Shown here in pieces: positions 1 through 64,000 of a stretch of DNA of 64,000 nt. The position numbers and the translations under genes were made by a program. How positions within the stretch are numbered: position 1 is the stretch's first letter; every line of letters begins with the position of its first letter. Origin of the DNA: an uncultured Candidatus Saccharibacteria bacterium. GTDB taxonomy: Bacteria > Patescibacteriota > Minisyncoccia > UBA6257 > 1-14-0-10-44-23. Below the pieces are notes generated by a model. The model did no database searches. It was not told the DNA's origin and saw only the letters and a program-made list of their open reading frames with translations. The DNA lies in the NCBI GenBank assembly GCA_964549935.1, contig CAZJVT010000003.1, forward strand, positions 14,634 to 78,633, read 5' to 3'.

Positions 1-315
1 AATGCCTTCCAGTACGATGGCCCGGAAACCTTCCTCGAGGCTCTCGAAAGCGACGAGATCGACGTCTACGAGGGGGTATGCGAGAGCGAGCCGAACGAGC
101 ATTGCGTCCGGGCCCAGGGGCGCTTCCGAAGCGGCAGCTACTGCCACGACCTCAACCTCATGCTGCTGATGCCGGCCTGGGATCGGGAGAACGGACCCGG
201 CTCCCTCGCCCTCGCCAAGGCGGTCGTGGCCTCGTGGTCAGAGCTGAGGCGCCTGCATACGCCGGCACCGTTCCTCGCCTCGCCTGCTTCGTCTCTATCC
301 ATGTCCCTCTGCTGA
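1..315 (+). CDS. 3' end of a CDS that begins upstream of the window (hypothetical)
   Basis: Frame 1 is open from nt 1 to TGA at 313-315 (...WDRENGPGSLALAKAVVASWSELRRLHTPAPF...). It is absent from the ORF track because it has no in-window start. The next gene starts 2 nt later. Confidence 0.3.
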   Translation, partial: NAFQYDGPETFLEALESDEIDVYEGVCESEPNEHCVRAQGRFRSGSYCHDLNLMLLMPAWDRENGPGSLALAKAVVASWSELRRLHTPAPFLASPASSLSMSLC

Positions 316-317
316 GG

Positions 318-899
318 ATGTCACCGATGCGCGCGCCAGTAGCTCTCTACCACGATTTTATCGGCAGCCCTGGACGCGAGACCGCCTTCGCCGATCTCTG
401 GGAGAACCTGCCCTGGGAACGGCGTCCGGACGCGCCTCGGCGCGAATGCTGGATGAACGACTACATGATGCCGTACACCTACGGCACCGGCAGTGGCGTC
501 CGCACCTACGAGTCCGTGAAGTGGAACACGACCATCCGCGAAGAGCGGGACATCCTGAAGATCAAGCACGGGCACTGGTTCGGCGCCTGCTTCGTCAACG
601 GCTACGAGGATGGTCGCGACGCCCTCGGCTGGCACAGCGACGACAACCCGGAGATCGACGCCACGATGCCGATCGCCGTCATCAGCCTCGGCGCCGAGCG
701 CGAGATCTGGTTCAGGCCCATCGGCGCCAAGGGCGAGGATTCGATCGAGAAGCTGCTCCTGCCCTCGGGCTCGCTGCTGATGATGGAGCCAGGGATGCAG
801 CAGGCTTGGCAGCATCGCATTCCGAAGGCGTCCTTCTCACCTTGTCCGCCGCGGATCAGCCTGACCTATCGCGGACTGATGAAGAAGAGAGGCTGGTGA
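318..899 (+). CDS. AlkB-like 2OG-Fe(II) dioxygenase (alkylation repair family)
   Basis: GWHSDD...(HxD) and a distal His (WQHRIP). C-terminal ISLTYR resembles the AlkB NLTFR motif. Start taken at M81 of ORF 78..899. Confidence 0.65.
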   Translation: MSPMRAPVALYHDFIGSPGRETAFADLWENLPWERRPDAPRRECWMNDYMMPYTYGTGSGVRTYESVKWNTTIREERDILKIKHGHWFGACFVNGYEDGRDALGWHSDDNPEIDATMPIAVISLGAEREIWFRPIGAKGEDSIEKLLLPSGSLLMMEPGMQQAWQHRIPKASFSPCPPRISLTYRGLMKKRGW

Positions 900-932
900 C
901 GTCCGGCCGCTGCAGCCTGAACGGATCCGTTC

Positions 933-2093
933 TCAGGCGCGCATGTCGCTCGACACGAGGACCAGAGACCGGCCTTCGGTTGCTTGCAGGGGGATCATGA
1001 CACGGCGGTAGCGCGTATCGATCGGATCCCCGTCTGCCTTCATGACGATTGCCCGGCAATCCTCGACGATGGCCTCGCCCTGCTCGACCGCGCGATCGTA
1101 GCCATGGGCGCACCACTCGCCATAGTCCTTGTCCGGAGCGTGGCGGATGTCGGTGCCGATAAGCCGCGCGCGTTCGTCCGGGGTGTAGAAGCGAAGGGCA
1201 GATCCGATATGAAGCCAGGCCCAGTCGGTCTTCGCGCCATGCTTCCCTGGGGAGCTCATCGCGATGCTGGTCCGGCCGGACTCGTCCGCGTTCGCGAACT
1301 GCAGGGCCGTCGACACGTCGGCCTTGCCCAGCAAATCCCTCGACTCCTGGACGAGCGAGATCAGGCGCCGATGCTTGTCGTGAAACAGGACCGACATTGG
1401 CCGCGAGTCGAACATGAACCGGGTCTTCCGTGGGCGAGCCGGCCCCCTCAGCAGATCCGTGACCCGGTCCAGGGCGGCGGTCTGCGAGCTCATGGTCTCG
1501 ACCGCCCAGCCCTCGCCGTCACGGACGGTGAGCTCGATGTCGACCTTGCCGGCCAGGGCGATCAGCCTGAAGAGGGTGTCGACGGTCTTCGGCTGCATCT
1601 GCGGCGGAGAGAGACGGAAATGGATGCGGCCCGGTGAGTGACGCACCTCGAGCCATCCCAGGCATCGCACCGTGAAGCCGCCGACGTCGAAGTCGCCCTT
1701 CGTGTACCCGAGGTTCTCCCGGAGATCTGGCGAGTCGACTGGCCAGGCTTCGCCCATATCGTCGTAGACCACATGCAGGTCGCTGGTGCGTGACCCTTGA
1801 AGAGCAGCGGCGAAGCCGATCCCTGAATGGGGCCAGATCCCGGGGGAGCGGGCGTCGACCAGCTGCTGGGTCGCCATCCGGACGGCCAGGCGAATGGCAT
1901 CGACCTCATGGGCCGGCGGCGACGGGACCTCGCCGTACCAATAGCGCTTGATCCTGCCTTCGCTCATCCCGATGAGCTTGGATGCGCCTCGGATGCCAGC
2001 CTTGATGTTCTCGCCTGGCTTCGTGAGCTGGGCTGCCCTGCGAACAAGGCTCTGCATTTCTTCGCGGATTTCGTCAGGCGTGATCAGGCGCAT
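933..2093 (-). CDS. hypothetical protein, N-terminal helix-turn-helix-like segment
   Basis: 386-aa ORF. N-terminal segment ...SKLIGMSEGRIKRYWYGE looks HTH-like. It is divergent from the 2286 operon across a 190-bp AT-rich spacer. Confidence 0.5.
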   Translation of the reverse strand: MRLITPDEIREEMQSLVRRAAQLTKPGENIKAGIRGASKLIGMSEGRIKRYWYGEVPSPPAHEVDAIRLAVRMATQQLVDARSPGIWPHSGIGFAAALQGSRTSDLHVVYDDMGEAWPVDSPDLRENLGYTKGDFDVGGFTVRCLGWLEVRHSPGRIHFRLSPPQMQPKTVDTLFRLIALAGKVDIELTVRDGEGWAVETMSSQTAALDRVTDLLRGPARPRKTRFMFDSRPMSVLFHDKHRRLISLVQESRDLLGKADVSTALQFANADESGRTSIAMSSPGKHGAKTDWAWLHIGSALRFYTPDERARLIGTDIRHAPDKDYGEWCAHGYDRAVEQGEAIVEDCRAIVMKADGDPIDTRYRRVMIPLQATEGRSLVLVSSDMRA

Positions 2094-2242
2094 AGGTCTT
2101 CTGCCAGGTGCTCAAAACAGAAAAAGCCTCGATGCAATCCTGCATCGGCCATGGGCAGCGTCAACAACTTCAAATTTATATAAATGAGCCTAATCCATTA
2201 ACCAAGAAGAGATTTTTAGGCCCTTTCATTGACGATTTCTTA

Positions 2243-2266
2243 TTAATCCTGTAGGCTTCCTATTAT
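2243..2266 (+). promoter_or_regulatory. recurring motif copy 1: TTAATCCTGTAGGCTTCCTATTAT
   Basis: Matches core TTAATCYTGTMTnCT and lies 43 nt before ATG 2286. An AT-rich spacer with TTGACG sits upstream. Confidence 0.5.
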
Positions 2267-2285
2267 TCGCAGATAGGATGCCGAT

Positions 2286-3113
2286 ATGTCCGACGCCCCG
2301 GAGTTCAGCGATCTGCAGCGACAGATGATGCTCCATGCCATCGGCGCCGGCGAGGGCAAGGGCCCCTACCGCAACCGCTATTTCCTCTACCGCGGATCCG
2401 ACCGGCAGCCCGCCTGGGACGACCTCGTGGCCCGCGGCTATGCAGGCTTCGAAGACATGCCGCCGGTCGCCGGCCTGAGCCCGGACGATCCGCCGACCCC
2501 GTCCAAGCAGCGCTGCTACTGGCTGACGGAAAAGGCCCTCTTTCATCCGGATCTCCACCGGGGCCAGAAGCCGGTGCTGGTCTCCTCCATGTACTTCTCC
2601 TACGACGGCCATCAGCGCGCGGGCGTCACCGCGAAGACCACCTTCGACGCGATCCTTCTCGGCCAGCGCACATCGACCACCCGTTTCCGGAAGTGGGGCG
2701 GCACCGATAAGTGGGCGGCCAAGGAGGCCGGCACCCTCGTACGCTTCCATGCGGACAAGCTCTGCAAGTCGGACGAGTACGTCGACGTGGTCATCACCGC
2801 GGTCGAGAACATCGACCTTCGCTGGTGCGCTCCCGCGGATCGGGAGCGCTGGAGCCGGTGCGAGGGCTGGACCGAGTCCCAGGGGCAGACCTTCGGCATG
2901 CGCAACGGCAACGCGGTCTGGGTCCACTACAAGCTACTCACCATGAGCCCAGGCGCCGAGAAGCGCCTCGAGCGAGCCAAGGCGCAGATCGCCCACGAGG
3001 CCGAAGTCATGGCGCGTCTGGCTGCCGAGCAGAAGGCTGCCGACGAGGCCGGGGAGACGGCCGAGGCCGTTCCCGAAAGAGCCGCAACCCGCAACCTGGA
3101 GCCCACGGCATGA
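2286..3113 (+). CDS. hypothetical protein (275 aa)
   Basis: First gene after motif copy 1, with coding-like composition. The C-terminal 130 aa vaguely resemble an ASCH/PUA-like fold (GQRTSTTRF). Confidence 0.5.
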   Translation: MSDAPEFSDLQRQMMLHAIGAGEGKGPYRNRYFLYRGSDRQPAWDDLVARGYAGFEDMPPVAGLSPDDPPTPSKQRCYWLTEKALFHPDLHRGQKPVLVSSMYFSYDGHQRAGVTAKTTFDAILLGQRTSTTRFRKWGGTDKWAAKEAGTLVRFHADKLCKSDEYVDVVITAVENIDLRWCAPADRERWSRCEGWTESQGQTFGMRNGNAVWVHYKLLTMSPGAEKRLERAKAQIAHEAEVMARLAAEQKAADEAGETAEAVPERAATRNLEPTA

Positions 3114-3343
3114 GCAAGCCAGTTCCCGTCGACTTCCGCCCGATCTCCGAAACAGCCCTTCGCGCCATCGTCGGCGTCATGGGACCGTCGGCGGTCGCCA
3201 AGCAGGCGATCGATCATTGCCAGGAGATCCGCGGCCGCGGCGGGGACCCGGTCTGCATGAAGGGTCCCGACAGCTATGTCGTGCTGGACGCCGTCGCCGC
3301 CGTGAAGGGCGATGCCGACCGCGGCATCCAGCTGGCGATCTAG
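3110..3343 (+). CDS. small hypothetical protein (77 aa)
   Basis: ATG at 3110 overlaps the TGA of the upstream gene (ATGA) and is in frame within ORF 2711..3343. Confidence 0.3.
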   Translation: MSKPVPVDFRPISETALRAIVGVMGPSAVAKQAIDHCQEIRGRGGDPVCMKGPDSYVVLDAVAAVKGDADRGIQLAI

Positions 3344-3354
3344 TCGGCGGACCG

Positions 3355-4101
3355 ATGACCCGCCAGACGCGCATCGTCCTCTCCGGCGCCGACGAGGACG
3401 TCGACCTCCAGGCCCTCGCCGCGATCGTCGGCGGCAAGCCATGGCTCGAGCTCGGCATCCTTTCGGCCGGCAAGACGAGCGCGATGTACCGATATCCCGA
3501 GATGCCCTGGATCCTGGCGCTCGGCCAGGCGGGCATCGCTCCGCTGTCGCTGCATCTCTGCGGGCGCGAGACCCAGCGCTTCGTCGTCGGCGAGCTGATC
3601 GGCGCGCCCAAGGGCTTCCAGACCCTCCAGATCAACACCAAGGGTCTCATCGATCGCCTCGATGTGCCGTCGTTGATGACCGCCATGTGGGACATGTGGC
3701 GGACCGTCTCGCACTTCGTCGTGCAGGTCCCCTCGATCGATCATCCGATGGTGCGCGCGGTGGCCGAGCTGGCTCCGCCGAACGCAGGGATCCTCGCGGA
3801 TGGATCGGGCGGCACCGGCAATCCTCACTGGAAGCCGGCGCTTCCATCCGATCCCAAGCTGGCTGCCAGGCTCGAGGGACGCATCGGCTTCGCCGGCGGC
3901 CTCACACCTGAAACAGTCGGCCCGCGCCATGCCGAAATCCGCGAGGCGCTCGGCCATGACCGCTTCTGGATGGACATGGAGACGGGCCTTCGCACCAAGG
4001 ACGACCTGATGGACCTCGAGAAGGTGCGACAGGTGGTGGAGACGATGGAAATCGCCTTGGCGGAACCTTCGCTGGCCGCCTCTTCTTCGCCGACGGTTTA
4101 G
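3355..4101 (+). CDS. phosphoribosylanthranilate isomerase (TrpF)-like TIM-barrel protein
   Basis: C-terminal half matches the PRAI pattern: ILADGSGGTGNPHW (compare LLD..GGSG..FDW), FAGGL, and downstream G/D positions. The N-terminus is divergent. Confidence 0.45.
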   Translation: MTRQTRIVLSGADEDVDLQALAAIVGGKPWLELGILSAGKTSAMYRYPEMPWILALGQAGIAPLSLHLCGRETQRFVVGELIGAPKGFQTLQINTKGLIDRLDVPSLMTAMWDMWRTVSHFVVQVPSIDHPMVRAVAELAPPNAGILADGSGGTGNPHWKPALPSDPKLAARLEGRIGFAGGLTPETVGPRHAEIREALGHDRFWMDMETGLRTKDDLMDLEKVRQVVETMEIALAEPSLAASSSPTV

Positions 4102-4123
4102 AAGAAGAGCCACAGGCTGCCCT

Positions 4124-4819
4124 ATGCAAACTCGACGATTTCCTGGCTCTCATCTCGCAATTGGGTCACGCGAGATACAGATCCTCCGACGCCTGGCCTG
4201 GCCAGAAGGCGGCAAGAAAAGCTTAAAGCCGGTGCGACTGGGCAGCGGAGATGCCTATGTCGTGCGTGGCCGAGGTGCGGGATTTCACGGCACGGATCTG
4301 GCTCTCCATCCCATCAAGGCACAGCGCCTGAAGCGTCTGCTCCTGGTCGATCTCAATGGAGCCATCACCTGCGCCGGTCATAAAGCTCTCATCGACCTGC
4401 TGCTTCATCCCGTCTTCAACGATCGGGCGGAACCCTGCGCCAAGGCAGAAGAAGCTCTGAAGACCGCGACGATCAACGACTTGTCGCGAATTCTGGAGAC
4501 CCACTCCGATCTCGCCCACATCCTGCTGGACCAGGACCTCGCATGCCTCTGGAAGTTCGAGCCGAAAGTAGATCGCAGGGCATTGGCGATGCGGCATTTC
4601 GAAGCCGCTGTCCTTCGTGCAACCGAAGGCAACCAGAACGATCGTGCCCTGGAAATGGACCGCGAAGTCATTGAGAGGTCTGTCGAGATCCCGGTGGCCG
4701 AGCTGCCATACATCGAGAATAGCCTGACGAAGGCGCTGATTCCGATCCTTCGATGGTTTCGTTTGTTCCCGCGGCCCGTACACCGCGCAGACTCCGCATC
4801 GCCGGCCTGGCATTCATGA
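4124..4819 (+). CDS. hypothetical protein, tandem paralog family 1 (member a)
   Basis: Shares LRRLAWPEGG...GFHGTDLALHP...ITCAGHKALIDLLLHP with the next gene. Confidence 0.5.
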   Translation: MQTRRFPGSHLAIGSREIQILRRLAWPEGGKKSLKPVRLGSGDAYVVRGRGAGFHGTDLALHPIKAQRLKRLLLVDLNGAITCAGHKALIDLLLHPVFNDRAEPCAKAEEALKTATINDLSRILETHSDLAHILLDQDLACLWKFEPKVDRRALAMRHFEAAVLRATEGNQNDRALEMDREVIERSVEIPVAELPYIENSLTKALIPILRWFRLFPRPVHRADSASPAWHS

Positions 4820-5370
4820 CCCGTGCCTCCCTTCCCCGTCCCGGCATCAGCTGCGGCATCTCCATGCGGGACTTCCAGGTCCTGCGGCGCCTGGCGATCC
4901 CCTCCGAGGACGGCGAGGCCCGCGCGGTCCGGAAGGGCAGCAACAGCAACTATTTCGTCACCGGCACCGGGCCGGCCTTCCATCAGCACGACCTCCATAT
5001 CCAGAAGAGCAGCATCGGCGTGCTGAGCCATTTCGGGCTGATCGACGAAGCTGGTCGGATCACCGTCGCCGGTCACGACTATCTTCGGAGCTTCCTGCTT
5101 CATCCTCTCGACCTCGATGCCGACGGACGTCGCGAGACCGCCGAGACCGCACTCCGCGGACTGCGCATGGAGACGATGGGCGTCATCGCCGGCGACATGA
5201 TCCAGATCGGACGGATTTTCGAATCCACGGATGCCCGGTGGCTCGTCCACTGCGAGCCCAAGCTCGATCCGGTCGCTTATGCGCTGCGTCGGGCGGAAGA
5301 GATCCTGATCGGCACGCTCGACGCCGATCTGACACCTGCGGCAATCGGGCCGCGAGGCCCCGGAGAGTAA
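4816..5370 (+). CDS. hypothetical protein, tandem paralog family 1 (member b)
   Basis: ATG 4816 overlaps the upstream TGA (ATGA). Shares LRRLAIPSEDG...AFHQHDLHI...ITVAGHDYLRSFLLHP with member a. Confidence 0.5.
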   Translation: MTRASLPRPGISCGISMRDFQVLRRLAIPSEDGEARAVRKGSNSNYFVTGTGPAFHQHDLHIQKSSIGVLSHFGLIDEAGRITVAGHDYLRSFLLHPLDLDADGRRETAETALRGLRMETMGVIAGDMIQIGRIFESTDARWLVHCEPKLDPVAYALRRAEEILIGTLDADLTPAAIGPRGPGE

Positions 5371-5593
5371 AGGCATGGCGGGCACGGGGATCTACGCGCC
5401 GATCGGCGCTTTGAGCTTTCTCGCCTCTCCCTTAACTTATCGGCATGTGCCGACACGATCACACCAGCCTCCTGGACCGCGTTTCCACCGGCATCGGGGC
5501 ATTGCGTCGTGGCGGCGGGTCCTCCGCCAGAGCCGGCCTTCCTGCCGCTGCCCTGTCAGAAAATAGCCGCTTCGGACATCGAGAAAACTAACC

Positions 5594-6172
5594 ATGAGCG
5601 TCGCCAACACGGATCTCCCAGCTCCTCCCGACGGCTTCGCCGGGCCCGAGGATCCGCTCTTCGCCGTGCGCCATGGCGATGCTGGCTTCTTCCTCCGTCC
5701 CATGGGCGTGTGGCCGGCCTTCCAGTTCTATGGTCGCTGCAGCCAGCTCTACTTCGACGGCAATGATCACCTGACCGGCCAGGCGCAGCTCGGGCTTCGC
5801 ATGGTGAAGTCCTCGGGCGACAAGACCTTCCTTCGCATCGTCGAGCCTTGGGCTCGGATCGAACCGCTTCTGCGCCGGACCTGGCTTCGGCTCGAGTGGG
5901 GCCAGCCCCACGTCGCCGCGAAGGTGCTCGAGCTCATCGAGCCGACTCTCAACAGCAACGGGACCTATGCCGTGGCGATCACCGACGACGGGGTACGTCG
6001 GATCCGGTTCAACGGCGCCATCGTCTTCATCAAGGATTTCTGGCCAGGCAAGGGGCTGGTAGACGTCCTCGATCAGCTGGCGGCCGAACATGGATTCGCC
6101 GTCGAGGATCTGCATCACGAGCCGATGGAGCCGCCGATCGGACGGTCAAGGTCGCCGGAGATGTCGCCATGA
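5594..6172 (+). CDS. hypothetical protein, tandem paralog family 2 (member a); ends ...SPEMSP
   Basis: 192 aa. The 3' end carries the conserved junction GGAGATGTCGCCATGA. Confidence 0.5.
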   Translation: MSVANTDLPAPPDGFAGPEDPLFAVRHGDAGFFLRPMGVWPAFQFYGRCSQLYFDGNDHLTGQAQLGLRMVKSSGDKTFLRIVEPWARIEPLLRRTWLRLEWGQPHVAAKVLELIEPTLNSNGTYAVAITDDGVRRIRFNGAIVFIKDFWPGKGLVDVLDQLAAEHGFAVEDLHHEPMEPPIGRSRSPEMSP

Positions 6173-6798
6173 GCCTCAAGCCGGCGATCACCGTCTCCTC
6201 CGGGCTTCCTCCATTGCCCGACGGCGTCGCCGAGGCTGGCGACCCCCTCTGGAGCGAGCGCTTCGGCGACGCCAAGTATGTGCTCAAGCAAGCCGGCGTC
6301 TGGTGGGAGACATTCGGTCGCTGCAGCCGTCTTGTCGAACGCTTCCGAAATCGCTGGACCGCTCAGATGGGCATCGAGCTTCGGCTCGTCAAAGGATGCC
6401 CTCTCGATCACAGGCAGGCGATCGAGAGCTGGAAAGCGATCGGCCCCTTGATGAAGCGCGAATGGCTCGCGCGACACGACGGGCCGCCGATCCCTGCGAG
6501 GATCATCCCCTTCCTGACGCCGAAGGCGGACACGACCCGCCTCTGGGCCGTGGCGATCAGCGATGACGGGTGCCGGCGCATCCGATATGGCGGCGTCGCA
6601 AAATGGCGAAGCCCTCTCACGTCGATCGTCGACTTCCTTCCCGGCACGGATCTTGGCGACATCCTGCCCATGCTTGCCGCCGATCACGGCTGGGATCCGG
6701 AGGCCCTTGAGATCGAGCGCCTCGATCCGCCTTATGTCCCCTCATTCATGAAGAGCGGAGCGACGAAGCCCGATTCCTCTCTCCGGTTCGGGATCTGA
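6169..6798 (+). CDS. hypothetical protein, tandem paralog family 2 (member b)
   Basis: ATG overlaps the upstream TGA. Shares a motif with member a: AVAISDDGCRRIRYGG versus AVAITDDGVRRIRFNG. Confidence 0.5.
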   Translation: MSLKPAITVSSGLPPLPDGVAEAGDPLWSERFGDAKYVLKQAGVWWETFGRCSRLVERFRNRWTAQMGIELRLVKGCPLDHRQAIESWKAIGPLMKREWLARHDGPPIPARIIPFLTPKADTTRLWAVAISDDGCRRIRYGGVAKWRSPLTSIVDFLPGTDLGDILPMLAADHGWDPEALEIERLDPPYVPSFMKSGATKPDSSLRFGI

Positions 6799-6810
6799 CT
6801 GGAGATCGAG

Positions 6811-7374
6811 ATGGCTTCGCATTTCATGCACACGTCCTTCGGACTCGTCATGCCGCGCGCGGCCGGCATTCTCGTCCTCGCCGCGGCGAAAGCCTGGGAT
6901 GCGATCGAGGGCGATGGCTTTCACGAGAGCGCGCTCGATTTCGTCTCGCATGCAGAGCGCGTCGAGCTCGCCAGGATCGTCGAGGCCCGGGACAGCACCG
7001 ACGACGCCATCTTCGAGTCCCTTTCCGGGATCCTTCGCGAGATCAACGACGAGAACTTCAAGCTCGGCATCCAGCTGTCATGGGAACGCGACGGCGCCAA
7101 CGAGTATCTCTGGGGCCGCTCCGATCAAGGCGGAGACCTGGAGATGGTCGTACGCATCGTCCAGGAATCCATGCGCCGCTACGGCATCGAGTCCGTCTAC
7201 ACCATCAAGTACGCGCACACCTGCTCGAGGCCGATGCTGAACATGTTCGAGGGCGGCGGCGTCGCTTTCGACGCGACGAGAACGGAGTGGATCCAGATCG
7301 GTCCTCTTCTCGATGCGGCGGCCGAGCGCCTTTCCGAGCCCAGGCCCGCTTCACTGCCGTCTCCTGGCGCCTGA
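6811..7374 (+). CDS. hypothetical protein, tandem paralog family 3 (member a)
   Basis: YTIKYAHTCSRPMLNMFEGGGVAFDATRTEWIQIGPLLDAAAERL is conserved in the next gene. Confidence 0.5.
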   Translation: MASHFMHTSFGLVMPRAAGILVLAAAKAWDAIEGDGFHESALDFVSHAERVELARIVEARDSTDDAIFESLSGILREINDENFKLGIQLSWERDGANEYLWGRSDQGGDLEMVVRIVQESMRRYGIESVYTIKYAHTCSRPMLNMFEGGGVAFDATRTEWIQIGPLLDAAAERLSEPRPASLPSPGA

Positions 7375-7391
7375 CCGATCGCGAGAGTCCA

Positions 7392-7958
7392 ATGGCCAAC
7401 AACTACACCCTCACCTCGTTCGCCCTCGAGCTTGATCGCGCCGCGGGCAACCTCCTCATCATCGCCGCCGACGTCTGGAAAGACGACATCGACGCCGCGC
7501 GCGAGAAGATCTCCAAGCTCGAGCAGGAGGAGCTCTGCCAGCTTGCAGCGGCGATCGAGGCGACCGAGCCGGACGCGAACACTGTCATTCTCGCGATCGA
7601 AGCGATGATCGCCGACATCGACCCGGACAAGATGCCGCTCGGCATCGAATTCTCATGGGACGGGCTTCGCAAGAAACCGACCATCTGGGGCCGAAGCGAG
7701 GAAAGCTTCGCCATCGAGAACACCGTCGCCCTGATCCAGTCGGTGATGGCCGCCTTCGGCATCCGGGGGGTCCACACGATCCGCTGGGCGAATACCTGCT
7801 CCAAGCCGGTCTATGACGAGTTCGGCGGCGGCGCCGTGGTGTTCAACGCCGAGGAAGCGACGTGGATCACGCTCGATCCCGCGATAGAAGCCGCCGAGAA
7901 GGCGCTCGCGCCGAAACCGTCTCCAGCTCCCGGTACGGGTCTACAGCGTTTCTCCTGA
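7392..7958 (+). CDS. hypothetical protein, tandem paralog family 3 (member b)
   Basis: HTIRWANTCSKPVYDEFGGGAVVFNAEEATWITLDPAIEAAEKAL aligns with member a. Start at ATG 7392, in frame within ORF 7080..7958. Confidence 0.5.
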   Translation: MANNYTLTSFALELDRAAGNLLIIAADVWKDDIDAAREKISKLEQEELCQLAAAIEATEPDANTVILAIEAMIADIDPDKMPLGIEFSWDGLRKKPTIWGRSEESFAIENTVALIQSVMAAFGIRGVHTIRWANTCSKPVYDEFGGGAVVFNAEEATWITLDPAIEAAEKALAPKPSPAPGTGLQRFS

Positions 7959-7989
7959 TGAAATCAGATTGCCACTTTCTCCGGGATCT

Positions 7990-8008
7990 GTTAACAAATA
8001 CGTTAACA
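7990..8008 (+). promoter_or_regulatory. direct repeat GTTAACA-N5-GTTAACA just upstream of abiEii start
   Basis: Reads GTTAACAAATACGTTAACA, about 18 nt before ATG 8026. This is a candidate operator for TA autoregulation. Confidence 0.35.
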
Positions 8009-8025
8009 CATTTCGGAATCCGAGC

Positions 8026-8988
8026 ATGACCACCCAGATCGTCTACCTGTCGGGAAAAGGGCTTCTCACCCGCGACGAGCAGCTCGAGATCGCTGTGCGC
8101 ATGCAGGGCGCGACGATCGAGGAGATCTTCCGGGCCACCGACTGGGACGTGAAGAAGGCCGTCTTCCAGGGCGGCACCTCGCTCGGCATCTGCTGGAAGT
8201 CGCCTCGGTTCTCGGAAGATCTCGACCTGCTGGTGGCGGCCGATATCGGCGTCGAGGACGTCGCCCGAACGATGCGGCGCGTCGTGGCAAAGGTCGAGCA
8301 GCGCCTGGCGCTCATGATCCCTGGCTCGCGCTTCGAGCTCAAGGAGCCCCAGATCGAGAAGGTGCGCAACCTGATCCGCTGCGAGATCAAGTGGTCGCAT
8401 CCAGGCCGCAAGGACAAGGTCTCGACCCGGGTCGAATTCTACCGCGTCGACAGGGAGCTCCTCGCCCAGTACCAGTCGACCTATGTCAGCCCAAATGCCG
8501 GCAGCATCTGCAACGGTCGCATCGAGGTAACGACGGCGATCCCGGTCGCGACACCGGAGACGCTGCTCGCCGACAAGGTCAAGGCGCTCGCCGACCGTCC
8601 TTTTCTGAAGCATCGCGACCAGTTCGACATCTGGTTCATCTCCAGCGTGATGGGCATCCGCATGGAGCGGCCGCGGCTCCGACAGGCGCTCGAGACCTGC
8701 GCGGCGATGTATAGCTACGACCTCGCCGTCATGCGCGCGAAGCTGGCCGCCTACCTTGCAAGTCCGGTCAGCCTCGACGAGGAGAAGCTCTCCCAGGACC
8801 TTGATCGCTGGCTGCCCGAGGACGTCTACCGGCAGCTCGTCGAGCGCGACACCTTCAAGGAGATGCTCGCTTCCGTGCGAGGGGTCATCGAGCAGACGAT
8901 CGAGGCCATCGACATGAAGCCGACGAGCCCGGCTGGGGGCTCCGGCGGATCGATCCCGGACAGGACGGTTTCCTCGCCGTCGTTCTAG
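8026..8988 (+). CDS. abiEii: AbiEii/AbiGii-family nucleotidyltransferase toxin (DUF1814)
   Basis: FQGGTSLGICWKSPRFSEDLDLLV matches the KGGTAL...RFSEDIDF signature. Length is about 320 aa. Start at M20 of ORF 7969..8988. Confidence 0.65.
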   Translation: MTTQIVYLSGKGLLTRDEQLEIAVRMQGATIEEIFRATDWDVKKAVFQGGTSLGICWKSPRFSEDLDLLVAADIGVEDVARTMRRVVAKVEQRLALMIPGSRFELKEPQIEKVRNLIRCEIKWSHPGRKDKVSTRVEFYRVDRELLAQYQSTYVSPNAGSICNGRIEVTTAIPVATPETLLADKVKALADRPFLKHRDQFDIWFISSVMGIRMERPRLRQALETCAAMYSYDLAVMRAKLAAYLASPVSLDEEKLSQDLDRWLPEDVYRQLVERDTFKEMLASVRGVIEQTIEAIDMKPTSPAGGSGGSIPDRTVSSPSF

Positions 8989-9027
8989 CGTCATCCCCAG
9001 CACCCTTTCTCCAGGGCTTCCGGCATC

Positions 9028-9732
9028 ATGGGCAAGTCGAACCAGAGCGCGATCGCCAGGCTCCGGCAGCTCCCTTACGTCTTCGATCTTCGCGACCTCA
9101 GGACCACCTTCGAGCTCGGCAAGGGGATCGACCGCGTCCTGGTCAGCCGATGGAGGGACGCATCTCTCATCGAGCCGGTGGGCCCGAATGCCGGCCTCTA
9201 CTACAACCTGGTCCGCGATCCGGACGGCGCCAAGCAGCGCATCGGCGAGGCGATCCGCCGGCGCTTTCCCGCGGCCGTCGTGATCGGATCGTCGGCGATC
9301 CATGCCGGCGGCTGGACCACGCAGATCCCCCGCCGCATCTCAGTGGCTGTCCCCAGCGAGAGTTATGGCGCCCAGATGACGGGCGTCCGGCTGCTGAACC
9401 GGTCCAGGACCTGGTATGCGCGCATCCAGCCCGGCCTCCACCTCACCGAGGAGGAGATGATCGATCGGATCGGGTTGAGGGCAACCGCGGCGGCGACCGA
9501 CCCGATGATCCGGATCGGCATGGACGGGCTGCCGACCCTGCACCCGGCCTGGGCTCTTGCCGACCAGCTCCGCTACAAGGACGACTGGGTCCCGGATCCG
9601 GACGACCTCGACAACCAGGCGGTCGACCGGGAGCAGGACGAGCTGAAGGCGGCCTACAAGGCGCTGAACGTCAAGGTGCCGAAGGAATACCGGCCGGCGG
9701 AGCTGGCGGAGGGGCTGGGCCCGAGGATTTAA
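9028..9732 (+). CDS. abiEi: AbiEi-like antitoxin/transcriptional regulator (wHTH N-terminus), unusually placed downstream of the toxin
   Basis: The N-terminus IARLRQLPYVFDLRDLRTTFELGKGIDRVLVSRWRDASLIEPVGPNAGLYYNL resembles the AbiEi N-terminal domain. It lies 40 nt after abiEii. Confidence 0.45.
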   Translation: MGKSNQSAIARLRQLPYVFDLRDLRTTFELGKGIDRVLVSRWRDASLIEPVGPNAGLYYNLVRDPDGAKQRIGEAIRRRFPAAVVIGSSAIHAGGWTTQIPRRISVAVPSESYGAQMTGVRLLNRSRTWYARIQPGLHLTEEEMIDRIGLRATAAATDPMIRIGMDGLPTLHPAWALADQLRYKDDWVPDPDDLDNQAVDREQDELKAAYKALNVKVPKEYRPAELAEGLGPRI

Positions 9733-9812
9733 TATAACGTCTATTGATCCGGACCAGCCGTGGTTGCAGGATACCACCCTTGCGTTGTGCATTTGCTTCG
9801 GGGGAGGCCAGA

Positions 9813-10544
9813 ATGAAACCGCAGCTGATCATCGCTGTCGCCCTTGTTCCGTTTCTCGGCGGCGTGGCTCAAGCCGCGGATTTCCCCACCGAGCAGCAGA
9901 TGCGCGGGATCGTGTTCGGCTGTGGCGGCGGGATCTCGGACAGGATGAAGGGAGAAGTTCAGGGGCGGATCGACCTCTGGCGAAAGGCTGCAGAAGCAAC
10001 CGCGAGTGGCAGCAAGGATCTCCTGTCCGGAATCTTGAGTATTACGCCAACCGGCCAGCAGATAAGCGAAGCGAACTACAAGACATTCACTCAATGCATT
10101 CTTGAAGCGATCGACCGCGCGCTTGGCGTAAAGAAACCTCGCGATCTGGTCGAGATGGATTGGAAGTATCCGCGATCCCAGCGAGTGACATACAGCCGCG
10201 AACTGCGTCCGGATGTCGTCGACGAAAAGCCCTGCTTCAGGTTGCCGCCGCGGGCTGAGCCGATCGAGGGCAAGACCAGCATCGTGCTGGTGAAAGCGCG
10301 CGAGACCGTTCCTGGCGGAGAGCAGGCAGACCCCAGCGAAGATCCTGCGGCTTTCGCCAATCGGAATCCGGCCGGTGTCAGAAGCCAGTGGTTCGATATC
10401 CGGCAGGATCTCGAGAAAAATCCCTACTACGTCGTCTGCGCGCACATCACGCATGATGGAAGCGCCAACAAGGGCGAGGATGCCGGCACGCGAACGATCT
10501 CGAGCTTCCTTCCAGCCGGCAAGATTCTCCTTCCGCGCCCCTGA
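9813..10544 (+). CDS. secreted hypothetical protein (signal peptide MKPQLIIAVALVPFLGGVAQA)
   Basis: SD GGGGAGG lies before ATG 9813. The N-terminus is hydrophobic and ends in AQA-A. Confidence 0.5.
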   Translation: MKPQLIIAVALVPFLGGVAQAADFPTEQQMRGIVFGCGGGISDRMKGEVQGRIDLWRKAAEATASGSKDLLSGILSITPTGQQISEANYKTFTQCILEAIDRALGVKKPRDLVEMDWKYPRSQRVTYSRELRPDVVDEKPCFRLPPRAEPIEGKTSIVLVKARETVPGGEQADPSEDPAAFANRNPAGVRSQWFDIRQDLEKNPYYVVCAHITHDGSANKGEDAGTRTISSFLPAGKILLPRP

Positions 10545-10590
10545 CCCTCTGACCTGATGCTCGCGCCCCAGGATCTCTACACGCTTTCTC

Positions 10591-10617
10591 TATAATCCTG
10601 TATGCTCCTGCTGATGG
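10591..10617 (+). promoter_or_regulatory. recurring motif copy 2: TATAATCCTGTATGCTCCTGCTGATGG
   Basis: Lies 54 nt before ATG 10645. Confidence 0.5.
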
Positions 10618-10644
10618 TGGCAGATTGCCGCCCGCCGGAGCACC

Positions 10645-11967
10645 ATGCGCGATCTCGTCGCCCCTCACGTCAGGCTGATGGCCGATCCAGATGGCTCGGT
10701 GAACACGTTCATCCTCGGTCACTTCCTGAAGATGCTTCTCGGCACCGCCCTGCAGCCTGCCTTCGACATCGTCGATCGCATGGCCAAGGCTGCGACGGCG
10801 GCCGGCGACATCGACGCCGGCAACGCGACCGCGACCGATGATTGCCTCATCTTCTCACCGCATATCGACGCTCATCATCGCGGCATCGCGATCCAGGACG
10901 ACCGGATCGGCAACCTCTTCGTCCTCGAGCTCGACAACAAGATCGATGCCGAGGCGGTCCGGCTGGAAAGGGCGATGGCCAGTATCTTCAAGAAGCCCTT
11001 CGACGAGGAGGAGTTCAAGAAGTCCCAGCTGGCCAAGGACGCGAAGCCGACCGAAGTTCGGGTCTATCGCTACTGGCCGGATCGCCGAGGAAGCTCCCCT
11101 GGCAGCCTTGGGGCGGCCATCCGTTCCGGCATCGCCGACGGTTGGTCGGAGGACCTCCTGATCGCTGCCGGCAGAGGCTTCGACAGCCGCGCGGATGACG
11201 GGCAGGGGTTCTGGCACGACGGAAACTTCAATCTCCACAATCTCGATTGGCAGGATCCGTTCCGGCTGCTCAGGAAGGCGGTCGAGGCCCATGGTCTCCT
11301 GGCCGCCTGGCACGAGATCTCCGACGAGGTCGCGCGACGCAAATATCGGACGCGCAGCGAGGACCAGGGCCTCGCCAAGTACGATGCCGCCGACGAATTC
11401 GCGCGCGAGACAGCCGCCCAGGATCGTCACCTGCTCGGCCCGCGCACCGAGGCCGTGCTGCAGGCCATGCAGGACATCTCGGCCACGGCCGAGGTGAAGG
11501 CCATGATCGGCCAGGTCATGGATATCCTGAGGCTCTGCCACGACGGCGGACATACGAACCGCGGATCGAAATTCGATCACAACGACGGCGACCACTACGT
11601 CTATGTCCATCGCCTGACCGCGAACCGCGTCATCCTGGTTATGGGCGACCACAATCGCGAGTTCGCGCTCTTCCTCGGCTATGCGGGAGATGGCCTCGCG
11701 GTCACCCGGGCGGCCACCTTCGGGCGCGGGACGACGACCAGCCTAGATCAGGCCATCCAGGAGCTGCTCGCCGACGAGCAAACCCGGAACACGATCGGCT
11801 CGTTCGAGCATCGCGACGGCGAGGTCACCTGCGTATTCGGCCATACGACCGACACCGACCGTGTCCGAGCCTGGACCAGCATGGTCTCCACGATCGCCAC
11901 CGCCTGCTGCTGCCTCGAGGAGGAGTACCGGCCCCGACAAGCCCGAAGCCCGGAGATGTCGCCGTGA
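10645..11967 (+). CDS. hypothetical protein (440 aa), family 4 member a; ends ...SPEMSP
   Basis: The N-terminal about 120 aa (VDRMA...IFSPHIDAHHRGIAIQDDRIGNLFVLELDN...YRYWPDRR) are shared with the next two genes. The 3' end carries the GGAGATGTCGCCGTGA junction. Confidence 0.5.
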   Translation: MRDLVAPHVRLMADPDGSVNTFILGHFLKMLLGTALQPAFDIVDRMAKAATAAGDIDAGNATATDDCLIFSPHIDAHHRGIAIQDDRIGNLFVLELDNKIDAEAVRLERAMASIFKKPFDEEEFKKSQLAKDAKPTEVRVYRYWPDRRGSSPGSLGAAIRSGIADGWSEDLLIAAGRGFDSRADDGQGFWHDGNFNLHNLDWQDPFRLLRKAVEAHGLLAAWHEISDEVARRKYRTRSEDQGLAKYDAADEFARETAAQDRHLLGPRTEAVLQAMQDISATAEVKAMIGQVMDILRLCHDGGHTNRGSKFDHNDGDHYVYVHRLTANRVILVMGDHNREFALFLGYAGDGLAVTRAATFGRGTTTSLDQAIQELLADEQTRNTIGSFEHRDGEVTCVFGHTTDTDRVRAWTSMVSTIATACCCLEEEYRPRQARSPEMSP

Positions 11968-11969
11968 CC

Positions 11970-12836
11970 ATGCAAGCCGACCCGCTGATCGTCCGCTACG
12001 CCGAGCGCTTGAGGGAAACCGGCATCGTATCGGGACCAGATATCCTTTCGGACATTCTCAGGATCGCGGTCTGCGTTAGTCTCGAGGCCACGATCGCGCC
12101 TATCGAGATGGCGATCGCGCAATCGATCGAGCGAGGCGATCGGCAAGCTGCCGGCGCGCGCTATCACAAGGGCTACACCATCTTCGCCCCGGATATGGGT
12201 CGCGATCGACGCGGGTATGCGATCCAGGGGTTCGACTACGGATACCTGATTGTCCTTGAGACGGACCTGCGCAGCCACGGCACCCTCTTCAGTCGCCGCA
12301 CCGTCCCCGCTCCGGAGCTTGCCCCTTACGTCGACGCCGGCGAGGACTTGAAGCTGCCGACGGAGATCTCCGTCCACGGGTACCATGTCTCCAAAAATGG
12401 CAACGACCGCTCATTCGAGACGCTGGTCGACAGCATCAAGCGAGGCTTTCGCTACCAGCTGATCGCCTCGGCGGGGCAGTCCGCGTTCCTCGACCGGCGG
12501 CGGGATCTCTACGCCGGCGGCTGTCATTCACTGATGAGGCCCGATGCCTGGATCGGTCTCTTCGACGCCCTCAGGTTCGCCTTCGCCATGTGCGACCTCA
12601 CCGATCGCATGCGAAGCGCGTCGGAAGAGATCCACCGCATGGAGCTGGCGCCGATCGGAGATCTGGTGTGCGAGGCCATCCACTGGATCGGCCGGCACCT
12701 GGCCAGGATCGAGGAGCACCTCCCCAGTCGAGTCACCACGCTTCGTCTCGGCATGCTCGAGCGCCATCTCGAGGATGAATCCGAACGCTCCTGGCACGCG
12801 CCCTCGCGGATCCGTTCGCTGGAGATGTCGCCATGA
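11970..12836 (+). CDS. hypothetical protein (288 aa), family 4 member b; ends ...SLEMSP
   Basis: Start ATG 11970 (or GTG 11964 overlapping the upstream TGA). Shares SLEATIAPIEMA...YTIFAPDMGRDRRGYAIQGFDYGYLIVLETD with members a and c. Confidence 0.5.
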   Translation: MQADPLIVRYAERLRETGIVSGPDILSDILRIAVCVSLEATIAPIEMAIAQSIERGDRQAAGARYHKGYTIFAPDMGRDRRGYAIQGFDYGYLIVLETDLRSHGTLFSRRTVPAPELAPYVDAGEDLKLPTEISVHGYHVSKNGNDRSFETLVDSIKRGFRYQLIASAGQSAFLDRRRDLYAGGCHSLMRPDAWIGLFDALRFAFAMCDLTDRMRSASEEIHRMELAPIGDLVCEAIHWIGRHLARIEEHLPSRVTTLRLGMLERHLEDESERSWHAPSRIRSLEMSP

Positions 12837-13741
12837 CAAGGGGACAGTCGCCCTTCGTCGCCACCCTCATGGACAAGCTCCTCGCGCGCGACGGCCTCGT
12901 CGACGACGACGCCTATCTCGACATCGTGCGCGCGCTGGTATGCGACAGCCTCGAGGCGAGCATCGACATCGTCGACCGTATGGCGCGCGAAGCGCGGCTT
13001 CGTGGGAACTCGGAGATCGGCCTCTCCCGCTACATCAACTCCGACGGCGAGCGATACCGGATCTTCGCGCCCTACATCGATGATCATCGCCGGCTTCTTG
13101 CCATCCAGGGCGACGTCGACGGATACCTGCTGGCGCTCGATCTCGACAACCAGGTCACCCCGGATGTCGTCGCCGCGGCCAGACGCCAGGCCGAGGCGCG
13201 CAAGGAGCGCTTCAGCCTCGACGATTTCCGGGTGAGCCAGCTGAGGAAGCTCGCCAAGCCGGAGGTACTCACCGCCTACCGCTACGACCCGGTGCGCGAG
13301 ACCCATGTATCGCCGGATCTACCCGGCCTCCTGGAAGAAGTCCGTCGCGGCATCGCGAACCATGCGATCGCCGTGACCGGCACCCGCAAATGCCTGGACG
13401 AGGACAAGGACGTCTGGTCGCGCGCCACGCAGCGCATCATCGATGCCGATCGTTGGCCTGGCTTGCTCAGGGCCATCCACGCAGCTGCGATCGGCGACGA
13501 CCTGGTAGGAAGCCTGACCCAGGAGCTCGAGGACCAATTCCGGCGGTCCTACATCGAGAGCGGCGATCCCAAGATCAACGCGGCCATCGAGGTCGCGATG
13601 AAGCTCGGCGCAGTCGACCACTCGCTTGATGCTATTGCCGACGACGGCGCCTATCGACTCCGGCTTCTGAAGGATCAGATCGACCGTCAGCTCAGGCAGC
13701 AGGCAGCGCCGCCATTCCTAACCGCTCAACCGGGGTTCTAG
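12833..13741 (+). CDS. hypothetical protein (302 aa), family 4 member c
   Basis: ATGA overlap with the upstream gene. Shares SLEASIDIVDRMA...YRIFAPYIDDHRRLLAIQGDVDGYLLALDLDN...YRYDPVRE with members a and b. Confidence 0.5.
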   Translation: MTRGQSPFVATLMDKLLARDGLVDDDAYLDIVRALVCDSLEASIDIVDRMAREARLRGNSEIGLSRYINSDGERYRIFAPYIDDHRRLLAIQGDVDGYLLALDLDNQVTPDVVAAARRQAEARKERFSLDDFRVSQLRKLAKPEVLTAYRYDPVRETHVSPDLPGLLEEVRRGIANHAIAVTGTRKCLDEDKDVWSRATQRIIDADRWPGLLRAIHAAAIGDDLVGSLTQELEDQFRRSYIESGDPKINAAIEVAMKLGAVDHSLDAIADDGAYRLRLLKDQIDRQLRQQAAPPFLTAQPGF

Positions 13742-13744
13742 GTC

Positions 13745-14869
13745 ATGCGAGACATCAACCGCTACCAGCGCCTCCTGCTGGAAGCCTATCCGGATCTCGA
13801 CCTCCTGCCGATCGATCCCAAGGATCATCGCGAGGTAGACGATACGGTCCGCAGCCATGAGACCGGCGACACGCTTTTCGACTTCCTCTGGCTCGAGCTT
13901 GGCGATGTCGGTGACGCAGGCCCGGAGGACGCCCTCCGGTCGCTCGACCAGGCGATCGCCGAGCTCCAGAAGGTCCGGGACCACATCGCCTCCCACGACG
14001 CCGACGTCATGCTGGAGACCCTCCGGCGCGAGCAGGCCGAGAAGGCGTTCGAGGTCTACGACTTCCGCGACGCGAAGATCGCCGCGGCCGATGGCTGGCA
14101 GCTGACGAAGCCCGGCCGCGAATGGACCAGGACGATCTACTTCGAGAACAGCGTGGATCCCCAAGCCGACAGCATCAAGGGCCACTTCTCGGTTCTCTTC
14201 GCGGGCGACACCGCCAGCGTGGTCGAGAGCGCCGCGGCGGTCTGCAACGGCGCCGAGATCGGCGAGTGGAAGTCGTCCTGGATGAAGTCTCCGAAGCTCG
14301 TCGTCGCCAACCGGCGCATGAAGCGCATCGAAACGCTCCGGGACCAGGCGGCCCACAGGACCATCATGGATGGCGCTCTCGGCAAGATTGAGGGCAACGT
14401 GAAGGCCGCCGGCGGATGGGTGAGAGACCAGGACTCCAACGAATGGCGCATGCCGTTCGTCGTCTCGAAACCGGACTGGGTGGACAAGAACGGCGAGCTC
14501 GTCGTTCGCTTCGCCGGCGACGAGTCCGTCTTGCCTTCGTCGGTCCGTATTTTCCTGGGATCCGAGGCAGCTCGCCGCAACGAGATCATCAAGGAACGTC
14601 GTGTCGAGCTCGGCCGGCTCTACAACCTCTGCCGCTTCGAGCACGACGTCATGGCCTACGGCGAATGGGGCCGCAAGGACGACCTCGATACCTGGCAGCT
14701 CGACATCCGCTTCCTCGACACTGGTCGCTGGAGCGTTCCCGGCCGCGTCGTCGTCAGGTTCGCCGCGGACGGCTCGACCTCGATCGAGAAGGTCGAGGCA
14801 TTCCTGCGCGACGAGCCTATCAAGACCGGTCTCGAGCCGAAGTCACCCTCGCCCTCACCTGGCATGTAA
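13745..14869 (+). CDS. hypothetical protein (374 aa); ends ...SPSPSPGM
   Basis: Begins 4 nt after the upstream stop. Composition is coding-like. Confidence 0.5.
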   Translation: MRDINRYQRLLLEAYPDLDLLPIDPKDHREVDDTVRSHETGDTLFDFLWLELGDVGDAGPEDALRSLDQAIAELQKVRDHIASHDADVMLETLRREQAEKAFEVYDFRDAKIAAADGWQLTKPGREWTRTIYFENSVDPQADSIKGHFSVLFAGDTASVVESAAAVCNGAEIGEWKSSWMKSPKLVVANRRMKRIETLRDQAAHRTIMDGALGKIEGNVKAAGGWVRDQDSNEWRMPFVVSKPDWVDKNGELVVRFAGDESVLPSSVRIFLGSEAARRNEIIKERRVELGRLYNLCRFEHDVMAYGEWGRKDDLDTWQLDIRFLDTGRWSVPGRVVVRFAADGSTSIEKVEAFLRDEPIKTGLEPKSPSPSPGM

Positions 14870-14879
14870 GGAGACCCCG

Positions 14880-15254
14880 ATGCCCATCCCGCACAAGATC
14901 CGCGCCAAGCTCAAGGAAGCCGGCTTCCACCATGTTGATCTCGGCACCGGCTCGGTGCCGGTGCTCGGCTTCGAGGATGGCGATCCCCAGCCACCCTATG
15001 TGGCCCTCTGCATCGCCGAGGAGGTCGGCGATTCGGATCGCGTCTCCTGGCAGGCTGACGATCCCTATACGGTCTTCGGGACCCGGTTCCCCCTCGACGG
15101 CAGTGGCCCGATACGCCACGTCGACGGCATCGATGCGGCGATCGCCGCGGCCAAGGAGATCTACAAAAGCATGATGGTCGAGTTCAAGGCCAAGCAGGCG
15201 GAGGCGGCGCCGAAGCCGCAACCGGCTGCGGCCGGACCTTCGATGGGCATGTAG
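14880..15254 (+). CDS. hypothetical protein (124 aa); ends ...GPSMGM
   Basis: SD AAGGAG lies before ATG 14880. The 3' junction is CCTTCGATGGGCATGTAGCC. Confidence 0.45.
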   Translation: MPIPHKIRAKLKEAGFHHVDLGTGSVPVLGFEDGDPQPPYVALCIAEEVGDSDRVSWQADDPYTVFGTRFPLDGSGPIRHVDGIDAAIAAAKEIYKSMMVEFKAKQAEAAPKPQPAAAGPSMGM

Positions 15255-15256
15255 CC

Positions 15257-15718
15257 GTGCCTGGGAAAGCCAGCCCCGAAATGCCGAAGCTGACCTGGGA
15301 ATTCGTACGGATCACGGATCATCCCTACAACGTCGATGCCGAGGTCTACAGCGCCAAGTTCGGGCGAACCCGGGTCGACATCTGGATTGACAAGGGCCCG
15401 CGCAAGATCTGGCGGGGAACCCCGCCCGTGGTCGTCGCCGAGCTCGATGAGACCTTGTGGAGCATCGTCGTCCACGGTGATCTTTCTAGCTGCGCCTTGA
15501 CCAAGGAGGTGGCCATGTCGGAAGCGGAGCGTCTGGCCTGGGGTTCTCAGGCCAATCGCTTTGCATGGCGCCCGGTTCTCCGCCATGCAGTCAGCGCGGA
15601 CGTCAAGCACAAGCATGACGAGGAGTTCTACGCGAGGATCGCCGCGACGATGAAGGAATTCCCGGTCGACTACGTTCCGCTCTCACAGCGCCCGCCGGCG
15701 CCGTCGATGGGCATGTAG
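15257..15718 (+). CDS. hypothetical protein (153 aa, GTG start); ends ...APSMGM
   Basis: GTG lies 2 nt after the upstream TAG. The 3' end is CCGTCGATGGGCATGTAGCG even though no plus gene follows. Confidence 0.4.
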   Translation: MPGKASPEMPKLTWEFVRITDHPYNVDAEVYSAKFGRTRVDIWIDKGPRKIWRGTPPVVVAELDETLWSIVVHGDLSSCALTKEVAMSEAERLAWGSQANRFAWRPVLRHAVSADVKHKHDEEFYARIAATMKEFPVDYVPLSQRPPAPSMGM

Positions 15719-15725
15719 CGAACGA

Positions 15726-16079
15726 TCAGGACCGCAATCGCGTCACGTAGGGCTCGCATCCAGCCAGGTTGCCGTCGTAGTCCGCTCCCACGATCGTCTC
15801 CTTGTCGTCGACGAAGAAGCGGATCCTGCACTCGCCCCTGATGTCGGGGGATCCGGGATTGAAGCCGGGCAGCCTGACCGACCGCTGGTAGAGGTAATAC
15901 TTCCGGCCGGCGACCGTGCCCTCCTGGTCCGGGAAGCCCATCTTTGAGAAGAGCTCCGGCGCCGGGCGGCCCTTCATCCTCTGCATCCCCTCCTCCAGGC
16001 CGCCCAGTGGATTGAGGGTGCAGGCGGCCAAGCCGGCAAGCATGGCGGCCGGCCAAAAGATGCTGGCGATCCTCTTCAT
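15726..16079 (-). CDS. small lipoprotein (signal MKRIASIFWPAAMLAGLAAC)
   Basis: Lipobox LAAC. Start at M11 of ORF 15726..16109. It is convergent with the upstream plus array. Confidence 0.5.
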   Translation of the reverse strand: MKRIASIFWPAAMLAGLAACTLNPLGGLEEGMQRMKGRPAPELFSKMGFPDQEGTVAGRKYYLYQRSVRLPGFNPGSPDIRGECRIRFFVDDKETIVGADYDGNLAGCEPYVTRLRS

Positions 16080-16285
16080 CAATGTCCGGCCCCTTTTCCA
16101 TCTCGTCACGGATCCTCAGCTTCTACCGTTTGAGATCGGCGATCAACCGCTCGTCCGGCCGCGGCCGCGCCATTTCCGTCTCGATCCGGCGCTCGAGGGC
16201 GTCACGGCCGGACATCAGCTCGTCGAGGGTCTGCTTTGCCGGCGCTTCCGAGATGCTAAGGGCAATGCACGCTCGGCGCTTTCTC

Positions 16286-16312
16286 TTTAATCGTGTATAC
16301 TATTGCCTACAC
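16286..16312 (+). promoter_or_regulatory. recurring motif copy 3: TTTAATCGTGTATACTATTGCCTACAC
   Basis: Lies 44 nt before ATG 16330 and contains TATACT. Confidence 0.5.
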
Positions 16313-16329
16313 TGACAGAGATTTTCCCC

Positions 16330-17217
16330 ATGATGTTCGGAACCGACATCCAGACGGTCGAGGAGCGCATCGCCGCCAATTCGAGCGGTCGCGACTTCAT
16401 CGTCGGCGACATCCATGGAACCTTCTCCCTTCTCGAGGACGCGCTCGCCTCGGTGGGCTTCGATCCGGAAGTCGATCGCGTCTTCTCCGTCGGCGACCTG
16501 ATCGACCGCGGGCCTGAATCGCATCGCGCCCTGGAGTTCCTGGGCAAGCCCTGGTTCCGGGCCATCCGCGGCAACCACGAGGACATCCTCATCGGCCTCT
16601 ACAGCTACGAGGACCTTCCTGGCTTCGAGACCATGGTGGCCTTCCAGACCGGCCGGAACGGGCTCGGATGGTGGAACCAGACCGATATCGCCTTCCGCCA
16701 GGACATCCTGCCTCTGCTCCGCCAGCTCCCGATAATGATCTCGCTCGAGGTCGCCGCGGGGCCGGGCGAGATCGGGCGCGTCGGGCTGGTCCATGCCGGT
16801 CTGCCTCTTGGCGCTTCCTGGTCGGATGGCATCCGGTCCGTCCGCGAGAAGCTCATCGATCCGAGATACGAGGAGCTCTTCGTTCTCTGGAATCGGTCCC
16901 GCTTCGAGGCATCGCTCTCGGAGGACGATCCCCGCCACATGGTCGGCGAGGTCGATCGCGTCTTCGTCGGCCACACGATTCTCGATCGTCCATCCGTGCG
17001 CGGCAATCTCGTCGGCATCGATACCGGCGCCTACAGAGGCGTCAAGGATGGCGCGCGGCAGGCCGGCTTCCTCACGCTGGTCGAGGCGACCGCCTCCCTC
17101 GATCGCATCCGCGATGCCGCAAGACAGATTCTCCGGACCGGCATCGATCGCCCCTATCTCGTGATCAGTGCGGACGCGCCGGCCCCGAGCCTGGCATCCG
17201 GGCCGATCGCCGCCTGA
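16330..17217 (+). CDS. PPP-family Ser/Thr (or diadenosine-tetraphosphatase-like) metallophosphatase, paralog 1
   Basis: GDIHG, GDLIDRG and GNHE motifs are in canonical order. The ATG at 16330 was chosen over the TTG at 16303. Confidence 0.7.
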   Translation: MMFGTDIQTVEERIAANSSGRDFIVGDIHGTFSLLEDALASVGFDPEVDRVFSVGDLIDRGPESHRALEFLGKPWFRAIRGNHEDILIGLYSYEDLPGFETMVAFQTGRNGLGWWNQTDIAFRQDILPLLRQLPIMISLEVAAGPGEIGRVGLVHAGLPLGASWSDGIRSVREKLIDPRYEELFVLWNRSRFEASLSEDDPRHMVGEVDRVFVGHTILDRPSVRGNLVGIDTGAYRGVKDGARQAGFLTLVEATASLDRIRDAARQILRTGIDRPYLVISADAPAPSLASGPIAA

Positions 17218-17240
17218 CACATGACCGCCGAGGACAAGAA

Positions 17241-17798
17241 ATGACCGATCGCAGAAGCCTCCGGGATCTCATCTTCGCCCTCCAGGGGCATATCTTCGGC
17301 CACGCGGTCGGCGACGAGCCGGATCTCGGCTCCCTCGCCGACCCTCAATTTGAGGCGATCCGCGGCGAAGCCATCGTGGCGAACCTCGATCGGCACCCGA
17401 TCGAGGACGCCGACCTCCATCAGGTGCTCGGCGAGGTCTTGCGGGAGGTATTCGTCGACCACGAAGGCGAAGACCGTCCGCGCGGCCATGTACCCGACTA
17501 CGACCACTTCTGCTTCCTTTCCGGCCGCGTCCGCGCCGCGCTCGACGGCCGCAAGCTTCCGGCCTGGACGCCAGAGTACCTGGTCCGCGATCGGATCCTG
17601 CGCAGCGATCAGGCACCGGAAACGCCGGCCAAGGAGCTGTCGGCGATCGAGGGGTTCCTGCGCCACAACCCGGTCCGGCCGGACGACGAGTTCCGCGCGG
17701 AGACCTGGGATGCGGCGAAGGCGCGCCATGCCGAGATCGTCGAGACCACGCTCCGTGCCTGCTTCCAGCCGGCGCCTGCCGCCACGCCGTCGATGTAG
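17241..17798 (+). CDS. hypothetical protein (185 aa); ends ...ATPSM
   Basis: SD GAGGACAAGAA lies before ATG 17241. The 3' junction is CCGTCGATGTAGCC. Confidence 0.45.
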   Translation: MTDRRSLRDLIFALQGHIFGHAVGDEPDLGSLADPQFEAIRGEAIVANLDRHPIEDADLHQVLGEVLREVFVDHEGEDRPRGHVPDYDHFCFLSGRVRAALDGRKLPAWTPEYLVRDRILRSDQAPETPAKELSAIEGFLRHNPVRPDDEFRAETWDAAKARHAEIVETTLRACFQPAPAATPSM

Positions 17799-17817
17799 CC
17801 ACGGAGGACAAGAGGTC

Positions 17818-18483
17818 ATGACGACGTTCCCCATCTCCTTCGGCAACGACGATCACCGTCTCGCCCGCATCGTCTCCATGGGGGATGGCCCGCCCGTTCT
17901 CCAGGTCTGCCAGATGAAAGGCGACTGCCAGCTCCACGCGGCGTTCGACTACGTCCCGAGCGAGGCATGGCCGGTTTCCCTCATCCTCGACAGCCTGGCA
18001 CAGCCGATGCCGTGCGAGCTCATGCGAAAGCTGGTGCCCGAGTCGATCGGTGCGATCGCGAAGGCCGCCATCAGCCAGTGGCGGGAGGGCTTCCTGCTCA
18101 AGAGCAACGACTACGATGCCTTGTTCGAGCACGAGACGGTGCCGCCCATCCGCTTCGCCTACGATGCGATCGACGGCACGCGCATGGCCGTCATCGTCGC
18201 TCACAACGGCGACTTTCGTCTTGGCCAGGGTGTTGGCAGCGATCTCGACAGGCCCGCCTTCGTCAACATCGGGGAGACCGGACGGATCATGGGCTACGGC
18301 TCCCTCGGCCTTCTTTTCTCAGGCACGGGCTTCAAGGCCCATCACCTCCACGTCGCCGGCGACGAGGCCCAGAAGCTCGAGGGTGTCCTTCGCAAGGTAG
18401 GCAGCAAGTTCACGATCCTGGACACCCATTGGCGCCGTGCGGAGAAGGCCAGGTCTCCGGCTCGGGCGGAGATGAGCCTCTAG
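17818..18483 (+). CDS. hypothetical protein (221 aa); ends ...RAEMSL
   Basis: SD GGAGGACAAGAGG lies before ATG 17818, in frame within ORF 17350..18483. Confidence 0.45.
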   Translation: MTTFPISFGNDDHRLARIVSMGDGPPVLQVCQMKGDCQLHAAFDYVPSEAWPVSLILDSLAQPMPCELMRKLVPESIGAIAKAAISQWREGFLLKSNDYDALFEHETVPPIRFAYDAIDGTRMAVIVAHNGDFRLGQGVGSDLDRPAFVNIGETGRIMGYGSLGLLFSGTGFKAHHLHVAGDEAQKLEGVLRKVGSKFTILDTHWRRAEKARSPARAEMSL

Positions 18484-18485
18484 CG

Positions 18486-19190
18486 ATGGAAGCCGCGGAC
18501 GAGACCAAGCCCCTGCCCTTGCCTTCCGGGGTCATGCTCGGGTGGCGCTCGCCGCCCTACAACAAGGGTGCCGTGCAGGCGAAATCCGTCCGCGGCAACT
18601 GGGAGGTCCGGACGACGTCGAATTCCAGCCAGTCCGTCCTGTGCTTCGACACGAAGGACGCCGACGGCAATCCGACGATGCCGGTCCCGGTCGGGACATT
18701 CGGCAGCATCGTCGAGGGGATGATCGCAGCCCAGTGCATCCATGCGCGGATCGGCCAGGGCAACGGGGTCGACGGACGTCAGGATCTTCGGCGCATGTCG
18801 TGGCTAGGCCATGAGGACACCCTGGTCCGCCAGACCTCGAAGGGCACCTTCATGCTGATCGACGAGGGCTACTCGACCGGGTTGGTCTTCGTCAGGAACC
18901 AGAAGCTCGAGACCCTCGGCTCGCTGCGGTTCCGTAGCCGCGAGTACCGGCTACCCGGGAAAGACGGATCACCTGCCCGGAACGACGAGCTGAAGCTCAT
19001 CGAACTCGCCGCGCTGGTCGAGATCATGGATTTCCGCCTGACCCTCGGCCACGGCCGCGAAGCCTCCAGGCTCTCCGCGGCAGAGTGGGACCAGTGGCTC
19101 GACACCCGCTTCATTCCTGTCGCCTCGGCGGAGTACCGGCCTGACGATGACGGCGCCGGGTGTCGGATGCAGATGGAGATGTCGCCATGA
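18486..19190 (+). CDS. hypothetical protein (234 aa); ends ...QMEMSP
   Basis: ATG lies 2 nt after the upstream TAG. The 3' junction is GGAGATGTCGCCATGA. Confidence 0.45.
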   Translation: MEAADETKPLPLPSGVMLGWRSPPYNKGAVQAKSVRGNWEVRTTSNSSQSVLCFDTKDADGNPTMPVPVGTFGSIVEGMIAAQCIHARIGQGNGVDGRQDLRRMSWLGHEDTLVRQTSKGTFMLIDEGYSTGLVFVRNQKLETLGSLRFRSREYRLPGKDGSPARNDELKLIELAALVEIMDFRLTLGHGREASRLSAAEWDQWLDTRFIPVASAEYRPDDDGAGCRMQMEMSP

Positions 19191-20038
19191 CCTTCCGTAT
19201 CGGCTTCAACGACACCTCGGTCGGCTGGGCTCGCATCATGCTCGATGGCGACGGGCGCTACCTGGTGGCGATCCAGAAGAAGTCGGATCGCCACCAGGAC
19301 GACAACGGCGCGCTCTGGAAAACCTGGTCGCTCGACTGGGTTGTCGATGTCATGGGCCGGCCTATGCCGTCGATGGAGCTCGGCAGGCTGACCAATAAGT
19401 CCCGCGAGGCGATCGCCAACGTCGCCCGGTCGAGGCTCCCGGACATGTTCCTCGACCGCGACGGATACGGCTCGCTCGACGCCTTCTTCCATCCAATCGA
19501 GACGGCACCGCGCTTTCGCCTCGTGTATGGCGAGAAGCGCGACAAGGCCATGGTGGTCTCGATCTCCCAGCACCAGCAGCTCGATCCCGGCCTCGCACGC
19601 GGAACCGTCCATCGGCCACGCTTTGCCATCCTCGACAACAACGGCCATGTGACGCGGAACGGCGACCTCCTGGATCTCGTCGCCGGCCATGTCCTGGAGA
19701 TCGAGCAGCTGGACGACCTGGTCGGCGACCCGTTCTTCCAGGAACACGTCGCCGGCAGGTTCATCAAGCGGCTGCGAGAGATCTACCCGGAGCCGAAGAA
19801 GGAAACGGCCTACGCCGGCAGGATGCTTCCGCCCCAGGTGCCAGTCGAGAAACGCCAGGATCTCAAATGGCTGGACCCTATCATCGCCGAGCAGCGTCGG
19901 ATCCAGGGGCCCGTGGTGATGGGCATGATCGCGGAGGCGGCCAGGCTCGACGAGGGCATGGGATCGTTCGATCGCGACGAGCTCGAGCGCGATGTCGCTG
20001 CGAACCGCGGAAAGGAGCCGGCTCCCGGCCTGGGGTGA
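19187..20038 (+). CDS. hypothetical protein (283 aa)
   Basis: ATGA overlap with the upstream gene. This is the last gene of the five-gene operon. Confidence 0.45.
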   Translation: MTFRIGFNDTSVGWARIMLDGDGRYLVAIQKKSDRHQDDNGALWKTWSLDWVVDVMGRPMPSMELGRLTNKSREAIANVARSRLPDMFLDRDGYGSLDAFFHPIETAPRFRLVYGEKRDKAMVVSISQHQQLDPGLARGTVHRPRFAILDNNGHVTRNGDLLDLVAGHVLEIEQLDDLVGDPFFQEHVAGRFIKRLREIYPEPKKETAYAGRMLPPQVPVEKRQDLKWLDPIIAEQRRIQGPVVMGMIAEAARLDEGMGSFDRDELERDVAANRGKEPAPGLG

Positions 20039-20130
20039 TGGGTGCCGGGAAAACCAGGCATCAAGTTGACTTGAAAGTGGGCACGATCAAATAGTCCGTC
20101 CGGCGGCGATTATCCGGCTTTTCAATAGAA

Positions 20131-20153
20131 TATAATCTTGTATTCTCCTGCCT
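20131..20153 (+). promoter_or_regulatory. recurring motif copy 4: TATAATCTTGTATTCTCCTGCCT
   Basis: Immediately precedes ATG 20154; the real start may be GTG 20172. Confidence 0.45.
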
Positions 20154-21044
20154 ATGCGTTATCAGACCCCCGTGGACGTTGCGCATCTGCGCTTCGACCT
20201 CAACACAGCCGGCCGCGACTTCATCGTCGGCGACATCCACGGCACCTTTTCTGTCCTCGAGGCGGCTCTCGAGGCAGTCAGGTTCAACCGGGCGACCGAC
20301 CGCCTCTTCGCGCTCGGCGATCTCGTCAATGGCGGGCCCCAGTCGACGCGCGTGCTCGAGTTCCTTGGCAAGCCCTGGTTCCACTCGATCCGCGGCGAGA
20401 ACGAGGACATCCTTCTCGGCCTCAAGGAGAACGAGGCAAACGCCGCGACAGCCCTGACTATCTCGTTCTGGCGCCAGCGGAAGGGCATGCAGTGGTGGAG
20501 CGACGTGGTTCCGGATTTCCGCGACGAGTTCATCGACGCCGTCCGGGGCCTTCCGCTGATGATCACGCTCCCAACGAGGTCCGGCACCGTCGGCCTGGTC
20601 CATGGCTCGATCCCGGCAGGAGCTTCATGGACCGACGGCATCAGATGCGCCGAGCAGAAGGTCATGGACCCGTACTACGAGGCCCTCTACGTCCTCTGGA
20701 ACCGGAACCGGGTGGATGCCACGATCCCTGACGAAGATCCCCGCCACCACGTCGCCGGTATCGACAGGATGTTCATCGGCCATACGCCTGTCGAGGCGCC
20801 GAAGGTACTTTCGAACGTCGTCGCTATCGACACCGCATCGTCGCGCGGGGTGACCGAAGGGACGCCGGAACGTGGGTACCTGACGATCGTCGAAGCGACG
20901 GCGTCGCTCAGCAGGATCCGGAACATGGCGATCCCGCCAAAAGGGCAATTCCTGGCGATCGAGAACGACGAACGGGCTACGATGCGCAGAGTTCCGACAC
21001 AGACACAGACACAGACACAGGCGCCGGCAATGGCCGTGGCTTGA
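20154..21044 (+). CDS. PPP-family metallophosphatase, paralog 2 (C-terminal TQTQTQTQ repeat)
   Basis: GDIHG, GDLVNGG and GENED motifs are present. It aligns along its length with the gene at 16330. Confidence 0.7.
   Translation: MRYQTPVDVAHLRFDLNTAGRDFIVGDIHGTFSVLEAALEAVRFNRATDRLFALGDLVNGGPQSTRVLEFLGKPWFHSIRGENEDILLGLKENEANAATALTISFWRQRKGMQWWSDVVPDFRDEFIDAVRGLPLMITLPTRSGTVGLVHGSIPAGASWTDGIRCAEQKVMDPYYEALYVLWNRNRVDATIPDEDPRHHVAGIDRMFIGHTPVEAPKVLSNVVAIDTASSRGVTEGTPERGYLTIVEATASLSRIRNMAIPPKGQFLAIENDERATMRRVPTQTQTQTQAPAMAVA
20996..21019 (+). repeat. hexanucleotide microsatellite (GACACA)x4 inside the CDS
   Basis: gacacagacacagacacagacaca encodes TQTQTQTQ near the C-terminus. Confidence 0.6.
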
Positions 21045-21088
21045 GACGATAGATCCCCTGCCGGCGATGCTGCCAGCCGGCGATCGTC

Positions 21089-21715
21089 CTACAGCTCGAG
21101 GCTGCCTCCATTCCTTCTTGCTGGAACGCCGTAGTTGTCGCCGCCAACCGGAGTCCCGTGCTTATGGCCGTACCCATCATGGGGACCGTCCAGCTTCAGC
21201 GTCGGATCGATCTTCATCCTGGTCCAGGCGTTCAGGTCGACCTCCTCGATCCCGTCCTTGGTGATGGCGAAGGCGCCACCATAGAAAAGGTACCCATCGG
21301 GTCGGTCGTCGATATCCTCGATCGTCGGCGAGCTGGTCCATGAAAAGGCGATCGTGTCGGAACGATCGTGACGGATCATCCACGCCCGGATGACCTTGGC
21401 GGTGATGGAAGGCGACGGTCCGTCGTGGCCATTGCTGTAGTCCAGCGGGCGCAGGAGAAGCTCACCCTCCGCACGACGGACCGGCCAGATGCCGGTGCAA
21501 TAACGCTCGGGGTCCAACCCGACGCGATCGAGAACCTCATGGGCGCTCTCGGGAGCGAGGCAGTATTCGCCCTTCTCGTCGTACATGTCGTTCATGACCA
21601 GGGCAACCAGGTCGTCCAGCTCTTCCTTGCTGCCTCGGATGAGAACGGAAAAGGGACTATGCGTGCTCATCCACCGAGGTCCGTACTCGACATTCCTATC
21701 TGAAGGCTGGTTCAT
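21089..21715 (-). CDS. hypothetical protein (208 aa)
   Basis: Start at M183 of ORF 21089..22261 (MNQPSDRNVEY...). Last gene of the minus operon. Confidence 0.4.
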   Translation of the reverse strand: MNQPSDRNVEYGPRWMSTHSPFSVLIRGSKEELDDLVALVMNDMYDEKGEYCLAPESAHEVLDRVGLDPERYCTGIWPVRRAEGELLLRPLDYSNGHDGPSPSITAKVIRAWMIRHDRSDTIAFSWTSSPTIEDIDDRPDGYLFYGGAFAITKDGIEEVDLNAWTRMKIDPTLKLDGPHDGYGHKHGTPVGGDNYGVPARRNGGSLEL

Positions 21716-21738
21716 GTCGCTGCTCCTGGATCTCGCCT

Positions 21739-22575
21739 CTACACCATGTTCATAGCCGGAACCGGGCAGGCTCCTACCGAAGCTCGCTCCAGCTCGGAGC
21801 CTGCGATGCCTTCGGCAGGGGCCGGGACCATCCTCTCCCTCGAGATCTTCGAGCCCTTCGCCGCGGCCTTGTCGGCGATCTCGTTCAGCGGGTCCCCATT
21901 GTGCCCCTTCACCCAGCTCGCGGTCACGCTCTTGTGCCGACCGAGGGCACGATCGAGCTCCGCCCAGACGTCGAGGTTCGACTTTCGGCGGAATTCGCCG
22001 GTCATCGTCTTCACCAGATACTGGCTGTCCGAGACGAGCTTCACGGTGCAGTCGTCCGGCAGCATCTCGAGGGCATAGACGGCGGCGAGGACCTCGCCCC
22101 GCTGGTTGGTCGAGGTGCCGATCGGTACCGAGAAGACAGGCCGCTCGGAGATCTCGATGAAGCGGCCCGCGCCCTCGTACGAGAAGACGATGCCGCAGCC
22201 AGAGGGGCCTGGGTTCCCCGGCCCGACGGATCCGTCGACATGGATCGTGTAGCCGCCCCACTGGAGCTTGGCGTGACCGGAGATCGCATCGCGAATGGCC
22301 AGGATGTCGTCGGCAAGCTTTGGCGGCGCCGGCGGCTTCGGCTCGGGATGCGTCAGGACCACCGGGCGGTTCCCGGCCGACAGGGCGCGCAACGCAAGCT
22401 CGCCACCGAAGGCGCCGCGGAACGCCTGGCGCACCTGGGGATTGGCGCTGACCGCATGGCCGAGGGCGCGCTCGAGCGTATCGCGGACAATGCCAAGGTC
22501 GCTCGCCGGATCGATCTCCTTGGCGTCGGAGATCCGGCTGCAGACGATGTCGATCAGGCGGTTCGGGGCGATCAT
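21739..22575 (-). CDS. RNase HI-domain protein with about 140-aa N-terminal extension
   Basis: The C-terminal half reads GCGIVF...TNQRGEVLAAVYALE...KLVSDSQYLV...WVKGHNGDPLNEIADKAA, matching the DEDD catalytic pattern of RNase HI. Confidence 0.6.
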   Translation of the reverse strand: MIAPNRLIDIVCSRISDAKEIDPASDLGIVRDTLERALGHAVSANPQVRQAFRGAFGGELALRALSAGNRPVVLTHPEPKPPAPPKLADDILAIRDAISGHAKLQWGGYTIHVDGSVGPGNPGPSGCGIVFSYEGAGRFIEISERPVFSVPIGTSTNQRGEVLAAVYALEMLPDDCTVKLVSDSQYLVKTMTGEFRRKSNLDVWAELDRALGRHKSVTASWVKGHNGDPLNEIADKAAAKGSKISRERMVPAPAEGIAGSELERASVGACPVPAMNMV

Positions 22576-22590
22576 GTCGGTGATCCTCGA

Positions 22591-23259
22591 TTAGAGCGAT
22601 GGGCCGGAAGTACCAGCTGCGCCAGGCTGAGAGTGGTCCGGAAGCCGGTTGCCGAGACGCATCTCCTGCGGCAGCAGGTAGTACAACGAGGGCTCGAGGC
22701 CGACCTGGGCCTCCGGGAAGCTGACCGGCCAGAAGTCGACACTGGCGAGAGTCTTTGCCAGGTCGCTCAATGTCTGCACGCGGTAGCCGGTCGGCGTCAC
22801 CATGACGACGCCGCCCTGCGGACTGCGATCATCGTACTCATCGATGGGTGGTCGACCGGCGAAGGTGAAGACCACCTTGTTGCCCGTTTCCCTCGTGTGT
22901 TTCCACATGACCAGGGAGAGCAGCCTGGCGAGCGCTTCCGCATCGCCACCATCCTCGTGCGAGCCAAGCACGACAACGTCGCACTGGTGCTCTTTCAGAT
23001 GGGAATGGAAGCCGGACACGCCGAAGAATCTGGCATGCTCGAGGAGACCGACGCTTCTCAGCGCCTGCAGATCCCCATCGTATGCCTTCGTCTTGCGGAA
23101 CTCGCGTAGACAGAGCTCATCGTCATGGCCGTGGATTCGGCAGGCCGCTCGCCAGTCGGACAGGATGCGGCCAAGGCGAACCAGCTCAATGCGCGCCTGA
23201 AGGCCCCATCTCAATTCGAAGTCGAAGGTGCAAGCTGCCAGCTGCCGGCGTACGTCCAT
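22591..23259 (-). CDS. hypothetical protein, tandem paralog family 5 (member b)
   Basis: Shares FDFELRWGLQARIELVRLGRILSDWR...LSLVMWKHTRETGNKVVFTFA...GGVVMVTPTGYRVQTL with the gene at 23288. Confidence 0.45.
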   Translation of the reverse strand: MDVRRQLAACTFDFELRWGLQARIELVRLGRILSDWRAACRIHGHDDELCLREFRKTKAYDGDLQALRSVGLLEHARFFGVSGFHSHLKEHQCDVVVLGSHEDGGDAEALARLLSLVMWKHTRETGNKVVFTFAGRPPIDEYDDRSPQGGVVMVTPTGYRVQTLSDLAKTLASVDFWPVSFPEAQVGLEPSLYYLLPQEMRLGNRLPDHSQPGAAGTSGPSL

Positions 23260-23287
23260 GGCTTGGTTCCTTTCCTTCGCGTCCGGA

Positions 23288-24001
23288 TCAGGGTTGCGGA
23301 GCGAGACCGCGGGACTTGGTCAGGCGCCGTTCGGACTCTGCGATCAGCTCATCCGGAAGCCTGTATGAGGCGGCCGGTCGCAGGACGATGGCGGCGTCGT
23401 CATCGAGCCAGAAGTCGTGCTCGCGGATCTGATCGGACAGGTGCTGGAGCGTCTGGATGCGGTAACCGTTGATCGTGATCATCGCGACGCCGCCCTTGGC
23501 GCTTGCATCCTGCACATCGTCGAGGAAATGCCTCTCGGCGAAGGTGAACACCAGCTTGCCGCCGGTCTCCTTCGGGTGCCGGCACATGACCAGCGAAAGC
23601 AGCCGGGCGAGCGACTCGACATCGGGCCCGTAGTCGGCGGAGAGTTCGACCTCGTCGTGCTCTCGCTCCTTCGAGTGCAGGGTGATGACGTCGCCGGATG
23701 CCGCAACCTCCGCCGGCTTCCTGGGGCTCATCTCCTCGAACGTCTTCACGCCGAGGCGAAACCGCGAATAGTCGAAGAGCCCGACGCTCTTCAGAAGCGA
23801 GACATCCTCGTCGGTTACGGTGAGATAGGTGCGGATGTTGCGAAGGGCGTCATCGGGGCCATCGATGCGGCTCCACCGACAGGCATATCGCCAGGACGAG
23901 AGGATCTGACCGAGACGAAGGAGCTCCTCGCGCGCGGCGAGACCCCACTTCACGTCGAAGCAGAAGTGGCCGATGATCGGACGCTGCAAGAGCGACGACA
24001 T
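23288..24001 (-). CDS. hypothetical protein, tandem paralog family 5 (member a)
   Basis: Start at M91 (MSSLLQRP), with a TGATG overlap with the upstream gene. Shares FCFDVKWGLAAREELLRLGQILSSWR...GGVAMITINGYRIQTL with member b. Confidence 0.45.
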   Translation of the reverse strand: MSSLLQRPIIGHFCFDVKWGLAAREELLRLGQILSSWRYACRWSRIDGPDDALRNIRTYLTVTDEDVSLLKSVGLFDYSRFRLGVKTFEEMSPRKPAEVAASGDVITLHSKEREHDEVELSADYGPDVESLARLLSLVMCRHPKETGGKLVFTFAERHFLDDVQDASAKGGVAMITINGYRIQTLQHLSDQIREHDFWLDDDAAIVLRPAASYRLPDELIAESERRLTKSRGLAPQP

Positions 24002-24696
24002 CACGCGAACTCTAGGGATCGAGTCTTCACCGGAGCCTTTCCGGGAAAAGCGTCCGGCACCACGGACTCGTCGAGACCAAGGGCGCGAAAGAGCCCTCGC
24101 ACTGCGATGCCGACATCGGCACCACGCTCGATATCCGCCTTGAGGCCGTTCCACCAGATCGTCTGGTCGTCGATCACCAATCCACGATGTCCCGACTTCA
24201 TGGCGGCGACGAAGGTGAGAAGAACGACGAGCTCCATGCCTTCCTGCATGCCGGCGACGTCCCAGCTCCACCGCATGTGGCCGCCATCAGGAACGCCCCG
24301 GTCCGGGATCTCCACCGTCGACGTGTCGAAGCCGACGCTTCGGACCTGGACACCCGGATGGCACGGGGCGATCTCGATCTCGCAACGCTTGCTGTCGTCG
24401 TCCGGGCGATCGCTCTTGAAGACGATGCGGACGATGCCTTCGCGGCGCGGACGACCCGAGATCTCCCAAGCCTTGGCATTCAGGAACGGCACCCGTGCCT
24501 TCGCCGGATCGATGCCGTCGGCCGGATAAGGCCAGGGATCGCTCTTCACCAGGTTCTTGAAGGTGATGAAGCCGTTCTCCTCAAGGGCCCGGAGCGTGTC
24601 AGGCGTGACCAGGGAGGCATCGCCGTTGCGCCGGTCGGCCACCCACTTGATGGCGTTCAGCTGGGGCTGGGGAAGCTGGATCTGGGGAGTGGACAT
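24001..24696 (-). CDS. hypothetical protein (231 aa)
   Basis: Composition is coding-like and spacing within the operon is tight. Confidence 0.45.
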   Translation of the reverse strand: MSTPQIQLPQPQLNAIKWVADRRNGDASLVTPDTLRALEENGFITFKNLVKSDPWPYPADGIDPAKARVPFLNAKAWEISGRPRREGIVRIVFKSDRPDDDSKRCEIEIAPCHPGVQVRSVGFDTSTVEIPDRGVPDGGHMRWSWDVAGMQEGMELVVLLTFVAAMKSGHRGLVIDDQTIWWNGLKADIERGADVGIAVRGLFRALGLDESVVPDAFPGKAPVKTRSLEFA

Positions 24697-24717
24697 GTTC
24701 GAGATTCCTGCTGGGGA

Positions 24718-25668
24718 TCAGACCAAGGGGCCGGTGTAGATGGATGGGTAATCCGTCGTCGCATCGGGCTGCGTTTCGGCCTTCTTCTCCGCCTCGACGC
24801 GCATTTCGGCGAAGGCGATGACGCGCTCGACCACCTCGAGGCGATCGAGGTTGGCGTGGTAGGCACCAACGCCGGCGACCGAGACCAGCTCCGCATCTGT
24901 CGGCGGAAGGTGGGATTTCATCGCGACCGCGAATTCACGAATCGTCGGCCATACCCTGCCCTCCTCAACGAAGGCAGCGGATACCCTGTCGACGTTGCGG
25001 CCTTCCGTCGCTGCGATCGCCTCGATGTCCCCGTTCATGACAGAGCGGTGCGCGGTGTTGACGAAGCCGATTTCGCCGGCGATGTCGTAGAGCCGCTCGA
25101 CATAGCCCCAGATCGGATGACCGGGGTCGATGTCAGTGCCGATCCGGACCCGCTCGGCCTCGATCCCGATGACATCGGAGATGAGGTCCTCGTACGTCCG
25201 ATGGAGGATCCCACTCTGTCGCACGATCGTCGTGCCGATCACCGGGCCGCTGCTCCAGTCGCCGTCCCAGTTGATGACCAGGGGCTCGCGCCTGTCGGTC
25301 GCGCACATGGCCCCGCGGAAGATCTCGAGCACCGGATCGAAGTTGGCCATGGTGTAGATCTGCTCGGCATCGACCTGGATGACGCGGCCGTCGTCGACGA
25401 TCTTCAGCTTGGGGAAGGCCATGGGCTCGCGCCGAACGCCGAGCTTATCGGAGGCGCCGCCGAGGAGATCGTGGAAGCCGGCGAACTCGAGGCCCGCGCG
25501 CGCCTTGAGCGCGATCTCGTCGCCGCGCTCCAGGTCGCTGCGGAACTTCGTAAGCGTCGTCGTGTACCCGCCACCCGGCTGGGCCGACATCCACAGGCCA
25601 AGCATGCGCATCAGCACGGCACGCTGTTGCGGTGTCCAGTCCAGGTCGAAGGAGAGCGGGCTGAGCAT
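24718..25668 (-). CDS. hypothetical protein, tandem paralog family 6 (member b)
   Basis: Start at M24 avoids a 56-nt overlap with the upstream gene. IDPGHPIWGYVERLYDIAGEIGF aligns with LEPGDKIWGDIGHLCELVGTFE of member a. Confidence 0.45.
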   Translation of the reverse strand: MLSPLSFDLDWTPQQRAVLMRMLGLWMSAQPGGGYTTTLTKFRSDLERGDEIALKARAGLEFAGFHDLLGGASDKLGVRREPMAFPKLKIVDDGRVIQVDAEQIYTMANFDPVLEIFRGAMCATDRREPLVINWDGDWSSGPVIGTTIVRQSGILHRTYEDLISDVIGIEAERVRIGTDIDPGHPIWGYVERLYDIAGEIGFVNTAHRSVMNGDIEAIAATEGRNVDRVSAAFVEEGRVWPTIREFAVAMKSHLPPTDAELVSVAGVGAYHANLDRLEVVERVIAFAEMRVEAEKKAETQPDATTDYPSIYTGPLV

Positions 25669-25681
25669 CGGTTTCGTCCGA

Positions 25682-26563
25682 TCAGTGTGACGGGGATGGC
25701 GAAGAAGGCTTGATGCGGCTTCCGGCATAGGCGGCAACCCGCTGGAACATCTCGGTGCGACGCACCTGGGCCATGGGGTGTTCGGTGCTGCCTTCGTTCG
25801 GCTGCTCCAGAGCGTGCTCGGCGATCGCCTTGACCACCGGCCAGACCCGATCCGGTGAGAGGTTCTTCAGTTGGTCGACGTCGCGGCCGCCGCGCCTCGC
25901 CAGATCCTCGAGATCCATGAACTCGCGCAGCTCGACATCCGGATCCCGGGACTCGAATGTCCCGACGAGCTCGCATAGATGGCCGATGTCGCCCCAGATC
26001 TTGTCGCCGGGCTCGAGATCCTGGCCCATCTGGACGCGCAGTGAGACGCCGGTCGCTTCCGCCTCGAGCCAGTCATGCGTCGTCATCCGGCGGATCTCGG
26101 AGCGGGTGACGAGAGCCGCAGCGCCGCCCGTCTTCGTCTGCCATTCCAGGCGGACCGGCTCTTCGACATCGGTGAGGCGCATCGCCATCTGGATCATCGG
26201 CAGGAGGCCGTCGACGCCATGCGAATGGCCGATGTCCTCGGAGCGGATGGCCAAGACGTCCCGTCCGTCGAGCTTCTCGGTCTCGCACCAGACGCCGATC
26301 GAGGTGCGATAAACCGAGTGTTTCGCCTCGGCGCGGTCGAGAAGCTTCGCGTGACCGAGAGCGAGAAGCCCCTGCTTCGCCAACTTCGCCGAGAGCTGGA
26401 CATCCGGCTTATTGTCGTTGCGGATCTCGGCCTCGAGCTGCTCGATCGCACGCACGGTCTCGGCCGAGGTGTTGCACGCATATTCGTGGAAGCGGATCAT
26501 TCGCTGCAGAACCAGCATCGGGATCGGCTTCCAGGAGAGCGTGAACTTGAATCGCGTTGCCAT
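25682..26563 (-). CDS. hypothetical protein, tandem paralog family 6 (member a); ends ...SSPSPSH
   Basis: Starts 10 nt after the dnaE stop and is the first gene downstream of the polymerase. Confidence 0.45.
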   Translation of the reverse strand: MATRFKFTLSWKPIPMLVLQRMIRFHEYACNTSAETVRAIEQLEAEIRNDNKPDVQLSAKLAKQGLLALGHAKLLDRAEAKHSVYRTSIGVWCETEKLDGRDVLAIRSEDIGHSHGVDGLLPMIQMAMRLTDVEEPVRLEWQTKTGGAAALVTRSEIRRMTTHDWLEAEATGVSLRVQMGQDLEPGDKIWGDIGHLCELVGTFESRDPDVELREFMDLEDLARRGGRDVDQLKNLSPDRVWPVVKAIAEHALEQPNEGSTEHPMAQVRRTEMFQRVAAYAGSRIKPSSPSPSH

Positions 26564-26572
26564 CTATCGCCC

Positions 26573-29500
26573 CTAAGCCGCCTTGAAATCCTGGGAGCGC
26601 GCTTCCACCGCCGGCGCCGAAGTGGCGATCTCGACGATCCGCACCTCGGTCACGCCCGGGATGCGTCGAAGCGACTTCCAGACCTCGGGTGTCGGATCGA
26701 AGCGCCCGTCGGCGAGCTCGCTGAGATAGGTGCCGGACTGCCAGATCCTGAACTCGACCTCGCGTACCATCCCCGCATGCCGGCGGACCGGCATCGGGCG
26801 CGGTTGCGGCCTGGTCTGCTCTTCCGGCGGCGGCGCCTGCTCGCGAAGAAGCTTGAAGCTTCCCTTCGGCTTTGCCGGGGGCTGGGGCGCGATCGGCGTC
26901 AGGGGTTCGTGCGGGCGCTGCAGCGTCGACGGGAGCGGTTCCGGCGCCTCCACCTTCCAGGCAGTCAGCGTCGCCAGGACCTCCGCCGCGGTCTTCTCGG
27001 TCGCCACGGTTACCTGCATCCGGCCGGCCTGGTGCTCGAGGGACAGGTCCTCGATCGCCGCGACCTTGGAGATCGTCAGGCGCAGCCGTTCGTCATCGAC
27101 GCGGCCGCGGATCGAGCAGACGATCGGCACCGTGTTGCCTTCGCCGATCCCGGTATGGAGACGCCTGAGGTCGTCGACGACGGAGTCGAAGGCGAGAGCC
27201 TCGAAGATGCCGGTATCGTCGGAGATGGAGACGATCCAGAACGGCTTGCCCGCCGTCGTCGTGCGTTCCTTGTAGCCAAGGACGATGCCGGCCACCCGGA
27301 TGTCGCGGTTGGGGGCCTGGGCGACGACGATCGGCAGGCGCTCTGCCTTGATCGACTTGAAGCGCTCGAGAAGAGATTCGTACGCAAGGATCGGGTGACG
27401 GGACAGGAAGAAGCCGATGTGCTCCCGTTCCTGCTTCAGGCGCTCGTTCTCCGACCAGTCCTGAGTCGGCTGCAGCACGAGGCGATGCCCTTCATTCCTG
27501 GGCGCCACTGCCTTGGCGAGACTGGGCGCTTCCGGCAAGGCGAAGAGATCGAGCGTGCGGGCGTCGCGCTTGGCGGAAGCTTTTTTCGATCCCGAACCGC
27601 GGAACTTGGAAACGACGTCCGCATTGGCGGCGATCTCGGCCGAATTCGCATGCAGAGGCGAGAAAGCCCCTACCGAGGCGAGGATCGTCACGTCCTTCGA
27701 CGACAGCCGCGTCGCCTGGCCGGCTCCCGGGGCCGAGCCGACGCGCCAGGCGAAGTCCTCGAGGGATGCGAACGGGCCGTTGGCGGCGCGCTCGGAGACC
27801 AGGTGCGACATCGAGACGTCGCCAAGGCCCTTCACCGCACCGAGGCCGTAACGGATCGCGAGCTTGCCCTCGTGCATCTCGGGCAGGAAGGCGACTGCGG
27901 ACTTGTTGACGTCGGGCGGCAGCAGCTGGATGCCCATCCGGCGGAGCTCGCCGGCGAAGACCGCGAGCTTGTCGGTGTCGCCGCGGTCGTACGACATCGA
28001 GGCGGCCATGAAAGCGACGGGATGGTTCGCCTTCATCCAGGCGGTCTGGTACGAGATCAGCGCGTAGGCGGCCGCGTGGCTCTTGTTGAAGCCGTAGCCC
28101 GCGAACTTGTCGACCTGGTTGAAGACCTTCTCGGCGGTCTCGCGGTCGACACCGTTCCCGACCGCGCCGTCGATGAAGGTCTTCCGCTGCGCGTCCATCT
28201 CGGCCTGGATCTTCTTGCCCATGGCCCGGCGCAGGAGGTCGGCGCCGCCGAGCGAGTAGCCGGCGAGGACCTGGGCCATCTTCATCACCTGCTCCTGGTA
28301 GACAGGGATGCCGAAGGTCTCGGCCAGGACGGGCTCGAGGGATGGATGCAGGTAGGCCGGCGACTGCTCGCCCCGCTTGCAGGCAATGTAGTCCGGGATG
28401 TTCTCCATCGGACCCGGCCGATAGAGGGCGACGATCGCGATGATGTCCTCGAGGCGATCGGGCTTCATGCGGAGGAGGATGTCGCGCATCCCGCCCGACT
28501 CGAGCTGGAAGACGCCGGTGACGTCGGCCCGCGCCATGAGCTCGTAGGTCCTGGCGTCGTCCAGCGGGATGTCCGAGATGTCGATGTCCTCGCCGGTGCC
28601 GGCCTTCACCAGGCGCGCCGCCATCTGCAGCACCGACAGGGTCTTCAGGCCGAGGAAGTCGAACTTCACCAGGCCGGCCTGCTCGACCCACTTCATGCTG
28701 TACTGGGTCGCCGGCGTATCCGACTTCGGGTCCTGGAACAGCGGCACCAGGTCGACCAGGGGGCGGTCCCCGATGACGACGCCGGCGGCATGGGTCGAGG
28801 CGTTCCGGTAGAGGCCCTCGACCCGGCCGGCGATGTTGAATAGGCGTCCCGCCTGGCTGTCGCGCTTCGCCAGCTCGGCCAGCCGCGGATCCCCGTCGAC
28901 GGCCTGGGCAATCGAAACCGGTGCGGCGGGGTTGTTCGGGACCAGCTTGGCGATCGCATCGACGGACCCGTAGGGCATTCCGATGACGCGACCGACGTCG
29001 CGGATCGCGGCGCGCGCCTTGAGCGAGCCGAAGGTGATGATCTGCGCCACCCGGTCGGCGCCGTAGCGCTCGCGGACGTAGCGGATGACCTCGTCCCGGC
29101 GGTCCTGGCAGAAGTCGATGTCGAAGTCCGGCATCGACACGCGCTCTGGGTTGAGGAAGCGCTCGAACAGCAGGCCCCAGCGAAGCGGATCCAGGTCGGT
29201 GATGGTGAGGGACCAGGCGACGACCGACCCGGCGCCCGAGCCGCGGCCCGGCCCGACGGGAATGTCACGCGCTTTCGACCACTGGATGAAGTCCGAGACG
29301 ATGAGGAAGTAGCCGGCGAAGCCCATCTGGTTGATGACGCCGATCTCGTACTCGAGGCGATCGCGATAGGGCTTCGCCTCAGCCAGGGATTTCGCGTCCT
29401 CGCCCCCGATGCCCATCCGCTGCAGGCGGGCTTCGAGGCCCTTCCTGGAACGGATCGAGAGTTCGTCCTCCTCGCTCCGTCCCTGCTCGGTCGGGAACCG

Positions 29501-30376
29501 AGGAAGGATGGGCTTTCGCTTCGGCGGCCTGAAGGCGATGCGGCGCGCGATGCCGCGGGCGTTCTCGATCGCCTCCGGCAGGTCGGCGAAGAGCTCCTCC
29601 ATCTCGGCCGTCGACTTGAAGCGGTGGTGCTCCGTCAGCCGCGGACGATCCGGATCCGCAAGGGTCCGGCCGGAAGCGATGGCCAGCAGGGCCTCGGTCG
29701 GCTCCTGCATCTCGGCGAAGGCGAAGTGGACGTCGTTGGTGGCGACCAGGGGCAGGTCGTTGGCGTAGGCGAGATCGAGCAGCTGGGCCTCGATCCGCGG
29801 CCGGTCATGGCCAGGATGGCGCTGGATCTCGATGTAGAGGCGATCGCCGAAGGCGGCTTTCAGCTGACGGAGATGCTCCTCGGCCTGTCCCGGGCGATTT
29901 TCGGCGATCAGGCGCCCGAGAGTGCTGTCGGTGGCGCCGGCGAGGCAGATCAGTCCGTCGGAGGAATTCTGGATTTCGCTCAGGGGGACCTGGGGGACCT
30001 GCCCCGGCGATCCGAGGTATCCCTTCGAGGAGAGCGACATCAGGTTCTGCCAGCCCGCCTGGGTCTGGGCCAGCAGGAGCAGGCGGTCAGGAGCGATCGG
30101 CGGGGCCGACTTGCTTCCCCTGGCCAAGGCAGCCGCCTGGATCTGGGCGGCGTCCGGCCTGGTCGTGCCCATCACGCATCCGACGATCGGCTGCACGCCG
30201 GCCGCCACGGCCGCCTCGGCGAATTCGAGCGTTCCGAACAGGTTTCCCGTGTCGGTGATCGCGACAGCCGGCATGCCGTTCTTCACCGCGAGCTTGACCA
30301 GGTCCTTGGGCTGGATCGCGCCCTGGGCCAGCGAATAGGCCGAATGAACCCGCAGGTGGATGAAAGGATCGGCCAC
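26573..30376 (-). CDS. dnaE: DNA polymerase III alpha subunit family (DnaE-type), 1267 aa with about 170-aa C-terminal extension beyond the OB fold
   Basis: N-terminal PHP domain (HLRVHSAYSLAQGA, AVAITDTGNLFG, GDRLYIEIQRH). An OB fold sits near residue 1000 (RVAGIVLGYKERTTTAGKPFWIVSISDDTG). The start is GTG. DnaE1 versus DnaE2 cannot be distinguished here. Confidence 0.85.
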   Translation of the reverse strand: MADPFIHLRVHSAYSLAQGAIQPKDLVKLAVKNGMPAVAITDTGNLFGTLEFAEAAVAAGVQPIVGCVMGTTRPDAAQIQAAALARGSKSAPPIAPDRLLLLAQTQAGWQNLMSLSSKGYLGSPGQVPQVPLSEIQNSSDGLICLAGATDSTLGRLIAENRPGQAEEHLRQLKAAFGDRLYIEIQRHPGHDRPRIEAQLLDLAYANDLPLVATNDVHFAFAEMQEPTEALLAIASGRTLADPDRPRLTEHHRFKSTAEMEELFADLPEAIENARGIARRIAFRPPKRKPILPRFPTEQGRSEEDELSIRSRKGLEARLQRMGIGGEDAKSLAEAKPYRDRLEYEIGVINQMGFAGYFLIVSDFIQWSKARDIPVGPGRGSGAGSVVAWSLTITDLDPLRWGLLFERFLNPERVSMPDFDIDFCQDRRDEVIRYVRERYGADRVAQIITFGSLKARAAIRDVGRVIGMPYGSVDAIAKLVPNNPAAPVSIAQAVDGDPRLAELAKRDSQAGRLFNIAGRVEGLYRNASTHAAGVVIGDRPLVDLVPLFQDPKSDTPATQYSMKWVEQAGLVKFDFLGLKTLSVLQMAARLVKAGTGEDIDISDIPLDDARTYELMARADVTGVFQLESGGMRDILLRMKPDRLEDIIAIVALYRPGPMENIPDYIACKRGEQSPAYLHPSLEPVLAETFGIPVYQEQVMKMAQVLAGYSLGGADLLRRAMGKKIQAEMDAQRKTFIDGAVGNGVDRETAEKVFNQVDKFAGYGFNKSHAAAYALISYQTAWMKANHPVAFMAASMSYDRGDTDKLAVFAGELRRMGIQLLPPDVNKSAVAFLPEMHEGKLAIRYGLGAVKGLGDVSMSHLVSERAANGPFASLEDFAWRVGSAPGAGQATRLSSKDVTILASVGAFSPLHANSAEIAANADVVSKFRGSGSKKASAKRDARTLDLFALPEAPSLAKAVAPRNEGHRLVLQPTQDWSENERLKQEREHIGFFLSRHPILAYESLLERFKSIKAERLPIVVAQAPNRDIRVAGIVLGYKERTTTAGKPFWIVSISDDTGIFEALAFDSVVDDLRRLHTGIGEGNTVPIVCSIRGRVDDERLRLTISKVAAIEDLSLEHQAGRMQVTVATEKTAAEVLATLTAWKVEAPEPLPSTLQRPHEPLTPIAPQPPAKPKGSFKLLREQAPPPEEQTRPQPRPMPVRRHAGMVREVEFRIWQSGTYLSELADGRFDPTPEVWKSLRRIPGVTEVRIVEIATSAPAVEARSQDFKAA

Positions 30377-30390
30377 TGGTCGCCCGCGAT

Positions 30391-30420
30391 ATTAATCTTG
30401 TCTGCTTTCTATGATACAAG
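30391..30420 (+). promoter_or_regulatory. recurring motif copy 5: ATTAATCTTGTCTGCTTTCTATGATACAAG (contains CTTGT-N14-ACAAG inverted repeat)
   Basis: Sits in the divergent spacer between dnaE (GTG at 30376) and the plus gene at 30525. Confidence 0.5.
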
Positions 30421-30524
30421 GAGGCCAAGAAAGCGTCACGCGAAAGGTGCCAAGTGGCTGAAATTGCGGGATTGCTGTATGTGCAGCAGCAGCCCGGCGG
30501 CGACCACGGAAGGAATATGCGAGC

Positions 30525-31175
30525 GTGCCTTCGCTGATCGACCCCTGCTTCAAGCCGGACCCTGCGGATCTGGCCTTCCTCGACGACTACACGCGCTGGA
30601 AGTACATCGAGAAGCGGAAACTCGACAAAGCCGCTCTTAATCGGCGCAAGGAGATCTCGGAGCGGATCGCCATGACGGCCTCGGAAAGGCTGCTCTCAAG
30701 CCTCGGCGCCGGCTGGAGGGTAGTCGACGCGAACACGATTAGGCGGAACATGGAGGGGCACGACCTGCTGGTGTCGAGGGTGAGCGCACCGGAACGCCAG
30801 CTCCGCATCCAGGTCAAGGGCAGCTCCTACATCGAGACCCTCCAATGGTGGCCCTCCGCCGATACGACTGCCCCCGACTGGAAGTACGACGTCCTGCTGC
30901 TCGTCGACATCGGTGTCACCATGGCCGCGCCGGAGCGCTTCGCCAGGCTGGCTCCGTTCCGTCACCCCCATGTAGTCTTCTACGTCTTCACTAGGGGAGA
31001 GGCGGCGGACGAGCTCGCCCACGCAAAGAGGGACCCTGGCGACACGGACGTCTTCATCTACCGCTATTGGCTTCCCCGGAAGCCCGGCAGCAAGGAGGAT
31101 AGGCACCAGATCCGCGAACTCGAGCGATACCGCGGACGCTTCGACAAGATCGAGGCCGCACTGGGGTTGCTCTGA
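30525..31175 (+). CDS. hypothetical protein (216 aa), intact copy of a gene that has a pseudogene paralog at 31607..32116
   Basis: The C-terminus FIYRYWLPRKPGSKEDRHQIRELERYRGRFDKIEAAL matches the fragment FVYRWWAPRKAGSKEERHQIQDIERYRSRFDRIEEAL. Confidence 0.45.
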   Translation: MPSLIDPCFKPDPADLAFLDDYTRWKYIEKRKLDKAALNRRKEISERIAMTASERLLSSLGAGWRVVDANTIRRNMEGHDLLVSRVSAPERQLRIQVKGSSYIETLQWWPSADTTAPDWKYDVLLLVDIGVTMAAPERFARLAPFRHPHVVFYVFTRGEAADELAHAKRDPGDTDVFIYRYWLPRKPGSKEDRHQIRELERYRGRFDKIEAALGLL

Positions 31176-31506
31176 CGATGACGTGGATGACCCTCGAGGA
31201 GATGATCGTCGCCGCCCGAGATATCGCCGAAGTCGAGCTCAAGGCTCTGAGCCGGCTCATGCGGCAGAGAGAGGCGGCGCCGGCGGTCGGCAGCCGGGAG
31301 TCCTTGGCGATCGCGCGCATAAGGTAAATGCGGAGACCTGGTCGTGCTCGTCGAGCCGGACCCTCTTCGAGACGACCTCCAGGAGGCGCCCGCTTCGCGA
31401 ATTCGCGGTCCCGGAACAGCTCCTTCCCGTCGCTGGATAGGAAACTGTTGGCGTTCCGGATAAGGCGGGCGTGGACGTCATTTGCCGTTTCAGCTAGCTC
31501 GGGCAT
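31054..31506 (-). CDS. small hypothetical protein, paralog of 33588..34031
   Basis: MPELAETANDVHARLIRNANSFLSSDGKELFRDREFAKR aligns with the N-terminus of the 34031 gene. The 3' extent is uncertain because it overlaps the convergent gene. Confidence 0.35.
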   Translation of the reverse strand: MPELAETANDVHARLIRNANSFLSSDGKELFRDREFAKRAPPGGRLEEGPARRARPGLRIYLMRAIAKDSRLPTAGAASLCRMSRLRALSSTSAISRAATIISSRVIHVIVRATPVRPRSCRSVRGIARVRGSGAYPPCCRASGEANSGR

Positions 31507-31520
31507 AACGAACGTCCTTC

Positions 31521-31548
31521 ATAATATCGTGCCCGCACAGTATTATAC
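31521..31548 (+). promoter_or_regulatory. motif variant ATAATATCGTGCCCGCACAGTATTATAC in divergent spacer
   Basis: A near-duplicate lies at 34047..34073. It sits 15 nt from the leftward start at 31506 and 60 nt from the rightward ATG at 31607. Confidence 0.35.
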
Positions 31549-31606
31549 AACGTCTGGACGTTAACGCCTGTAACGACGATCAGGCTACCTTCAGAGGAGA
31601 CATGGA

Positions 31607-32116
31607 ATGTCATCGCTGACCGAGGAGCAACGCAAGCTATTGACTAGCCTGCGCAACTTCGTCCGGAAGGAGCGAGCCGAAATGCGTTCGTCCTGCTGTC
31701 GTATGGACAGCCTTCGGCGGCCCATCCTCTCGACGATGGACGACGATGGTCGCCGATACGACCAGACAACCAGCCGGCTTATCGAGCGCATCGACCGCCA
31801 GCTGGGCTGACGCGACTCAGGTGACATAGCCAGCGAAGCCTATCTGGCTGATGACGCCTATCCCGGCTGGGACTTCGACCTGCTCGTTCTGGTCGACGCC
31901 GGCGCCACCCTGGACCGGTGGAACACTTCAAGAAAAGCCCTCGCCGAGATGCTCAATGCACGCCGGAAGGAGACCGCGGGACGCGTCTTCGTCTATCGAT
32001 GGTGGGCGCCCAGGAAAGCCGGATCGAAAGAAGAGCGCCACCAGATCCAGGACATCGAGCGCTACAGGAGCCGCTTCGACAGGATCGAGGAGGCGCTCAG
32101 GAAGCCAGGCCGGTAA
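31607..32116 (+). pseudogene. disrupted paralog of 30525..31175 (in-frame TGA at 31808-31810, shortened)
   Basis: ORF 31607..31810 continues in the same frame after a stop into ...GWDFDLLVLVDAGATL...FVYRWWAPRKAGSKEERHQIQDIERYRSRFDRIEEALRKPGR*. This matches the intact gene across the stop. Confidence 0.45.
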
Positions 32117-32148
32117 CCGGAAGGCGCAAGGTGCCGACTGGCGACCGT

Positions 32149-32610
32149 TTACAGAAATCCCATGGCGGGAGACGGCCGGTCGATCGCTCGCGAAGGGGAT
32201 GGATTCCGCAGGATGCCGATCGCCTGCACCAGGCACTTCAGCATCGCGAATTCAGGTTCGGTCCTGAGCGACCTTGGCATGTTCCAGGTCAGCTTGATGA
32301 TCTTGATCGACTGCGGCGTGGAGGTGGGATCGGACCTGTGGAACACGAGGCGTGCCTCGTTGACGCTCCGTTGCGGCATGACGTGGAACGAGACCAGGCC
32401 ATTGATCTTGCCCCAGGCGATCTCGGAGATGTCGCCTGCCGTATAGCCGGATTGCCTGCTGGAGCGGTAGAGATCGAGATCATTACCGGATAGCGGATAG
32501 GCGCGTTCCTCGAGATAGGCGAAGACCATCTCGTCGATATCGGAGCGCGAGCGCATGGGATCGTCGATCGCGGCGAAGACCGCCGCCGCCGTCGGAGACG
32601 ACGTCTTCAT
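32149..32610 (-). CDS. small hypothetical protein, paralog of 33094..33552
   Basis: AAVFAAIDDPMRSRSDIDEMVFAYLEERAYPLSGNDLD aligns with ASIIAAIDDATVSAAEIDRMVFAFVNERVYPLAGADLE. Confidence 0.4.
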   Translation of the reverse strand: MKTSSPTAAAVFAAIDDPMRSRSDIDEMVFAYLEERAYPLSGNDLDLYRSSRQSGYTAGDISEIAWGKINGLVSFHVMPQRSVNEARLVFHRSDPTSTPQSIKIIKLTWNMPRSLRTEPEFAMLKCLVQAIGILRNPSPSRAIDRPSPAMGFL

Positions 32611-33093
32611 CTCGACTCCTCCCACGGCTTCAACCCCTTCCATCAACGGGCCTTCCTGGTCGATGCCTTCGCCGCGGATGACGGGGCCTTCCTCGACCTC
32701 GACATGACGCGCCGTTCCGCAGCTTCCTCGAGGTGGCAAAGCTCGGCGTGCCGGTCGAGCACCGAGTCGCAGATGTCGCGGATCGCACGGATATGCTCGA
32801 CACCCGAGAGCGTGATGCCTGGACGCCCCCAGAGGCAGATCGCCGGCGACGCCCCGAGATAGACGTGGCCTTCGCGGCCGAGGCTCGCTGCCATCTGGGG
32901 TTGGCCATGTCGCGGCGCCCGAGAGATCCCCCGAACGAAGCCCTGGAGGGCTGGGCATCGGAGCGCAATGCCGCGCCCGCGGGCAACGACCCGGCTCCGG
33001 GAGGGACCACGCCGGTCCGGATCGATGGCTTGAGCGTCGCGATCTTCGTCTTCCCGGAGACCGGCGACGGCAGACGCTTCGGTAGCTTGGAGC

Positions 33094-33552
33094 TCATGCC
33101 GCGAGCTCCTGCAGTTTCGGACGCGCGACCATGGCAGCCTCGGCGCTGCGCTGGGCCTCGACGACCTGGATGAATGCCTTGAGCATGGCGTAGGCGCTTC
33201 CACGAACGGAAGCTTCGACGCTGGCCTCGATCTTCCGATCCTCGAGGCGGCGCGCCGAACCCTCGCCGCAGGAGACGACGACGTCCATGGAGACGATCTC
33301 CCTGCTGCCCTTGCTGGAGACCGAGACCTCGCGAAGCAGGGCGTACCTGCCGACCAGCAGGGCGATATCGATGCCTTCGGTCGTGAATGCGCCGCCGCCC
33401 GCCCGGTGCTCTTCCAGGTCGGCTCCGGCAAGCGGATAGACCCGCTCGTTCACGAACGCGAAGACCATGCGGTCGATCTCCGCGGCCGACACGGTAGCGT
33501 CGTCGATGGCGGCGATGATGGAGGCAGCGGTGATGCTGGAGAATGTGGCCAT
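33094..33552 (-). CDS. small hypothetical protein, paralog of 32149..32610
   Basis: Start at M78 of ORF 33094..33783. Alignment as for the preceding entry. Confidence 0.4.
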   Translation of the reverse strand: MATFSSITAASIIAAIDDATVSAAEIDRMVFAFVNERVYPLAGADLEEHRAGGGAFTTEGIDIALLVGRYALLREVSVSSKGSREIVSMDVVVSCGEGSARRLEDRKIEASVEASVRGSAYAMLKAFIQVVEAQRSAEAAMVARPKLQELAA

Positions 33553-33587
33553 GGTCGACTCCCAAGGATCGATTGGTGCTGCTTCGG

Positions 33588-34031
33588 TCAGGATCCCGGC
33601 TCCGGAGACTTCAGGGGCTGCGACGCAGGTACCGGGGCGATGCCGGCGGCGACATAGGCATCCAGGAGATCGTTGCGCAGCAGACGCTTCAGCAGCTCGA
33701 CTTGCAGGATGTCGGTTTCGATCCGTTCTTCCGCGGTCATCTTCGGCTTCGCGAGCTCGGTAAGTCTGAGGAAGTCGCTGCACAGATCCGCGGCACCGGC
33801 CGTCTGGATGATCGCGTCTTTCGCTGTCGCCCGCATCAGGTGCATTTGGAAGACACGGTCGTTCTCGTCCAGGTGAACCACCTCGGGAATGACCTCGAGC
33901 AGCGCACGAATGCGCTTGGCGAACTCGCGATCGCGGAAGACCTCCTTTCCGTCGGAGGAAAGGTAGCTGTTCGGGTTGCGGATCGGTCGGCCATGGCGGT
34001 TGCAGACGACGACTTCCGATTTCCCGGTCAT
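33588..34031 (-). CDS. small hypothetical protein, paralog of 31054..31506
   Basis: SD GGGAG lies before ATG 34031. Carries the motif NSYLSSDGKEVFRDREFAKR. Confidence 0.4.
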   Translation of the reverse strand: MTGKSEVVVCNRHGRPIRNPNSYLSSDGKEVFRDREFAKRIRALLEVIPEVVHLDENDRVFQMHLMRATAKDAIIQTAGAADLCSDFLRLTELAKPKMTAEERIETDILQVELLKRLLRNDLLDAYVAAGIAPVPASQPLKSPEPGS

Positions 34032-34046
34032 GCGATCTCCCTTCAT

Positions 34047-34073
34047 ACTATCGCGTCCGCCTAGTATTATAGG
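34047..34073 (+). promoter_or_regulatory. motif variant ACTATCGCGTCCGCCTAGTATTATAGG in 46-bp divergent spacer
   Basis: Lies between leftward ATG 34031 and rightward ATG 34078. Confidence 0.35.
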
Positions 34074-34077
34074 TGAA

Positions 34078-35685
34078 ATGCCCGGAAACACCCATACCCA
34101 AGTCGCTGCAGAAACCCTGGAATCGCCAGGGTCTGGCGCTATCGACCTCCGCGTCCTTTCCGCCGAAGCCCGCCGTGCCCTGGCTGCGACCGACAGGAGG
34201 ATCGAGGCGCTAGAGGCCCAGATCCGGGGCATGCCCGCCGACCGAGAGATCGCGATCGGCGTCGCCGACGAGTCCGGAGGGTCGTCCGTCCAGCATGCGC
34301 TGAGCCGCTTTCGGCAGGCGGAAGGCGCCCGTCGGGACCTCATGGCCAGGAAGTCGCGGGCACTGGGGCGGTATGGATGGATCCCCGGTGCCGAAGGCTT
34401 CGTTGCGCGGCGTCTCGATCCGCTCATCGAGGCAGCCGAGGTCCGGGCCTCCCGGGCCGGTTTCGAGGTATCGGAAGCCCGAAAAGCCGCCCTGATGAGG
34501 CCGGATTGCGCGGCCAGGCATCAGGAAGAGCGGCTTCGTGTTCGCGGCGCCGTCGATCGGCTGAACTGGACGCTCGAGGCGAACCTGCATCTGGCCAACG
34601 GGCTGACGGCGTTCATCCAGCTCGCCGCGATCCTGCTTTCCCGCGGCACCTGCGTCCTGTCCTTCCATCGGATCGAGGCCAGGATCGAGAACGAGGTCGA
34701 GCGCCTGGTCGAGCGCCTGACCTTCGAGATCGACCTCCAGGCATACAGGGCACGGAACGACTCTGTGGCAGAAGCTGGACTGGCCGGACCGGCACGGCGA
34801 CCTTCCCAGGGGGCCCAGGACGCGGCCGGCCGGCCGGAGCATCTCCGGGACGAGCTCTTCGACACCCGCGAGCTCAATGCGGTTCCCGCGCTCGACGGCA
34901 ACTATTCGGTACCCGCAGGCAAGGTCTACCTGCCGGTGGCGCCGTCCCGCGAGATCGAGGTTCTGGCAGCCGGCGCGCGCAAGGGGCCCAAGGGCGGCTA
35001 CTTCGTGCCGCTCGAAGAGGTCGGCAGGCCCGAGATCCAGCCCTACCTTCCCTTCATCGCCAGGCGGACGATCGAGCCGATCCGCATGGACATGATCCCC
35101 CAGAGCAGCTTCGGCGCATCGCTCGCCAACATGCTCACCGACTCCGATTGGGAACGGATCCGCCAGCCGACGATCGACGAAGCGGGCGGCCTATGCAGGA
35201 TCTGCGGCGAGAAGGGGCGCCGGCAATCGCGCAAGGTCGACTGCCACGAGATCTGGAGCTACCTCGGTCCAGACGAGCCGGACCATTGGGGTGTCCAACG
35301 CCTCGAGGGGCTCATCGCGGTCTGCGAGCCGTGCCACCTCATGTTCCATCTCGGCTTCGCCAACGCGACCGACCGATACGGGATCGCGATCGAGCGCATC
35401 CGGGCGGTCAATCGCTGGACCCAGCCGGAGGCCGAGCGGTACGGGCATCTTCTGGGCCAATCCTGGATCGAAAGAAGCAAGCGGCCCTGGGCGCTCGACC
35501 TGTCGTCGCTCGCCGGCGCGGGCCCACTCCGCATCTCATCCGGCTGGGATCTATCCGACGACGGCGTGCTTACGCGCCAGACACAGCACGGCACCGCGGT
35601 CACCGTCCTGCTCGGCGTCGACTGGTGCTTTGCCCGCGGCAACAGGGCGGTGCGGCCGGCGCAGGACCCGAAGCCCTACTATTAG
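34078..35685 (+). CDS. large hypothetical protein with C-terminal HNH-like zinc-finger nuclease motif
   Basis: CRICGEKGRRQSRKVDCHEIWSY...LIAVCEPCHLMFH shows the Cys-x2-Cys...His...Cys-x2-Cys-His pattern of HNH. The N-terminal half is coiled-coil-like. SD AGGTGA lies before the start. Confidence 0.45.
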   Translation: MPGNTHTQVAAETLESPGSGAIDLRVLSAEARRALAATDRRIEALEAQIRGMPADREIAIGVADESGGSSVQHALSRFRQAEGARRDLMARKSRALGRYGWIPGAEGFVARRLDPLIEAAEVRASRAGFEVSEARKAALMRPDCAARHQEERLRVRGAVDRLNWTLEANLHLANGLTAFIQLAAILLSRGTCVLSFHRIEARIENEVERLVERLTFEIDLQAYRARNDSVAEAGLAGPARRPSQGAQDAAGRPEHLRDELFDTRELNAVPALDGNYSVPAGKVYLPVAPSREIEVLAAGARKGPKGGYFVPLEEVGRPEIQPYLPFIARRTIEPIRMDMIPQSSFGASLANMLTDSDWERIRQPTIDEAGGLCRICGEKGRRQSRKVDCHEIWSYLGPDEPDHWGVQRLEGLIAVCEPCHLMFHLGFANATDRYGIAIERIRAVNRWTQPEAERYGHLLGQSWIERSKRPWALDLSSLAGAGPLRISSGWDLSDDGVLTRQTQHGTAVTVLLGVDWCFARGNRAVRPAQDPKPYY

Positions 35686-35701
35686 AGACCGAGGCAGAAC
35701 T

Positions 35702-36265
35702 ATGGATGAGACCAGCCGCCTGCTCGCCGAGATCTCGAGATCGGTCTTCGACATCCACTCCTCCAGCCCCTGGCCGTCCCGGGACCTGTCCAACTTCGCC
35801 GCCTGGCCCTTCGTGCTGGACGGCGTCGCATGCGGCTCGATGGAGGGCTTCGTCCAGGGGCTCAAGTTCGAGGACCTCGACGAGCAGACTTCCGTCTGCT
35901 CGATGGTCGGCTATGCCGCCAAGCGGCGCGGCTCCAACCGCAACGCAGCCTGGCAGGCGGCGCATACTCTCTGGTGGAGGGGTCGTCCGGTCGACCGCTT
36001 CTCGCCCGAGTACCAGCGGCTGCTCGACCGTGCCTATGCGGCGATGACGATGGCGAACCCCGGATTCGGCCGTGCCCTGCTCGCGACCGGCGACAGGAAG
36101 CTGTCCCACCGCATCGGCTCGGTCGATCCGCGGTTCACGGTGCTCACCCAGGAGGAATTCTGCTCGAGGCTGGCGCGCATCCGGGCCTGGCTCCTCCGGC
36201 GCGAGGCCAGGCCCGCCGCGGAAGCCGAACCGGAAAGGACGACGGCGCCCGCCCTCGCGGACTAG
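35702..36265 (+). CDS. NADAR/YbiA-like (DUF1768) domain protein
   Basis: LSNFAAWPFVLDG...SMEGFVQGLKF...LLATGDRKLSH matches the NADAR signature (SNF..PF..DG...EH..QA.KF...LL.TGd..L.E). Confidence 0.5.
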   Translation: MDETSRLLAEISRSVFDIHSSSPWPSRDLSNFAAWPFVLDGVACGSMEGFVQGLKFEDLDEQTSVCSMVGYAAKRRGSNRNAAWQAAHTLWWRGRPVDRFSPEYQRLLDRAYAAMTMANPGFGRALLATGDRKLSHRIGSVDPRFTVLTQEEFCSRLARIRAWLLRREARPAAEAEPERTTAPALAD

Positions 36266-36291
36266 GATGCCCCTCCAGAAAGGAAGGGGTC

Positions 36292-36666
36292 GTGCCGAGC
36301 CAGTCCGACGAGATAGAGCGCAAGCTCGACATCCTGGCCCGACGGCTGGACCATGTCATCGCGCGCGAGTCAGGTCTCGAGATCAAGCGCGTCGTGTTCG
36401 TGCGACAGCGGCGGATCCTCTTCTATTCCGACGAGAGCAAGCACCGGGGGAGACCGCATTGCATCGTCGAGCTCAGCCGCGATCATCGGCCGAAGATCGA
36501 CATCGCCACCGGAGACGTCATCGAAGGAGATGCGGGCCCGTACTGGCGCCATCTACGGCGCTTCGTCGCGGACGAGGACGTCCGTCGTCAGCTCCTCGAT
36601 ATCTGGGACGAGACCCGCCCAGACGACCAGCGACTGCCTTCCGGGGATGATCCGACACTTCGCTGA
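36292..36666 (+). CDS. hypothetical protein (about 124 aa, GTG start)
   Basis: C-terminal portion of ORF 35830..36666. The start is uncertain. Confidence 0.35.
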   Translation: MPSQSDEIERKLDILARRLDHVIARESGLEIKRVVFVRQRRILFYSDESKHRGRPHCIVELSRDHRPKIDIATGDVIEGDAGPYWRHLRRFVADEDVRRQLLDIWDETRPDDQRLPSGDDPTLR

Positions 36667-36741
36667 CTGGTGAACTTTTGCATTGAACCTGCGAGCGCCC
36701 CGTCCTTAGCTCATTCCTGCTGACCAGCAGGGTGGGGACTC

Positions 36742-37104
36742 ATGCCAGCTCAGCGCACCAAGGCCGAGGACCTGGTCAGGTCCCTCGCAGAGAAGCTGTT
36801 CGTGCTCTGCTCGCATGGACCGATCGTCGGCGACGACGGCAGCCGCTATCCCTTGGTCCATCCTCTCTCGCTCGGTGATTTCTCCATCGCCTTTCCCGAG
36901 AGCGGCGATGGCCTGGAAGATGCCAGCCCCAGGTTCCGGGTCGACCTACCCAACGGTTTCGCGGCCCTCGTGGAGATCGAGACAAGTCAGATCCTGGAAG
37001 GCGATCCCGGCAACTGGGAGATGAGCCTGCGGTCCTTCGTCAGAGCCAACCGTCGGTCCCTGGCTGAAGCCTGGAGGGCGACCAGGGACCCTGGCGCCGC
37101 CTAG
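36742..37104 (+). CDS. hypothetical protein (120 aa)
   Basis: Has an ATG start and coding-like composition. Confidence 0.4.
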   Translation: MPAQRTKAEDLVRSLAEKLFVLCSHGPIVGDDGSRYPLVHPLSLGDFSIAFPESGDGLEDASPRFRVDLPNGFAALVEIETSQILEGDPGNWEMSLRSFVRANRRSLAEAWRATRDPGAA

Positions 37105-37116
37105 TGACGATCGAGG

Positions 37117-38013
37117 TCACTCCTTTCGCCGCAGACCTCGATAGATCCAGATCAGGATAGCCAGCACGCCACCGGCCAGCGCGCCGGCAAGACCCTTGTC
37201 GATCACCTTGCTCCAATCGATCGCGCCGGAACGCGGGATGTCGGCAAAGAGATCGTCAGTCGATGATTTCGCGCCCGCGCCGACGGTCACCATGCCGGCG
37301 GGCAAAGCCGGCGCCACATCCTTCGGATCGTCGATCGGCTTCAAGCGGCCTGCGAGCACGTCCACCATCGTCGATGCCGTCATGAGAAGCCTGTCGAAGG
37401 TCTCCCTGTCGACGTATTCGCGGTAGATGTTGAACGTGACCGGGCGGGTGCCTGCAAGCGTGAAGCCGGTGACCCCAGCTATATCGGGTCCCGGTCCATT
37501 GGACGCGGCGCTCATCAGGATGCCCATGAACACGCCGCTATCGCTCTGATGGATCTGGCCCATCGCCTTGGTTGTCGAGGTGATCCCCTCCTTCGCCAGG
37601 CGGCCGCCGAAGGTGCCGACGAGCTCATCGATGTCCTTCTTCGGGACCACGCCCGCCAGTCGTCTTGCGTATTCGGCACGCGTGGTCCCCGACGGCACCT
37701 TGGCAGGCTTTCCGTCGGGAGCCGTCAGAAGCCAGATCCCATGCTGGCTCAGTCTTTGGCGACGACCCGTTCTGGCTTCCTCGAGCTCATCGCATGGAGC
37801 GAAGGCAAGGAGGACGATGTTTTCCCCTGCGTTCAGGCGATCCTGCGCCTCGAGGATCTGCCGATCGACGGGCTCGGAGCGGGAAAGAGGACACATCCTT
37901 CCGGGAACAGGCAGGTCGAAGCGCTCGCCGCTCCATTCGACGACGATGGCGTGCGCGGTGGAGATCTGCATGCAGAGCCAGGCCGCGGCGATCGTGCGCG
38001 CGGCAATGGCCAT
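37117..38013 (-). CDS. secreted/membrane-anchored hypothetical protein (N-terminal signal, C-terminal TM GGVLAILIWIY)
   Basis: Start at M18 (MAIAARTIAAAWLCMQISTAHA). The C-terminus has a hydrophobic helix followed by RGLRRKE. Confidence 0.45.
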   Translation of the reverse strand: MAIAARTIAAAWLCMQISTAHAIVVEWSGERFDLPVPGRMCPLSRSEPVDRQILEAQDRLNAGENIVLLAFAPCDELEEARTGRRQRLSQHGIWLLTAPDGKPAKVPSGTTRAEYARRLAGVVPKKDIDELVGTFGGRLAKEGITSTTKAMGQIHQSDSGVFMGILMSAASNGPGPDIAGVTGFTLAGTRPVTFNIYREYVDRETFDRLLMTASTMVDVLAGRLKPIDDPKDVAPALPAGMVTVGAGAKSSTDDLFADIPRSGAIDWSKVIDKGLAGALAGGVLAILIWIYRGLRRKE

Positions 38014-38492
38014 TATTGGCCGGCAACCTTCTGGACCCACATCACCGCGGTCTTGGCGATGCAATTGTCCGGCAGGGGCATCTGCTTCGTCTTGTCGTAG
38101 CCGAGATGGCGCATGAGCTCGCCCACGATGGATCCGGCCGAGACGGTGATCTGGTGATCGGCCGAATAGTCCTTCCCCATCCTCTTCTGAAGGAGCGGAT
38201 CGACGAGCGCCATGGCCGGCAGCTTCAGGACATTCGTCGCCTCGAGGGCGGCCTTGCGCCCTTCCTCCGACCAGACGATCGCTTCCATGGTGAGGTAGAC
38301 GGGATCCGACTTCGCCGTCCCGCCGACGGGCCCCTCCCGCAACGGCAGTCCGGACGCGTCGATCTTCTCCATCACCTCGCGACCGCCCTTGTCGTAGCGA
38401 TCCCTGGCGTTCTGGTACATCTGGAGGCGCTCCTCGGGCGACATCCGCCGGAGCATCTCAAGGAACTTCTGGTCGATCATGGACCCCGTCAT
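38013..38492 (-). CDS. hypothetical protein (159 aa)
   Basis: Its start codon shares a nucleotide with the stop of the next gene. Confidence 0.4.
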   Translation of the reverse strand: MTGSMIDQKFLEMLRRMSPEERLQMYQNARDRYDKGGREVMEKIDASGLPLREGPVGGTAKSDPVYLTMEAIVWSEEGRKAALEATNVLKLPAMALVDPLLQKRMGKDYSADHQITVSAGSIVGELMRHLGYDKTKQMPLPDNCIAKTAVMWVQKVAGQ

Positions 38493-39395
38493 CTGTGCAA
38501 GACGCGGATCCTAACGCCTAAGTTGCGGCGTCCGCCAGGGCCAGCTTCCCGCTTTCAGTCATCTGCCATTCGAATCCGCCCTCGACCCGCATCTCCGCAA
38601 GGAGCTCGCGATCGCGGAGCGCGACCAGGACGGCTCGGCGCATGGGGCGGCCGAGCGCGAAATCGTTCAGGGCGTCCAGGAGCCAACGATCGACGCGCTT
38701 GCTCATCGGCTCAAGCCTTCTCCGACGCCGCTTGGCGATCGAGCCATCCCGCGAGAACGATCGTCCATTCGTCGACTGCCGTCTGATACTCCTCGAAGCG
38801 CTCACGGTGCTGCTCGGAGGTGTGGGTCCCGGCGCTGTAGCGATGAAAGCCGGCATTGGCCTTGCGCGCGAGCCGGCCATACTCGACGATCCGGGCGAAG
38901 GCGGCCTTCGCCTCCTTGGCGCTTCCGATCGTCTCGGGGGCTGGTCTGGTCCTCGCCATCGCGCGCGTCCTTATCCCGGCAACTTCATGTCGTTCGATGA
39001 CGATCTCGACCGTCCGATATCCCGGTCGACGGTGAGGGAGGCACTGCCTGGTGCAGGCTCCGAAAAACGAGGCGAGACAGGATCGCCGCGATAGAGCCCG
39101 AGAGCCTCGGCGAGATCGCAACCCGGCTTGTGGGCGCCGTCGCTCTTCAACGCACGGCTACTTGGACATGTCGGTTCCGGGTGCATGCCGATGCCTGACT
39201 CGGTCTCGACCTCCGCGGACCACTCCAGCTCCGCCAGCATCCTGCCAAGTTTCGCCTCGATGTCGGTGCGCACGATCGTCGGCGGCGGCGTGTGAGGATC
39301 CGCTCCACGGGTCTGGCGAACGCGCCACGGATAGACGCTGGTATCGACGACGCGGCCGCCGGCTTCGGCTTCCTGCCTGCTGAGGTACACCCGGC

Positions 39396-39785
39396 TCACG
39401 CGAGCCTCGGGCCATTCTCCTTCGGCTCGGGCGTCTTCACCACCCGGGTCCCGAAGTCGGAGATGTTCATCTGGGCATGCATCGCCTCGCGCATGCGCTC
39501 GATGGTGACGTCGTCGTTCAGGCCGCAATCCACGATGTCCACGACCTCCTTGGTCTTGCGGTCGTAGACCTCGATCGAACGGTTGCCGACATCGCCTTCC
39601 ATCTGATGCTCCTTGAGTTCCTCGGCGAGCTCGGCCTTGGCGCGGGCACGCGCGGTCTGGTGAAGAGCCTGGTCGCTTCGTGCCTTGGCATGCTGGGATT
39701 GACGGGATCCGTAAGCCCCGTCAGGGAACTTGTCGTGACCAGGACAGCATCCGGCTTCCTGCCGGCGGCGACCGTACGCTTTCAT
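39396..39785 (-). CDS. hypothetical protein (129 aa)
   Basis: Start at M58 of ORF 39396..39956 (MKAYGRRRQEAG...). Confidence 0.35.
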   Translation of the reverse strand: MKAYGRRRQEAGCCPGHDKFPDGAYGSRQSQHAKARSDQALHQTARARAKAELAEELKEHQMEGDVGNRSIEVYDRKTKEVVDIVDCGLNDDVTIERMREAMHAQMNISDFGTRVVKTPEPKENGPRLA

Positions 39786-39805
39786 CGCCCCTCCGTTCCG
39801 GCAGA

Positions 39806-40114
39806 TCAGGCCGCGGCCTTCATGGTTTTCGGAGACCGGCGAAGCTGTCCGCGCAATCCGAGGAGCGTGTTCGGCGGCAGCAGCTTGCCCTCGCCATCGT
39901 GCAGCCAGACGATCTCGCCATCCAGCTGTCGCATGACGTCCTTCGGGACGACGCACATGGAGCGCTTGTCGGCGCCTGCCATCCCGTGCATCACCGTGAC
40001 CTTGGGGTCGGAGGCATCGAGGCTGAAGACCTGGTGCTTGAGAAGCCAGGCCCTGAGGTCGCCGGAGCTACGAACGGTCGGACGCGGAGAGTTGGCGAGG
40101 CGGGGAAGTGCCAT
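39806..40114 (-). CDS. hypothetical protein (102 aa)
   Basis: Start at M46 (MALPRLANSPRPTV...), with SD AAGGAT upstream. Confidence 0.35.
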   Translation of the reverse strand: MALPRLANSPRPTVRSSGDLRAWLLKHQVFSLDASDPKVTVMHGMAGADKRSMCVVPKDVMRQLDGEIVWLHDGEGKLLPPNTLLGLRGQLRRSPKTMKAAA

Positions 40115-40130
40115 GACAGGACGATCCTTT

Positions 40131-40158
40131 GATTTATCGTGTTCGCTATATAGCATGG
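40131..40158 (+). promoter_or_regulatory. recurring motif copy: GATTTATCGTGTTCGCTATATAGCATGG (orphan; no plus gene within 600 nt)
   Basis: Sits 17 nt from the leftward start at 40114. Only a 39-codon plus ORF follows it. Confidence 0.4.
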
Positions 40159-40264
40159 TGACGCCTTTATGTCCAAGGGAAACCGTCCTTAGGATGACCA
40201 AGGACGGCGCGGCCACCATGGTTGAATGTCGCATGGACGCGTCGATCAATCCCTGCAGCAGGGG

Positions 40265-40657
40265 CTAGATCTCGAACCCTTTCCCGGCCTTCTCCAGGCG
40301 AGGAACGGCTGGGAACTTTCCAAGGATCCATGCATCGAAGCCGTCGCCCGCGGCGATGATCGCCTGATCTCGAAGCTCGGCTGGCGTATACGACATCGCC
40401 TTGAGCTCGAAGCTCGGCGTCGGGTGCTTGTAGCCGATATCCTCGAAATAGACGGTCCACGCCTTCCTGAGCCAGGCCGAGAACAGGTCGTTTCGGCGAG
40501 CCGGCACCTGATAGTCGTGGGCGCGGACATAAGCGACATATCGCGGGTTGAGACCGGCCAGCTCGGCCTCGCAGAACTCGCGCCAGTCCAGGACGTTCGC
40601 CGTCGAGAAGTCGACAGGCGGGATCCTCGAGACGATCGATGGAGATGCCTTCGGCAT
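40265..40657 (-). CDS. hypothetical protein (130 aa)
   Basis: Composition is coding-like. Confidence 0.4.
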   Translation of the reverse strand: MPKASPSIVSRIPPVDFSTANVLDWREFCEAELAGLNPRYVAYVRAHDYQVPARRNDLFSAWLRKAWTVYFEDIGYKHPTPSFELKAMSYTPAELRDQAIIAAGDGFDAWILGKFPAVPRLEKAGKGFEI

Positions 40658-40741
40658 GCCCTGAGGATACCAGGAGGGAAAGAAAGCGCGGAGGCCGGAC
40701 TTCGTCGCGCCTCCATGATTTCGGATGGCTTGGCGCTTCCT

Positions 40742-40768
40742 GATTTATCTCGTATACTCTTTGCCATA
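40742..40768 (+). promoter_or_regulatory. recurring motif copy: GATTTATCTCGTATACTCTTTGCCATA
   Basis: Lies 13-39 nt before ATG 40781. Contains TATACT, and an AGGAGG SD follows. Confidence 0.5.
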
Positions 40769-40780
40769 GGAGGTACAGCC

Positions 40781-41455
40781 ATGCGCCACGTCCTCACCGC
40801 CCTTCTCGCGTTCATGGTCGTCGCGACGCCGGCAGAGGCCGGCATGAAGGCTGTCGACGTCGCTCTCGTCTTGGCACCGGACGTGTCGGGCAGCGTCAGC
40901 GAGGCCAGCTGGAAGCTCCAGCGGGACGGCATGGCAGCGGCGATCGCTTCGAAGAAGTTCCATGATGTCGTCCGGGCCGGGCCGATCGGCCGCATCGCGG
41001 TCTCCGTCGTCCAGTGGTCAGCCATGGCAATTGTCGCTATCGACTGGCGCATCATCGAGTCCCAGGCAGACGCGGAGGCCGTCGCCGGCGAGATCTCGTC
41101 GATCCGGCGCATGGGCAACGGCAATACCTGCATGGATACGGCCCTCCTGAAGGCCATGGAGCTCTTCCGGCAGATCGACGGGAACGCCACGCGGCAGGTG
41201 ATCGACATCAGCGGCGACGGCGAGCACAACTGTAAGCACAGGGACTTTTCCCGGGTCCGGCAGGAGGCTCTCGCCGCGGACATCACCATCAACGGGTTGC
41301 CGATCGTGACGCCGATCGAGCCGAAGATCGAGAGTTGGTACGAGGAGCACCTGATCGGCGGCCCGGGGGCCTTCATCGTGACGGCCAAGGGCTTCGACAA
41401 TTTCAAGGAAGCCTTCCTGAAGAAGGTCACGACGGAGATCGCCGAGGCGAGGTAG
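40781..41455 (+). CDS. secreted vWA-like protein of the DUF1194 family
   Basis: Signal peptide MRHVLTALLAFMVVATPAEA. The motif VDVALVLAPDVSGSVSEASWKLQRDG is typical of DUF1194 (MIDAS-like DxSGS). Confidence 0.55.
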   Translation: MRHVLTALLAFMVVATPAEAGMKAVDVALVLAPDVSGSVSEASWKLQRDGMAAAIASKKFHDVVRAGPIGRIAVSVVQWSAMAIVAIDWRIIESQADAEAVAGEISSIRRMGNGNTCMDTALLKAMELFRQIDGNATRQVIDISGDGEHNCKHRDFSRVRQEALAADITINGLPIVTPIEPKIESWYEEHLIGGPGAFIVTAKGFDNFKEAFLKKVTTEIAEAR

Positions 41456-41495
41456 GAGATACTCCTCAGGAGATCTGCTTGTTGGCGACCCGATA

Positions 41496-41999
41496 TTGAC
41501 GTCCTGGCTGCATGTGCCAAGCTTCCAGGCGCCAACATTGAAATGGTCTCCAATGAACGTCAGCCTGACCCTGGCAATCCGCGTTTCACTGGCGCTCCTG
41601 GTCGTCGATCTGATCTCTCTCGCATCGACCCTTTCGAACTGGCCGGGGCTGCGTGACGCCTCGTTGATCGAAATCCTGCTGCTCGCCTTACCTCACCTCT
41701 GCCCCCTGTTCGTGTATCTCGTACTCAGGGGCAAGAAGCAGACCGGCAGTCTTCGATTGGCCACACTGGACGTCGGCCGCGGCAAACGAACCTGGCTTGC
41801 CGCTCTCAATGTCCTGAGCCTGCTGATTTGGCTCAACGTGCTTGCCCGTCTATCCCCTCTTCACAGCTTCATGAGCCTGGTCGGCACGGTCGTTGGGTTG
41901 CTCAATCTTGCCTACTCGGCTTTCACGGCCTACGTCGCATTTACCCTGGATCGCGATCGGTCGCGTATTCCGAACATCCCGACCAAGGCCGAAGAGTGA
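41496..41999 (+). CDS. integral membrane protein (4 predicted TM helices)
   Basis: Multiple hydrophobic segments, for example LTLAIRVSLALLVVDLISL and LAALNVLSLLIWLNVL. Confidence 0.4.
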   Translation: MTSWLHVPSFQAPTLKWSPMNVSLTLAIRVSLALLVVDLISLASTLSNWPGLRDASLIEILLLALPHLCPLFVYLVLRGKKQTGSLRLATLDVGRGKRTWLAALNVLSLLIWLNVLARLSPLHSFMSLVGTVVGLLNLAYSAFTAYVAFTLDRDRSRIPNIPTKAEE

Positions 42000-42436
42000 A
42001 CTGGCGCCACGGCACCCTCCGTCTCTGGATCGCGGCATCGGCACTCTGGATACTTGCCGTCTTCGCGCTCGCCTGGCCGGTCGTGACCCCAGTGGTGCAG
42101 GCGGCAATCGACGCCAATCCGTTCGATGCGCTCGCCTCCCTCCCCGTGGAATGCCGGTATGCGCGCGGAACGAGCGGAGTCGACTATCAGGCAGCCGGGC
42201 CCCTGTGCTTCTACGAGGAGGCCGCCTTCAGGAAGCTGTATCCCGACAACAAGCGAGAATGGATCGACATCATGACCGAGCAGCACGAGATGCTCGGTCT
42301 TTCCTACTCCCCGCCGCCGCAGCCCTGGCCCTTGGTTCTCAGATGGTCCCTGCTCGGGGTCCTGCCGCCGATCGGCGTATTCGCTCTCGGGTTGCTCGTC
42401 CTATGGGTGGCGCGGGGGTTCAGGCGTCCGGCCTGA
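41996..42436 (+). CDS. integral membrane protein (GTG start overlapping upstream TGA)
   Basis: Hydrophobic segments include LRLWIAASALWILAVFALAWPVV and LGVLPPIGVFALGLLVLWVA. Confidence 0.4.
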   Translation: MNWRHGTLRLWIAASALWILAVFALAWPVVTPVVQAAIDANPFDALASLPVECRYARGTSGVDYQAAGPLCFYEEAAFRKLYPDNKREWIDIMTEQHEMLGLSYSPPPQPWPLVLRWSLLGVLPPIGVFALGLLVLWVARGFRRPA

Positions 42437-42977
42437 AGCTCGATCGGGCGCCGGCGATCCGTGACATGCCGATCTCCGTCTTCCACTCCTCGAACCACGC
42501 TTCCGCGCGCGTCCTGGCATCCTCGAGATGCAGCTCGATTGCGTCGTCCAGGATGTTCCGTCGATAGCGGGGATCGCCGAGCTCCGTGACGACGATCTCC
42601 GGGCCGTCAAACTGATCCGCGGTGACGTCGACGATCAGGCGGCTCATGGCATCAACGCACCAGTAGTGGCTGTGGCAGGCCCCGCCCTGGGCAATGAAGC
42701 CACCAGGGCCGACGCGATGGTTCAGGTTCTCGTCGTCCGGGTCCGGATCGGCGATGCCGCCATCGACCAGCCATAGGCCGCTGGTTCCTTCGTTGAGGAT
42801 CTCCACCAGGAAGATCGCGGAAAAACGGCACATGCCCAGGGACGCGATGTCGTCGGGAACGCTCCTCTCGGCCTTCCATTCTTTCCATCGAGGCTCAAGG
42901 AACGCGCGCGCCTTCGTGGCGAGATCGACCAGGTCCGGACGTACGATCGGACGCGGCTCGACGAGAAGGCCCGTCAC
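42420..42977 (-). CDS. hypothetical protein; last gene of the IcmB/DotO-headed operon
   Basis: GTGA start/stop overlap with the upstream gene. Confidence 0.35.
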   Translation of the reverse strand: MTGLLVEPRPIVRPDLVDLATKARAFLEPRWKEWKAERSVPDDIASLGMCRFSAIFLVEILNEGTSGLWLVDGGIADPDPDDENLNHRVGPGGFIAQGGACHSHYWCVDAMSRLIVDVTADQFDGPEIVVTELGDPRYRRNILDDAIELHLEDARTRAEAWFEEWKTEIGMSRIAGARSSFRPDA

Positions 42978-43420
42978 TGAAGCTTGAGCTCCTCGCCCTT
43001 CGGCACCGGGAGCTGAGGGGAAGGATAGTTCCGCCGCGCGGCACTGATCGCCGGCGCGTGCTCGCGGTGCCACCGATGGACGGCGGCGAAGTCGGGATCG
43101 GTATTGTGCTCGTCCACAACGAAGCACAGAACCCGGGCAAGAGCCAGCTCGGACGCGCGAAGGCGTTCCATCTCGGATGTCAGGGCGGCATCGGCTTTCG
43201 TCAGCCGATCGACCTCCTCGGCAACGGCCTCGATCGCCGCGAGATTAGTCGCTCCCTTGCCTTCGACGATCCGATTTCCATTCCGCATCACGATGATTGC
43301 CACGGGCTCGGCGCTGCCAAGCTCATCGCTGTCGATGATCGACCAGCCAAGGGCTTTCAGGTCTGAAAGCTTCTCGTTGAAGGCACGGAAGGCGGCGATC
43401 TTTTCCTGGCTCGGAGGCAT
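42974..43420 (-). CDS. hypothetical protein (148 aa)
   Basis: Starts 5 nt after the upstream stop. Confidence 0.4.
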   Translation of the reverse strand: MPPSQEKIAAFRAFNEKLSDLKALGWSIIDSDELGSAEPVAIIVMRNGNRIVEGKGATNLAAIEAVAEEVDRLTKADAALTSEMERLRASELALARVLCFVVDEHNTDPDFAAVHRWHREHAPAISAARRNYPSPQLPVPKGEELKLQ

Positions 43421-43425
43421 GGTGG

Positions 43426-44160
43426 CTATCCGTTGGTCAAGGGTGGGGTAGTCTCGAGTTTCATATGCTCCGCCTCCCGCGAGCTCGTATTCGCCCCGGC
43501 ACGCTGATCCGGATCTACTGGCGACCCCGCGGGAGACGAAGCGTCGGGCAGGTTGTGGCTGGCCTGCTCGATCTCGAGCGGCCGCCCATCACGAAAGCAT
43601 CCCGTCGGCGAGCTGATGACGCCCTCGGCGCAGGCACGCCAGAGGATGACGTCGACCGTCGCAACACGAAGCCTGGTCTTGCGGGCGAGGTCGGCGCATA
43701 GCGCTTCGACGCTCGTGCCGTGTTGGTCCGCTAGACGCTGCAGGTGGACGTCCGGCTTGGCGACGTCGATGCCGAAGTTCTTCGCAAGGTGGTACTTCGT
43801 GATGCTGCCGATCCACGGCAGGTCGGCGCACCAGCCGAGCTTGTCTTGGACCGTCTGGTATTCGGCGAATAGCTTCTGGCGCTCGCTCCAGATCCTGTCG
43901 ATCGCTCCCGCCTTGCCCTTGTGGCCGAAGACGGATGCGGCGCTCTCGCCCGCGTCGATGGCTTCCATGATCCGGAGATAGATGCCGCGGGCAACGGTGT
44001 TCTTCATGCCGGAGTTGCAGATCACGAAGATGATCTCGCGGGCAAAGGCGTCGGGATCCGTCGGGGCCTGGACGTTCTCCGACCAGTCGACGTCGCCGTG
44101 ATAGAAGCCGAGACGCTCGAGATCGGCGCGGATCGAATGAAAGTCGGACATGGAGATCAT
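43426..44160 (-). CDS. hypothetical protein (244 aa)
   Basis: Start at M74 (MISMSDF...) gives an ATGA overlap with the upstream gene. Confidence 0.4.
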   Translation of the reverse strand: MISMSDFHSIRADLERLGFYHGDVDWSENVQAPTDPDAFAREIIFVICNSGMKNTVARGIYLRIMEAIDAGESAASVFGHKGKAGAIDRIWSERQKLFAEYQTVQDKLGWCADLPWIGSITKYHLAKNFGIDVAKPDVHLQRLADQHGTSVEALCADLARKTRLRVATVDVILWRACAEGVISSPTGCFRDGRPLEIEQASHNLPDASSPAGSPVDPDQRAGANTSSREAEHMKLETTPPLTNG

Positions 44161-44447
44161 GGCGGCTCGATCCTTGAGGCATCGATGCGCCGCGTCCCCA
44201 CCTTGACCGGAATCAGGATGTTTCCTTTCTCGATGCGATCGACCTCGATCTCGACTTTGGTCAACGCTTCGAGGTCGGATTCGCCCTCGCCCTTGGCGGC
44301 CACGTCCCCCTTTGTCATCAGCCAAAATGTGTGCGCGATGCCAGCGAGGCGATAGTCGTTGTGGACGGCTACGGTCCAACCTCGGCCACGCAAGGTGGCG
44401 AGCTTGAGCTCGGTGGCCCTGGCATAGGCAGCTCCGTCAGGCTTCAT
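44157..44447 (-). CDS. hypothetical protein (96 aa)
   Basis: Start at M52 (MKPDGAAY...) gives an ATGA overlap with the upstream small membrane gene. Confidence 0.35.
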   Translation of the reverse strand: MKPDGAAYARATELKLATLRGRGWTVAVHNDYRLAGIAHTFWLMTKGDVAAKGEGESDLEALTKVEIEVDRIEKGNILIPVKVGTRRIDASRIEPP

Positions 44448-44638
44448 CGCACCACCTGCCCGCTGAAGCGCTCCAGCACCTCGAGCACCGGGATCAGCAC
44501 GAGGATACCGGCGAAGCTGAAAGCCTGGGCCAGCTTCGATGGAGGATCGGTCTGGAGGATGCGTGTCAAACAGATGCCCTGAGCAAGACCTGCCGCCCAA
44601 AGAAGGGCCGCTACCTGATAGACGGTGAACTGGAGCAT
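44444..44638 (-). CDS. small membrane protein (64 aa, 2 TM)
   Basis: Begins 1 nt after the IcmB/DotO-like stop. Sequence VYQVAALLWAAGLAQGICL...FAGILVLIPVL. Confidence 0.4.
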   Translation of the reverse strand: MLQFTVYQVAALLWAAGLAQGICLTRILQTDPPSKLAQAFSFAGILVLIPVLEVLERFSGQVVR

Positions 44639-47600
44639 CTAGGCCGCCTTCTTCCTGACCGCGTCGATCATCTCGTTCACCAGCATGTCGATGACGCCGG
44701 CTTCTGCCGTGTTGCGGTCTCCGCCGGTCTCCTCGATGTCGTTCAGGCGCCGCGTGATCTCCGGAACGGCGGTCCCCCGCGGGAACCGGTTAGCCAGCAG
44801 CTGGCGGGCGTTCTTGGCGCCGACCCGCGCGGTCAGCCGGCGGCGGAGCTCGGTATCCTCGGCCGTGGTCGAGAAGGCCCAGAGCTCGATCGGGCCGATG
44901 AAATTGTAGAGCAGCTGCTCGTAGATGCCGTCCTTGGTCGAGAGCCGCGCCAGCACCGGGCCGCCATTCGGCCCCGGGCCGGTCAGGTCGCGGCGGATGG
45001 CGTTCTCGGAGGTCCGCGTCAAGCCGAAGGCCCGCACGGCCTCGCCGACGGTGTTCTCGGAGTCCGCGCCGCAGATCCAGACGCCGGATGCCTGGTCGCG
45101 CATCTGGTCGTCGAAATCCTCGAGCAGCTGCGAGATCAGGACGATCTGGATGCCCCATTTCCGGGCCTCGCGCATATCCTGCTTCACCTGGTCGCGGACG
45201 GCGTCGATGCCGCCGGTCCGGTGAAACTCGTCGAAGCAGAGCCGCTTCGGCTCCTCGCGCAGGCTGCGGATACGGGCGAGATGCCAGCCGCGGTAATTGC
45301 CGGCGAACTGCTTGGCGTCGTCCTCGCCGAAGAAGAAGTCGCGGGCAAGGACGTGGCGGGCGAGCATATACATGATGGCGGTCTGGCGCTGCGCGCTCGG
45401 GCCGCCCTTCGGCGCCACCTCGTCGAGGTCGAGCGAGCACACCCGCGCACCGCCGATGTCGAAGCGCGTCGGGTAGGCCAGGACCGGATAGTCGGCCACC
45501 GCGGACGAGATCATCCGCTGGAAGCCCTCGATGATGGTCTCACCGGTCGGGAGCTGCATCCGGCCGTAGATGTCCTCGATGTCGCGGGCGCGGACGGCCG
45601 CGTTCAGGTCGGACAGGAGCGGCAGCGCATGGCGCTGCGCCAGGCTCGCCTCGTGGATGCGGCCCTTGGCGAAGAGCGCGTCGACGACATCCCACCAGTT
45701 GGGCCGGCTCGGGAGCTGGATAGCAAGCGTATCGAGCGCCTCGTCGACCACACGATCCCGGCCTCGATCGTAGGGTGCGGCCGTGACGTCGGAGGCGCGG
45801 TTCTTGAAGGCGGCGTCGATGACCATGCCGACAAGGCCGGTCAGGCCGTCATAGGGCTTCTTCTCGCCGACTGGCGTGCAGAGCAGCGACACCAGGTTGA
45901 CCAGGAAGGCGCGCTCGGCCGGCAGCGGGAAGCGCGACCCGAGCTGGGTGTCGAACGGGTTGATCGCGAATTCAGGCGACATCTTGAGGCGCACATAGAC
46001 GGCCTCGTGCTTGCGCTCGCGGGGCAGGCCCTCCCGGCACAGCGAGACCAGTCCCTCGGACGATCGCCCGATCTCGATGATCCCGATCCGCGGGAGCGTC
46101 GGCGTCGTCGCCTTGCCGGTCTTGGGCGAGAGAATGAAGGCGAGATTCAGCGAGTTCGACAACACCGACTTGCCCTTGCCCGGCGGGGCCACGATCAGGT
46201 CATTCCAGACCGTCTGCAGCGACGAGCCCGGGTGATAGACATAGGGCTTGCCGTCCTGGGAGCGGAAGACCACGGCCCCCTGGTCCCAGGCGGAAGCTGG
46301 TCGACGGAGAGGCAGCAACGAGAACGCTTCGGCGATCGGCGCGGCCGCGGACGGAGCGGTCGAGGCGCAATCCATCGAGAGAGCCGAGGACATGACGCCG
46401 TCGAGCGGGTCGCCGGCGACGGCCGAGACCTGGCAGTTTCCCCAGCTCTCGATCGCGCGCTGCAGGACGGAGACGCGCTTGCGCGCGAGATCGACGTCGC
46501 CGGCAGGCGCCCAGGTCGAGAAGCTCGCGCGGAGGCGGACGATGGTGCGTCCTTCCAGGCTCATCGCCTTCAGCATGTCCATGGCGTTCTTGACGCGACG
46601 GGTGTCCGTCGAGGCCCAGACGAAGATCGAGGCGACGGTTGCGGAGAGCGCGAGCGTCGCAAGCCCGCCGCCTTCGATGAGGAAGCTGGCACGCCAGGGG
46701 ATGCCGTGGCCTTCCGAGAGGCGAGTCAGCAGCTGCTCGAACGGGCGGAGCTCTTCGGGAGCCAGCGTCATGTCGACGCCGCCGAAGATGAGGTCTCCCA
46801 CCCGGATCAGGGTTCGGTCGATCGCTTCGGCGTCCTGCGTCAGGATCTGATGAGAGAGCGTCGGCCACAGCACGTCGGAGACGTCGGGCTTGAAGCCGGC
46901 GGCCTTGCTCAGGCGATCGCCGGCGCCGCGGCTGACCTTCGAAAGCAGGCCGAGGCGGGATCCTTTCCGGGCTCCGGACGATGCCATCTCGAGCGCCTTG
47001 TCGACATCGCCGACCAGGTCGTCCATCAGCCGGGCCGGAACCTTGTCTCCTGGCAGATACGGCCGCCAGCCTGACTCGGCCATGCTCGGGTAGATGGCGC
47101 CGCGGGCGCTGACGAGGGCGTCGTGCGCGTCGAGGACGCGGACCTTGAAGCCAAGGCTGGTCAGGTCGCCGGAGAGACGCTCGACGAAGGACGAATGGCG
47201 CTCCCGCAGCCCGTCGATGGCCCGCAGCATCCACTGCGCATCGGTAGCCAGGGGCGCCTTGGCGGCTTCCGCGGCGGTTCGCTTCGCGGACTCGGAGATC
47301 TCGACCTTGGAGAGCAGGGCCGCGCGGGACCACAGCACCAGGAAGCAGCCTTCCCAGACGGTCTTCGTCGGCAGGATGCGCTGGCGTTCGGCGAAGAGGT
47401 CCTCGAGGTCCAGGCCGGCGTCCCTGGCGGCGCGGCGCGCCAGCTTCAGCGAGGCGCCGACCTCGGACGAGGCCCGCAGCGGGTCGCGCGAGAACCAGAC
47501 CTGGATCGCATGGCCCTTGTTCTCGAGGAAGGGAGATGTGTTGGTGACGAACTTGTCGAAGACCGCGCCCCATTCCTCCTGGTCCAACATCTGGCGCATG

Positions 47601-47746
47601 CCATCGAGGCGGAGCATCGTCACCAGGGACCCGTCCCGGGCGACGAGCGTCCGGGCGTCGTCGGCCGTCTCGATCCGGCAGTAGTCCGCCAGGCTCTGGC
47701 GCGAGAACGACCCCAGAACGGCGGTGAGACGGTCGAGGAGATGCAT
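44639..47746 (-). CDS. IcmB/DotO/TraU-like type IVB secretion ATPase (1035 aa)
   Basis: Length matches DotO/TraU (about 1010 aa). A P-loop VAPPGKGKSV is mid-protein and a VirB4-like ATPase fold sits in the C-terminal half. The neighbourhood holds DotG-, DotI- and DotP-like genes. Confidence 0.75.
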   Translation of the reverse strand: MHLLDRLTAVLGSFSRQSLADYCRIETADDARTLVARDGSLVTMLRLDGMRQMLDQEEWGAVFDKFVTNTSPFLENKGHAIQVWFSRDPLRASSEVGASLKLARRAARDAGLDLEDLFAERQRILPTKTVWEGCFLVLWSRAALLSKVEISESAKRTAAEAAKAPLATDAQWMLRAIDGLRERHSSFVERLSGDLTSLGFKVRVLDAHDALVSARGAIYPSMAESGWRPYLPGDKVPARLMDDLVGDVDKALEMASSGARKGSRLGLLSKVSRGAGDRLSKAAGFKPDVSDVLWPTLSHQILTQDAEAIDRTLIRVGDLIFGGVDMTLAPEELRPFEQLLTRLSEGHGIPWRASFLIEGGGLATLALSATVASIFVWASTDTRRVKNAMDMLKAMSLEGRTIVRLRASFSTWAPAGDVDLARKRVSVLQRAIESWGNCQVSAVAGDPLDGVMSSALSMDCASTAPSAAAPIAEAFSLLPLRRPASAWDQGAVVFRSQDGKPYVYHPGSSLQTVWNDLIVAPPGKGKSVLSNSLNLAFILSPKTGKATTPTLPRIGIIEIGRSSEGLVSLCREGLPRERKHEAVYVRLKMSPEFAINPFDTQLGSRFPLPAERAFLVNLVSLLCTPVGEKKPYDGLTGLVGMVIDAAFKNRASDVTAAPYDRGRDRVVDEALDTLAIQLPSRPNWWDVVDALFAKGRIHEASLAQRHALPLLSDLNAAVRARDIEDIYGRMQLPTGETIIEGFQRMISSAVADYPVLAYPTRFDIGGARVCSLDLDEVAPKGGPSAQRQTAIMYMLARHVLARDFFFGEDDAKQFAGNYRGWHLARIRSLREEPKRLCFDEFHRTGGIDAVRDQVKQDMREARKWGIQIVLISQLLEDFDDQMRDQASGVWICGADSENTVGEAVRAFGLTRTSENAIRRDLTGPGPNGGPVLARLSTKDGIYEQLLYNFIGPIELWAFSTTAEDTELRRRLTARVGAKNARQLLANRFPRGTAVPEITRRLNDIEETGGDRNTAEAGVIDMLVNEMIDAVRKKAA

Positions 47747-47760
47747 GCCTGTCGCTTTTA

Positions 47761-47790
47761 TCGGATGGTGCGGACAGGATTATTATAACC
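47761..47790 (-). promoter_or_regulatory. recurring motif copy (minus orientation): GGTTATAATAATCCTGTCCGCACCATCCGA
   Basis: Lies 15-44 nt upstream of the IcmB/DotO-like ATG at 47746. Confidence 0.5.
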
Positions 47791-47838
47791 TCAAGGCTCC
47801 GAGGTTGGAAGGGCTGGTCGGTAGCGGCAGACCGGACG

Positions 47839-48297
47839 TTGATGGCTGGCGAATTGTCGCTTTCGCCTCAACGCTGTAGGATGTTCCTACAGGATAAGAG
47901 TGGCGAGGACGTCATGTCGATGTTCGTGGATCTCAAGGGCAGGCTAAAGACCTACGCGATGGTCGATCCCGTCAAGAAGCTGGTTCTCGCCACCTGCAGC
48001 TATGTCGGTCAGGACTCCGACCGGGTGATGCAGAACCTGAAGAAGGCCGGTCACGAGAACCTGGTGCTTCACAATCTCACCCATCCGAAATGCCCGGACT
48101 GGCTCAGGGAGATGATGCGAGCCGACCCGGATTACTGCCGCGGCCGCATGGACCAGTACGACGCCCGCGCCAGGACGCTCCGGAGCCGGGCGGCAGCCCT
48201 GGTGACGGAAGCCGAGGAGGAGGAAGCAAGAGCCGCGCAATGGCGGGAGCTGGTCGAAGCTGCCTCGAAGCCGAAGGACCCGTCGCCGGGGATGTAG
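47839..48297 (+). CDS. hypothetical protein (152 aa); ends ...DPSPGM
   Basis: Divergent from the icmB-like gene. The 3' end CCGTCGCCGGGGATGTAGCGG resembles the junction cassette. Confidence 0.4.
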   Translation: MMAGELSLSPQRCRMFLQDKSGEDVMSMFVDLKGRLKTYAMVDPVKKLVLATCSYVGQDSDRVMQNLKKAGHENLVLHNLTHPKCPDWLREMMRADPDYCRGRMDQYDARARTLRSRAAALVTEAEEEEARAAQWRELVEAASKPKDPSPGM

Positions 48298-48304
48298 CGG
48301 CGCG

Positions 48305-49387
48305 CTACTTGACTGCCCGAAGCTTCAAGGTGGGAGCTGGCTTTTGCCGGCCCACCTTCTGATACGGACTCCTTTCATTCATGCTTTGAGCATAAAGGCG
48401 GCGATCGCCAACGCTCTCCAGGCCCTTCCTTCTCCAGACGGTCTCGACGAACTTAGCCGTTACTCGCTCCCCCATGCGGTTCACCGCCGCTGCCGTGAAC
48501 TCGCTGTCGCCCTCGGGGCTAATCGTTGTCTGCAGCAGAATCTTGTCGATGGTGACGTCAGGGTCGCCAGACGCCCACGCCAGCCTTTTCCGGAGAACCG
48601 AAGAAGGCAACAGAGCAGGTTGCCTCGCCTCGCGCTCTGGCGGCGCAACAGAAGGCGGAGGCGATTCAGGCGGGAGTATCAGGAAGGATCTCGATCGCGG
48701 CAGTCGCTGGCTGCGCGGGTTCTTTTTCCCGAACAGATCCAGTCTCGCCTGTTTCACCATCTTGAACCGAGCGCGCTCCTCGAATTTCTGTTTTTTCTTG
48801 AGGAGCCTCGCTGATTGCAAGCTCGATGGAGAGGAGGACAGGTCTTCGGAGAATTCCTGTCGCTCAATCTTTCTGGACAGCGCATATGAGCGGAGGATCT
48901 TCGAAATCCTCCCACTTATCAGCGTCAACCCGAGACCGAGAAGCCGGTCACGGATGTCGGGTATTTCGAGCTGGGGTTCCCGCCAGACGATGGTGAGGAC
49001 AACACGCTCGATCGGGTCTCTGACTTCATCGAAGCCGGGAGGAAGATTCCCAGGCGGGCGAGACTGCAAGTATTCGAGCTGGCGAACTCGATACCGCTCC
49101 ATGGCGCTGGTAAGGGTCTCGAGATGGCCAGCCTCCTTCACATGGTCGAAGAAGCTCGTGGCTATCCGATTTCGGCTCTTCGAGGCCGTCGCGAACGATG
49201 CGATCGCCTCGACGACCTCAATAGGTAGATGTGGCAGAGGCCCTCTGGCGGCATTTTCCATCCGCCAAAGAACTGTCCGTGCCTTTTCTAGAAGCCGCCA
49301 ATACGGTTCGCACTTGGACATACGCGGCGAAGTTACAACACCGTTATTGCGGAATGCGACTCCTTCAGGGAAGGCAGTCGGCGCCAT
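48305..49387 (-). CDS. hypothetical protein (360 aa) in a lower-GC segment
   Basis: GC is roughly 52-58% versus about 66% in the flanks. The sequence is Lys/Arg/Ser-rich. Confidence 0.45.
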   Translation of the reverse strand: MAPTAFPEGVAFRNNGVVTSPRMSKCEPYWRLLEKARTVLWRMENAARGPLPHLPIEVVEAIASFATASKSRNRIATSFFDHVKEAGHLETLTSAMERYRVRQLEYLQSRPPGNLPPGFDEVRDPIERVVLTIVWREPQLEIPDIRDRLLGLGLTLISGRISKILRSYALSRKIERQEFSEDLSSSPSSLQSARLLKKKQKFEERARFKMVKQARLDLFGKKNPRSQRLPRSRSFLILPPESPPPSVAPPEREARQPALLPSSVLRKRLAWASGDPDVTIDKILLQTTISPEGDSEFTAAAVNRMGERVTAKFVETVWRRKGLESVGDRRLYAQSMNERSPYQKVGRQKPAPTLKLRAVK

Positions 49388-49417
49388 CGACGGAACGAAG
49401 GTGTCCGGGCACGCATG

Positions 49418-49906
49418 TCACAGGGTAGGACCTGCCTCCGCCGTCGGCATCTTCTTCACCGAGAAATCGAGGTCCTTCGTGAATTCCTGACCGAGCAGAA
49501 TCCGTTCCTGGAAGACAGGGAGCCGCGTGATGTCCCACTCGCCGATGTTGTAGGAAAGCGTGATGTGGGGGCGATAGGTCGGAAAATCGTAGGTTGCTTC
49601 GTGCTCCCGCATGAGCTGCTCGAACCTCGCTTCCAATGTCGGAGCCGAGATCAGCATCACCAAGCACCTGGCGGATGTGATCGCACCCGCAACAGCGAAT
49701 ACCTCGAAGCCCAGGGCGCGCCCTTCGTGGACGAGGCCGGGCTCTGGCCTGAAGTCCGGAAGATGTCGGCGCGAATAGAGCAATGTCGTATGTCGCTTCG
49801 CCGCCGGGACCGGACAAGGAAGCCTCAGCTGCGCTGCGAAGTCCTCGATCTCGCTTCGAGCCGGCTCGATCAGCGAGAGGCCGACATAGGTGCCGCGCTC
49901 AAGCAT
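49418..49906 (-). CDS. 2H phosphoesterase superfamily protein (LigT/cyclic phosphodiesterase-like; two H-x-T-x motifs)
   Basis: RHTTLLY and PHITLSYN are spaced about 85 aa apart in a 162-aa protein. Confidence 0.55.
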   Translation of the reverse strand: MLERGTYVGLSLIEPARSEIEDFAAQLRLPCPVPAAKRHTTLLYSRRHLPDFRPEPGLVHEGRALGFEVFAVAGAITSARCLVMLISAPTLEARFEQLMREHEATYDFPTYRPHITLSYNIGEWDITRLPVFQERILLGQEFTKDLDFSVKKMPTAEAGPTL

Positions 49907-49909
49907 GGA

Positions 49910-50260
49910 TCAGGCCGCCGCCTTCTCTTCCGGCGACCCTTCCTTCTGTCGCCGCGCCATTCGCTCGGCCGCATGCTCTTTGGCATAGGCCAGGCGCTTG
50001 TCCACGGTCTGCAGGTCCATCCGGCGCCAGAGGCTGTAGACGCCGCCGGCGCTGACGTTCACGCCGCGGATATCGAGCTCGAAGGCGACGCGGCCTGATC
50101 CGTCCCTGGGATGCTCGCAGACATGATCGAGGATGTGGTCGACGATCTCCTTGGCGATCCGCCGCGTACCGCGTTGCGGCGCACCGGCCGCGGCGTCGCA
50201 GGCCGCGGACGGATGTCGATCTACGGCTCCAGCGTCCTCGCTGATCGATCTGTCGGTCAT
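49910..50260 (-). CDS. small HTH-like protein (116 aa)
   Basis: ELDIRGVNVSAGGVYSLWRR resembles a transposase/regulator HTH. Confidence 0.35.
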   Translation of the reverse strand: MTDRSISEDAGAVDRHPSAACDAAAGAPQRGTRRIAKEIVDHILDHVCEHPRDGSGRVAFELDIRGVNVSAGGVYSLWRRMDLQTVDKRLAYAKEHAAERMARRQKEGSPEEKAAA

Positions 50261-50282
50261 CGTTGCCTCTTATCGGTGAGGA

Positions 50283-52073
50283 TCAGGCCGTGACGCGCGT
50301 GCGCTCGGCGACGATCAGCTTCCCATCCGGTCCCCGCACGCGTCGCGTCATGGTGATCTGTTCTCCCGGAGCGGCGCCGAGCACGCTGAAGTCGATCTGC
50401 GGCATGCCGCCCAAATAGGCGCCGCCCTCCGGCTGCGCTTCCTCGAGATCGGCGTCCTCCGCTTCGCCCGCCGGCGCGCCCTCCTCCTCTCCGATGCCTT
50501 CTCCGGCATCGCCGGATCCATAGAGCCTGACGACGACGGCCTGGCCGATCTCGGAGACGCGTTGAGCCGCCTTGCCGGCATCGAGCTCGCCGAGACCGTC
50601 GATATCCCACAGCGAATGTCGCGCGAGATCGCGATCGACAGCGGCGATCGAGCGGATCCAGGCTTCCTGGAGGCCGCGCTTGTCGCCGCCCCAGTCCTCG
50701 GGCGACGGCACCTCCATGTCGCCGGCCTCGAACAGCGTCGTCAGTTGCGGGGTCAGGCCGATCGCGAAGGCATCCTTGAGGAGGCCGGGAATCTCGGCCG
50801 AAGAAACAGAGACCTTCATCGCGCCGATCGAATAGTTGATGACCGTGTAGCCGAGCTCGTGCATGCGCATGGCATCGCGGTACATGGCCAGGCGATCGAT
50901 CATTCTCAGCCAGACGTCGCGGGGGCCGGGCGGCGGCTGTCCCTTGTCGTCGCCGCGGCGGGCACCCTTGCGCATCGACTTGCACGCGGCCAGCCACAGG
51001 CATTCGGCGAAGACGCCAGCCGACCAGGAGGCATGGAGCGCCGGATGATCGAGCGCATCGATGAGCCCGGGAACGAGAACGGACTCGACTTTCTCGAAGC
51101 CCTTGCCGATCCAGGCGCCCTGGATCTCGATCTCGGAGATGCGCGAGAGCTCGAGGGCCTCCGGGAGCGGCGACCAGGTCCGGCGTGCGGGCTTCCGCGT
51201 GCCCGCATCCATCGCGCCCTGGCTGAATCCGAAGACCTGGAGGGTCGCGACCTCGACGCCCGACGGAAGAGAGATGTTCACGATCGCCGGCCGGTTCGTC
51301 GCCTCGAGCCATGCGAGCTGGGCCGTGGCGTCGCCGCCTTCCATCCTCGCCACGGGGACGAATTCCCAGGGCCCGACGGGGAACGACTGCCGCAGCATCG
51401 AGATCGCGTGCGCGAGCCTAGGCCGCCTCAGAACGACTTCGGTCTTGTTCCTCGAGGAGACGAAGCTCGTCCGCGTCCAGAGCTGGCGCGCATTCTCCAG
51501 CGGGAACACCATGTCGGCCGGATAGTCCTCGACCTGGTGGACGAGACGGGCCAGGTCATGGACCAGGGTCGGTGCCGAGATCTGGCGGATCGCCTCGGCC
51601 CGGATCTTCTCCTCCGGCGGGATCGGTCCGTGCAGGCCGCTGCGGCGGCGCCAGGTCGCGTTCGACAGCGCCCGCTTGAAGGCCAGGGCGCAATGGCCCA
51701 TGACGCGGCCGAAGCATTCGGCCAGGACCGCGGTCGCATGCGAGGGATCCTGGTCGTCGAGGCCCCACTCCGAGAGCGCGAACGGAATCGTGACCTTGAG
51801 GAAATCGTTTCGCCGGAAGAAGCCCGACGTCGTCAGGCCGGATGCCAGGAAGCCATGATAGTCGGCGTTGGTCAGCCAGAGCGTGGTGTTGCCGAGCTCG
51901 GCCGGCGTCTCGAAGCGGAACGGCGCATCCTTGACGGCATTCCGTCCGCCCTCGCACGCCCAGCCCGGCCCCGGGGAGCCTCCGTCGAAGAGCACGACGC
52001 CGAAGCGGAGCTCCTGGATGTCCTGCTGCGTATCGGCCGCGGCGGCGGATGCGGTCATGTCGGCGTCCTGCAT
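50283..52073 (-). CDS. hypothetical protein (596 aa) within T4BSS-like cluster
   Basis: Start at M204 (MQDADMT...), 3 nt after the upstream stop. Has an acidic C-terminal region. Confidence 0.45.
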   Translation of the reverse strand: MQDADMTASAAAADTQQDIQELRFGVVLFDGGSPGPGWACEGGRNAVKDAPFRFETPAELGNTTLWLTNADYHGFLASGLTTSGFFRRNDFLKVTIPFALSEWGLDDQDPSHATAVLAECFGRVMGHCALAFKRALSNATWRRRSGLHGPIPPEEKIRAEAIRQISAPTLVHDLARLVHQVEDYPADMVFPLENARQLWTRTSFVSSRNKTEVVLRRPRLAHAISMLRQSFPVGPWEFVPVARMEGGDATAQLAWLEATNRPAIVNISLPSGVEVATLQVFGFSQGAMDAGTRKPARRTWSPLPEALELSRISEIEIQGAWIGKGFEKVESVLVPGLIDALDHPALHASWSAGVFAECLWLAACKSMRKGARRGDDKGQPPPGPRDVWLRMIDRLAMYRDAMRMHELGYTVINYSIGAMKVSVSSAEIPGLLKDAFAIGLTPQLTTLFEAGDMEVPSPEDWGGDKRGLQEAWIRSIAAVDRDLARHSLWDIDGLGELDAGKAAQRVSEIGQAVVVRLYGSGDAGEGIGEEEGAPAGEAEDADLEEAQPEGGAYLGGMPQIDFSVLGAAPGEQITMTRRVRGPDGKLIVAERTRVTA

Positions 52074-52078
52074 GTCTG

Positions 52079-53158
52079 TCACCCTTGCTGGAGCGCCTTG
52101 TCGATGGCCTTCTCGGCCTGGACCAGGACCCGACCCCAGGTCGTCGGCGGGCATCCGCCGAACGGTCCGTTCGGCGAAACCCAGTAGTCGAGGATGTCGG
52201 GGAAGCGATCGCGGCCGTCCCATCCGATCTTCCGGTCGCGATGGACGAGGATGGTGCCGCCAAGGCGGCGCGCACGATCGGAATAGGCTGGCGGATCCAG
52301 GCGAAGGAGGGCCGCGCCGAGGACGTACGGGCTCGCCGTCGCCGCATAGTCGGCGGCGCAAGCCTGCATCCGGCCGATATAGGGGCTGAATCCGGATCCG
52401 GCATCGGGACCGATCAGCGACACCCAGAGCCGGTCCGCGATGTCCGCGAACTGGTCCCGCATGTGGCGGGCGACATGGATGGCGCGAACCAGGTTGTTGA
52501 CCGACGCCTGCGAGACGCCCTTCAGCAGCACCACCACGGCCTCGCCGTTCTCGCCGACCCGGCCCGGGTGGTAGCACCCATGGCACATGAAGCAGACGGT
52601 GGTGAGGTTCTTCGGATCGAAATTCGTATGGTCGTCGTCGAGATTGTGGATCTCCTGATGCTCGAGCGACGTGAAGCCGCAATGAGCGCAGGTGTGCCCG
52701 TCCCGGCGGAAGACCTGCTGGCGGATCTGCTCGATCTCGCGCAGGCGGTTCTTGTCGGCGCTGAGCGACTCGTAGCCGGTCTGCTCGACGTCGCCGATGC
52801 TGTGGCCCGCGTCTCCGAGGCGCCAGGTCGCCGGCGAGGCCGAGATGACGAGGGGAAGAAGCTTGCGGGTCGCGACGGGGAGCCGGGCTGATTGAGAAGC
52901 AGCGCGATCCGCCGGATCCTCGGATGGCTTCGCCTTGTGGACGCCTGGCCGCAGGACCGGAGGGGTCTTGTATTCGCGCGCCTGGTACGGCCTCGAGGAT
53001 TGCTTCTGGCCGTCGAAGACCGGCCGGTCGAAGACAGAGTCTTCAGGCTTGGCATCGGTCGCGTCGCCGGCGGTTCCCGTCCTCGAATGGAATTCGTCCG
53101 GATTGGTCCGGACTCCTTCTCTCGAAGGACGGGAACCGCGGCGAATACGTCCTGCCAT
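52079..53158 (-). CDS. cysteine-rich protein in the position of IcmJ/DotN
   Basis: HTCAHCGF...VCFMCHGCYH is a Zn-binding cluster, and DotN is a Zn-binding Cys-rich protein. The family assignment is tentative. Confidence 0.3.
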   Translation of the reverse strand: MAGRIRRGSRPSREGVRTNPDEFHSRTGTAGDATDAKPEDSVFDRPVFDGQKQSSRPYQAREYKTPPVLRPGVHKAKPSEDPADRAASQSARLPVATRKLLPLVISASPATWRLGDAGHSIGDVEQTGYESLSADKNRLREIEQIRQQVFRRDGHTCAHCGFTSLEHQEIHNLDDDHTNFDPKNLTTVCFMCHGCYHPGRVGENGEAVVVLLKGVSQASVNNLVRAIHVARHMRDQFADIADRLWVSLIGPDAGSGFSPYIGRMQACAADYAATASPYVLGAALLRLDPPAYSDRARRLGGTILVHRDRKIGWDGRDRFPDILDYWVSPNGPFGGCPPTTWGRVLVQAEKAIDKALQQG

Positions 53159-53185
53159 GGGATCCTCGATCGACCTTGCGGCGGA

Positions 53186-53578
53186 TCAGCGGACGAACTG
53201 GGAGGCGCCGTTGGTCACGCCGTTGATGTCGCCGAAGATCGACATCACGCCGACGCCGAGGACGGCCGGGACGGCGACGAGGCCGGCGCCGGCCACCAGC
53301 ATGATCGCGGCGGGCTTCAGCGGATTGCGCTGCGAGTCCTCGCCCCACTGCTTCAGCTTGAAGAGGCCGGCCGCCGCGAGGACGATGCCGGCGATCATCG
53401 CGAAGGTGCCGACGAGCGTCGGAAGCTGGGTGATGTCGCTGTTGATTCGGCCGGCGATCTGACCGATCGACTGCGCGGCATCCGCCGGGCTCGAGAGAGC
53501 GATCGCCGTCAGCAGCGCCAGCGCGATCGCGCCGTTGATGCCGAGGCCGGAAAGGAGCTTGCTCCGAAGGGTATTCAT
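53186..53578 (-). CDS. small membrane protein, IcmD/DotP-like by size and position (130 aa)
   Basis: Has a signal/TM at the N-terminus plus 2 TM. A degenerate motif copy (TCAATCCTGCC) lies upstream. Confidence 0.35.
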   Translation of the reverse strand: MNTLRSKLLSGLGINGAIALALLTAIALSSPADAAQSIGQIAGRINSDITQLPTLVGTFAMIAGIVLAAAGLFKLKQWGEDSQRNPLKPAAIMLVAGAGLVAVPAVLGVGVMSIFGDINGVTNGASQFVR

Positions 53579-53615
53579 GATCTGGGGTTCCTTGGTTGGC
53601 AGGATTGAAGGACGT

Positions 53616-54173
53616 CTAGTTCACCCGGATCCCGAAGGTCTGAACGACGATCGCGTCGAGATCCATGATGTTGGCCATCAGCAGGCCGCCCACGAGGACG
53701 GTGACGCCGTGGCCCATGGTGGCGTTGCTCTGCCCTGACCCGACCGCCTTCATGATGAGAAGGCCGCGGGCAGTGGCGAGAACGCCGAGCAGCTGCAGCA
53801 CGCGATAGACCGCGAGCTGGACACTCGCTGCATTGGTGTCGAGGTTGAAGCCCTGCTGGATGCCGGGATCGAGCGATCTGTAGAGCTCCCATTTGGACTC
53901 GTCGATCAGCGTGCCCTTGCCGGCCAGCATCACGAGAGCGAGGCTGAAGAGGCAGATGCCGACGATGCCGGTCGCGATCGGGTCTTTCATCTCCCCCGGG
54001 CGCCCATGGCCGCCGCCGATCGCCGACGCTTTCACCAGCGCCGAGAAGACGAACCACACGCCGATGATGCCGCATACCGTCCAGGTGAGCCCGAGGAGAT
54101 CCGGCACGAGCTCGCTCAGCGTGAGGATCGCGTGCTGCGCCGCTTGGCTGGTGGAGGAGCTGAAGTCGCCCAT
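53616..54173 (-). CDS. membrane protein, IcmC/DotE-like by size and position (185 aa)
   Basis: Multiple TM segments, including TWTVCGIIGVWFVFSALV, IVGICLFSLALVMLA and VTVLVGGLLMANIM. Confidence 0.3.
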   Translation of the reverse strand: MGDFSSSTSQAAQHAILTLSELVPDLLGLTWTVCGIIGVWFVFSALVKASAIGGGHGRPGEMKDPIATGIVGICLFSLALVMLAGKGTLIDESKWELYRSLDPGIQQGFNLDTNAASVQLAVYRVLQLLGVLATARGLLIMKAVGSGQSNATMGHGVTVLVGGLLMANIMDLDAIVVQTFGIRVN

Positions 54174-54201
54174 GGCTGATCGATATCCCGTACCGGTCCG
54201 G

Positions 54202-56073
54202 TCAGCCGCCGCTCTTGAGGGTCGTCTTCTCGAGGACGACCTCCCATTGGCCCTTGGCCAGCCGGATCTCGCGGATCTTGCCGAGCCCCGGAAGAGTGTC
54301 GCCGGGGCGCACCTCGACGAGCTCCGCCTCGGGGGCGTTCATGTTCTGCAGCCATGCGAGACCCGGCGTCGCCGAGCGGATCGCCCAGCTCGGCTTCGAG
54401 GTCCTGGCATCCGCTTTCTCGGCCGTGGCCTTATCCGCGGTCGATGCGGCCTTGTCGTTGGTGGCCTTTGCGTCCGCCTTCGCGGTCTTTGCCGGAGGTT
54501 GGCGGAAGGGATTGGCCTCGGCGGCCGGCGGCGCGGCATGCGCCGGCATTGCCGCGGCGGACTGGACCTGCTTCACGCGTCCGTCGATCTCCTGGATTTC
54601 GGCGCGGAGCTTCGCGGTCGCGGAAAGAGACTGGCTCGAGTTGGCGGCCGAACGGGCAAGGCCGGCCTCGACCGCCTGAAGTCGCTCGTCCAGTCGCGTA
54701 AGCGCGGCCGCGAGCTTGTCGAGGAGATCGGGAGCGACGACCTGCCCGGCCGGGGAGTTGGTCCCCGCCGCCTGGGCGGGGCCCGCGGTCGAGATCGCCC
54801 GCGAGACCGGAGCGGACGGCTGAGCGGGAGATTGTGCCGGAGCCGGAGATGGAGCCGCAGCGAGAACCGGGAGCGAAGAAGGCGCCGGAGCCGGTGCGGG
54901 AGTGATCGAAGCGACAGGAGCCGTCGCCTGGGGCGGAGAGAGACCTTGCTGGCCTGGGCTAGGCACGGAACCCTGGCCCGTCACGGTCGGGACGGGCACG
55001 GCCGGCGGCGCCGGTTGTGCCGAGCCCTGGGCACCTGGAGCCTGGCCACCGGGAGCTGGAGCGATCGAGGCGACCGCGCCGGAAGGCTTCTGCTGCCCGG
55101 GAACCTGAACCTGGGCAGCGACGATCGGCGCCGATGCGCCGCGGAGCGCCGACGCGTCGACCGGCGACGGCGACGAATTGAAATGACCTCCGCTGAAGAG
55201 CACGGCGACGGATACGAAGACGGCCGAGGCCGCCATCGCTCCGTAGACGATCAGCTTCCGCGTCTTCTTCCCGTCGTCGACCGGCTCTTCCTGCGCGGCA
55301 TCGGCATTGTCCGCTTCCTCGACGACCTCGCCGTCGGCCGCCTCGGAATGAACCTGGTCATCCTCGTCGCCATCATGGATGGGATCGTCATCGTCCTGCT
55401 CGGCGTCACGGTCGTCGCCCTCGTCCTGTGGCGAGAGGTCGAGCGTGGAGAGATCCTCGAGAGGCTCCTCCGCGACATCCGGAACCGGCGGCAGCGGCGC
55501 CAGGGGAACGGTCTCCGGGCTCAGCGGGGCGCTCAGATGGTCCCGCACCAGATCGAGGGGATCGGATCCCCTGGGGGAGGCCGGCGGAAGGCCGGCCGGA
55601 ACAGGTTGTGCCGGAAGAGGCTGGGCTGCGACATGCGGTGCCGGCGCCGGCTGAGGCGCGGAAGCGATCGGCGGAGATGGACGACGCATCTCATGGGCGA
55701 TCGGCTGGTCGTCATCGGAAACGGCCGGCGGAACCGGCCCCGGTTGAACCGCGGCGGGCGCGGCCGAGGCCGGCGGCGTGGCGATCGCCGAAGGGAGCGG
55801 CGGTGCGGGAGGAGGCATGTAGGCAGGCGCGGCGGCCGGCGCCGGAACAGGACGCGGCGCGGCCATCTTGGTCATGACCGCGGCGCCGCCCTCGGACGGA
55901 GAAGCAGGGGAAGGAGACGGAGGGGCGACGGGCGGAGAAGCCGGCGCCTGAACCGCGGCCTGGTTGGCAACCGGCCTCGCGGGCATGGCGGCGGGCCGCT
56001 GGGCCGGGAACGGCTTGCCTGCCGGGCCGCTCCGGTCGAAATCCACATCCGCAGAGGCCAGCGCGCTGTTCAT
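54202..56073 (-). CDS. Pro/Ala-rich bitopic membrane protein (623 aa) in the DotF/IcmG position
   Basis: An acidic N-terminus is followed by a TM (LIVYGAMAASAVFVSVAVLF), a long P/A-rich low-complexity region, a coiled coil and a C-terminal globular tail. Confidence 0.4.
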   Translation of the reverse strand: MNSALASADVDFDRSGPAGKPFPAQRPAAMPARPVANQAAVQAPASPPVAPPSPSPASPSEGGAAVMTKMAAPRPVPAPAAAPAYMPPPAPPLPSAIATPPASAAPAAVQPGPVPPAVSDDDQPIAHEMRRPSPPIASAPQPAPAPHVAAQPLPAQPVPAGLPPASPRGSDPLDLVRDHLSAPLSPETVPLAPLPPVPDVAEEPLEDLSTLDLSPQDEGDDRDAEQDDDDPIHDGDEDDQVHSEAADGEVVEEADNADAAQEEPVDDGKKTRKLIVYGAMAASAVFVSVAVLFSGGHFNSSPSPVDASALRGASAPIVAAQVQVPGQQKPSGAVASIAPAPGGQAPGAQGSAQPAPPAVPVPTVTGQGSVPSPGQQGLSPPQATAPVASITPAPAPAPSSLPVLAAAPSPAPAQSPAQPSAPVSRAISTAGPAQAAGTNSPAGQVVAPDLLDKLAAALTRLDERLQAVEAGLARSAANSSQSLSATAKLRAEIQEIDGRVKQVQSAAAMPAHAAPPAAEANPFRQPPAKTAKADAKATNDKAASTADKATAEKADARTSKPSWAIRSATPGLAWLQNMNAPEAELVEVRPGDTLPGLGKIREIRLAKGQWEVVLEKTTLKSGG

Positions 56074-56100
56074 GAGAACCCTCGGTAACTGACGACTTCC

Positions 56101-56130
56101 CGTTTAGGTATGAGTCTACAGGATTTATCC
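56101..56130 (-). promoter_or_regulatory. recurring motif copy (minus orientation): GGATAAATCCTGTAGACTCATACCTAAACG
   Basis: Lies 28-57 nt upstream of ATG 56073, with SD GAGGG between them. Confidence 0.5.
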
Positions 56131-56179
56131 GAGGGTGAAAAGGCCGGGATTCCGACCCCGAGGCAACCCTAAGCCGGCA

Positions 56180-56950
56180 TCACGCCGCCCGGGCGGCGGC
56201 CTTCGTCCTCGAACGCAGGCCCCTGGAAGCAGCCAACTGCTTCCTCCTCCCGGTCTCGAGGGCAGCGTCGGTCTTGGCCAGGCACTTCTTGACGAAGCCC
56301 CGGCCCTGCGTCGACCCCAGCCAGAGCGCCAGGCGATTGGCGAGATCGGCCGAGCGCATGGACTTCCTGTCCGGGACCTCACGGAACATCGCATGCAGGA
56401 GGCCGCGGCCGCTGTCCGCCGCGATGTCCGCCTCCGTCATCAGGACGGCATCGAGCGGCGTACGCCCGAAATTCAGGCCGGGTCTGCCGACGTTCTCGAC
56501 AGCCCATGCCTTGAGGGCCGCCTCCTCGCTGGCGTCCTTCAGGGCCCGCTCGATGAAGCAACGACCGACATTGGTGCCCAGCCATTTGACCATCGATGCC
56601 GCCAGGGTCGCGTCCATCTGGCGGAGCTCGTAGGGAAAGCTGCCGAGGACGCCGCGAAGACGGGGATTGACGCGATCGATCTCGCTTCCCTGACCCCAGA
56701 GGTCGTACTGGGCATGCATCTCCTTCCGCCAGAAGGCGGCGAATACGCGCTCGCCCACGACGTCCTTCCGCGGCGCGACCTCGGGCTCGTGACGGAGCGG
56801 CGCGGTCGGCTGCAGGATCTCCGACTCGTCCTCTCCAGGCTCGCCCCAGAGGTCGGCTTCGACCATGACGCTCATCTGTGTCTCCTTGGCGGGCGGGATC
56901 TCGGGCGATGGCTTCTCGCGCTCGGCCTTGGTCGTAGTGAGTCGCGCCAT
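56180..56950 (-). CDS. hypothetical protein (256 aa) with internal duplication
   Basis: ATLAASMVKWLGTNVGRCFIERALKDASEEAAL repeats as ADLANRLALWLGSTQGRGFVKKCLAKTDAALET. Confidence 0.4.
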   Translation of the reverse strand: MARLTTTKAEREKPSPEIPPAKETQMSVMVEADLWGEPGEDESEILQPTAPLRHEPEVAPRKDVVGERVFAAFWRKEMHAQYDLWGQGSEIDRVNPRLRGVLGSFPYELRQMDATLAASMVKWLGTNVGRCFIERALKDASEEAALKAWAVENVGRPGLNFGRTPLDAVLMTEADIAADSGRGLLHAMFREVPDRKSMRSADLANRLALWLGSTQGRGFVKKCLAKTDAALETGRRKQLAASRGLRSRTKAAARAA

Positions 56951-56956
56951 AAAGCG

Positions 56957-57205
56957 TTATGGCAGCAGCGACGCCACGGGACAGGGCTTCCGCAGGATTG
57001 CCTCGACCTCGACGCGATCGCCTTCGACCATGATCGCGAAGCGCAGGGTGTCGCCGTCGATTCGCTCGTCGATGACCGGGTTCGGCTCCTCGCCCGAGCA
57101 CCTCGCCCATTCATCCTCGACCGCCTTGGCAGTGAGCTCCTCGACCTCGATCTGCTGCTCCATCGGCTCCTCGCCGGGAATGCGGTAGGTGGCGTTCACG
57201 AGCAT
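56957..57205 (-). CDS. small acidic protein (82 aa)
   Basis: Spacing within the operon is tight. Confidence 0.35.
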   Translation of the reverse strand: MLVNATYRIPGEEPMEQQIEVEELTAKAVEDEWARCSGEEPNPVIDERIDGDTLRFAIMVEGDRVEVEAILRKPCPVASLLP

Positions 57206-57233
57206 CGTCTGACTCCTGGTCTGGCGGCCGGGT

Positions 57234-58100
57234 TCAGGATCCGCGGCCGGGAACGTAGAGGGCGCGCGGCTTTCCTTCGCCGTTCATCACCCGGATATAC
57301 TTGTCGGTCTCGCAGAGGATGTTCGGCACGTCGCTGAAGTCCATTGCGACGCCGGTCTCCTGCTGGACGATCTCGTAGATCGCGCGCATCTCGTCGAGCG
57401 CCTGGGACTGGGAGAGCGCGCCGTCGGTCTTGCGCCCATGCAGGCGGTTCAGGCCGCGGATCGTGCCAGGGCCAGCGGCCGCCCAGGTCGCAACATCCGC
57501 CGCCTCCTCGAGCAGCGCGGTGAAGCGCATGTCGACGACGGCCTGGTAAGCCATGAACTGGCCCCAGCCGTTGGATTTCATGATGAGGGCGTGCATGCCC
57601 TGGAGCGTCGGGGCCCCGCGGAGATACGCCGTAATCTCGCCGCGCCGGCGCCAGAGATCGCCGATCACCGTCTCCGCGATATAACGCTGCTTGTCGGCGC
57701 CCTTCTCGGCCGGCGCCGAGATCATATAGGCGCCGGTGTAGACCTTGTCGCCGCGGTCTTTCCGTTCGTTGAGGATGACGGCCATGCGCTCGGTGAAATC
57801 GAAGCGCGTCGCATCGGGAAGCCCTCCGGCCTCCCGGAGTTCGACGAAGGTGTCGGGCCAGTTGATCTGGCGGAAGATGCACAGCAGCAGCCACAGATGC
57901 GGGCTGTCCCGATACGGGATGCGGATGCTGTCGCGCACGAAGCGCGTCACACGATCGTCCTCGCGTCGCACGTTGCAGAACCGGTAGGTCGACAGGATGG
58001 GATCCTCGGTCCAGGGACCAGGCTCGCCTGCGTCCTTGCGGAAGCGAATGCGCTCGCGCTCGCGGATCCAATCGAAAAGTGCCGTGTAGTCGGCCGGCAT
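57234..58100 (-). CDS. hypothetical protein (288 aa)
   Basis: Begins 5 nt after the DotG-like stop. No domain recognised. Confidence 0.45.
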   Translation of the reverse strand: MPADYTALFDWIRERERIRFRKDAGEPGPWTEDPILSTYRFCNVRREDDRVTRFVRDSIRIPYRDSPHLWLLLCIFRQINWPDTFVELREAGGLPDATRFDFTERMAVILNERKDRGDKVYTGAYMISAPAEKGADKQRYIAETVIGDLWRRRGEITAYLRGAPTLQGMHALIMKSNGWGQFMAYQAVVDMRFTALLEEAADVATWAAAGPGTIRGLNRLHGRKTDGALSQSQALDEMRAIYEIVQQETGVAMDFSDVPNILCETDKYIRVMNGEGKPRALYVPGRGS

Positions 58101-58105
58101 GACGC

Positions 58106-59413
58106 CTACTTCCTCTCACCCTGCGTCACGGGCTCGACGAAGATCATGCCGAGCTCGAGGCCCGGGTCAATCGTCACCGTCGGCTTCATCGAGCGCGCGT
58201 CGGCCTTGATGTCGCTGGCGATGGTCTTTCCGACCTCGCCGATGCCGGCCGCGACCGCGGTGCGGCTGGACGAGGACCCGTAGCTCGTGGTCGAACCGCC
58301 GAGAGGGTTCACGATCACGGTCTTGCCGGAGTTCGCCGCGATGTCGGCGAAGCCCGCGACGAAGCTGCCGGCCAGCGATGCCGCATAGCGCCAGTAGTGA
58401 TGGTCGACGTCGGAAGCAAGGCCGGACCGCGCGGTCGCGGGGTCGACGGCAAAGGCCGACGTCTTGTAGCTGCGGCCGTCCTTGAGCGTGATGGTGGTGA
58501 ACTGCAGCACCAGGACGTCGACGGAGTCCTTCTGCTCGAAATTGCCGATCATGCGCGCCCCCTTCAGGGGACCCGCCTCGAGCTCGGCGAGCACGGGCGA
58601 CGAGACGTCGGAACGCGCGCCGGTGATGAGGCGTGCATAGACGATGGTGCCGGCCGGGATCAGGACCTGGCCGCCCTGTCCTTGCGCGGTTCCTGCCTGT
58701 CCTGCCGCCTGGGACAACGCCTGCGCAGTCGGCGGAACCGCCTGGCCCCCGATCGTTCCCGAAAGCGGCTGCGCGCCCGGGCCGCCGGACGTCCGTTCGT
58801 TCTGACTGGCGACGACCACGGAGGGCTTCAGCTTCCAGCTGTCGAGGAGTGCCGCGGTCTGCGCCTTCATGGCGGCTACCAGCTGCTCGTCGCCCCGCAT
58901 TCCTGCCGGAATGGGCTCGGGCTGCTGCACCGCCCGGACCTGCGCCGTGGTCTGTGCCTGGACCGGTCGGGGCTCCGCCTGGCGCAGGGTCGACTGGAGG
59001 GGCGACGCCTCGGGCTTCACCTCGAGGGCCGATTGGGTATCGACCCGCGAAGAGACGCCGACGGTCGCGACCGCGCTGCGCCCGGTTTCCTGGGCACGGT
59101 CCGCCCTGTCCTGGTTGTCCTTGGACATCGCCTGCTGATAGGCCGGGGAGCTTGCCTGCTGGGCACCTCCCGGTACCGACCGCATGTCGGTCGCCTGGAC
59201 CAGGCTCGACGGAGGAGCGGAGCTGGTGCCGAGAGCCGCGAATGCCGCGACGCCGCCGACGATCAGGACCGCGGTGCCGCCAAAGAAGAGCAAGAGACGC
59301 GATCGTCCATCGGAAACGGCATGCGCCAGGCGCGCCCGAAGCTTCGGCGGCCGCGGTACGACAGGATCCGTAGCCGGACCGAGCGACGGTGCGTTGTCGT
59401 TGGGCTCGTTCAT
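58106..59413 (-). CDS. DotG/IcmE/TraO/VirB10-family protein (435 aa from M44)
   Basis: An N-terminal TM (LLLFFGGTAVLIVGGVAAFAAL) is followed by a Q/A-rich linker and a C-terminal beta-rich domain (LIPAGTIVYARLITGARSDVSSPVLAEL...VLVLQFTTITLKDGRSYKTSAFAVDP). This is the VirB10/TrbI fold pattern. Confidence 0.6.
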   Translation of the reverse strand: MNEPNDNAPSLGPATDPVVPRPPKLRARLAHAVSDGRSRLLLFFGGTAVLIVGGVAAFAALGTSSAPPSSLVQATDMRSVPGGAQQASSPAYQQAMSKDNQDRADRAQETGRSAVATVGVSSRVDTQSALEVKPEASPLQSTLRQAEPRPVQAQTTAQVRAVQQPEPIPAGMRGDEQLVAAMKAQTAALLDSWKLKPSVVVASQNERTSGGPGAQPLSGTIGGQAVPPTAQALSQAAGQAGTAQGQGGQVLIPAGTIVYARLITGARSDVSSPVLAELEAGPLKGARMIGNFEQKDSVDVLVLQFTTITLKDGRSYKTSAFAVDPATARSGLASDVDHHYWRYAASLAGSFVAGFADIAANSGKTVIVNPLGGSTTSYGSSSSRTAVAAGIGEVGKTIASDIKADARSMKPTVTIDPGLELGMIFVEPVTQGERK

Positions 59414-59625
59414 CGGATCATCGCCTTTCCACCGCCCTTGCGCGTCAGCCAGCGGCGCTGCTGGCGGCTGACGCCGCTGGGGATATCCATGCCGTGCGCC
59501 GGCGCCTTGGGCGCTTGCTGCGGGACGAGGGCGGAGCTGCACACAGTCGCAAGGATCTGCGACATGAGGACGTGACGGCCGGCGCCACCGACCACGTAGA
59601 CGATCTTCTGCTCGGAATCCGCCAT
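59410..59625 (-). CDS. small protein (71 aa) translationally coupled to the DotG-like gene
   Basis: ATGA overlap with the downstream start. Start at M15 (MADSEQKIVYVVGGAG...). Confidence 0.35.
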   Translation of the reverse strand: MADSEQKIVYVVGGAGRHVLMSQILATVCSSALVPQQAPKAPAHGMDIPSGVSRQQRRWLTRKGGGKAMIR

Positions 59626-59634
59626 AGTCGATCC

Positions 59635-59663
59635 GGTTAATCCTGTCTGCCTCTTATGATACA
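59635..59663 (+). promoter_or_regulatory. recurring motif copy: GGTTAATCCTGTCTGCCTCTTATGATACA (plus orientation inside minus-strand cluster)
   Basis: Lies 10 nt from the leftward start at 59625. No convincing plus gene sits downstream. Confidence 0.45.
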
Positions 59664-59746
59664 TCAACAGGAGAAGCGGCGCCAGGACAGCCCTGGGTTA
59701 TCGACGGTTCCGGAGAAGATCGTCGAGATGCGAACGGCTTCGCGGC

Positions 59747-59968
59747 TCAGGGAGACGGATCGGCGTCTGCCTCTTCGCCCCCGCCATGCTCCAGCACCTC
59801 TTCGGCTTCGCTCGAGGCGAGAAGCGCCGTCCGCTGATGCGGCTCCATGAGATCCCAGGCTTTTCGGAGCAGCGACTGCAGGTCGCCGACCTCGTGATCA
59901 GGTTCGCTGTCCTGACCGTGCCGCTCGGCCGCGGTGATAAGGCCCTCGATCCCTGGTTCTTCCGGCAT
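59747..59968 (-). CDS. small acidic protein (73 aa)
   Basis: ATG lies 8 nt after the upstream stop. The sequence is Glu/Asp-rich. Confidence 0.3.
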   Translation of the reverse strand: MPEEPGIEGLITAAERHGQDSEPDHEVGDLQSLLRKAWDLMEPHQRTALLASSEAEEVLEHGGGEEADADPSP

Positions 59969-59975
59969 GGAGATC

Positions 59976-61043
59976 TCAGTTGCCCGCGGATTCCGAGCTG
60001 GCTGCCGGGGCCTGGCGCTGCTGCGCGGTCGCGGGACCGGCAATGCGGATCGGCTGGTTGGGGACCTGTGTCGGCCCTGCCTGCTTCGCCGCGGTCTTCG
60101 GGGTGTCGGTCAGCCTGACGCTGACCTGCCTTCCCTGGTCCGAGGCGAGGACGACCGGCGTATCAGGCAGCTGGTAGACCGTGTAGCCGCCGGATCCCGC
60201 CACCGACGCAAGCCACGACGGGGACAGCAGCGTCATCTGCGTGCGCAGGTAGACGTAGCCGCCGAAAGACCAGGCGCGACCGGAGCCGGCGCCGAGGAAA
60301 AGCGGTTGCGCTCCCTCCGGGGGTGTCCCGTCGAGGAACGACATCAGGATGGGGTTGCCGGTTTCTGGGGCCCGGGGCTGGATGATCGGCGCCTGCGCGT
60401 TCGGGCCGCGTGCCTGGATCCGGAAAGAGACCTGCGCATCGGTTGCCGGCATTCCGGTGTCCATCGCGAGCGACACCGTCAACGGCATCGACGCCTTCTC
60501 GAGGATCACCCCGATGTTCGTGGTGCCGTGATAGACCTGGGGCGTCACCGAGATCGCATTCGACCCGTCGCCCATGGTCATCACCTGGATGCGATCGGCG
60601 TTCCCGACCACGACCTTGAGCACCGGCCACTGCTGTCCGGTGGTGTCGTAGAAGGCCAGCATCGAGACATGGTTGGCGCCGAGGCGCACGACCGGGATCC
60701 GGGCGCCGGGCTCGAGCGAGACGTCCTCCGAGCGGCTTTCCGGCTTCGGAGCGGGGCCGGGCGGCTGGGCGGCCTGCTTCTGGCCCTGGTCCAGGATCCG
60801 GCGGAGCTCCTTGATCTGTTGCGGCGAGAGCGGGAGGACCGAGTCGGTCGTCGCCTTGAAGGCTTCGTCACGGATATCCGGCGGCGGCGGCAGCCTGTCG
60901 GACGGGGCGGCCTGAGACGCGGATGGGACCGCGGGCGCCGCCGCCTGGGCCAGCGCATCGACCGCGGCCAGCGCCAGCGCCGCGCCAAGCGCGGACGCGG
61001 CGAGGATCGAAAAGGCTGGTCTGGATCGCATCGTCGGCCCCAT
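59976..61043 (-). CDS. secreted protein (355 aa), possibly DotH/IcmK/TraN-like by position
   Basis: Signal peptide MGPTMRSRPAFSILAASALGAALALAAVDALAQA. It sits between the DotI-like and DotG-like genes, as in I-type systems. Confidence 0.4.
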   Translation of the reverse strand: MGPTMRSRPAFSILAASALGAALALAAVDALAQAAAPAVPSASQAAPSDRLPPPPDIRDEAFKATTDSVLPLSPQQIKELRRILDQGQKQAAQPPGPAPKPESRSEDVSLEPGARIPVVRLGANHVSMLAFYDTTGQQWPVLKVVVGNADRIQVMTMGDGSNAISVTPQVYHGTTNIGVILEKASMPLTVSLAMDTGMPATDAQVSFRIQARGPNAQAPIIQPRAPETGNPILMSFLDGTPPEGAQPLFLGAGSGRAWSFGGYVYLRTQMTLLSPSWLASVAGSGGYTVYQLPDTPVVLASDQGRQVSVRLTDTPKTAAKQAGPTQVPNQPIRIAGPATAQQRQAPAASSESAGN

Positions 61044-61076
61044 GGATTGACCCTTCGATGATACCCCGATCCGCGG

Positions 61077-61123
61077 CCTTATGCACCTGCTTGTGCATGA
61101 TGCATAAGGCCGGGCAAAAAAAA
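61077..61123. repeat. inverted repeat CCTTATGCA-N15-TGCATAAGG followed by A8 tract
   Basis: Reads ccttatgcacctgcttgtgcatgatgcataaggccgggcaaaaaaaa. It is a local AT-rich patch in the spacer between two T4BSS-like genes. Confidence 0.5.
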
Positions 61124-61498
61124 TCAAAGGACGCCCTGGGACACGAGCTGGTCGCGAAGGAAGACCGCGGTGTCGCAGACCGGATCCGGGCACTTGTCCA
61201 GGTGCGCCTTGAGCCTGGCCGTATCGACGATGCCGATGCCGTCCAACTCCATCTCCCAGACTTGCAGGGCCGTGAACGGCGCCTCTTCCGCCTGCGGCGC
61301 CTCGAGGGTCTCGATCGTCTCCGGCGCATAGAAGGCCGAGGCGGGCGCGCCGGCATACTCGCCGGCGCCGATCGTCAGCGGGACCGGGCTCAAGGGGGAG
61401 CGGATCGCCTTGGTGCCATCGACCAAGCGCGTCGTGAGGACGAGGGTGGTAGCCATCTGGGTATTCTCCTTGGGCTTTTCTGGTGCGAAGTGGAACAA
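61124..61498 (-). CDS. hypothetical protein (124 aa)
   Basis: Begins 8 nt after the DotI-like stop. Confidence 0.35.
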   Translation of the reverse strand: MFHFAPEKPKENTQMATTLVLTTRLVDGTKAIRSPLSPVPLTIGAGEYAGAPASAFYAPETIETLEAPQAEEAPFTALQVWEMELDGIGIVDTARLKAHLDKCPDPVCDTAVFLRDQLVSQGVL

Positions 61499-61508
61499 GT
61501 GGATGGCC

Positions 61509-62159
61509 TCAGCTCGCGGGCCGCTCGATGAGCTGCTGGATGCCGATGCCGTCCGGGGATTCGGTGGTGGGGCGACGGATCAGGAGCACGTCGGCGACCA
61601 GGCGCTGCTGCAGCCTGTCGGACGCCGACTGGTAGGTGACGAGGATCGGGATCTCGAGGCGCCAGGCCATGACCCCGCCGGTGATGCCGCTGGCCTTCAG
61701 GATCGGCGCGGACTCCGGCACCGCGGTCGAGACCTTCTTCTGCTCGACCAGGGCAACGAGGTTTCGGCTTTCCGCCAGGGCACGGTCGTAGTTCTTCCAG
61801 CCTTCCGGCGTGAAGCAGCGGTTCGCGGCGGTGAGGCTGGCCTTGTAGTTGACGAAGTCGAGGGTGTGGATGCGGACGACGCAGTCGGTCGCCCAGGACA
61901 TCACCCCCTGGAGCTCCATCGAGGGCCGATCGAGAGGGACCATCGGCGTCAGGGTCCCGGCCGGGGTCGTCGCGAAGTAGCGCGGCTCCGCCTGGCGAAG
62001 GGCCATCGCTCCGGCGACGACGATGGCGACGGCGCCGGCGGCAAGCCCGGCGATCGCGAGCTTGGTCGATCGGCGATAGCCGTCCCGATAGAACTCGTTC
62101 CGGGTGACGACTGTCCTGAGGGCGTCGGCGCCCTTTTTCACGGCTACGGTCGAAGTCAT
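61509..62159 (-). CDS. IcmL/DotI/TraM-like type IVB secretion protein (216 aa)
   Basis: The size, an N-terminal NEFYRDGYRR stretch followed by a single TM (LAIAGLAAGAVAIVVAGAMAL), and a periplasmic domain together match DotI-family architecture. Confidence 0.55.
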   Translation of the reverse strand: MTSTVAVKKGADALRTVVTRNEFYRDGYRRSTKLAIAGLAAGAVAIVVAGAMALRQAEPRYFATTPAGTLTPMVPLDRPSMELQGVMSWATDCVVRIHTLDFVNYKASLTAANRCFTPEGWKNYDRALAESRNLVALVEQKKVSTAVPESAPILKASGITGGVMAWRLEIPILVTYQSASDRLQQRLVADVLLIRRPTTESPDGIGIQQLIERPAS

Positions 62160-62323
62160 TTCCCAACCCCTGCGCCGGAGAGGTCGACGACATCCGGCTT
62201 CATCATGGTCGCCGATAAGAGCGAAAGTGACCGAGAAATATTGTTGCTAAGACGTCCGGAATTCCGGACGTCGCGTCCGTCCATCTGGTTAAGAGCGCTC
62301 ATTTCCTGCTTCTCCTCGATGCT

Positions 62324-64000
62324 TCACGAAGCCGCGGCGAAGGTGCCCTGGCCCGCGCGGTCGAAGACCTCGACCTCGATCTCGACCGCCTGGCGGATCG
62401 GGATCTCGACATACTGGCTGGAGCAGCTCGCCCCGAAATAGGCAGGCTTGCTGGACGAGCGCGCGCCCGGCACGCGCTTCAGCATCCGCAGCCACCCATG
62501 CGACCAAGCGCTGTTCTGCAGTGTCTCGGCGATCTTCGGATGGGTGTTCGAGATCATCAGCATGCGGTCGGCCAAGTTGATCTTGATGCCGAGGCGCATC
62601 AGCTGGGTCTGGGCAACCTGCGGCGGGACCGGGGTCTCGGCATCGTTGTTCACGGCCCAGGAGTTCTTGCCCTGCTGAGCCCGGAGGGCATCGACGACCA
62701 GCTCCGCCGCCGTCCTGGTGACCGTGCGGTTGGCGGCGCCGCCAAGCTCGATGCGATGCTCCCTGTTCAGGATCATCGAGAGGCACCGCATCTCGTCGTT
62801 GGTCGCCTCCTCATGGATGTACTCGCTCCATGAATAGGTCCGGAGGAAGCCCTTCGCCTCCTCCTCGCTGATCGCGTCGTCCGAGTCGAGCGCATAGGCG
62901 CCCGCCATGAGAGTGCCGATCATGTCTCCCAGGCGCTGGTTGCCGAAGATCGCGGCAGCCGCGCGCGACAGGGTCCTGGCGTTCTTGCGGACGATCGGCG
63001 CCATCTTGACCATGCGGGCGAGCAGCCGGACCGAGAACTCGTGGGTGAGGTTCTCGCGCACCAGCCTCTCGATCTCCTCGAAGTTCGCGGTGTCGGCGCG
63101 GACCTTCTCCTCGTCGTCCTTCCGCGGCGGCGGCGCCAGGTTCATGACGATGATGCGGCTCATGTCGGCCTGCTGCTGGATCGTCACCGAGATCGAGGAC
63201 AGCATCGCCATCGACCGGATCAGGAAGACTCGCTGCTTCTGGTCCTTGTCGGACTTGCGGATAGGCGCGCCGCTCTCCGCGGTGGCGGAGCGCATCAGCT
63301 CGAGCACCCGCTGCATGCGCACGCGGGCCTCGGCATCGTTGGACTCGGCCTCGTCGAAGAGGATCGGGCGGGCGTCGATGCCGAGCGCGGCGCGGATGCC
63401 CGCCTCGGTCGAGGTCGACTGGCAGTAGAGGGCCGTCGACTCCAGCAGCCGCTGGACGATGTTGGTCATGATCCAGGTCTTGCCGGCGCCGGCCTGAGCC
63501 GTGACCCAGCAATGGGGCCGGTACTCGAGCGCCCCGCAGATCGGCGCCAGCGCGATCCATCCCGCGAGGAGCGCGCCGGTCGCCGGCTTGTCGCCTTTCG
63601 GCGTCCGCTCCCACCGGAGCCGTCCGCAGATCTCGAGAAGAACGGTTGCCTCGTCGGCGGAGAGAGGGTCGTCCAGGTCGCCGATGCGAAGCGGCTTGCC
63701 GCGCTCGTAGACGTAGGGGCTCTCGTGGTCGGCGAGACCCATCGCCTGGCCATCGACGATCAGCTTGTCGCCGGTGTGCATCACGACGGCGGATCCCCGT
63801 CCGGCTTCCTCGATCCAGGCCCCGAGGCCGCGGACCTTGTCGGCATCGAAAATCTTCTGCGCATGGCAGCGCTGCATGAGATCGGAGGCCGCCGCCTCCC
63901 AGGCGATGCCGTTGCGGCCGCCGGGATACCGCGCTTCCCAGAACTGGACGGGGGCCAGCTGGAAGAGATCGTGGCTCCGGTGCTGGCCGGGCTTCAGGAC
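62324..64000 (-). CDS. P-loop NTPase (Walker A AQAGAGKTW, Walker B ILFDEAE); 5' end lies beyond the window
   Basis: The reading frame stays open upstream of the annotated Met all the way to nt 64000. It may be a primase-helicase- or relaxase-associated ATPase. Confidence 0.5.
   Translation of the reverse strand, partial: VLKPGQHRSHDLFQLAPVQFWEARYPGGRNGIAWEAAASDLMQRCHAQKIFDADKVRGLGAWIEEAGRGSAVVMHTGDKLIVDGQAMGLADHESPYVYERGKPLRIGDLDDPLSADEATVLLEICGRLRWERTPKGDKPATGALLAGWIALAPICGALEYRPHCWVTAQAGAGKTWIMTNIVQRLLESTALYCQSTSTEAGIRAALGIDARPILFDEAESNDAEARVRMQRVLELMRSATAESGAPIRKSDKDQKQRVFLIRSMAMLSSISVTIQQQADMSRIIVMNLAPPPRKDDEEKVRADTANFEEIERLVRENLTHEFSVRLLARMVKMAPIVRKNARTLSRAAAAIFGNQRLGDMIGTLMAGAYALDSDDAISEEEAKGFLRTYSWSEYIHEEATNDEMRCLSMILNREHRIELGGAANRTVTRTAAELVVDALRAQQGKNSWAVNNDAETPVPPQVAQTQLMRLGIKINLADRMLMISNTHPKIAETLQNSAWSHGWLRMLKRVPGARSSSKPAYFGASCSSQYVEIPIRQAVEIEVEVFDRAGQGTFAAAS

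Follow-up and report, generated by a model that had tools for sequence, protein, structure and literature searches.

A probable conjugative I-type secretion cluster with phage-type gene cassettes on a large mobile element

What kind of machine is encoded by the long run of minus-strand genes in the last third of this 64,000-nt stretch of DNA (the window), and do the unfamiliar genes among them belong to it? The region is probably the central mating-pair-formation block of an I-type T4SS (MPF_I, type IVB, R64/Dot-Icm-like) on a large mobile element, with conjugative DNA transfer as its most likely role. Between 44.6 and 62.2 kb on the minus strand, T4SS genes lie in the R64/Legionella order: primase, DotI, DotH, DotG, a TraP-position protein, TraQ-like, TraR-like, DotN-like, a 596-aa accessory protein and the TraU/DotO ATPase (Table 1). 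Core components were assigned by profile, PDB sequence match and synteny, and analysis of the gene junctions shows tight packing across the operon. Six metagenome runs contain this sequence without any difference, and genes called independently on metagenome contigs that carry it form the same set. An earlier note, made from the letters of the window, had proposed a type IVB cluster laid out like icmL-K-E-G-C-D-J-B and traM-U. Profile and homology tests confirm the cluster, the mapping is correct by profile, PDB and synteny matches, and every ORF listed is present on the minus strand at the size given.

Table 1. Features of the T4SS region, in operon order (window coordinates)
Position	Strand	Feature	Remarks
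62324..64000	-	C-terminal P-loop part of 1102-aa DnaG-type primase	gene runs past window end
62156..62302	-	48-aa ORF	ATGA-coupled to DotI gene
61509..62159	-	DotI/IcmL/TraM, bitopic inner-membrane component, 216 aa	PF11393 E 9e-46
61124..61456	-	110-aa acidic soluble protein (124 aa from TTG)	without counterpart in related clusters
59976..61043	-	DotH/IcmK/TraN, secreted outer-membrane core-complex component, 355 aa	PF12293 E 2e-67
59747..59968	-	73-aa very acidic ORF	
59410..59625	-	71-aa basic ORF	ATGA-coupled to DotG gene
58106..59413	-	DotG/IcmE/TraO (VirB10-like), 435 aa	PF03743 TrbI E 5e-17
57234..58100	-	Insert 1 gene 1, aGPT-Pplase clade 1 / HMUDK_hel family protein, 288 aa	phage type
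56957..57205	-	Insert 1 gene 2, 82-aa acidic protein	
56180..56950	-	Insert 1 gene 3, 256-aa all-alpha protein	uncharacterised family
54202..56073	-	623-aa Pro-rich bitopic protein	TraP/DotF(IcmG) position
53616..54173	-	TraQ / DotE(IcmC)-like polytopic membrane protein, 185 aa	three TM segments
53186..53578	-	TraR / DotP(IcmD)-like polytopic membrane protein, 130 aa	jackhmmer to R64 TraR E 2e-17
52079..53158	-	DotN/IcmJ-like zinc-binding protein, 359 aa	~140-residue N-terminal extension
50283..52073	-	596-aa soluble accessory protein	between DotN-like gene and TraU
49910..50260	-	Insert 2 gene 1, 116-aa protein	weak HTH-like matches
49418..49906	-	Insert 2 gene 2, Acb1-family 2H phosphodiesterase, 162 aa	anti-CBASS type
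48305..49387	-	Insert 2 gene 3, 360-aa basic orphan protein	GC3 0.66, atypically low
47881..48297	+	138-aa ORF, reality uncertain	between 360-aa gene and TraU, in 558-nt gap upstream of TraU
44639..47746	-	TraU / DotO (IcmB)-type VirB4-like ATPase, 1035 aa	
44577..44602	-	Terminator-like hairpin	37 nt past TraU stop codon
42420..44447	-	Four small soluble genes (96, 244, 148, 185 aa)	downstream of TraU

DotI scores above the cut-off of its NCBIfam model (IcmL_DotI_only, NF038072; 183 bits, cut-off 175) and is matched by homologs at 16 related loci, R64 traM among them. DotH is matched by IcmK in PDB 6x62 (E 1.6e-44), and DotG by the models NF033900 DotG (E 1.7e-46) and NF033884 TraO_IncI1 (E 2.8e-28), in both cases below the curated cut-off. 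An iterative search with the 623-aa protein (Pro 16%) recovers syntenic proteins in 6 loci and, weakly, R64 TraP (E 6.8e-4); a plus-strand ORF at 53893-56088 was rejected as an antisense shadow of this gene. The TraQ-like protein reaches R64 TraQ by jackhmmer (E 8e-38; reverse search 2e-35), and the TraR-like protein also gives weak matches to DUF6750 and the TrbC/VirB2 pilin family. The DotN-like protein matches NF038221 (E 8e-18) with 64.7 bits, below the 100-bit cut-off, aligns its Cys motifs with DotN in PDB 5x42/6sz9 (E 1.5e-13) and has syntenic homologs in 14 loci. Predicted topologies fit these assignments, with a single TM segment in each of DotI (residues 34-52), DotG (40-58) and the 623-aa protein (274-292), a signal-peptide-like N-terminus in DotH, and polytopic 185- and 130-aa proteins. 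TraU is without a Pfam family, generic VirB4 giving only E 5e-6, but direct comparison by phmmer finds R64 TraU at E 1.4e-106 and other I-type loci at E 1e-226 to 1e-285; its motifs are Walker A APPGKGKS and Walker B LCFDE.

The reference order in R64 is sog-traL-M-N-O-P-Q-R-S-T-U, and the primase occupies the position of sog, with no phmmer similarity to R64 Sog. A partial P-loop NTPase had been noted here; the window does hold the P-loop part of an incomplete gene, but the protein is a DnaG-type primase (phrog_35358 'DNA primase', E 8e-102), whose full gene on L019 carries PF01807 Zn_ribbon_DnaG and a Walker A motif, AQAGAGKT, at residue 712. Plasmid pND6-2, which PLSDB types as MPF_I, has the same compact order, including an HNH/DotN-like gene and a homolog of the 596-aa protein. 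The latter, which shows no similarity to R64 TraT, is matched by equally placed homologs in pND6-2 (L002), L010, L014, L027, L028 and L030, and sequence comparison marks it as a conserved accessory gene in a sub-group of I-type clusters. By tblastn, TraU matches 3783 plasmids, mostly of IncI-type hosts, one record calling the matched region IcmB. Homologs with 39-44% identity occur on plasmids of Methylorubrum, Rhizobium, Bosea, Sinorhizobium, Aminobacter, Brucella and Roseomonas, and Aminobacter pSR4 has annotated IcmL/DotH/DotG/IcmT genes. High-GC I-type systems are already in plasmid databases, and one in this window is not notable, contrary to what had been supposed.

Beyond the window, where the earlier note had suggested looking for DotA-D, a relaxase and oriT, a second tra block encodes DotD, DotC/TraI, DotB/TraJ and IcmT/TraK, and after it comes a cluster for an IncI-type thin type IVb pilus; both share the strand of the T4SS genes and lie upstream of the window, at a distance of 6-25 kb. 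The pilus cluster comprises the PilN secretin, PilO, a PilQ-like ATPase, a PilR-like platform protein, the PilS pilin and a PilV-like adhesin with a Shufflon_N domain. IcmT_TraK (72 bits, cut-off 40) and the PilN type IVB secretin (333 bits, cut-off 288) score above their NCBIfam cut-offs, and DotB is the best NCBIfam model for the ATPase. A thin type IV pilus beside the T4SS is a peculiarity of MPF_I (PMC4027160). DotB, DotC and DotD were thus found, but the ~100 kb inspected, which runs from roughly -30 kb to +72 kb on the window's scale, shows no relaxase, oriT, coupling protein (TrbC/DotL) or DotM/TrbA, and no DotA/TraY, TraV, TraW or TraX; a complete system and a DNA-transfer function are therefore putative.

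The element is a contig of at least 224 kb (224,460 bp) and probably alphaproteobacterial. DnaE, RNase H, ThyX and RNR are encoded on the element itself, which otherwise consists largely of unknown genes, and most of the 42 kb upstream gives no Pfam match. Eight window proteins occur in the collection with their exact sequence; every one is a singleton at 90% identity and lies on that same 224,460-bp contig.

The apparatus would assemble like R64 Tra or Dot-Icm, with an outer core of DotC-DotD-DotH-DotG, inner-membrane parts DotI and TraP/Q/R, and DotO and DotB supplying energy. It would probably transfer the DNA of its own element, with the adjacent primase in a Sog-like role. A less likely role is protein delivery, either to kill bacteria, as the kib island of Pseudomonas putida IsoF does, or to export effectors in the manner of Dot/Icm; some interspersed soluble proteins would then be effectors, immunity proteins or chaperones. 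The kib cluster presents a similar interspersed picture, with 17 T4BSS genes among 34 hypothetical genes in 69.9 kb (PMC9519443). Effector delivery keeps some probability because Dot/Icm models outscore IncI1 Tra models (DotB 346 against TraJ 196 bits; DotG 159 against TraO 99 bits) and because the cluster has a DotN-like coupling-complex subunit, which R64 lacks; MAGs of Legionellales, Coxiellaceae, Micavibrio or Berkiella supply many of the nearest relatives of TraU and DotB, and a relaxase is missing from the ~100 kb inspected. Against this, the thin pilus with its PilV/Shufflon_N adhesin and the primase directly upstream of traM are hallmarks of conjugation, the system resides on a mobile element that is composed largely of unknown genes and has replication genes of its own, the portion inspected yielded no IcmS/IcmW/IcmQ/IcmR or DotA, and the identifiable inserts are of counter-defence or DNA-modification types and not toxins.

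It is improbable that the locus is an incomplete, decaying and non-functional T4BSS remnant, split by inserted DNA and invaded by foreign cassettes. The two tra blocks, contiguous in R64, do lie about 50 kb apart, neither TraV/W/X/Y nor the T4CP nor the relaxase turned up, and the operon holds foreign insertions and an opposite-strand ORF ahead of TraU (GC3 0.82; no PHROG match). However, each of the T4SS and pilus genes observed, about 20 in number, is intact, runs its full length and shows strong codon bias (GC3 0.82-0.92). The ATPase and zinc motifs are preserved, as are the topologies, the six metagenome runs agree exactly, upstream synteny is kept in a relative with an 84% identical DotB, and the inspection covered roughly 100 kb of a contig of at least 224 kb. 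That the genes form a T-type (VirB/Trb) system, or a structure encoded by a phage and merely resembling a T4SS, is scarcely credible: the DotG C-terminus matches the TrbI/VirB10 domain, TraU weakly matches VirB4/TraC and phage-type genes are scattered over the element (primase PHROG, Acb1, aGPT-Pplase-like, T4 gp30.3), but the profile results refute a VirB-type identity, the 435-aa protein matching DotG/TraO/VirB10-type profiles, the 1035-aa protein being a clear TraU/IcmB homolog and the neighbours (DotI, DotH, DotN, TraQ/TraR) being I-type, with no VirB1-9 or VirB11-type genes; DotI, DotH, DotN, IcmT, DotC and DotD are specific to I-type systems, and PHROG scans of 20 proteins gave no phage structural genes and a tRNA search no tRNAs. 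The system is most likely a conjugative member of MPF_I.

Not all genes around this core belong to it. The four small genes that follow TraU do not encode T4SS components; they have no family match and no homolog in about 30 related loci. They had been described as five genes coupled to DotO, but there are four, set off by a 191-nt gap with a terminator-like hairpin (a 10-pair stem, then a T-rich tail; such sites are overall no more numerous than chance would give). Nor do four consecutive genes overlap: only the 96/244 (ATGA) and 148/185 (GTGA) junctions do, 244/148 having a 5-nt gap. Upstream in the operon there are two ATGA overlaps, at 48 aa/DotI and 71 aa/DotG. The gene read as 124 aa exists, but the ATG start giving 110 aa is more likely.

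The true inserts are two three-gene cassettes of soluble proteins, with 3-30 nt spacers within the operon and no counterpart in any of about 30 related clusters. The 288-aa, 256-aa and 2H genes had been rightly called non-canonical, but the 596-aa gene, syntenic in six other clusters, had not. In insert 1, the 288-aa protein matches PF18723 (E 1.8e-50) and phrog_2396 (E 6e-67), is 60-70% identical to genes on 11 IMG/VR contigs and 41-49% identical to phage genes, a few of them carrying the annotation aGPT-Pplase1, and has >1325 standalone homologs; the family assignment also draws on PMC8989533. Its AF2 model (pLDDT 85), for which the top Foldseek matches are all HhH glycosylases, predicts an HhH DNA-glycosylase-like fold. 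The 82-aa protein has no family match and no homolog in related loci. The 256-aa family has 278 representative homologs and 18 IMG/VR loci, so it occurs on viral contigs too; this protein gave no Pfam or PDB sequence match and, from a confident model (pLDDT 85), no structural neighbour.

In insert 2, the supposed HTH gene exists as the 116-aa gene, but its HTH matches are weak and below cut-off (HTH_21 E 4e-4, HTH_32 E 2e-3), and it has no homolog in related loci. The 2H phosphoesterase is borne out as a strong Acb1 match (PF23474 E 1.8e-28, 99.5 bits, cut-off 27; PDB 7t26 E 3.6e-17, with HTT and HITL aligned), found in 1478 phage records as against 1 weak plasmid match. The 360-aa gene is indeed of low GC, and GC3 across insert 2 (0.66-0.79) is lower than in the core genes (0.82-0.92); this insert may be a recent passenger without a functional link. 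Promoter and terminator scans were at chance level, and the spacing suggests that the cassettes are co-transcribed with the transfer genes. The transfer machine itself is of a known kind, and within its operon sit two small phage-type gene cassettes, which may carry counter-defence or DNA-modification cargo in the form of an Acb1 cyclic-nucleotide phosphodiesterase and a clade-1 aGPT-Pplase-like protein.

The minus-strand genes of the window are packed almost without gaps from 64000 down to 44639, with spacers chiefly of 3-120 nt and an ATGA overlap at two junctions. The genes listed for this string in the earlier note were all found again, genuine genes being distinguished by a GC3 of 0.8-0.9 in a window of ~65% GC. 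Gene calls on metagenome contigs with identical sequence (Logan assemblies of SRR14271332/335/336/340/344/345) give the same set plus small ORFs of 48 and 73 aa. One plus-strand ORF of 731 aa with high GC3, taken by a crude GC3-based gene caller, is almost certainly an antisense shadow of the 623-aa gene.

The string contains the core trio of an MPF_I system, TraM (DotI), TraN (DotH) and TraO (DotG), in that order. The 216-aa protein is DotI/IcmL (PF11393, E 9e-46; NCBIfam IcmL_DotI_only, 183 bits with a cut-off of 175) and the 355-aa protein is DotH/IcmK (PF12293, E 2e-67; Legionella IcmK structure 6x62, E 1.6e-44). The 435-aa protein has a TrbI/VirB10 C-terminal domain, and its best full models are DotG (E 1.7e-46) and IncI1 TraO (E 2.8e-28); this assignment comes from profiles and from homologs in related I-type loci, direct matches to the IncI1 reference R64 being obtained for TraM and TraN only. 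The Cys-rich 359-aa protein is IcmJ/DotN (profile E 8e-18), its zinc-binding cysteines aligning with those of DotN structures 5x42/6sz9 (E 1.5e-13). Iterative searches connect the 185-aa protein to R64 TraQ (E 8e-38), the 130-aa protein to R64 TraR (E 2e-17), and the Pro-rich 623-aa protein to same-position proteins in six clusters and, weakly (E 6.8e-4) but syntenically, to R64 TraP, these E-values being those of a small local database of ~30 related loci plus R64. By predicted topology, DotI, DotG and the 623-aa protein each cross the membrane once, DotH carries a signal peptide, and the TraQ-like and TraR-like proteins have three TM segments apiece, which fits the assignments. Since the profile (Pfam and NCBIfam), structure-sequence (PDB), iterative-search and topology results agree, the mapping onto icmL-K-E-G-C-D-J-B and traM-U that had been proposed from gene order is correct: the 435-aa and 1035-aa proteins match DotG/TraO and TraU, and their neighbours are I-type. 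The 596-aa gene, previously counted among the non-canonical inserts, belongs instead to the cluster, since homologs fill the same slot, from the DotN-like gene to TraU, in plasmid pND6-2 and five other loci. Its identity with R64 TraT was ruled out by iterative search over the related loci and R64.

Positions of features in and around the window
Feature	Position	Strand	Remarks
Second tra block	6-9 kb upstream of window position 1	same as window cluster	DotD, DotC, DotB, IcmT
AlkB-like 2OG-Fe(II) oxygenase	327-899		
AbiEii nucleotidyltransferase toxin	8026-8988	plus	PF08843 E 2.6e-20
Apparent four-gene operon	10645-14869		
Calcineurin-like metallophosphatase	16330-17217		
Calcineurin-like metallophosphatase	20172-21044		
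Seven-gene run	21739-26563	minus	
RNase H domain protein, seventh gene of run	21739-22575	minus	
DnaE-type Pol III alpha	26573-30376	minus	1267 aa
Phage-type HNH domain protein	34078-35685	plus	535 aa; phrog_5200
T4 gp30.3 homolog (strong), next after 535-aa gene	35702-36265	plus	PF08010 E 1e-52
DUF1194/VWA protein	40781-41455		
244-aa protein 3' of TraU	43426-44160	minus	
Insert 2, 360-aa gene	48305-49387	minus	between 596-aa gene and TraU
Insert 2, 162-aa gene	49418-49906	minus	between 596-aa gene and TraU
Insert 2, 116-aa gene	49910-50260	minus	between 596-aa gene and TraU
731-aa ORF	53893-56088	plus	antisense to 623-aa gene
Insert 1, 256-aa gene	56180-56950	minus	between DotG and TraP-position gene
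Insert 1, 82-aa gene	56957-57205	minus	between DotG and TraP-position gene
Insert 1, 288-aa gene	57234-58100	minus	between DotG and TraP-position gene
Primase, C-terminal half	62324-64000	minus	full protein 1102 aa

By sequence, the 1035-aa protein is unambiguously a TraU/DotO homolog. It matches R64 TraU with a phmmer E of 1.4e-106 and environmental I-type loci with E 1e-226 to 1e-285; it falls in no Pfam family, has no match among PDB sequences, and its similarity to VirB4/TraC is faint. A tblastn search with it matched 3783 plasmids, mainly of Escherichia, Klebsiella and Salmonella, 3222 of them typed conjugative, and one plasmid record labels the matched region IcmB. Across the genome, metagenome and plasmid collections searched, nothing is more than 49% identical to it. 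The high GC of the replicon is not in itself the notable feature it had been taken for, as homologs of 39-44% identity lie on plasmids of nine genera (Methylorubrum, Rhizobium, Bosea, Sinorhizobium, Martelella, Aminobacter, Brucella, Shinella and Roseomonas); in Aminobacter pSR4, PGAP-annotated genes for IcmL/DotI, DotH, DotG and IcmT adjoin the TraU homolog.

Beyond TraU, a 191-nt gap with a terminator-like hairpin leads to four small soluble genes, not the five of the earlier note, and the ATGA/GTGA overlaps described there are real but occur at two of the three junctions. The hairpin is the sole site worth noting from a promoter and terminator scan of the region that was otherwise at chance level. 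The four genes have no family match and no homolog in any related locus, and they are unlike TraV, TraW, TraX and TraY; R64 TraV, TraW and TraX queries found nothing among the window proteins tested. Genes for TraV, TraW, TraX and TraY may lie on the remaining part of the contig. In the 244-aa protein, a helix-hairpin-helix-like motif can be picked out by eye (IGSITKYHLAKNFG...KPDVHLQR), a reading that is backed by neither the Pfam nor the PDB sequence search.

At the other end of the string, what had been described as a partial P-loop NTPase is the C-terminal half of a primase. This primase carries a zinc ribbon of CHC2 type (Pfam Zn_ribbon_DnaG), has its Walker A motif at residue 712, and matches phrog_35358 ‘DNA primase’ with E 8e-102. 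Its gene is immediately 5' of the DotI gene, the same place as in the sog-traL-traM arrangement of R64. There is no detectable sequence similarity to Sog, so that homology is rejected and the primase is treated as a positional analogue of Sog. About 8 kb beyond the 3' end of the window contain the remainder of the primase gene and genes with weak GcrA and YqaJ matches only.

The region upstream of the window was read by following a 131.9-kb Logan contig that matches the first 10.9 kb of the window without a mismatch, and then by two walks via exact-match proteins. Extension had been suggested as a way to find DotA-, DotB-, DotC- and DotD-like genes and a relaxase. DotB, DotC and DotD are indeed present, in a second tra block, but DotA/TraY and a relaxase were not seen in the ~100 kb readable of the 224,460-bp contig, and nor were a coupling protein, TraW and DotM. 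No coupling protein (TrbC/DotL), relaxase (NikB-type MOBP) or oriT, on which a conjugative label would depend, is found among the Pfam-scanned window genes and the precomputed Pfam assignments of ~38 kb of flanks. Within the second block, DotD is recognized by PF16816, DotC/TraI by PF16932, DotB/TraJ by T2SSE and IcmT/TraK by IcmT_TraK (72 bits, cut-off 40); the DotB (346 bits) and DotD NCBIfam models are the best matches of their proteins but score below cut-off. A gene for an actin-like ParM/StbA-type protein separates this block from a type IVb thin-pilus cluster, wholly outside the window and on the strand of the window cluster, that encodes a TcpQ-like protein, a PilN-family secretin (333 bits, cut-off 288), PAP_PilO, a T2SSE ATPase, a T2SSF platform protein, a PilS pilin and a PilV-like protein that bears both an N_methyl and a Shufflon_N domain. 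The pairing of a T4SS with a thin type IV pilus is a peculiarity of MPF_I (PMC4027160). Over ~6-30 kb upstream, on contigs L023, L048 and L053, the order is the tra block, the ParM/StbA-like gene, the complete IncI-type thin-pilus cluster, then genes for ThyX (372 aa) and the RNR large subunit (902 aa); an RNase_T exonuclease gene and a Hydrolase_2 cell-wall hydrolase gene lie near the tra/pilus region.

Comparison with R64/ColIb-P9 (IncI1) shows the same order of primase, traM(DotI), traN(DotH), traO(DotG), traP, traQ, traR ... traU, a traH-I-J-K-like block (DotD/DotC/DotB/IcmT), and a thin type IVb pilus with PilN, PilO, PilQ, PilR, PilS and a PilV-like adhesin carrying Shufflon_N. Sequence identity to R64 is low, however, at E 1e-106 for TraU and E 1e-15 for DotI; Sog and the primase are unrelated in sequence, and DotN-like and 596-aa genes are present where counterparts of TraL, TraS and TraT were not found. 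The two tra blocks here are also ~50 kb apart, traU is not followed by traV-W-X-Y, and two foreign cassettes, inserts 1 and 2, lie in the operon. Also comparable are pND6-2 of Pseudomonas putida ND6 and related environmental I-type clusters, typed MPF_I by PLSDB. In pND6-2 the compact order is DotI, DotH, DotG, a 310-aa protein, TraQ-like, TraR-like, HNH/DotN-like, the 596-aa homolog and TraU, with an A24 prepilin peptidase nearby. Its TraU is 38.7% identical, nothing lies between DotG and the TraP-position gene, only a small ORF precedes TraU, and Acb1 and aGPT-Pplase-like genes are lacking.

The Legionella/Coxiella Dot/Icm systems share the icmL-K-E-G-C-D-J-B order, a DotI that here scores above the NCBIfam equivalog cut-off, DotH and DotN matches to 6x62 and 5x42/6sz9, and DotB and DotG as best-scoring models. 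In contrast to those systems, no DotA, DotL/M, IcmS/W, IcmQ/R, IcmX or IcmF/H is seen in the readable region, where the DotN-like protein is the only member found of the DotL-DotM-DotN-IcmS-IcmW coupling complex. DotG is 435 aa here rather than ~1000, the long repeat region being absent, and the mobile element that carries the system also has a thin pilus of conjugative type and a primase.

The region is probably the central part of a working I-type machine for conjugation. What the analysis establishes is the identity and order of the components, the intactness of their motifs, the presence of companion tra and pil blocks, and how tightly the cassettes are embedded. Such an apparatus would assemble on the R64/Dot-Icm pattern, its transferred substrate would be DNA, and the primase would take a Sog-like role. 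It is unlikely, by comparison, that the system is a T4BSS for protein delivery or killing, like the kib island of P. putida IsoF, which is likewise an environmental T4BSS whose structural genes are mixed with many hypothetical ones (PMC9519443). Compared by description, kib serves interbacterial killing, whereas here no effector-immunity pair was identified and thin-pilus and primase genes are present. A decaying T4BSS remnant is quite improbable; components are unseen in the readable region, and TraU keeps its Walker A (APPGKGKS) and Walker B (LCFDE) motifs intact. A VirB-type system or a phage structure is scarcely credible, since the T-type (VirB/Trb) resemblance amounts to a generic VirB10/TrbI domain and a weak likeness to VirB4, the genes alongside are specific to I-type systems, the VirB1-VirB11 set around VirB4 is absent, and PHROG scans of 20 proteins gave no phage structural genes.

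With the two cassettes in place, the DotI to TraU span is 17.5 kb, compared with ~10 kb in compact clusters such as L016, another I-type locus, and pND6-2. Among ~30 I-type loci of plasmids, genomes and metagenomes, there is no counterpart of the 110/124-, 73-, 71-, 288-, 82-, 256-, 116-, 162- or 360-aa genes. All insert proteins are predicted to be soluble. A search for direct or inverted repeats flanking either cassette, as signs of integration, gave nothing convincing, and megablast of the 21.6-kb region against plasmids and phages gave no near-identical DNA.

In insert 2, the 162-aa protein is by sequence an Acb1-family 2H phosphodiesterase with a predicted anti-CBASS function. It matches PF23474 over its full length (99.5 bits, cut-off 27) and the structure of Erwinia phage FBB1 Acb1, 7t26 (E 3.6e-17), with both HxT motifs aligned (HTT, HITL); T4 gp57B is another phage Acb1. 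Its relatives number 1478 phage records, compared with one weak partial match in 72,556 plasmids. The 116-aa protein has sub-threshold HTH matches only, and the 360-aa protein is a basic orphan with no match in Pfam, PHROGs or viral contigs. The GC3 of insert 2 is 0.66-0.79, below the 0.82-0.92 of the core genes, which suggests that this cassette was acquired more recently. Plasmids are known to carry anti-defence genes (PMC11541004), but Acb1 lies here in a mating-pair-formation operon and not in a leading region beside oriT.

The 288-aa protein of insert 1 covers the full HMUDK_hel model (PF18723, E 1.8e-50) and also matches phrog_2396. Its standalone homologs of ~285 aa, 65-72% identical to it, number more than 1325, and it is 60-70% identical to genes of 11 IMG/VR viral contigs, which have nothing else in common with the window; relatives occur in 22 of 72,556 plasmids, at identities of at most 36%. 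Among phages, its relatives at 41-49% identity include genes of Rhizobium phages, of cyanophage Pam3, where the gene is annotated aGPT-Pplase1, of Acinetobacter phage SH-Ab 15599 and of M6-like Pseudomonas phages. In an AlphaFold model (pLDDT 85, pTM 0.83), the top PDB neighbours are exclusively HhH-GPD DNA glycosylases and a related queuine-salvage enzyme, weak (E 0.09, TM 0.39-0.49) but consistent. In agreement with this, aGPT-Pplases have been described as proteins that resemble HhH glycosylases and belong to phage clusters for thymidine hypermodification (PMC8989533), and the 288-aa protein can be placed, by profile and predicted fold, as a putative HhH DNA-glycosylase-like member of the PF18723/aGPT-Pplase families. 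It resembles the proteins of the aGPT-Pplase/5-HMUDK phage systems (M6, ViI, PhiW-14, SH-Ab 15599) in its full-length PF18723 match, identity and HhH-type model, but differs from them in that its gene is standalone. In the M6 in vitro reaction, gp54 and gp51 alone are needed, gp52, gp53 and gp55 being dispensable. The window and flanks, where many neighbouring genes are unannotatable, contain no recognizable 5-hmdU DNA kinase, clade-2 transferase, PLP enzyme or ThyA-type dUMP hydroxymethylase, and only a ThyX-type gene and an RNR gene are present, ~24-30 kb upstream. In the IMG/VR viral contig L034 (4435-10864), a 70%-identical homolog lies directly 3' of two large orphan DNA methyltransferases, of C5-cytosine and N6-adenine types, an arrangement suggestive of an anti-restriction module. 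The 256-aa protein is a member of an uncharacterised family of ~200-aa proteins (278 representative homologs) that occurs on 18 viral contigs as well; the confident model obtained for it (pLDDT 85) has no structural neighbour in the PDB or BFVD.

Pfam and PHROG searches leave most genes of the window's first 42 kb without a match, among them the apparent four-gene operon and six of the seven genes of the minus-strand run listed in the table. Eight window proteins located by exact sequence in a 15-billion-protein collection are all singletons at 90% identity. The AbiEii gene is presumably half of an AbiE-type toxin-antitoxin or abortive-infection pair. Relatives of the 535-aa HNH protein lie immediately 3' of TraU in pND6-2 and in a Pseudoxanthomonas locus. 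DnaE is at most 53% identical to alphaproteobacterial dnaE, its best match in the plasmid collection being the dnaE of Azospirillum replicons (53%). Logan contigs of three runs all end inside this gene, at ~28.09 kb of the window, and another begins at ~29.15 kb, which suggests a repeat, an intein-like insertion or strain variation within it. Upstream of the window lie genes for ThyX, for the large subunit of a class I/II RNR and for an exonuclease of RNase_T type, and tRNA and Rfam scans of the window found nothing. The whole element is not taken for a jumbo phage, as 20 proteins gave no structural PHROG match. The picture is of a giant element, plasmid-like or integrative and probably of an alphaproteobacterium, that brings along replication and nucleotide-metabolism genes of its own. 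With a contig of at least 224 kb, it seems to be a giant mobile element that has hardly any relatives. At least one relative exists in another study's data, since L051 and L052 (Logan ERR14949497/ERR14949496) carry a DotB 84% identical to the one here and keep the synteny Hydrolase_2, RNase_T, DotD, DotC, DotB, IcmT. The DnaE, DnaQ-like exonuclease, primase, ThyX and RNR that the element itself encodes, taken with the aGPT-Pplase-like gene, suggest the speculative and rather doubtful reading that it chemically modifies its own DNA.

If the region is an I-type conjugation apparatus, the cassettes would be co-transcribed with the tra genes, and Acb1 and the DNA-base-directed protein would therefore be produced when the cell mates. 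The Sog primase of IncI plasmids is injected into the recipient. A rather doubtful extension is that the phage-type soluble insert proteins act as substrates of the T4BSS or, failing that, as anti-defence factors coupled to transfer. In an equally doubtful detailed form, the Acb1, aGPT-Pplase1-like, 256-aa and 360-aa proteins would be made in the donor with the machine and injected into the recipient before or with the DNA, disarming CBASS-type and DNA-targeting defences before the entering strand can express any of its genes.

The secretion system itself is a divergent but ordinary member of MPF_I and, as such, a divergent addition to a rare class. It shows the IncI architecture of two tra blocks, a thin pilus and an adjacent primase outside the Enterobacteria, on a giant element of mostly unknown genes. 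What is unusual is the distance between the tra blocks, the phage-type primase in the sog position, and the phage-type cargo inside the operon. The cargo is the better lead, since Acb1 is essentially unknown on plasmids. Here it lies not in a leading region but within the mating-pair-formation operon, accompanied by a phage-type protein of a DNA-hypermodification family. Should co-expression or co-transfer of these proteins with the DNA occur, they would provide conjugative elements with a different route to pre-empt the immunity of the recipient and, if this is true, CBASS-type signalling would constrain conjugation.
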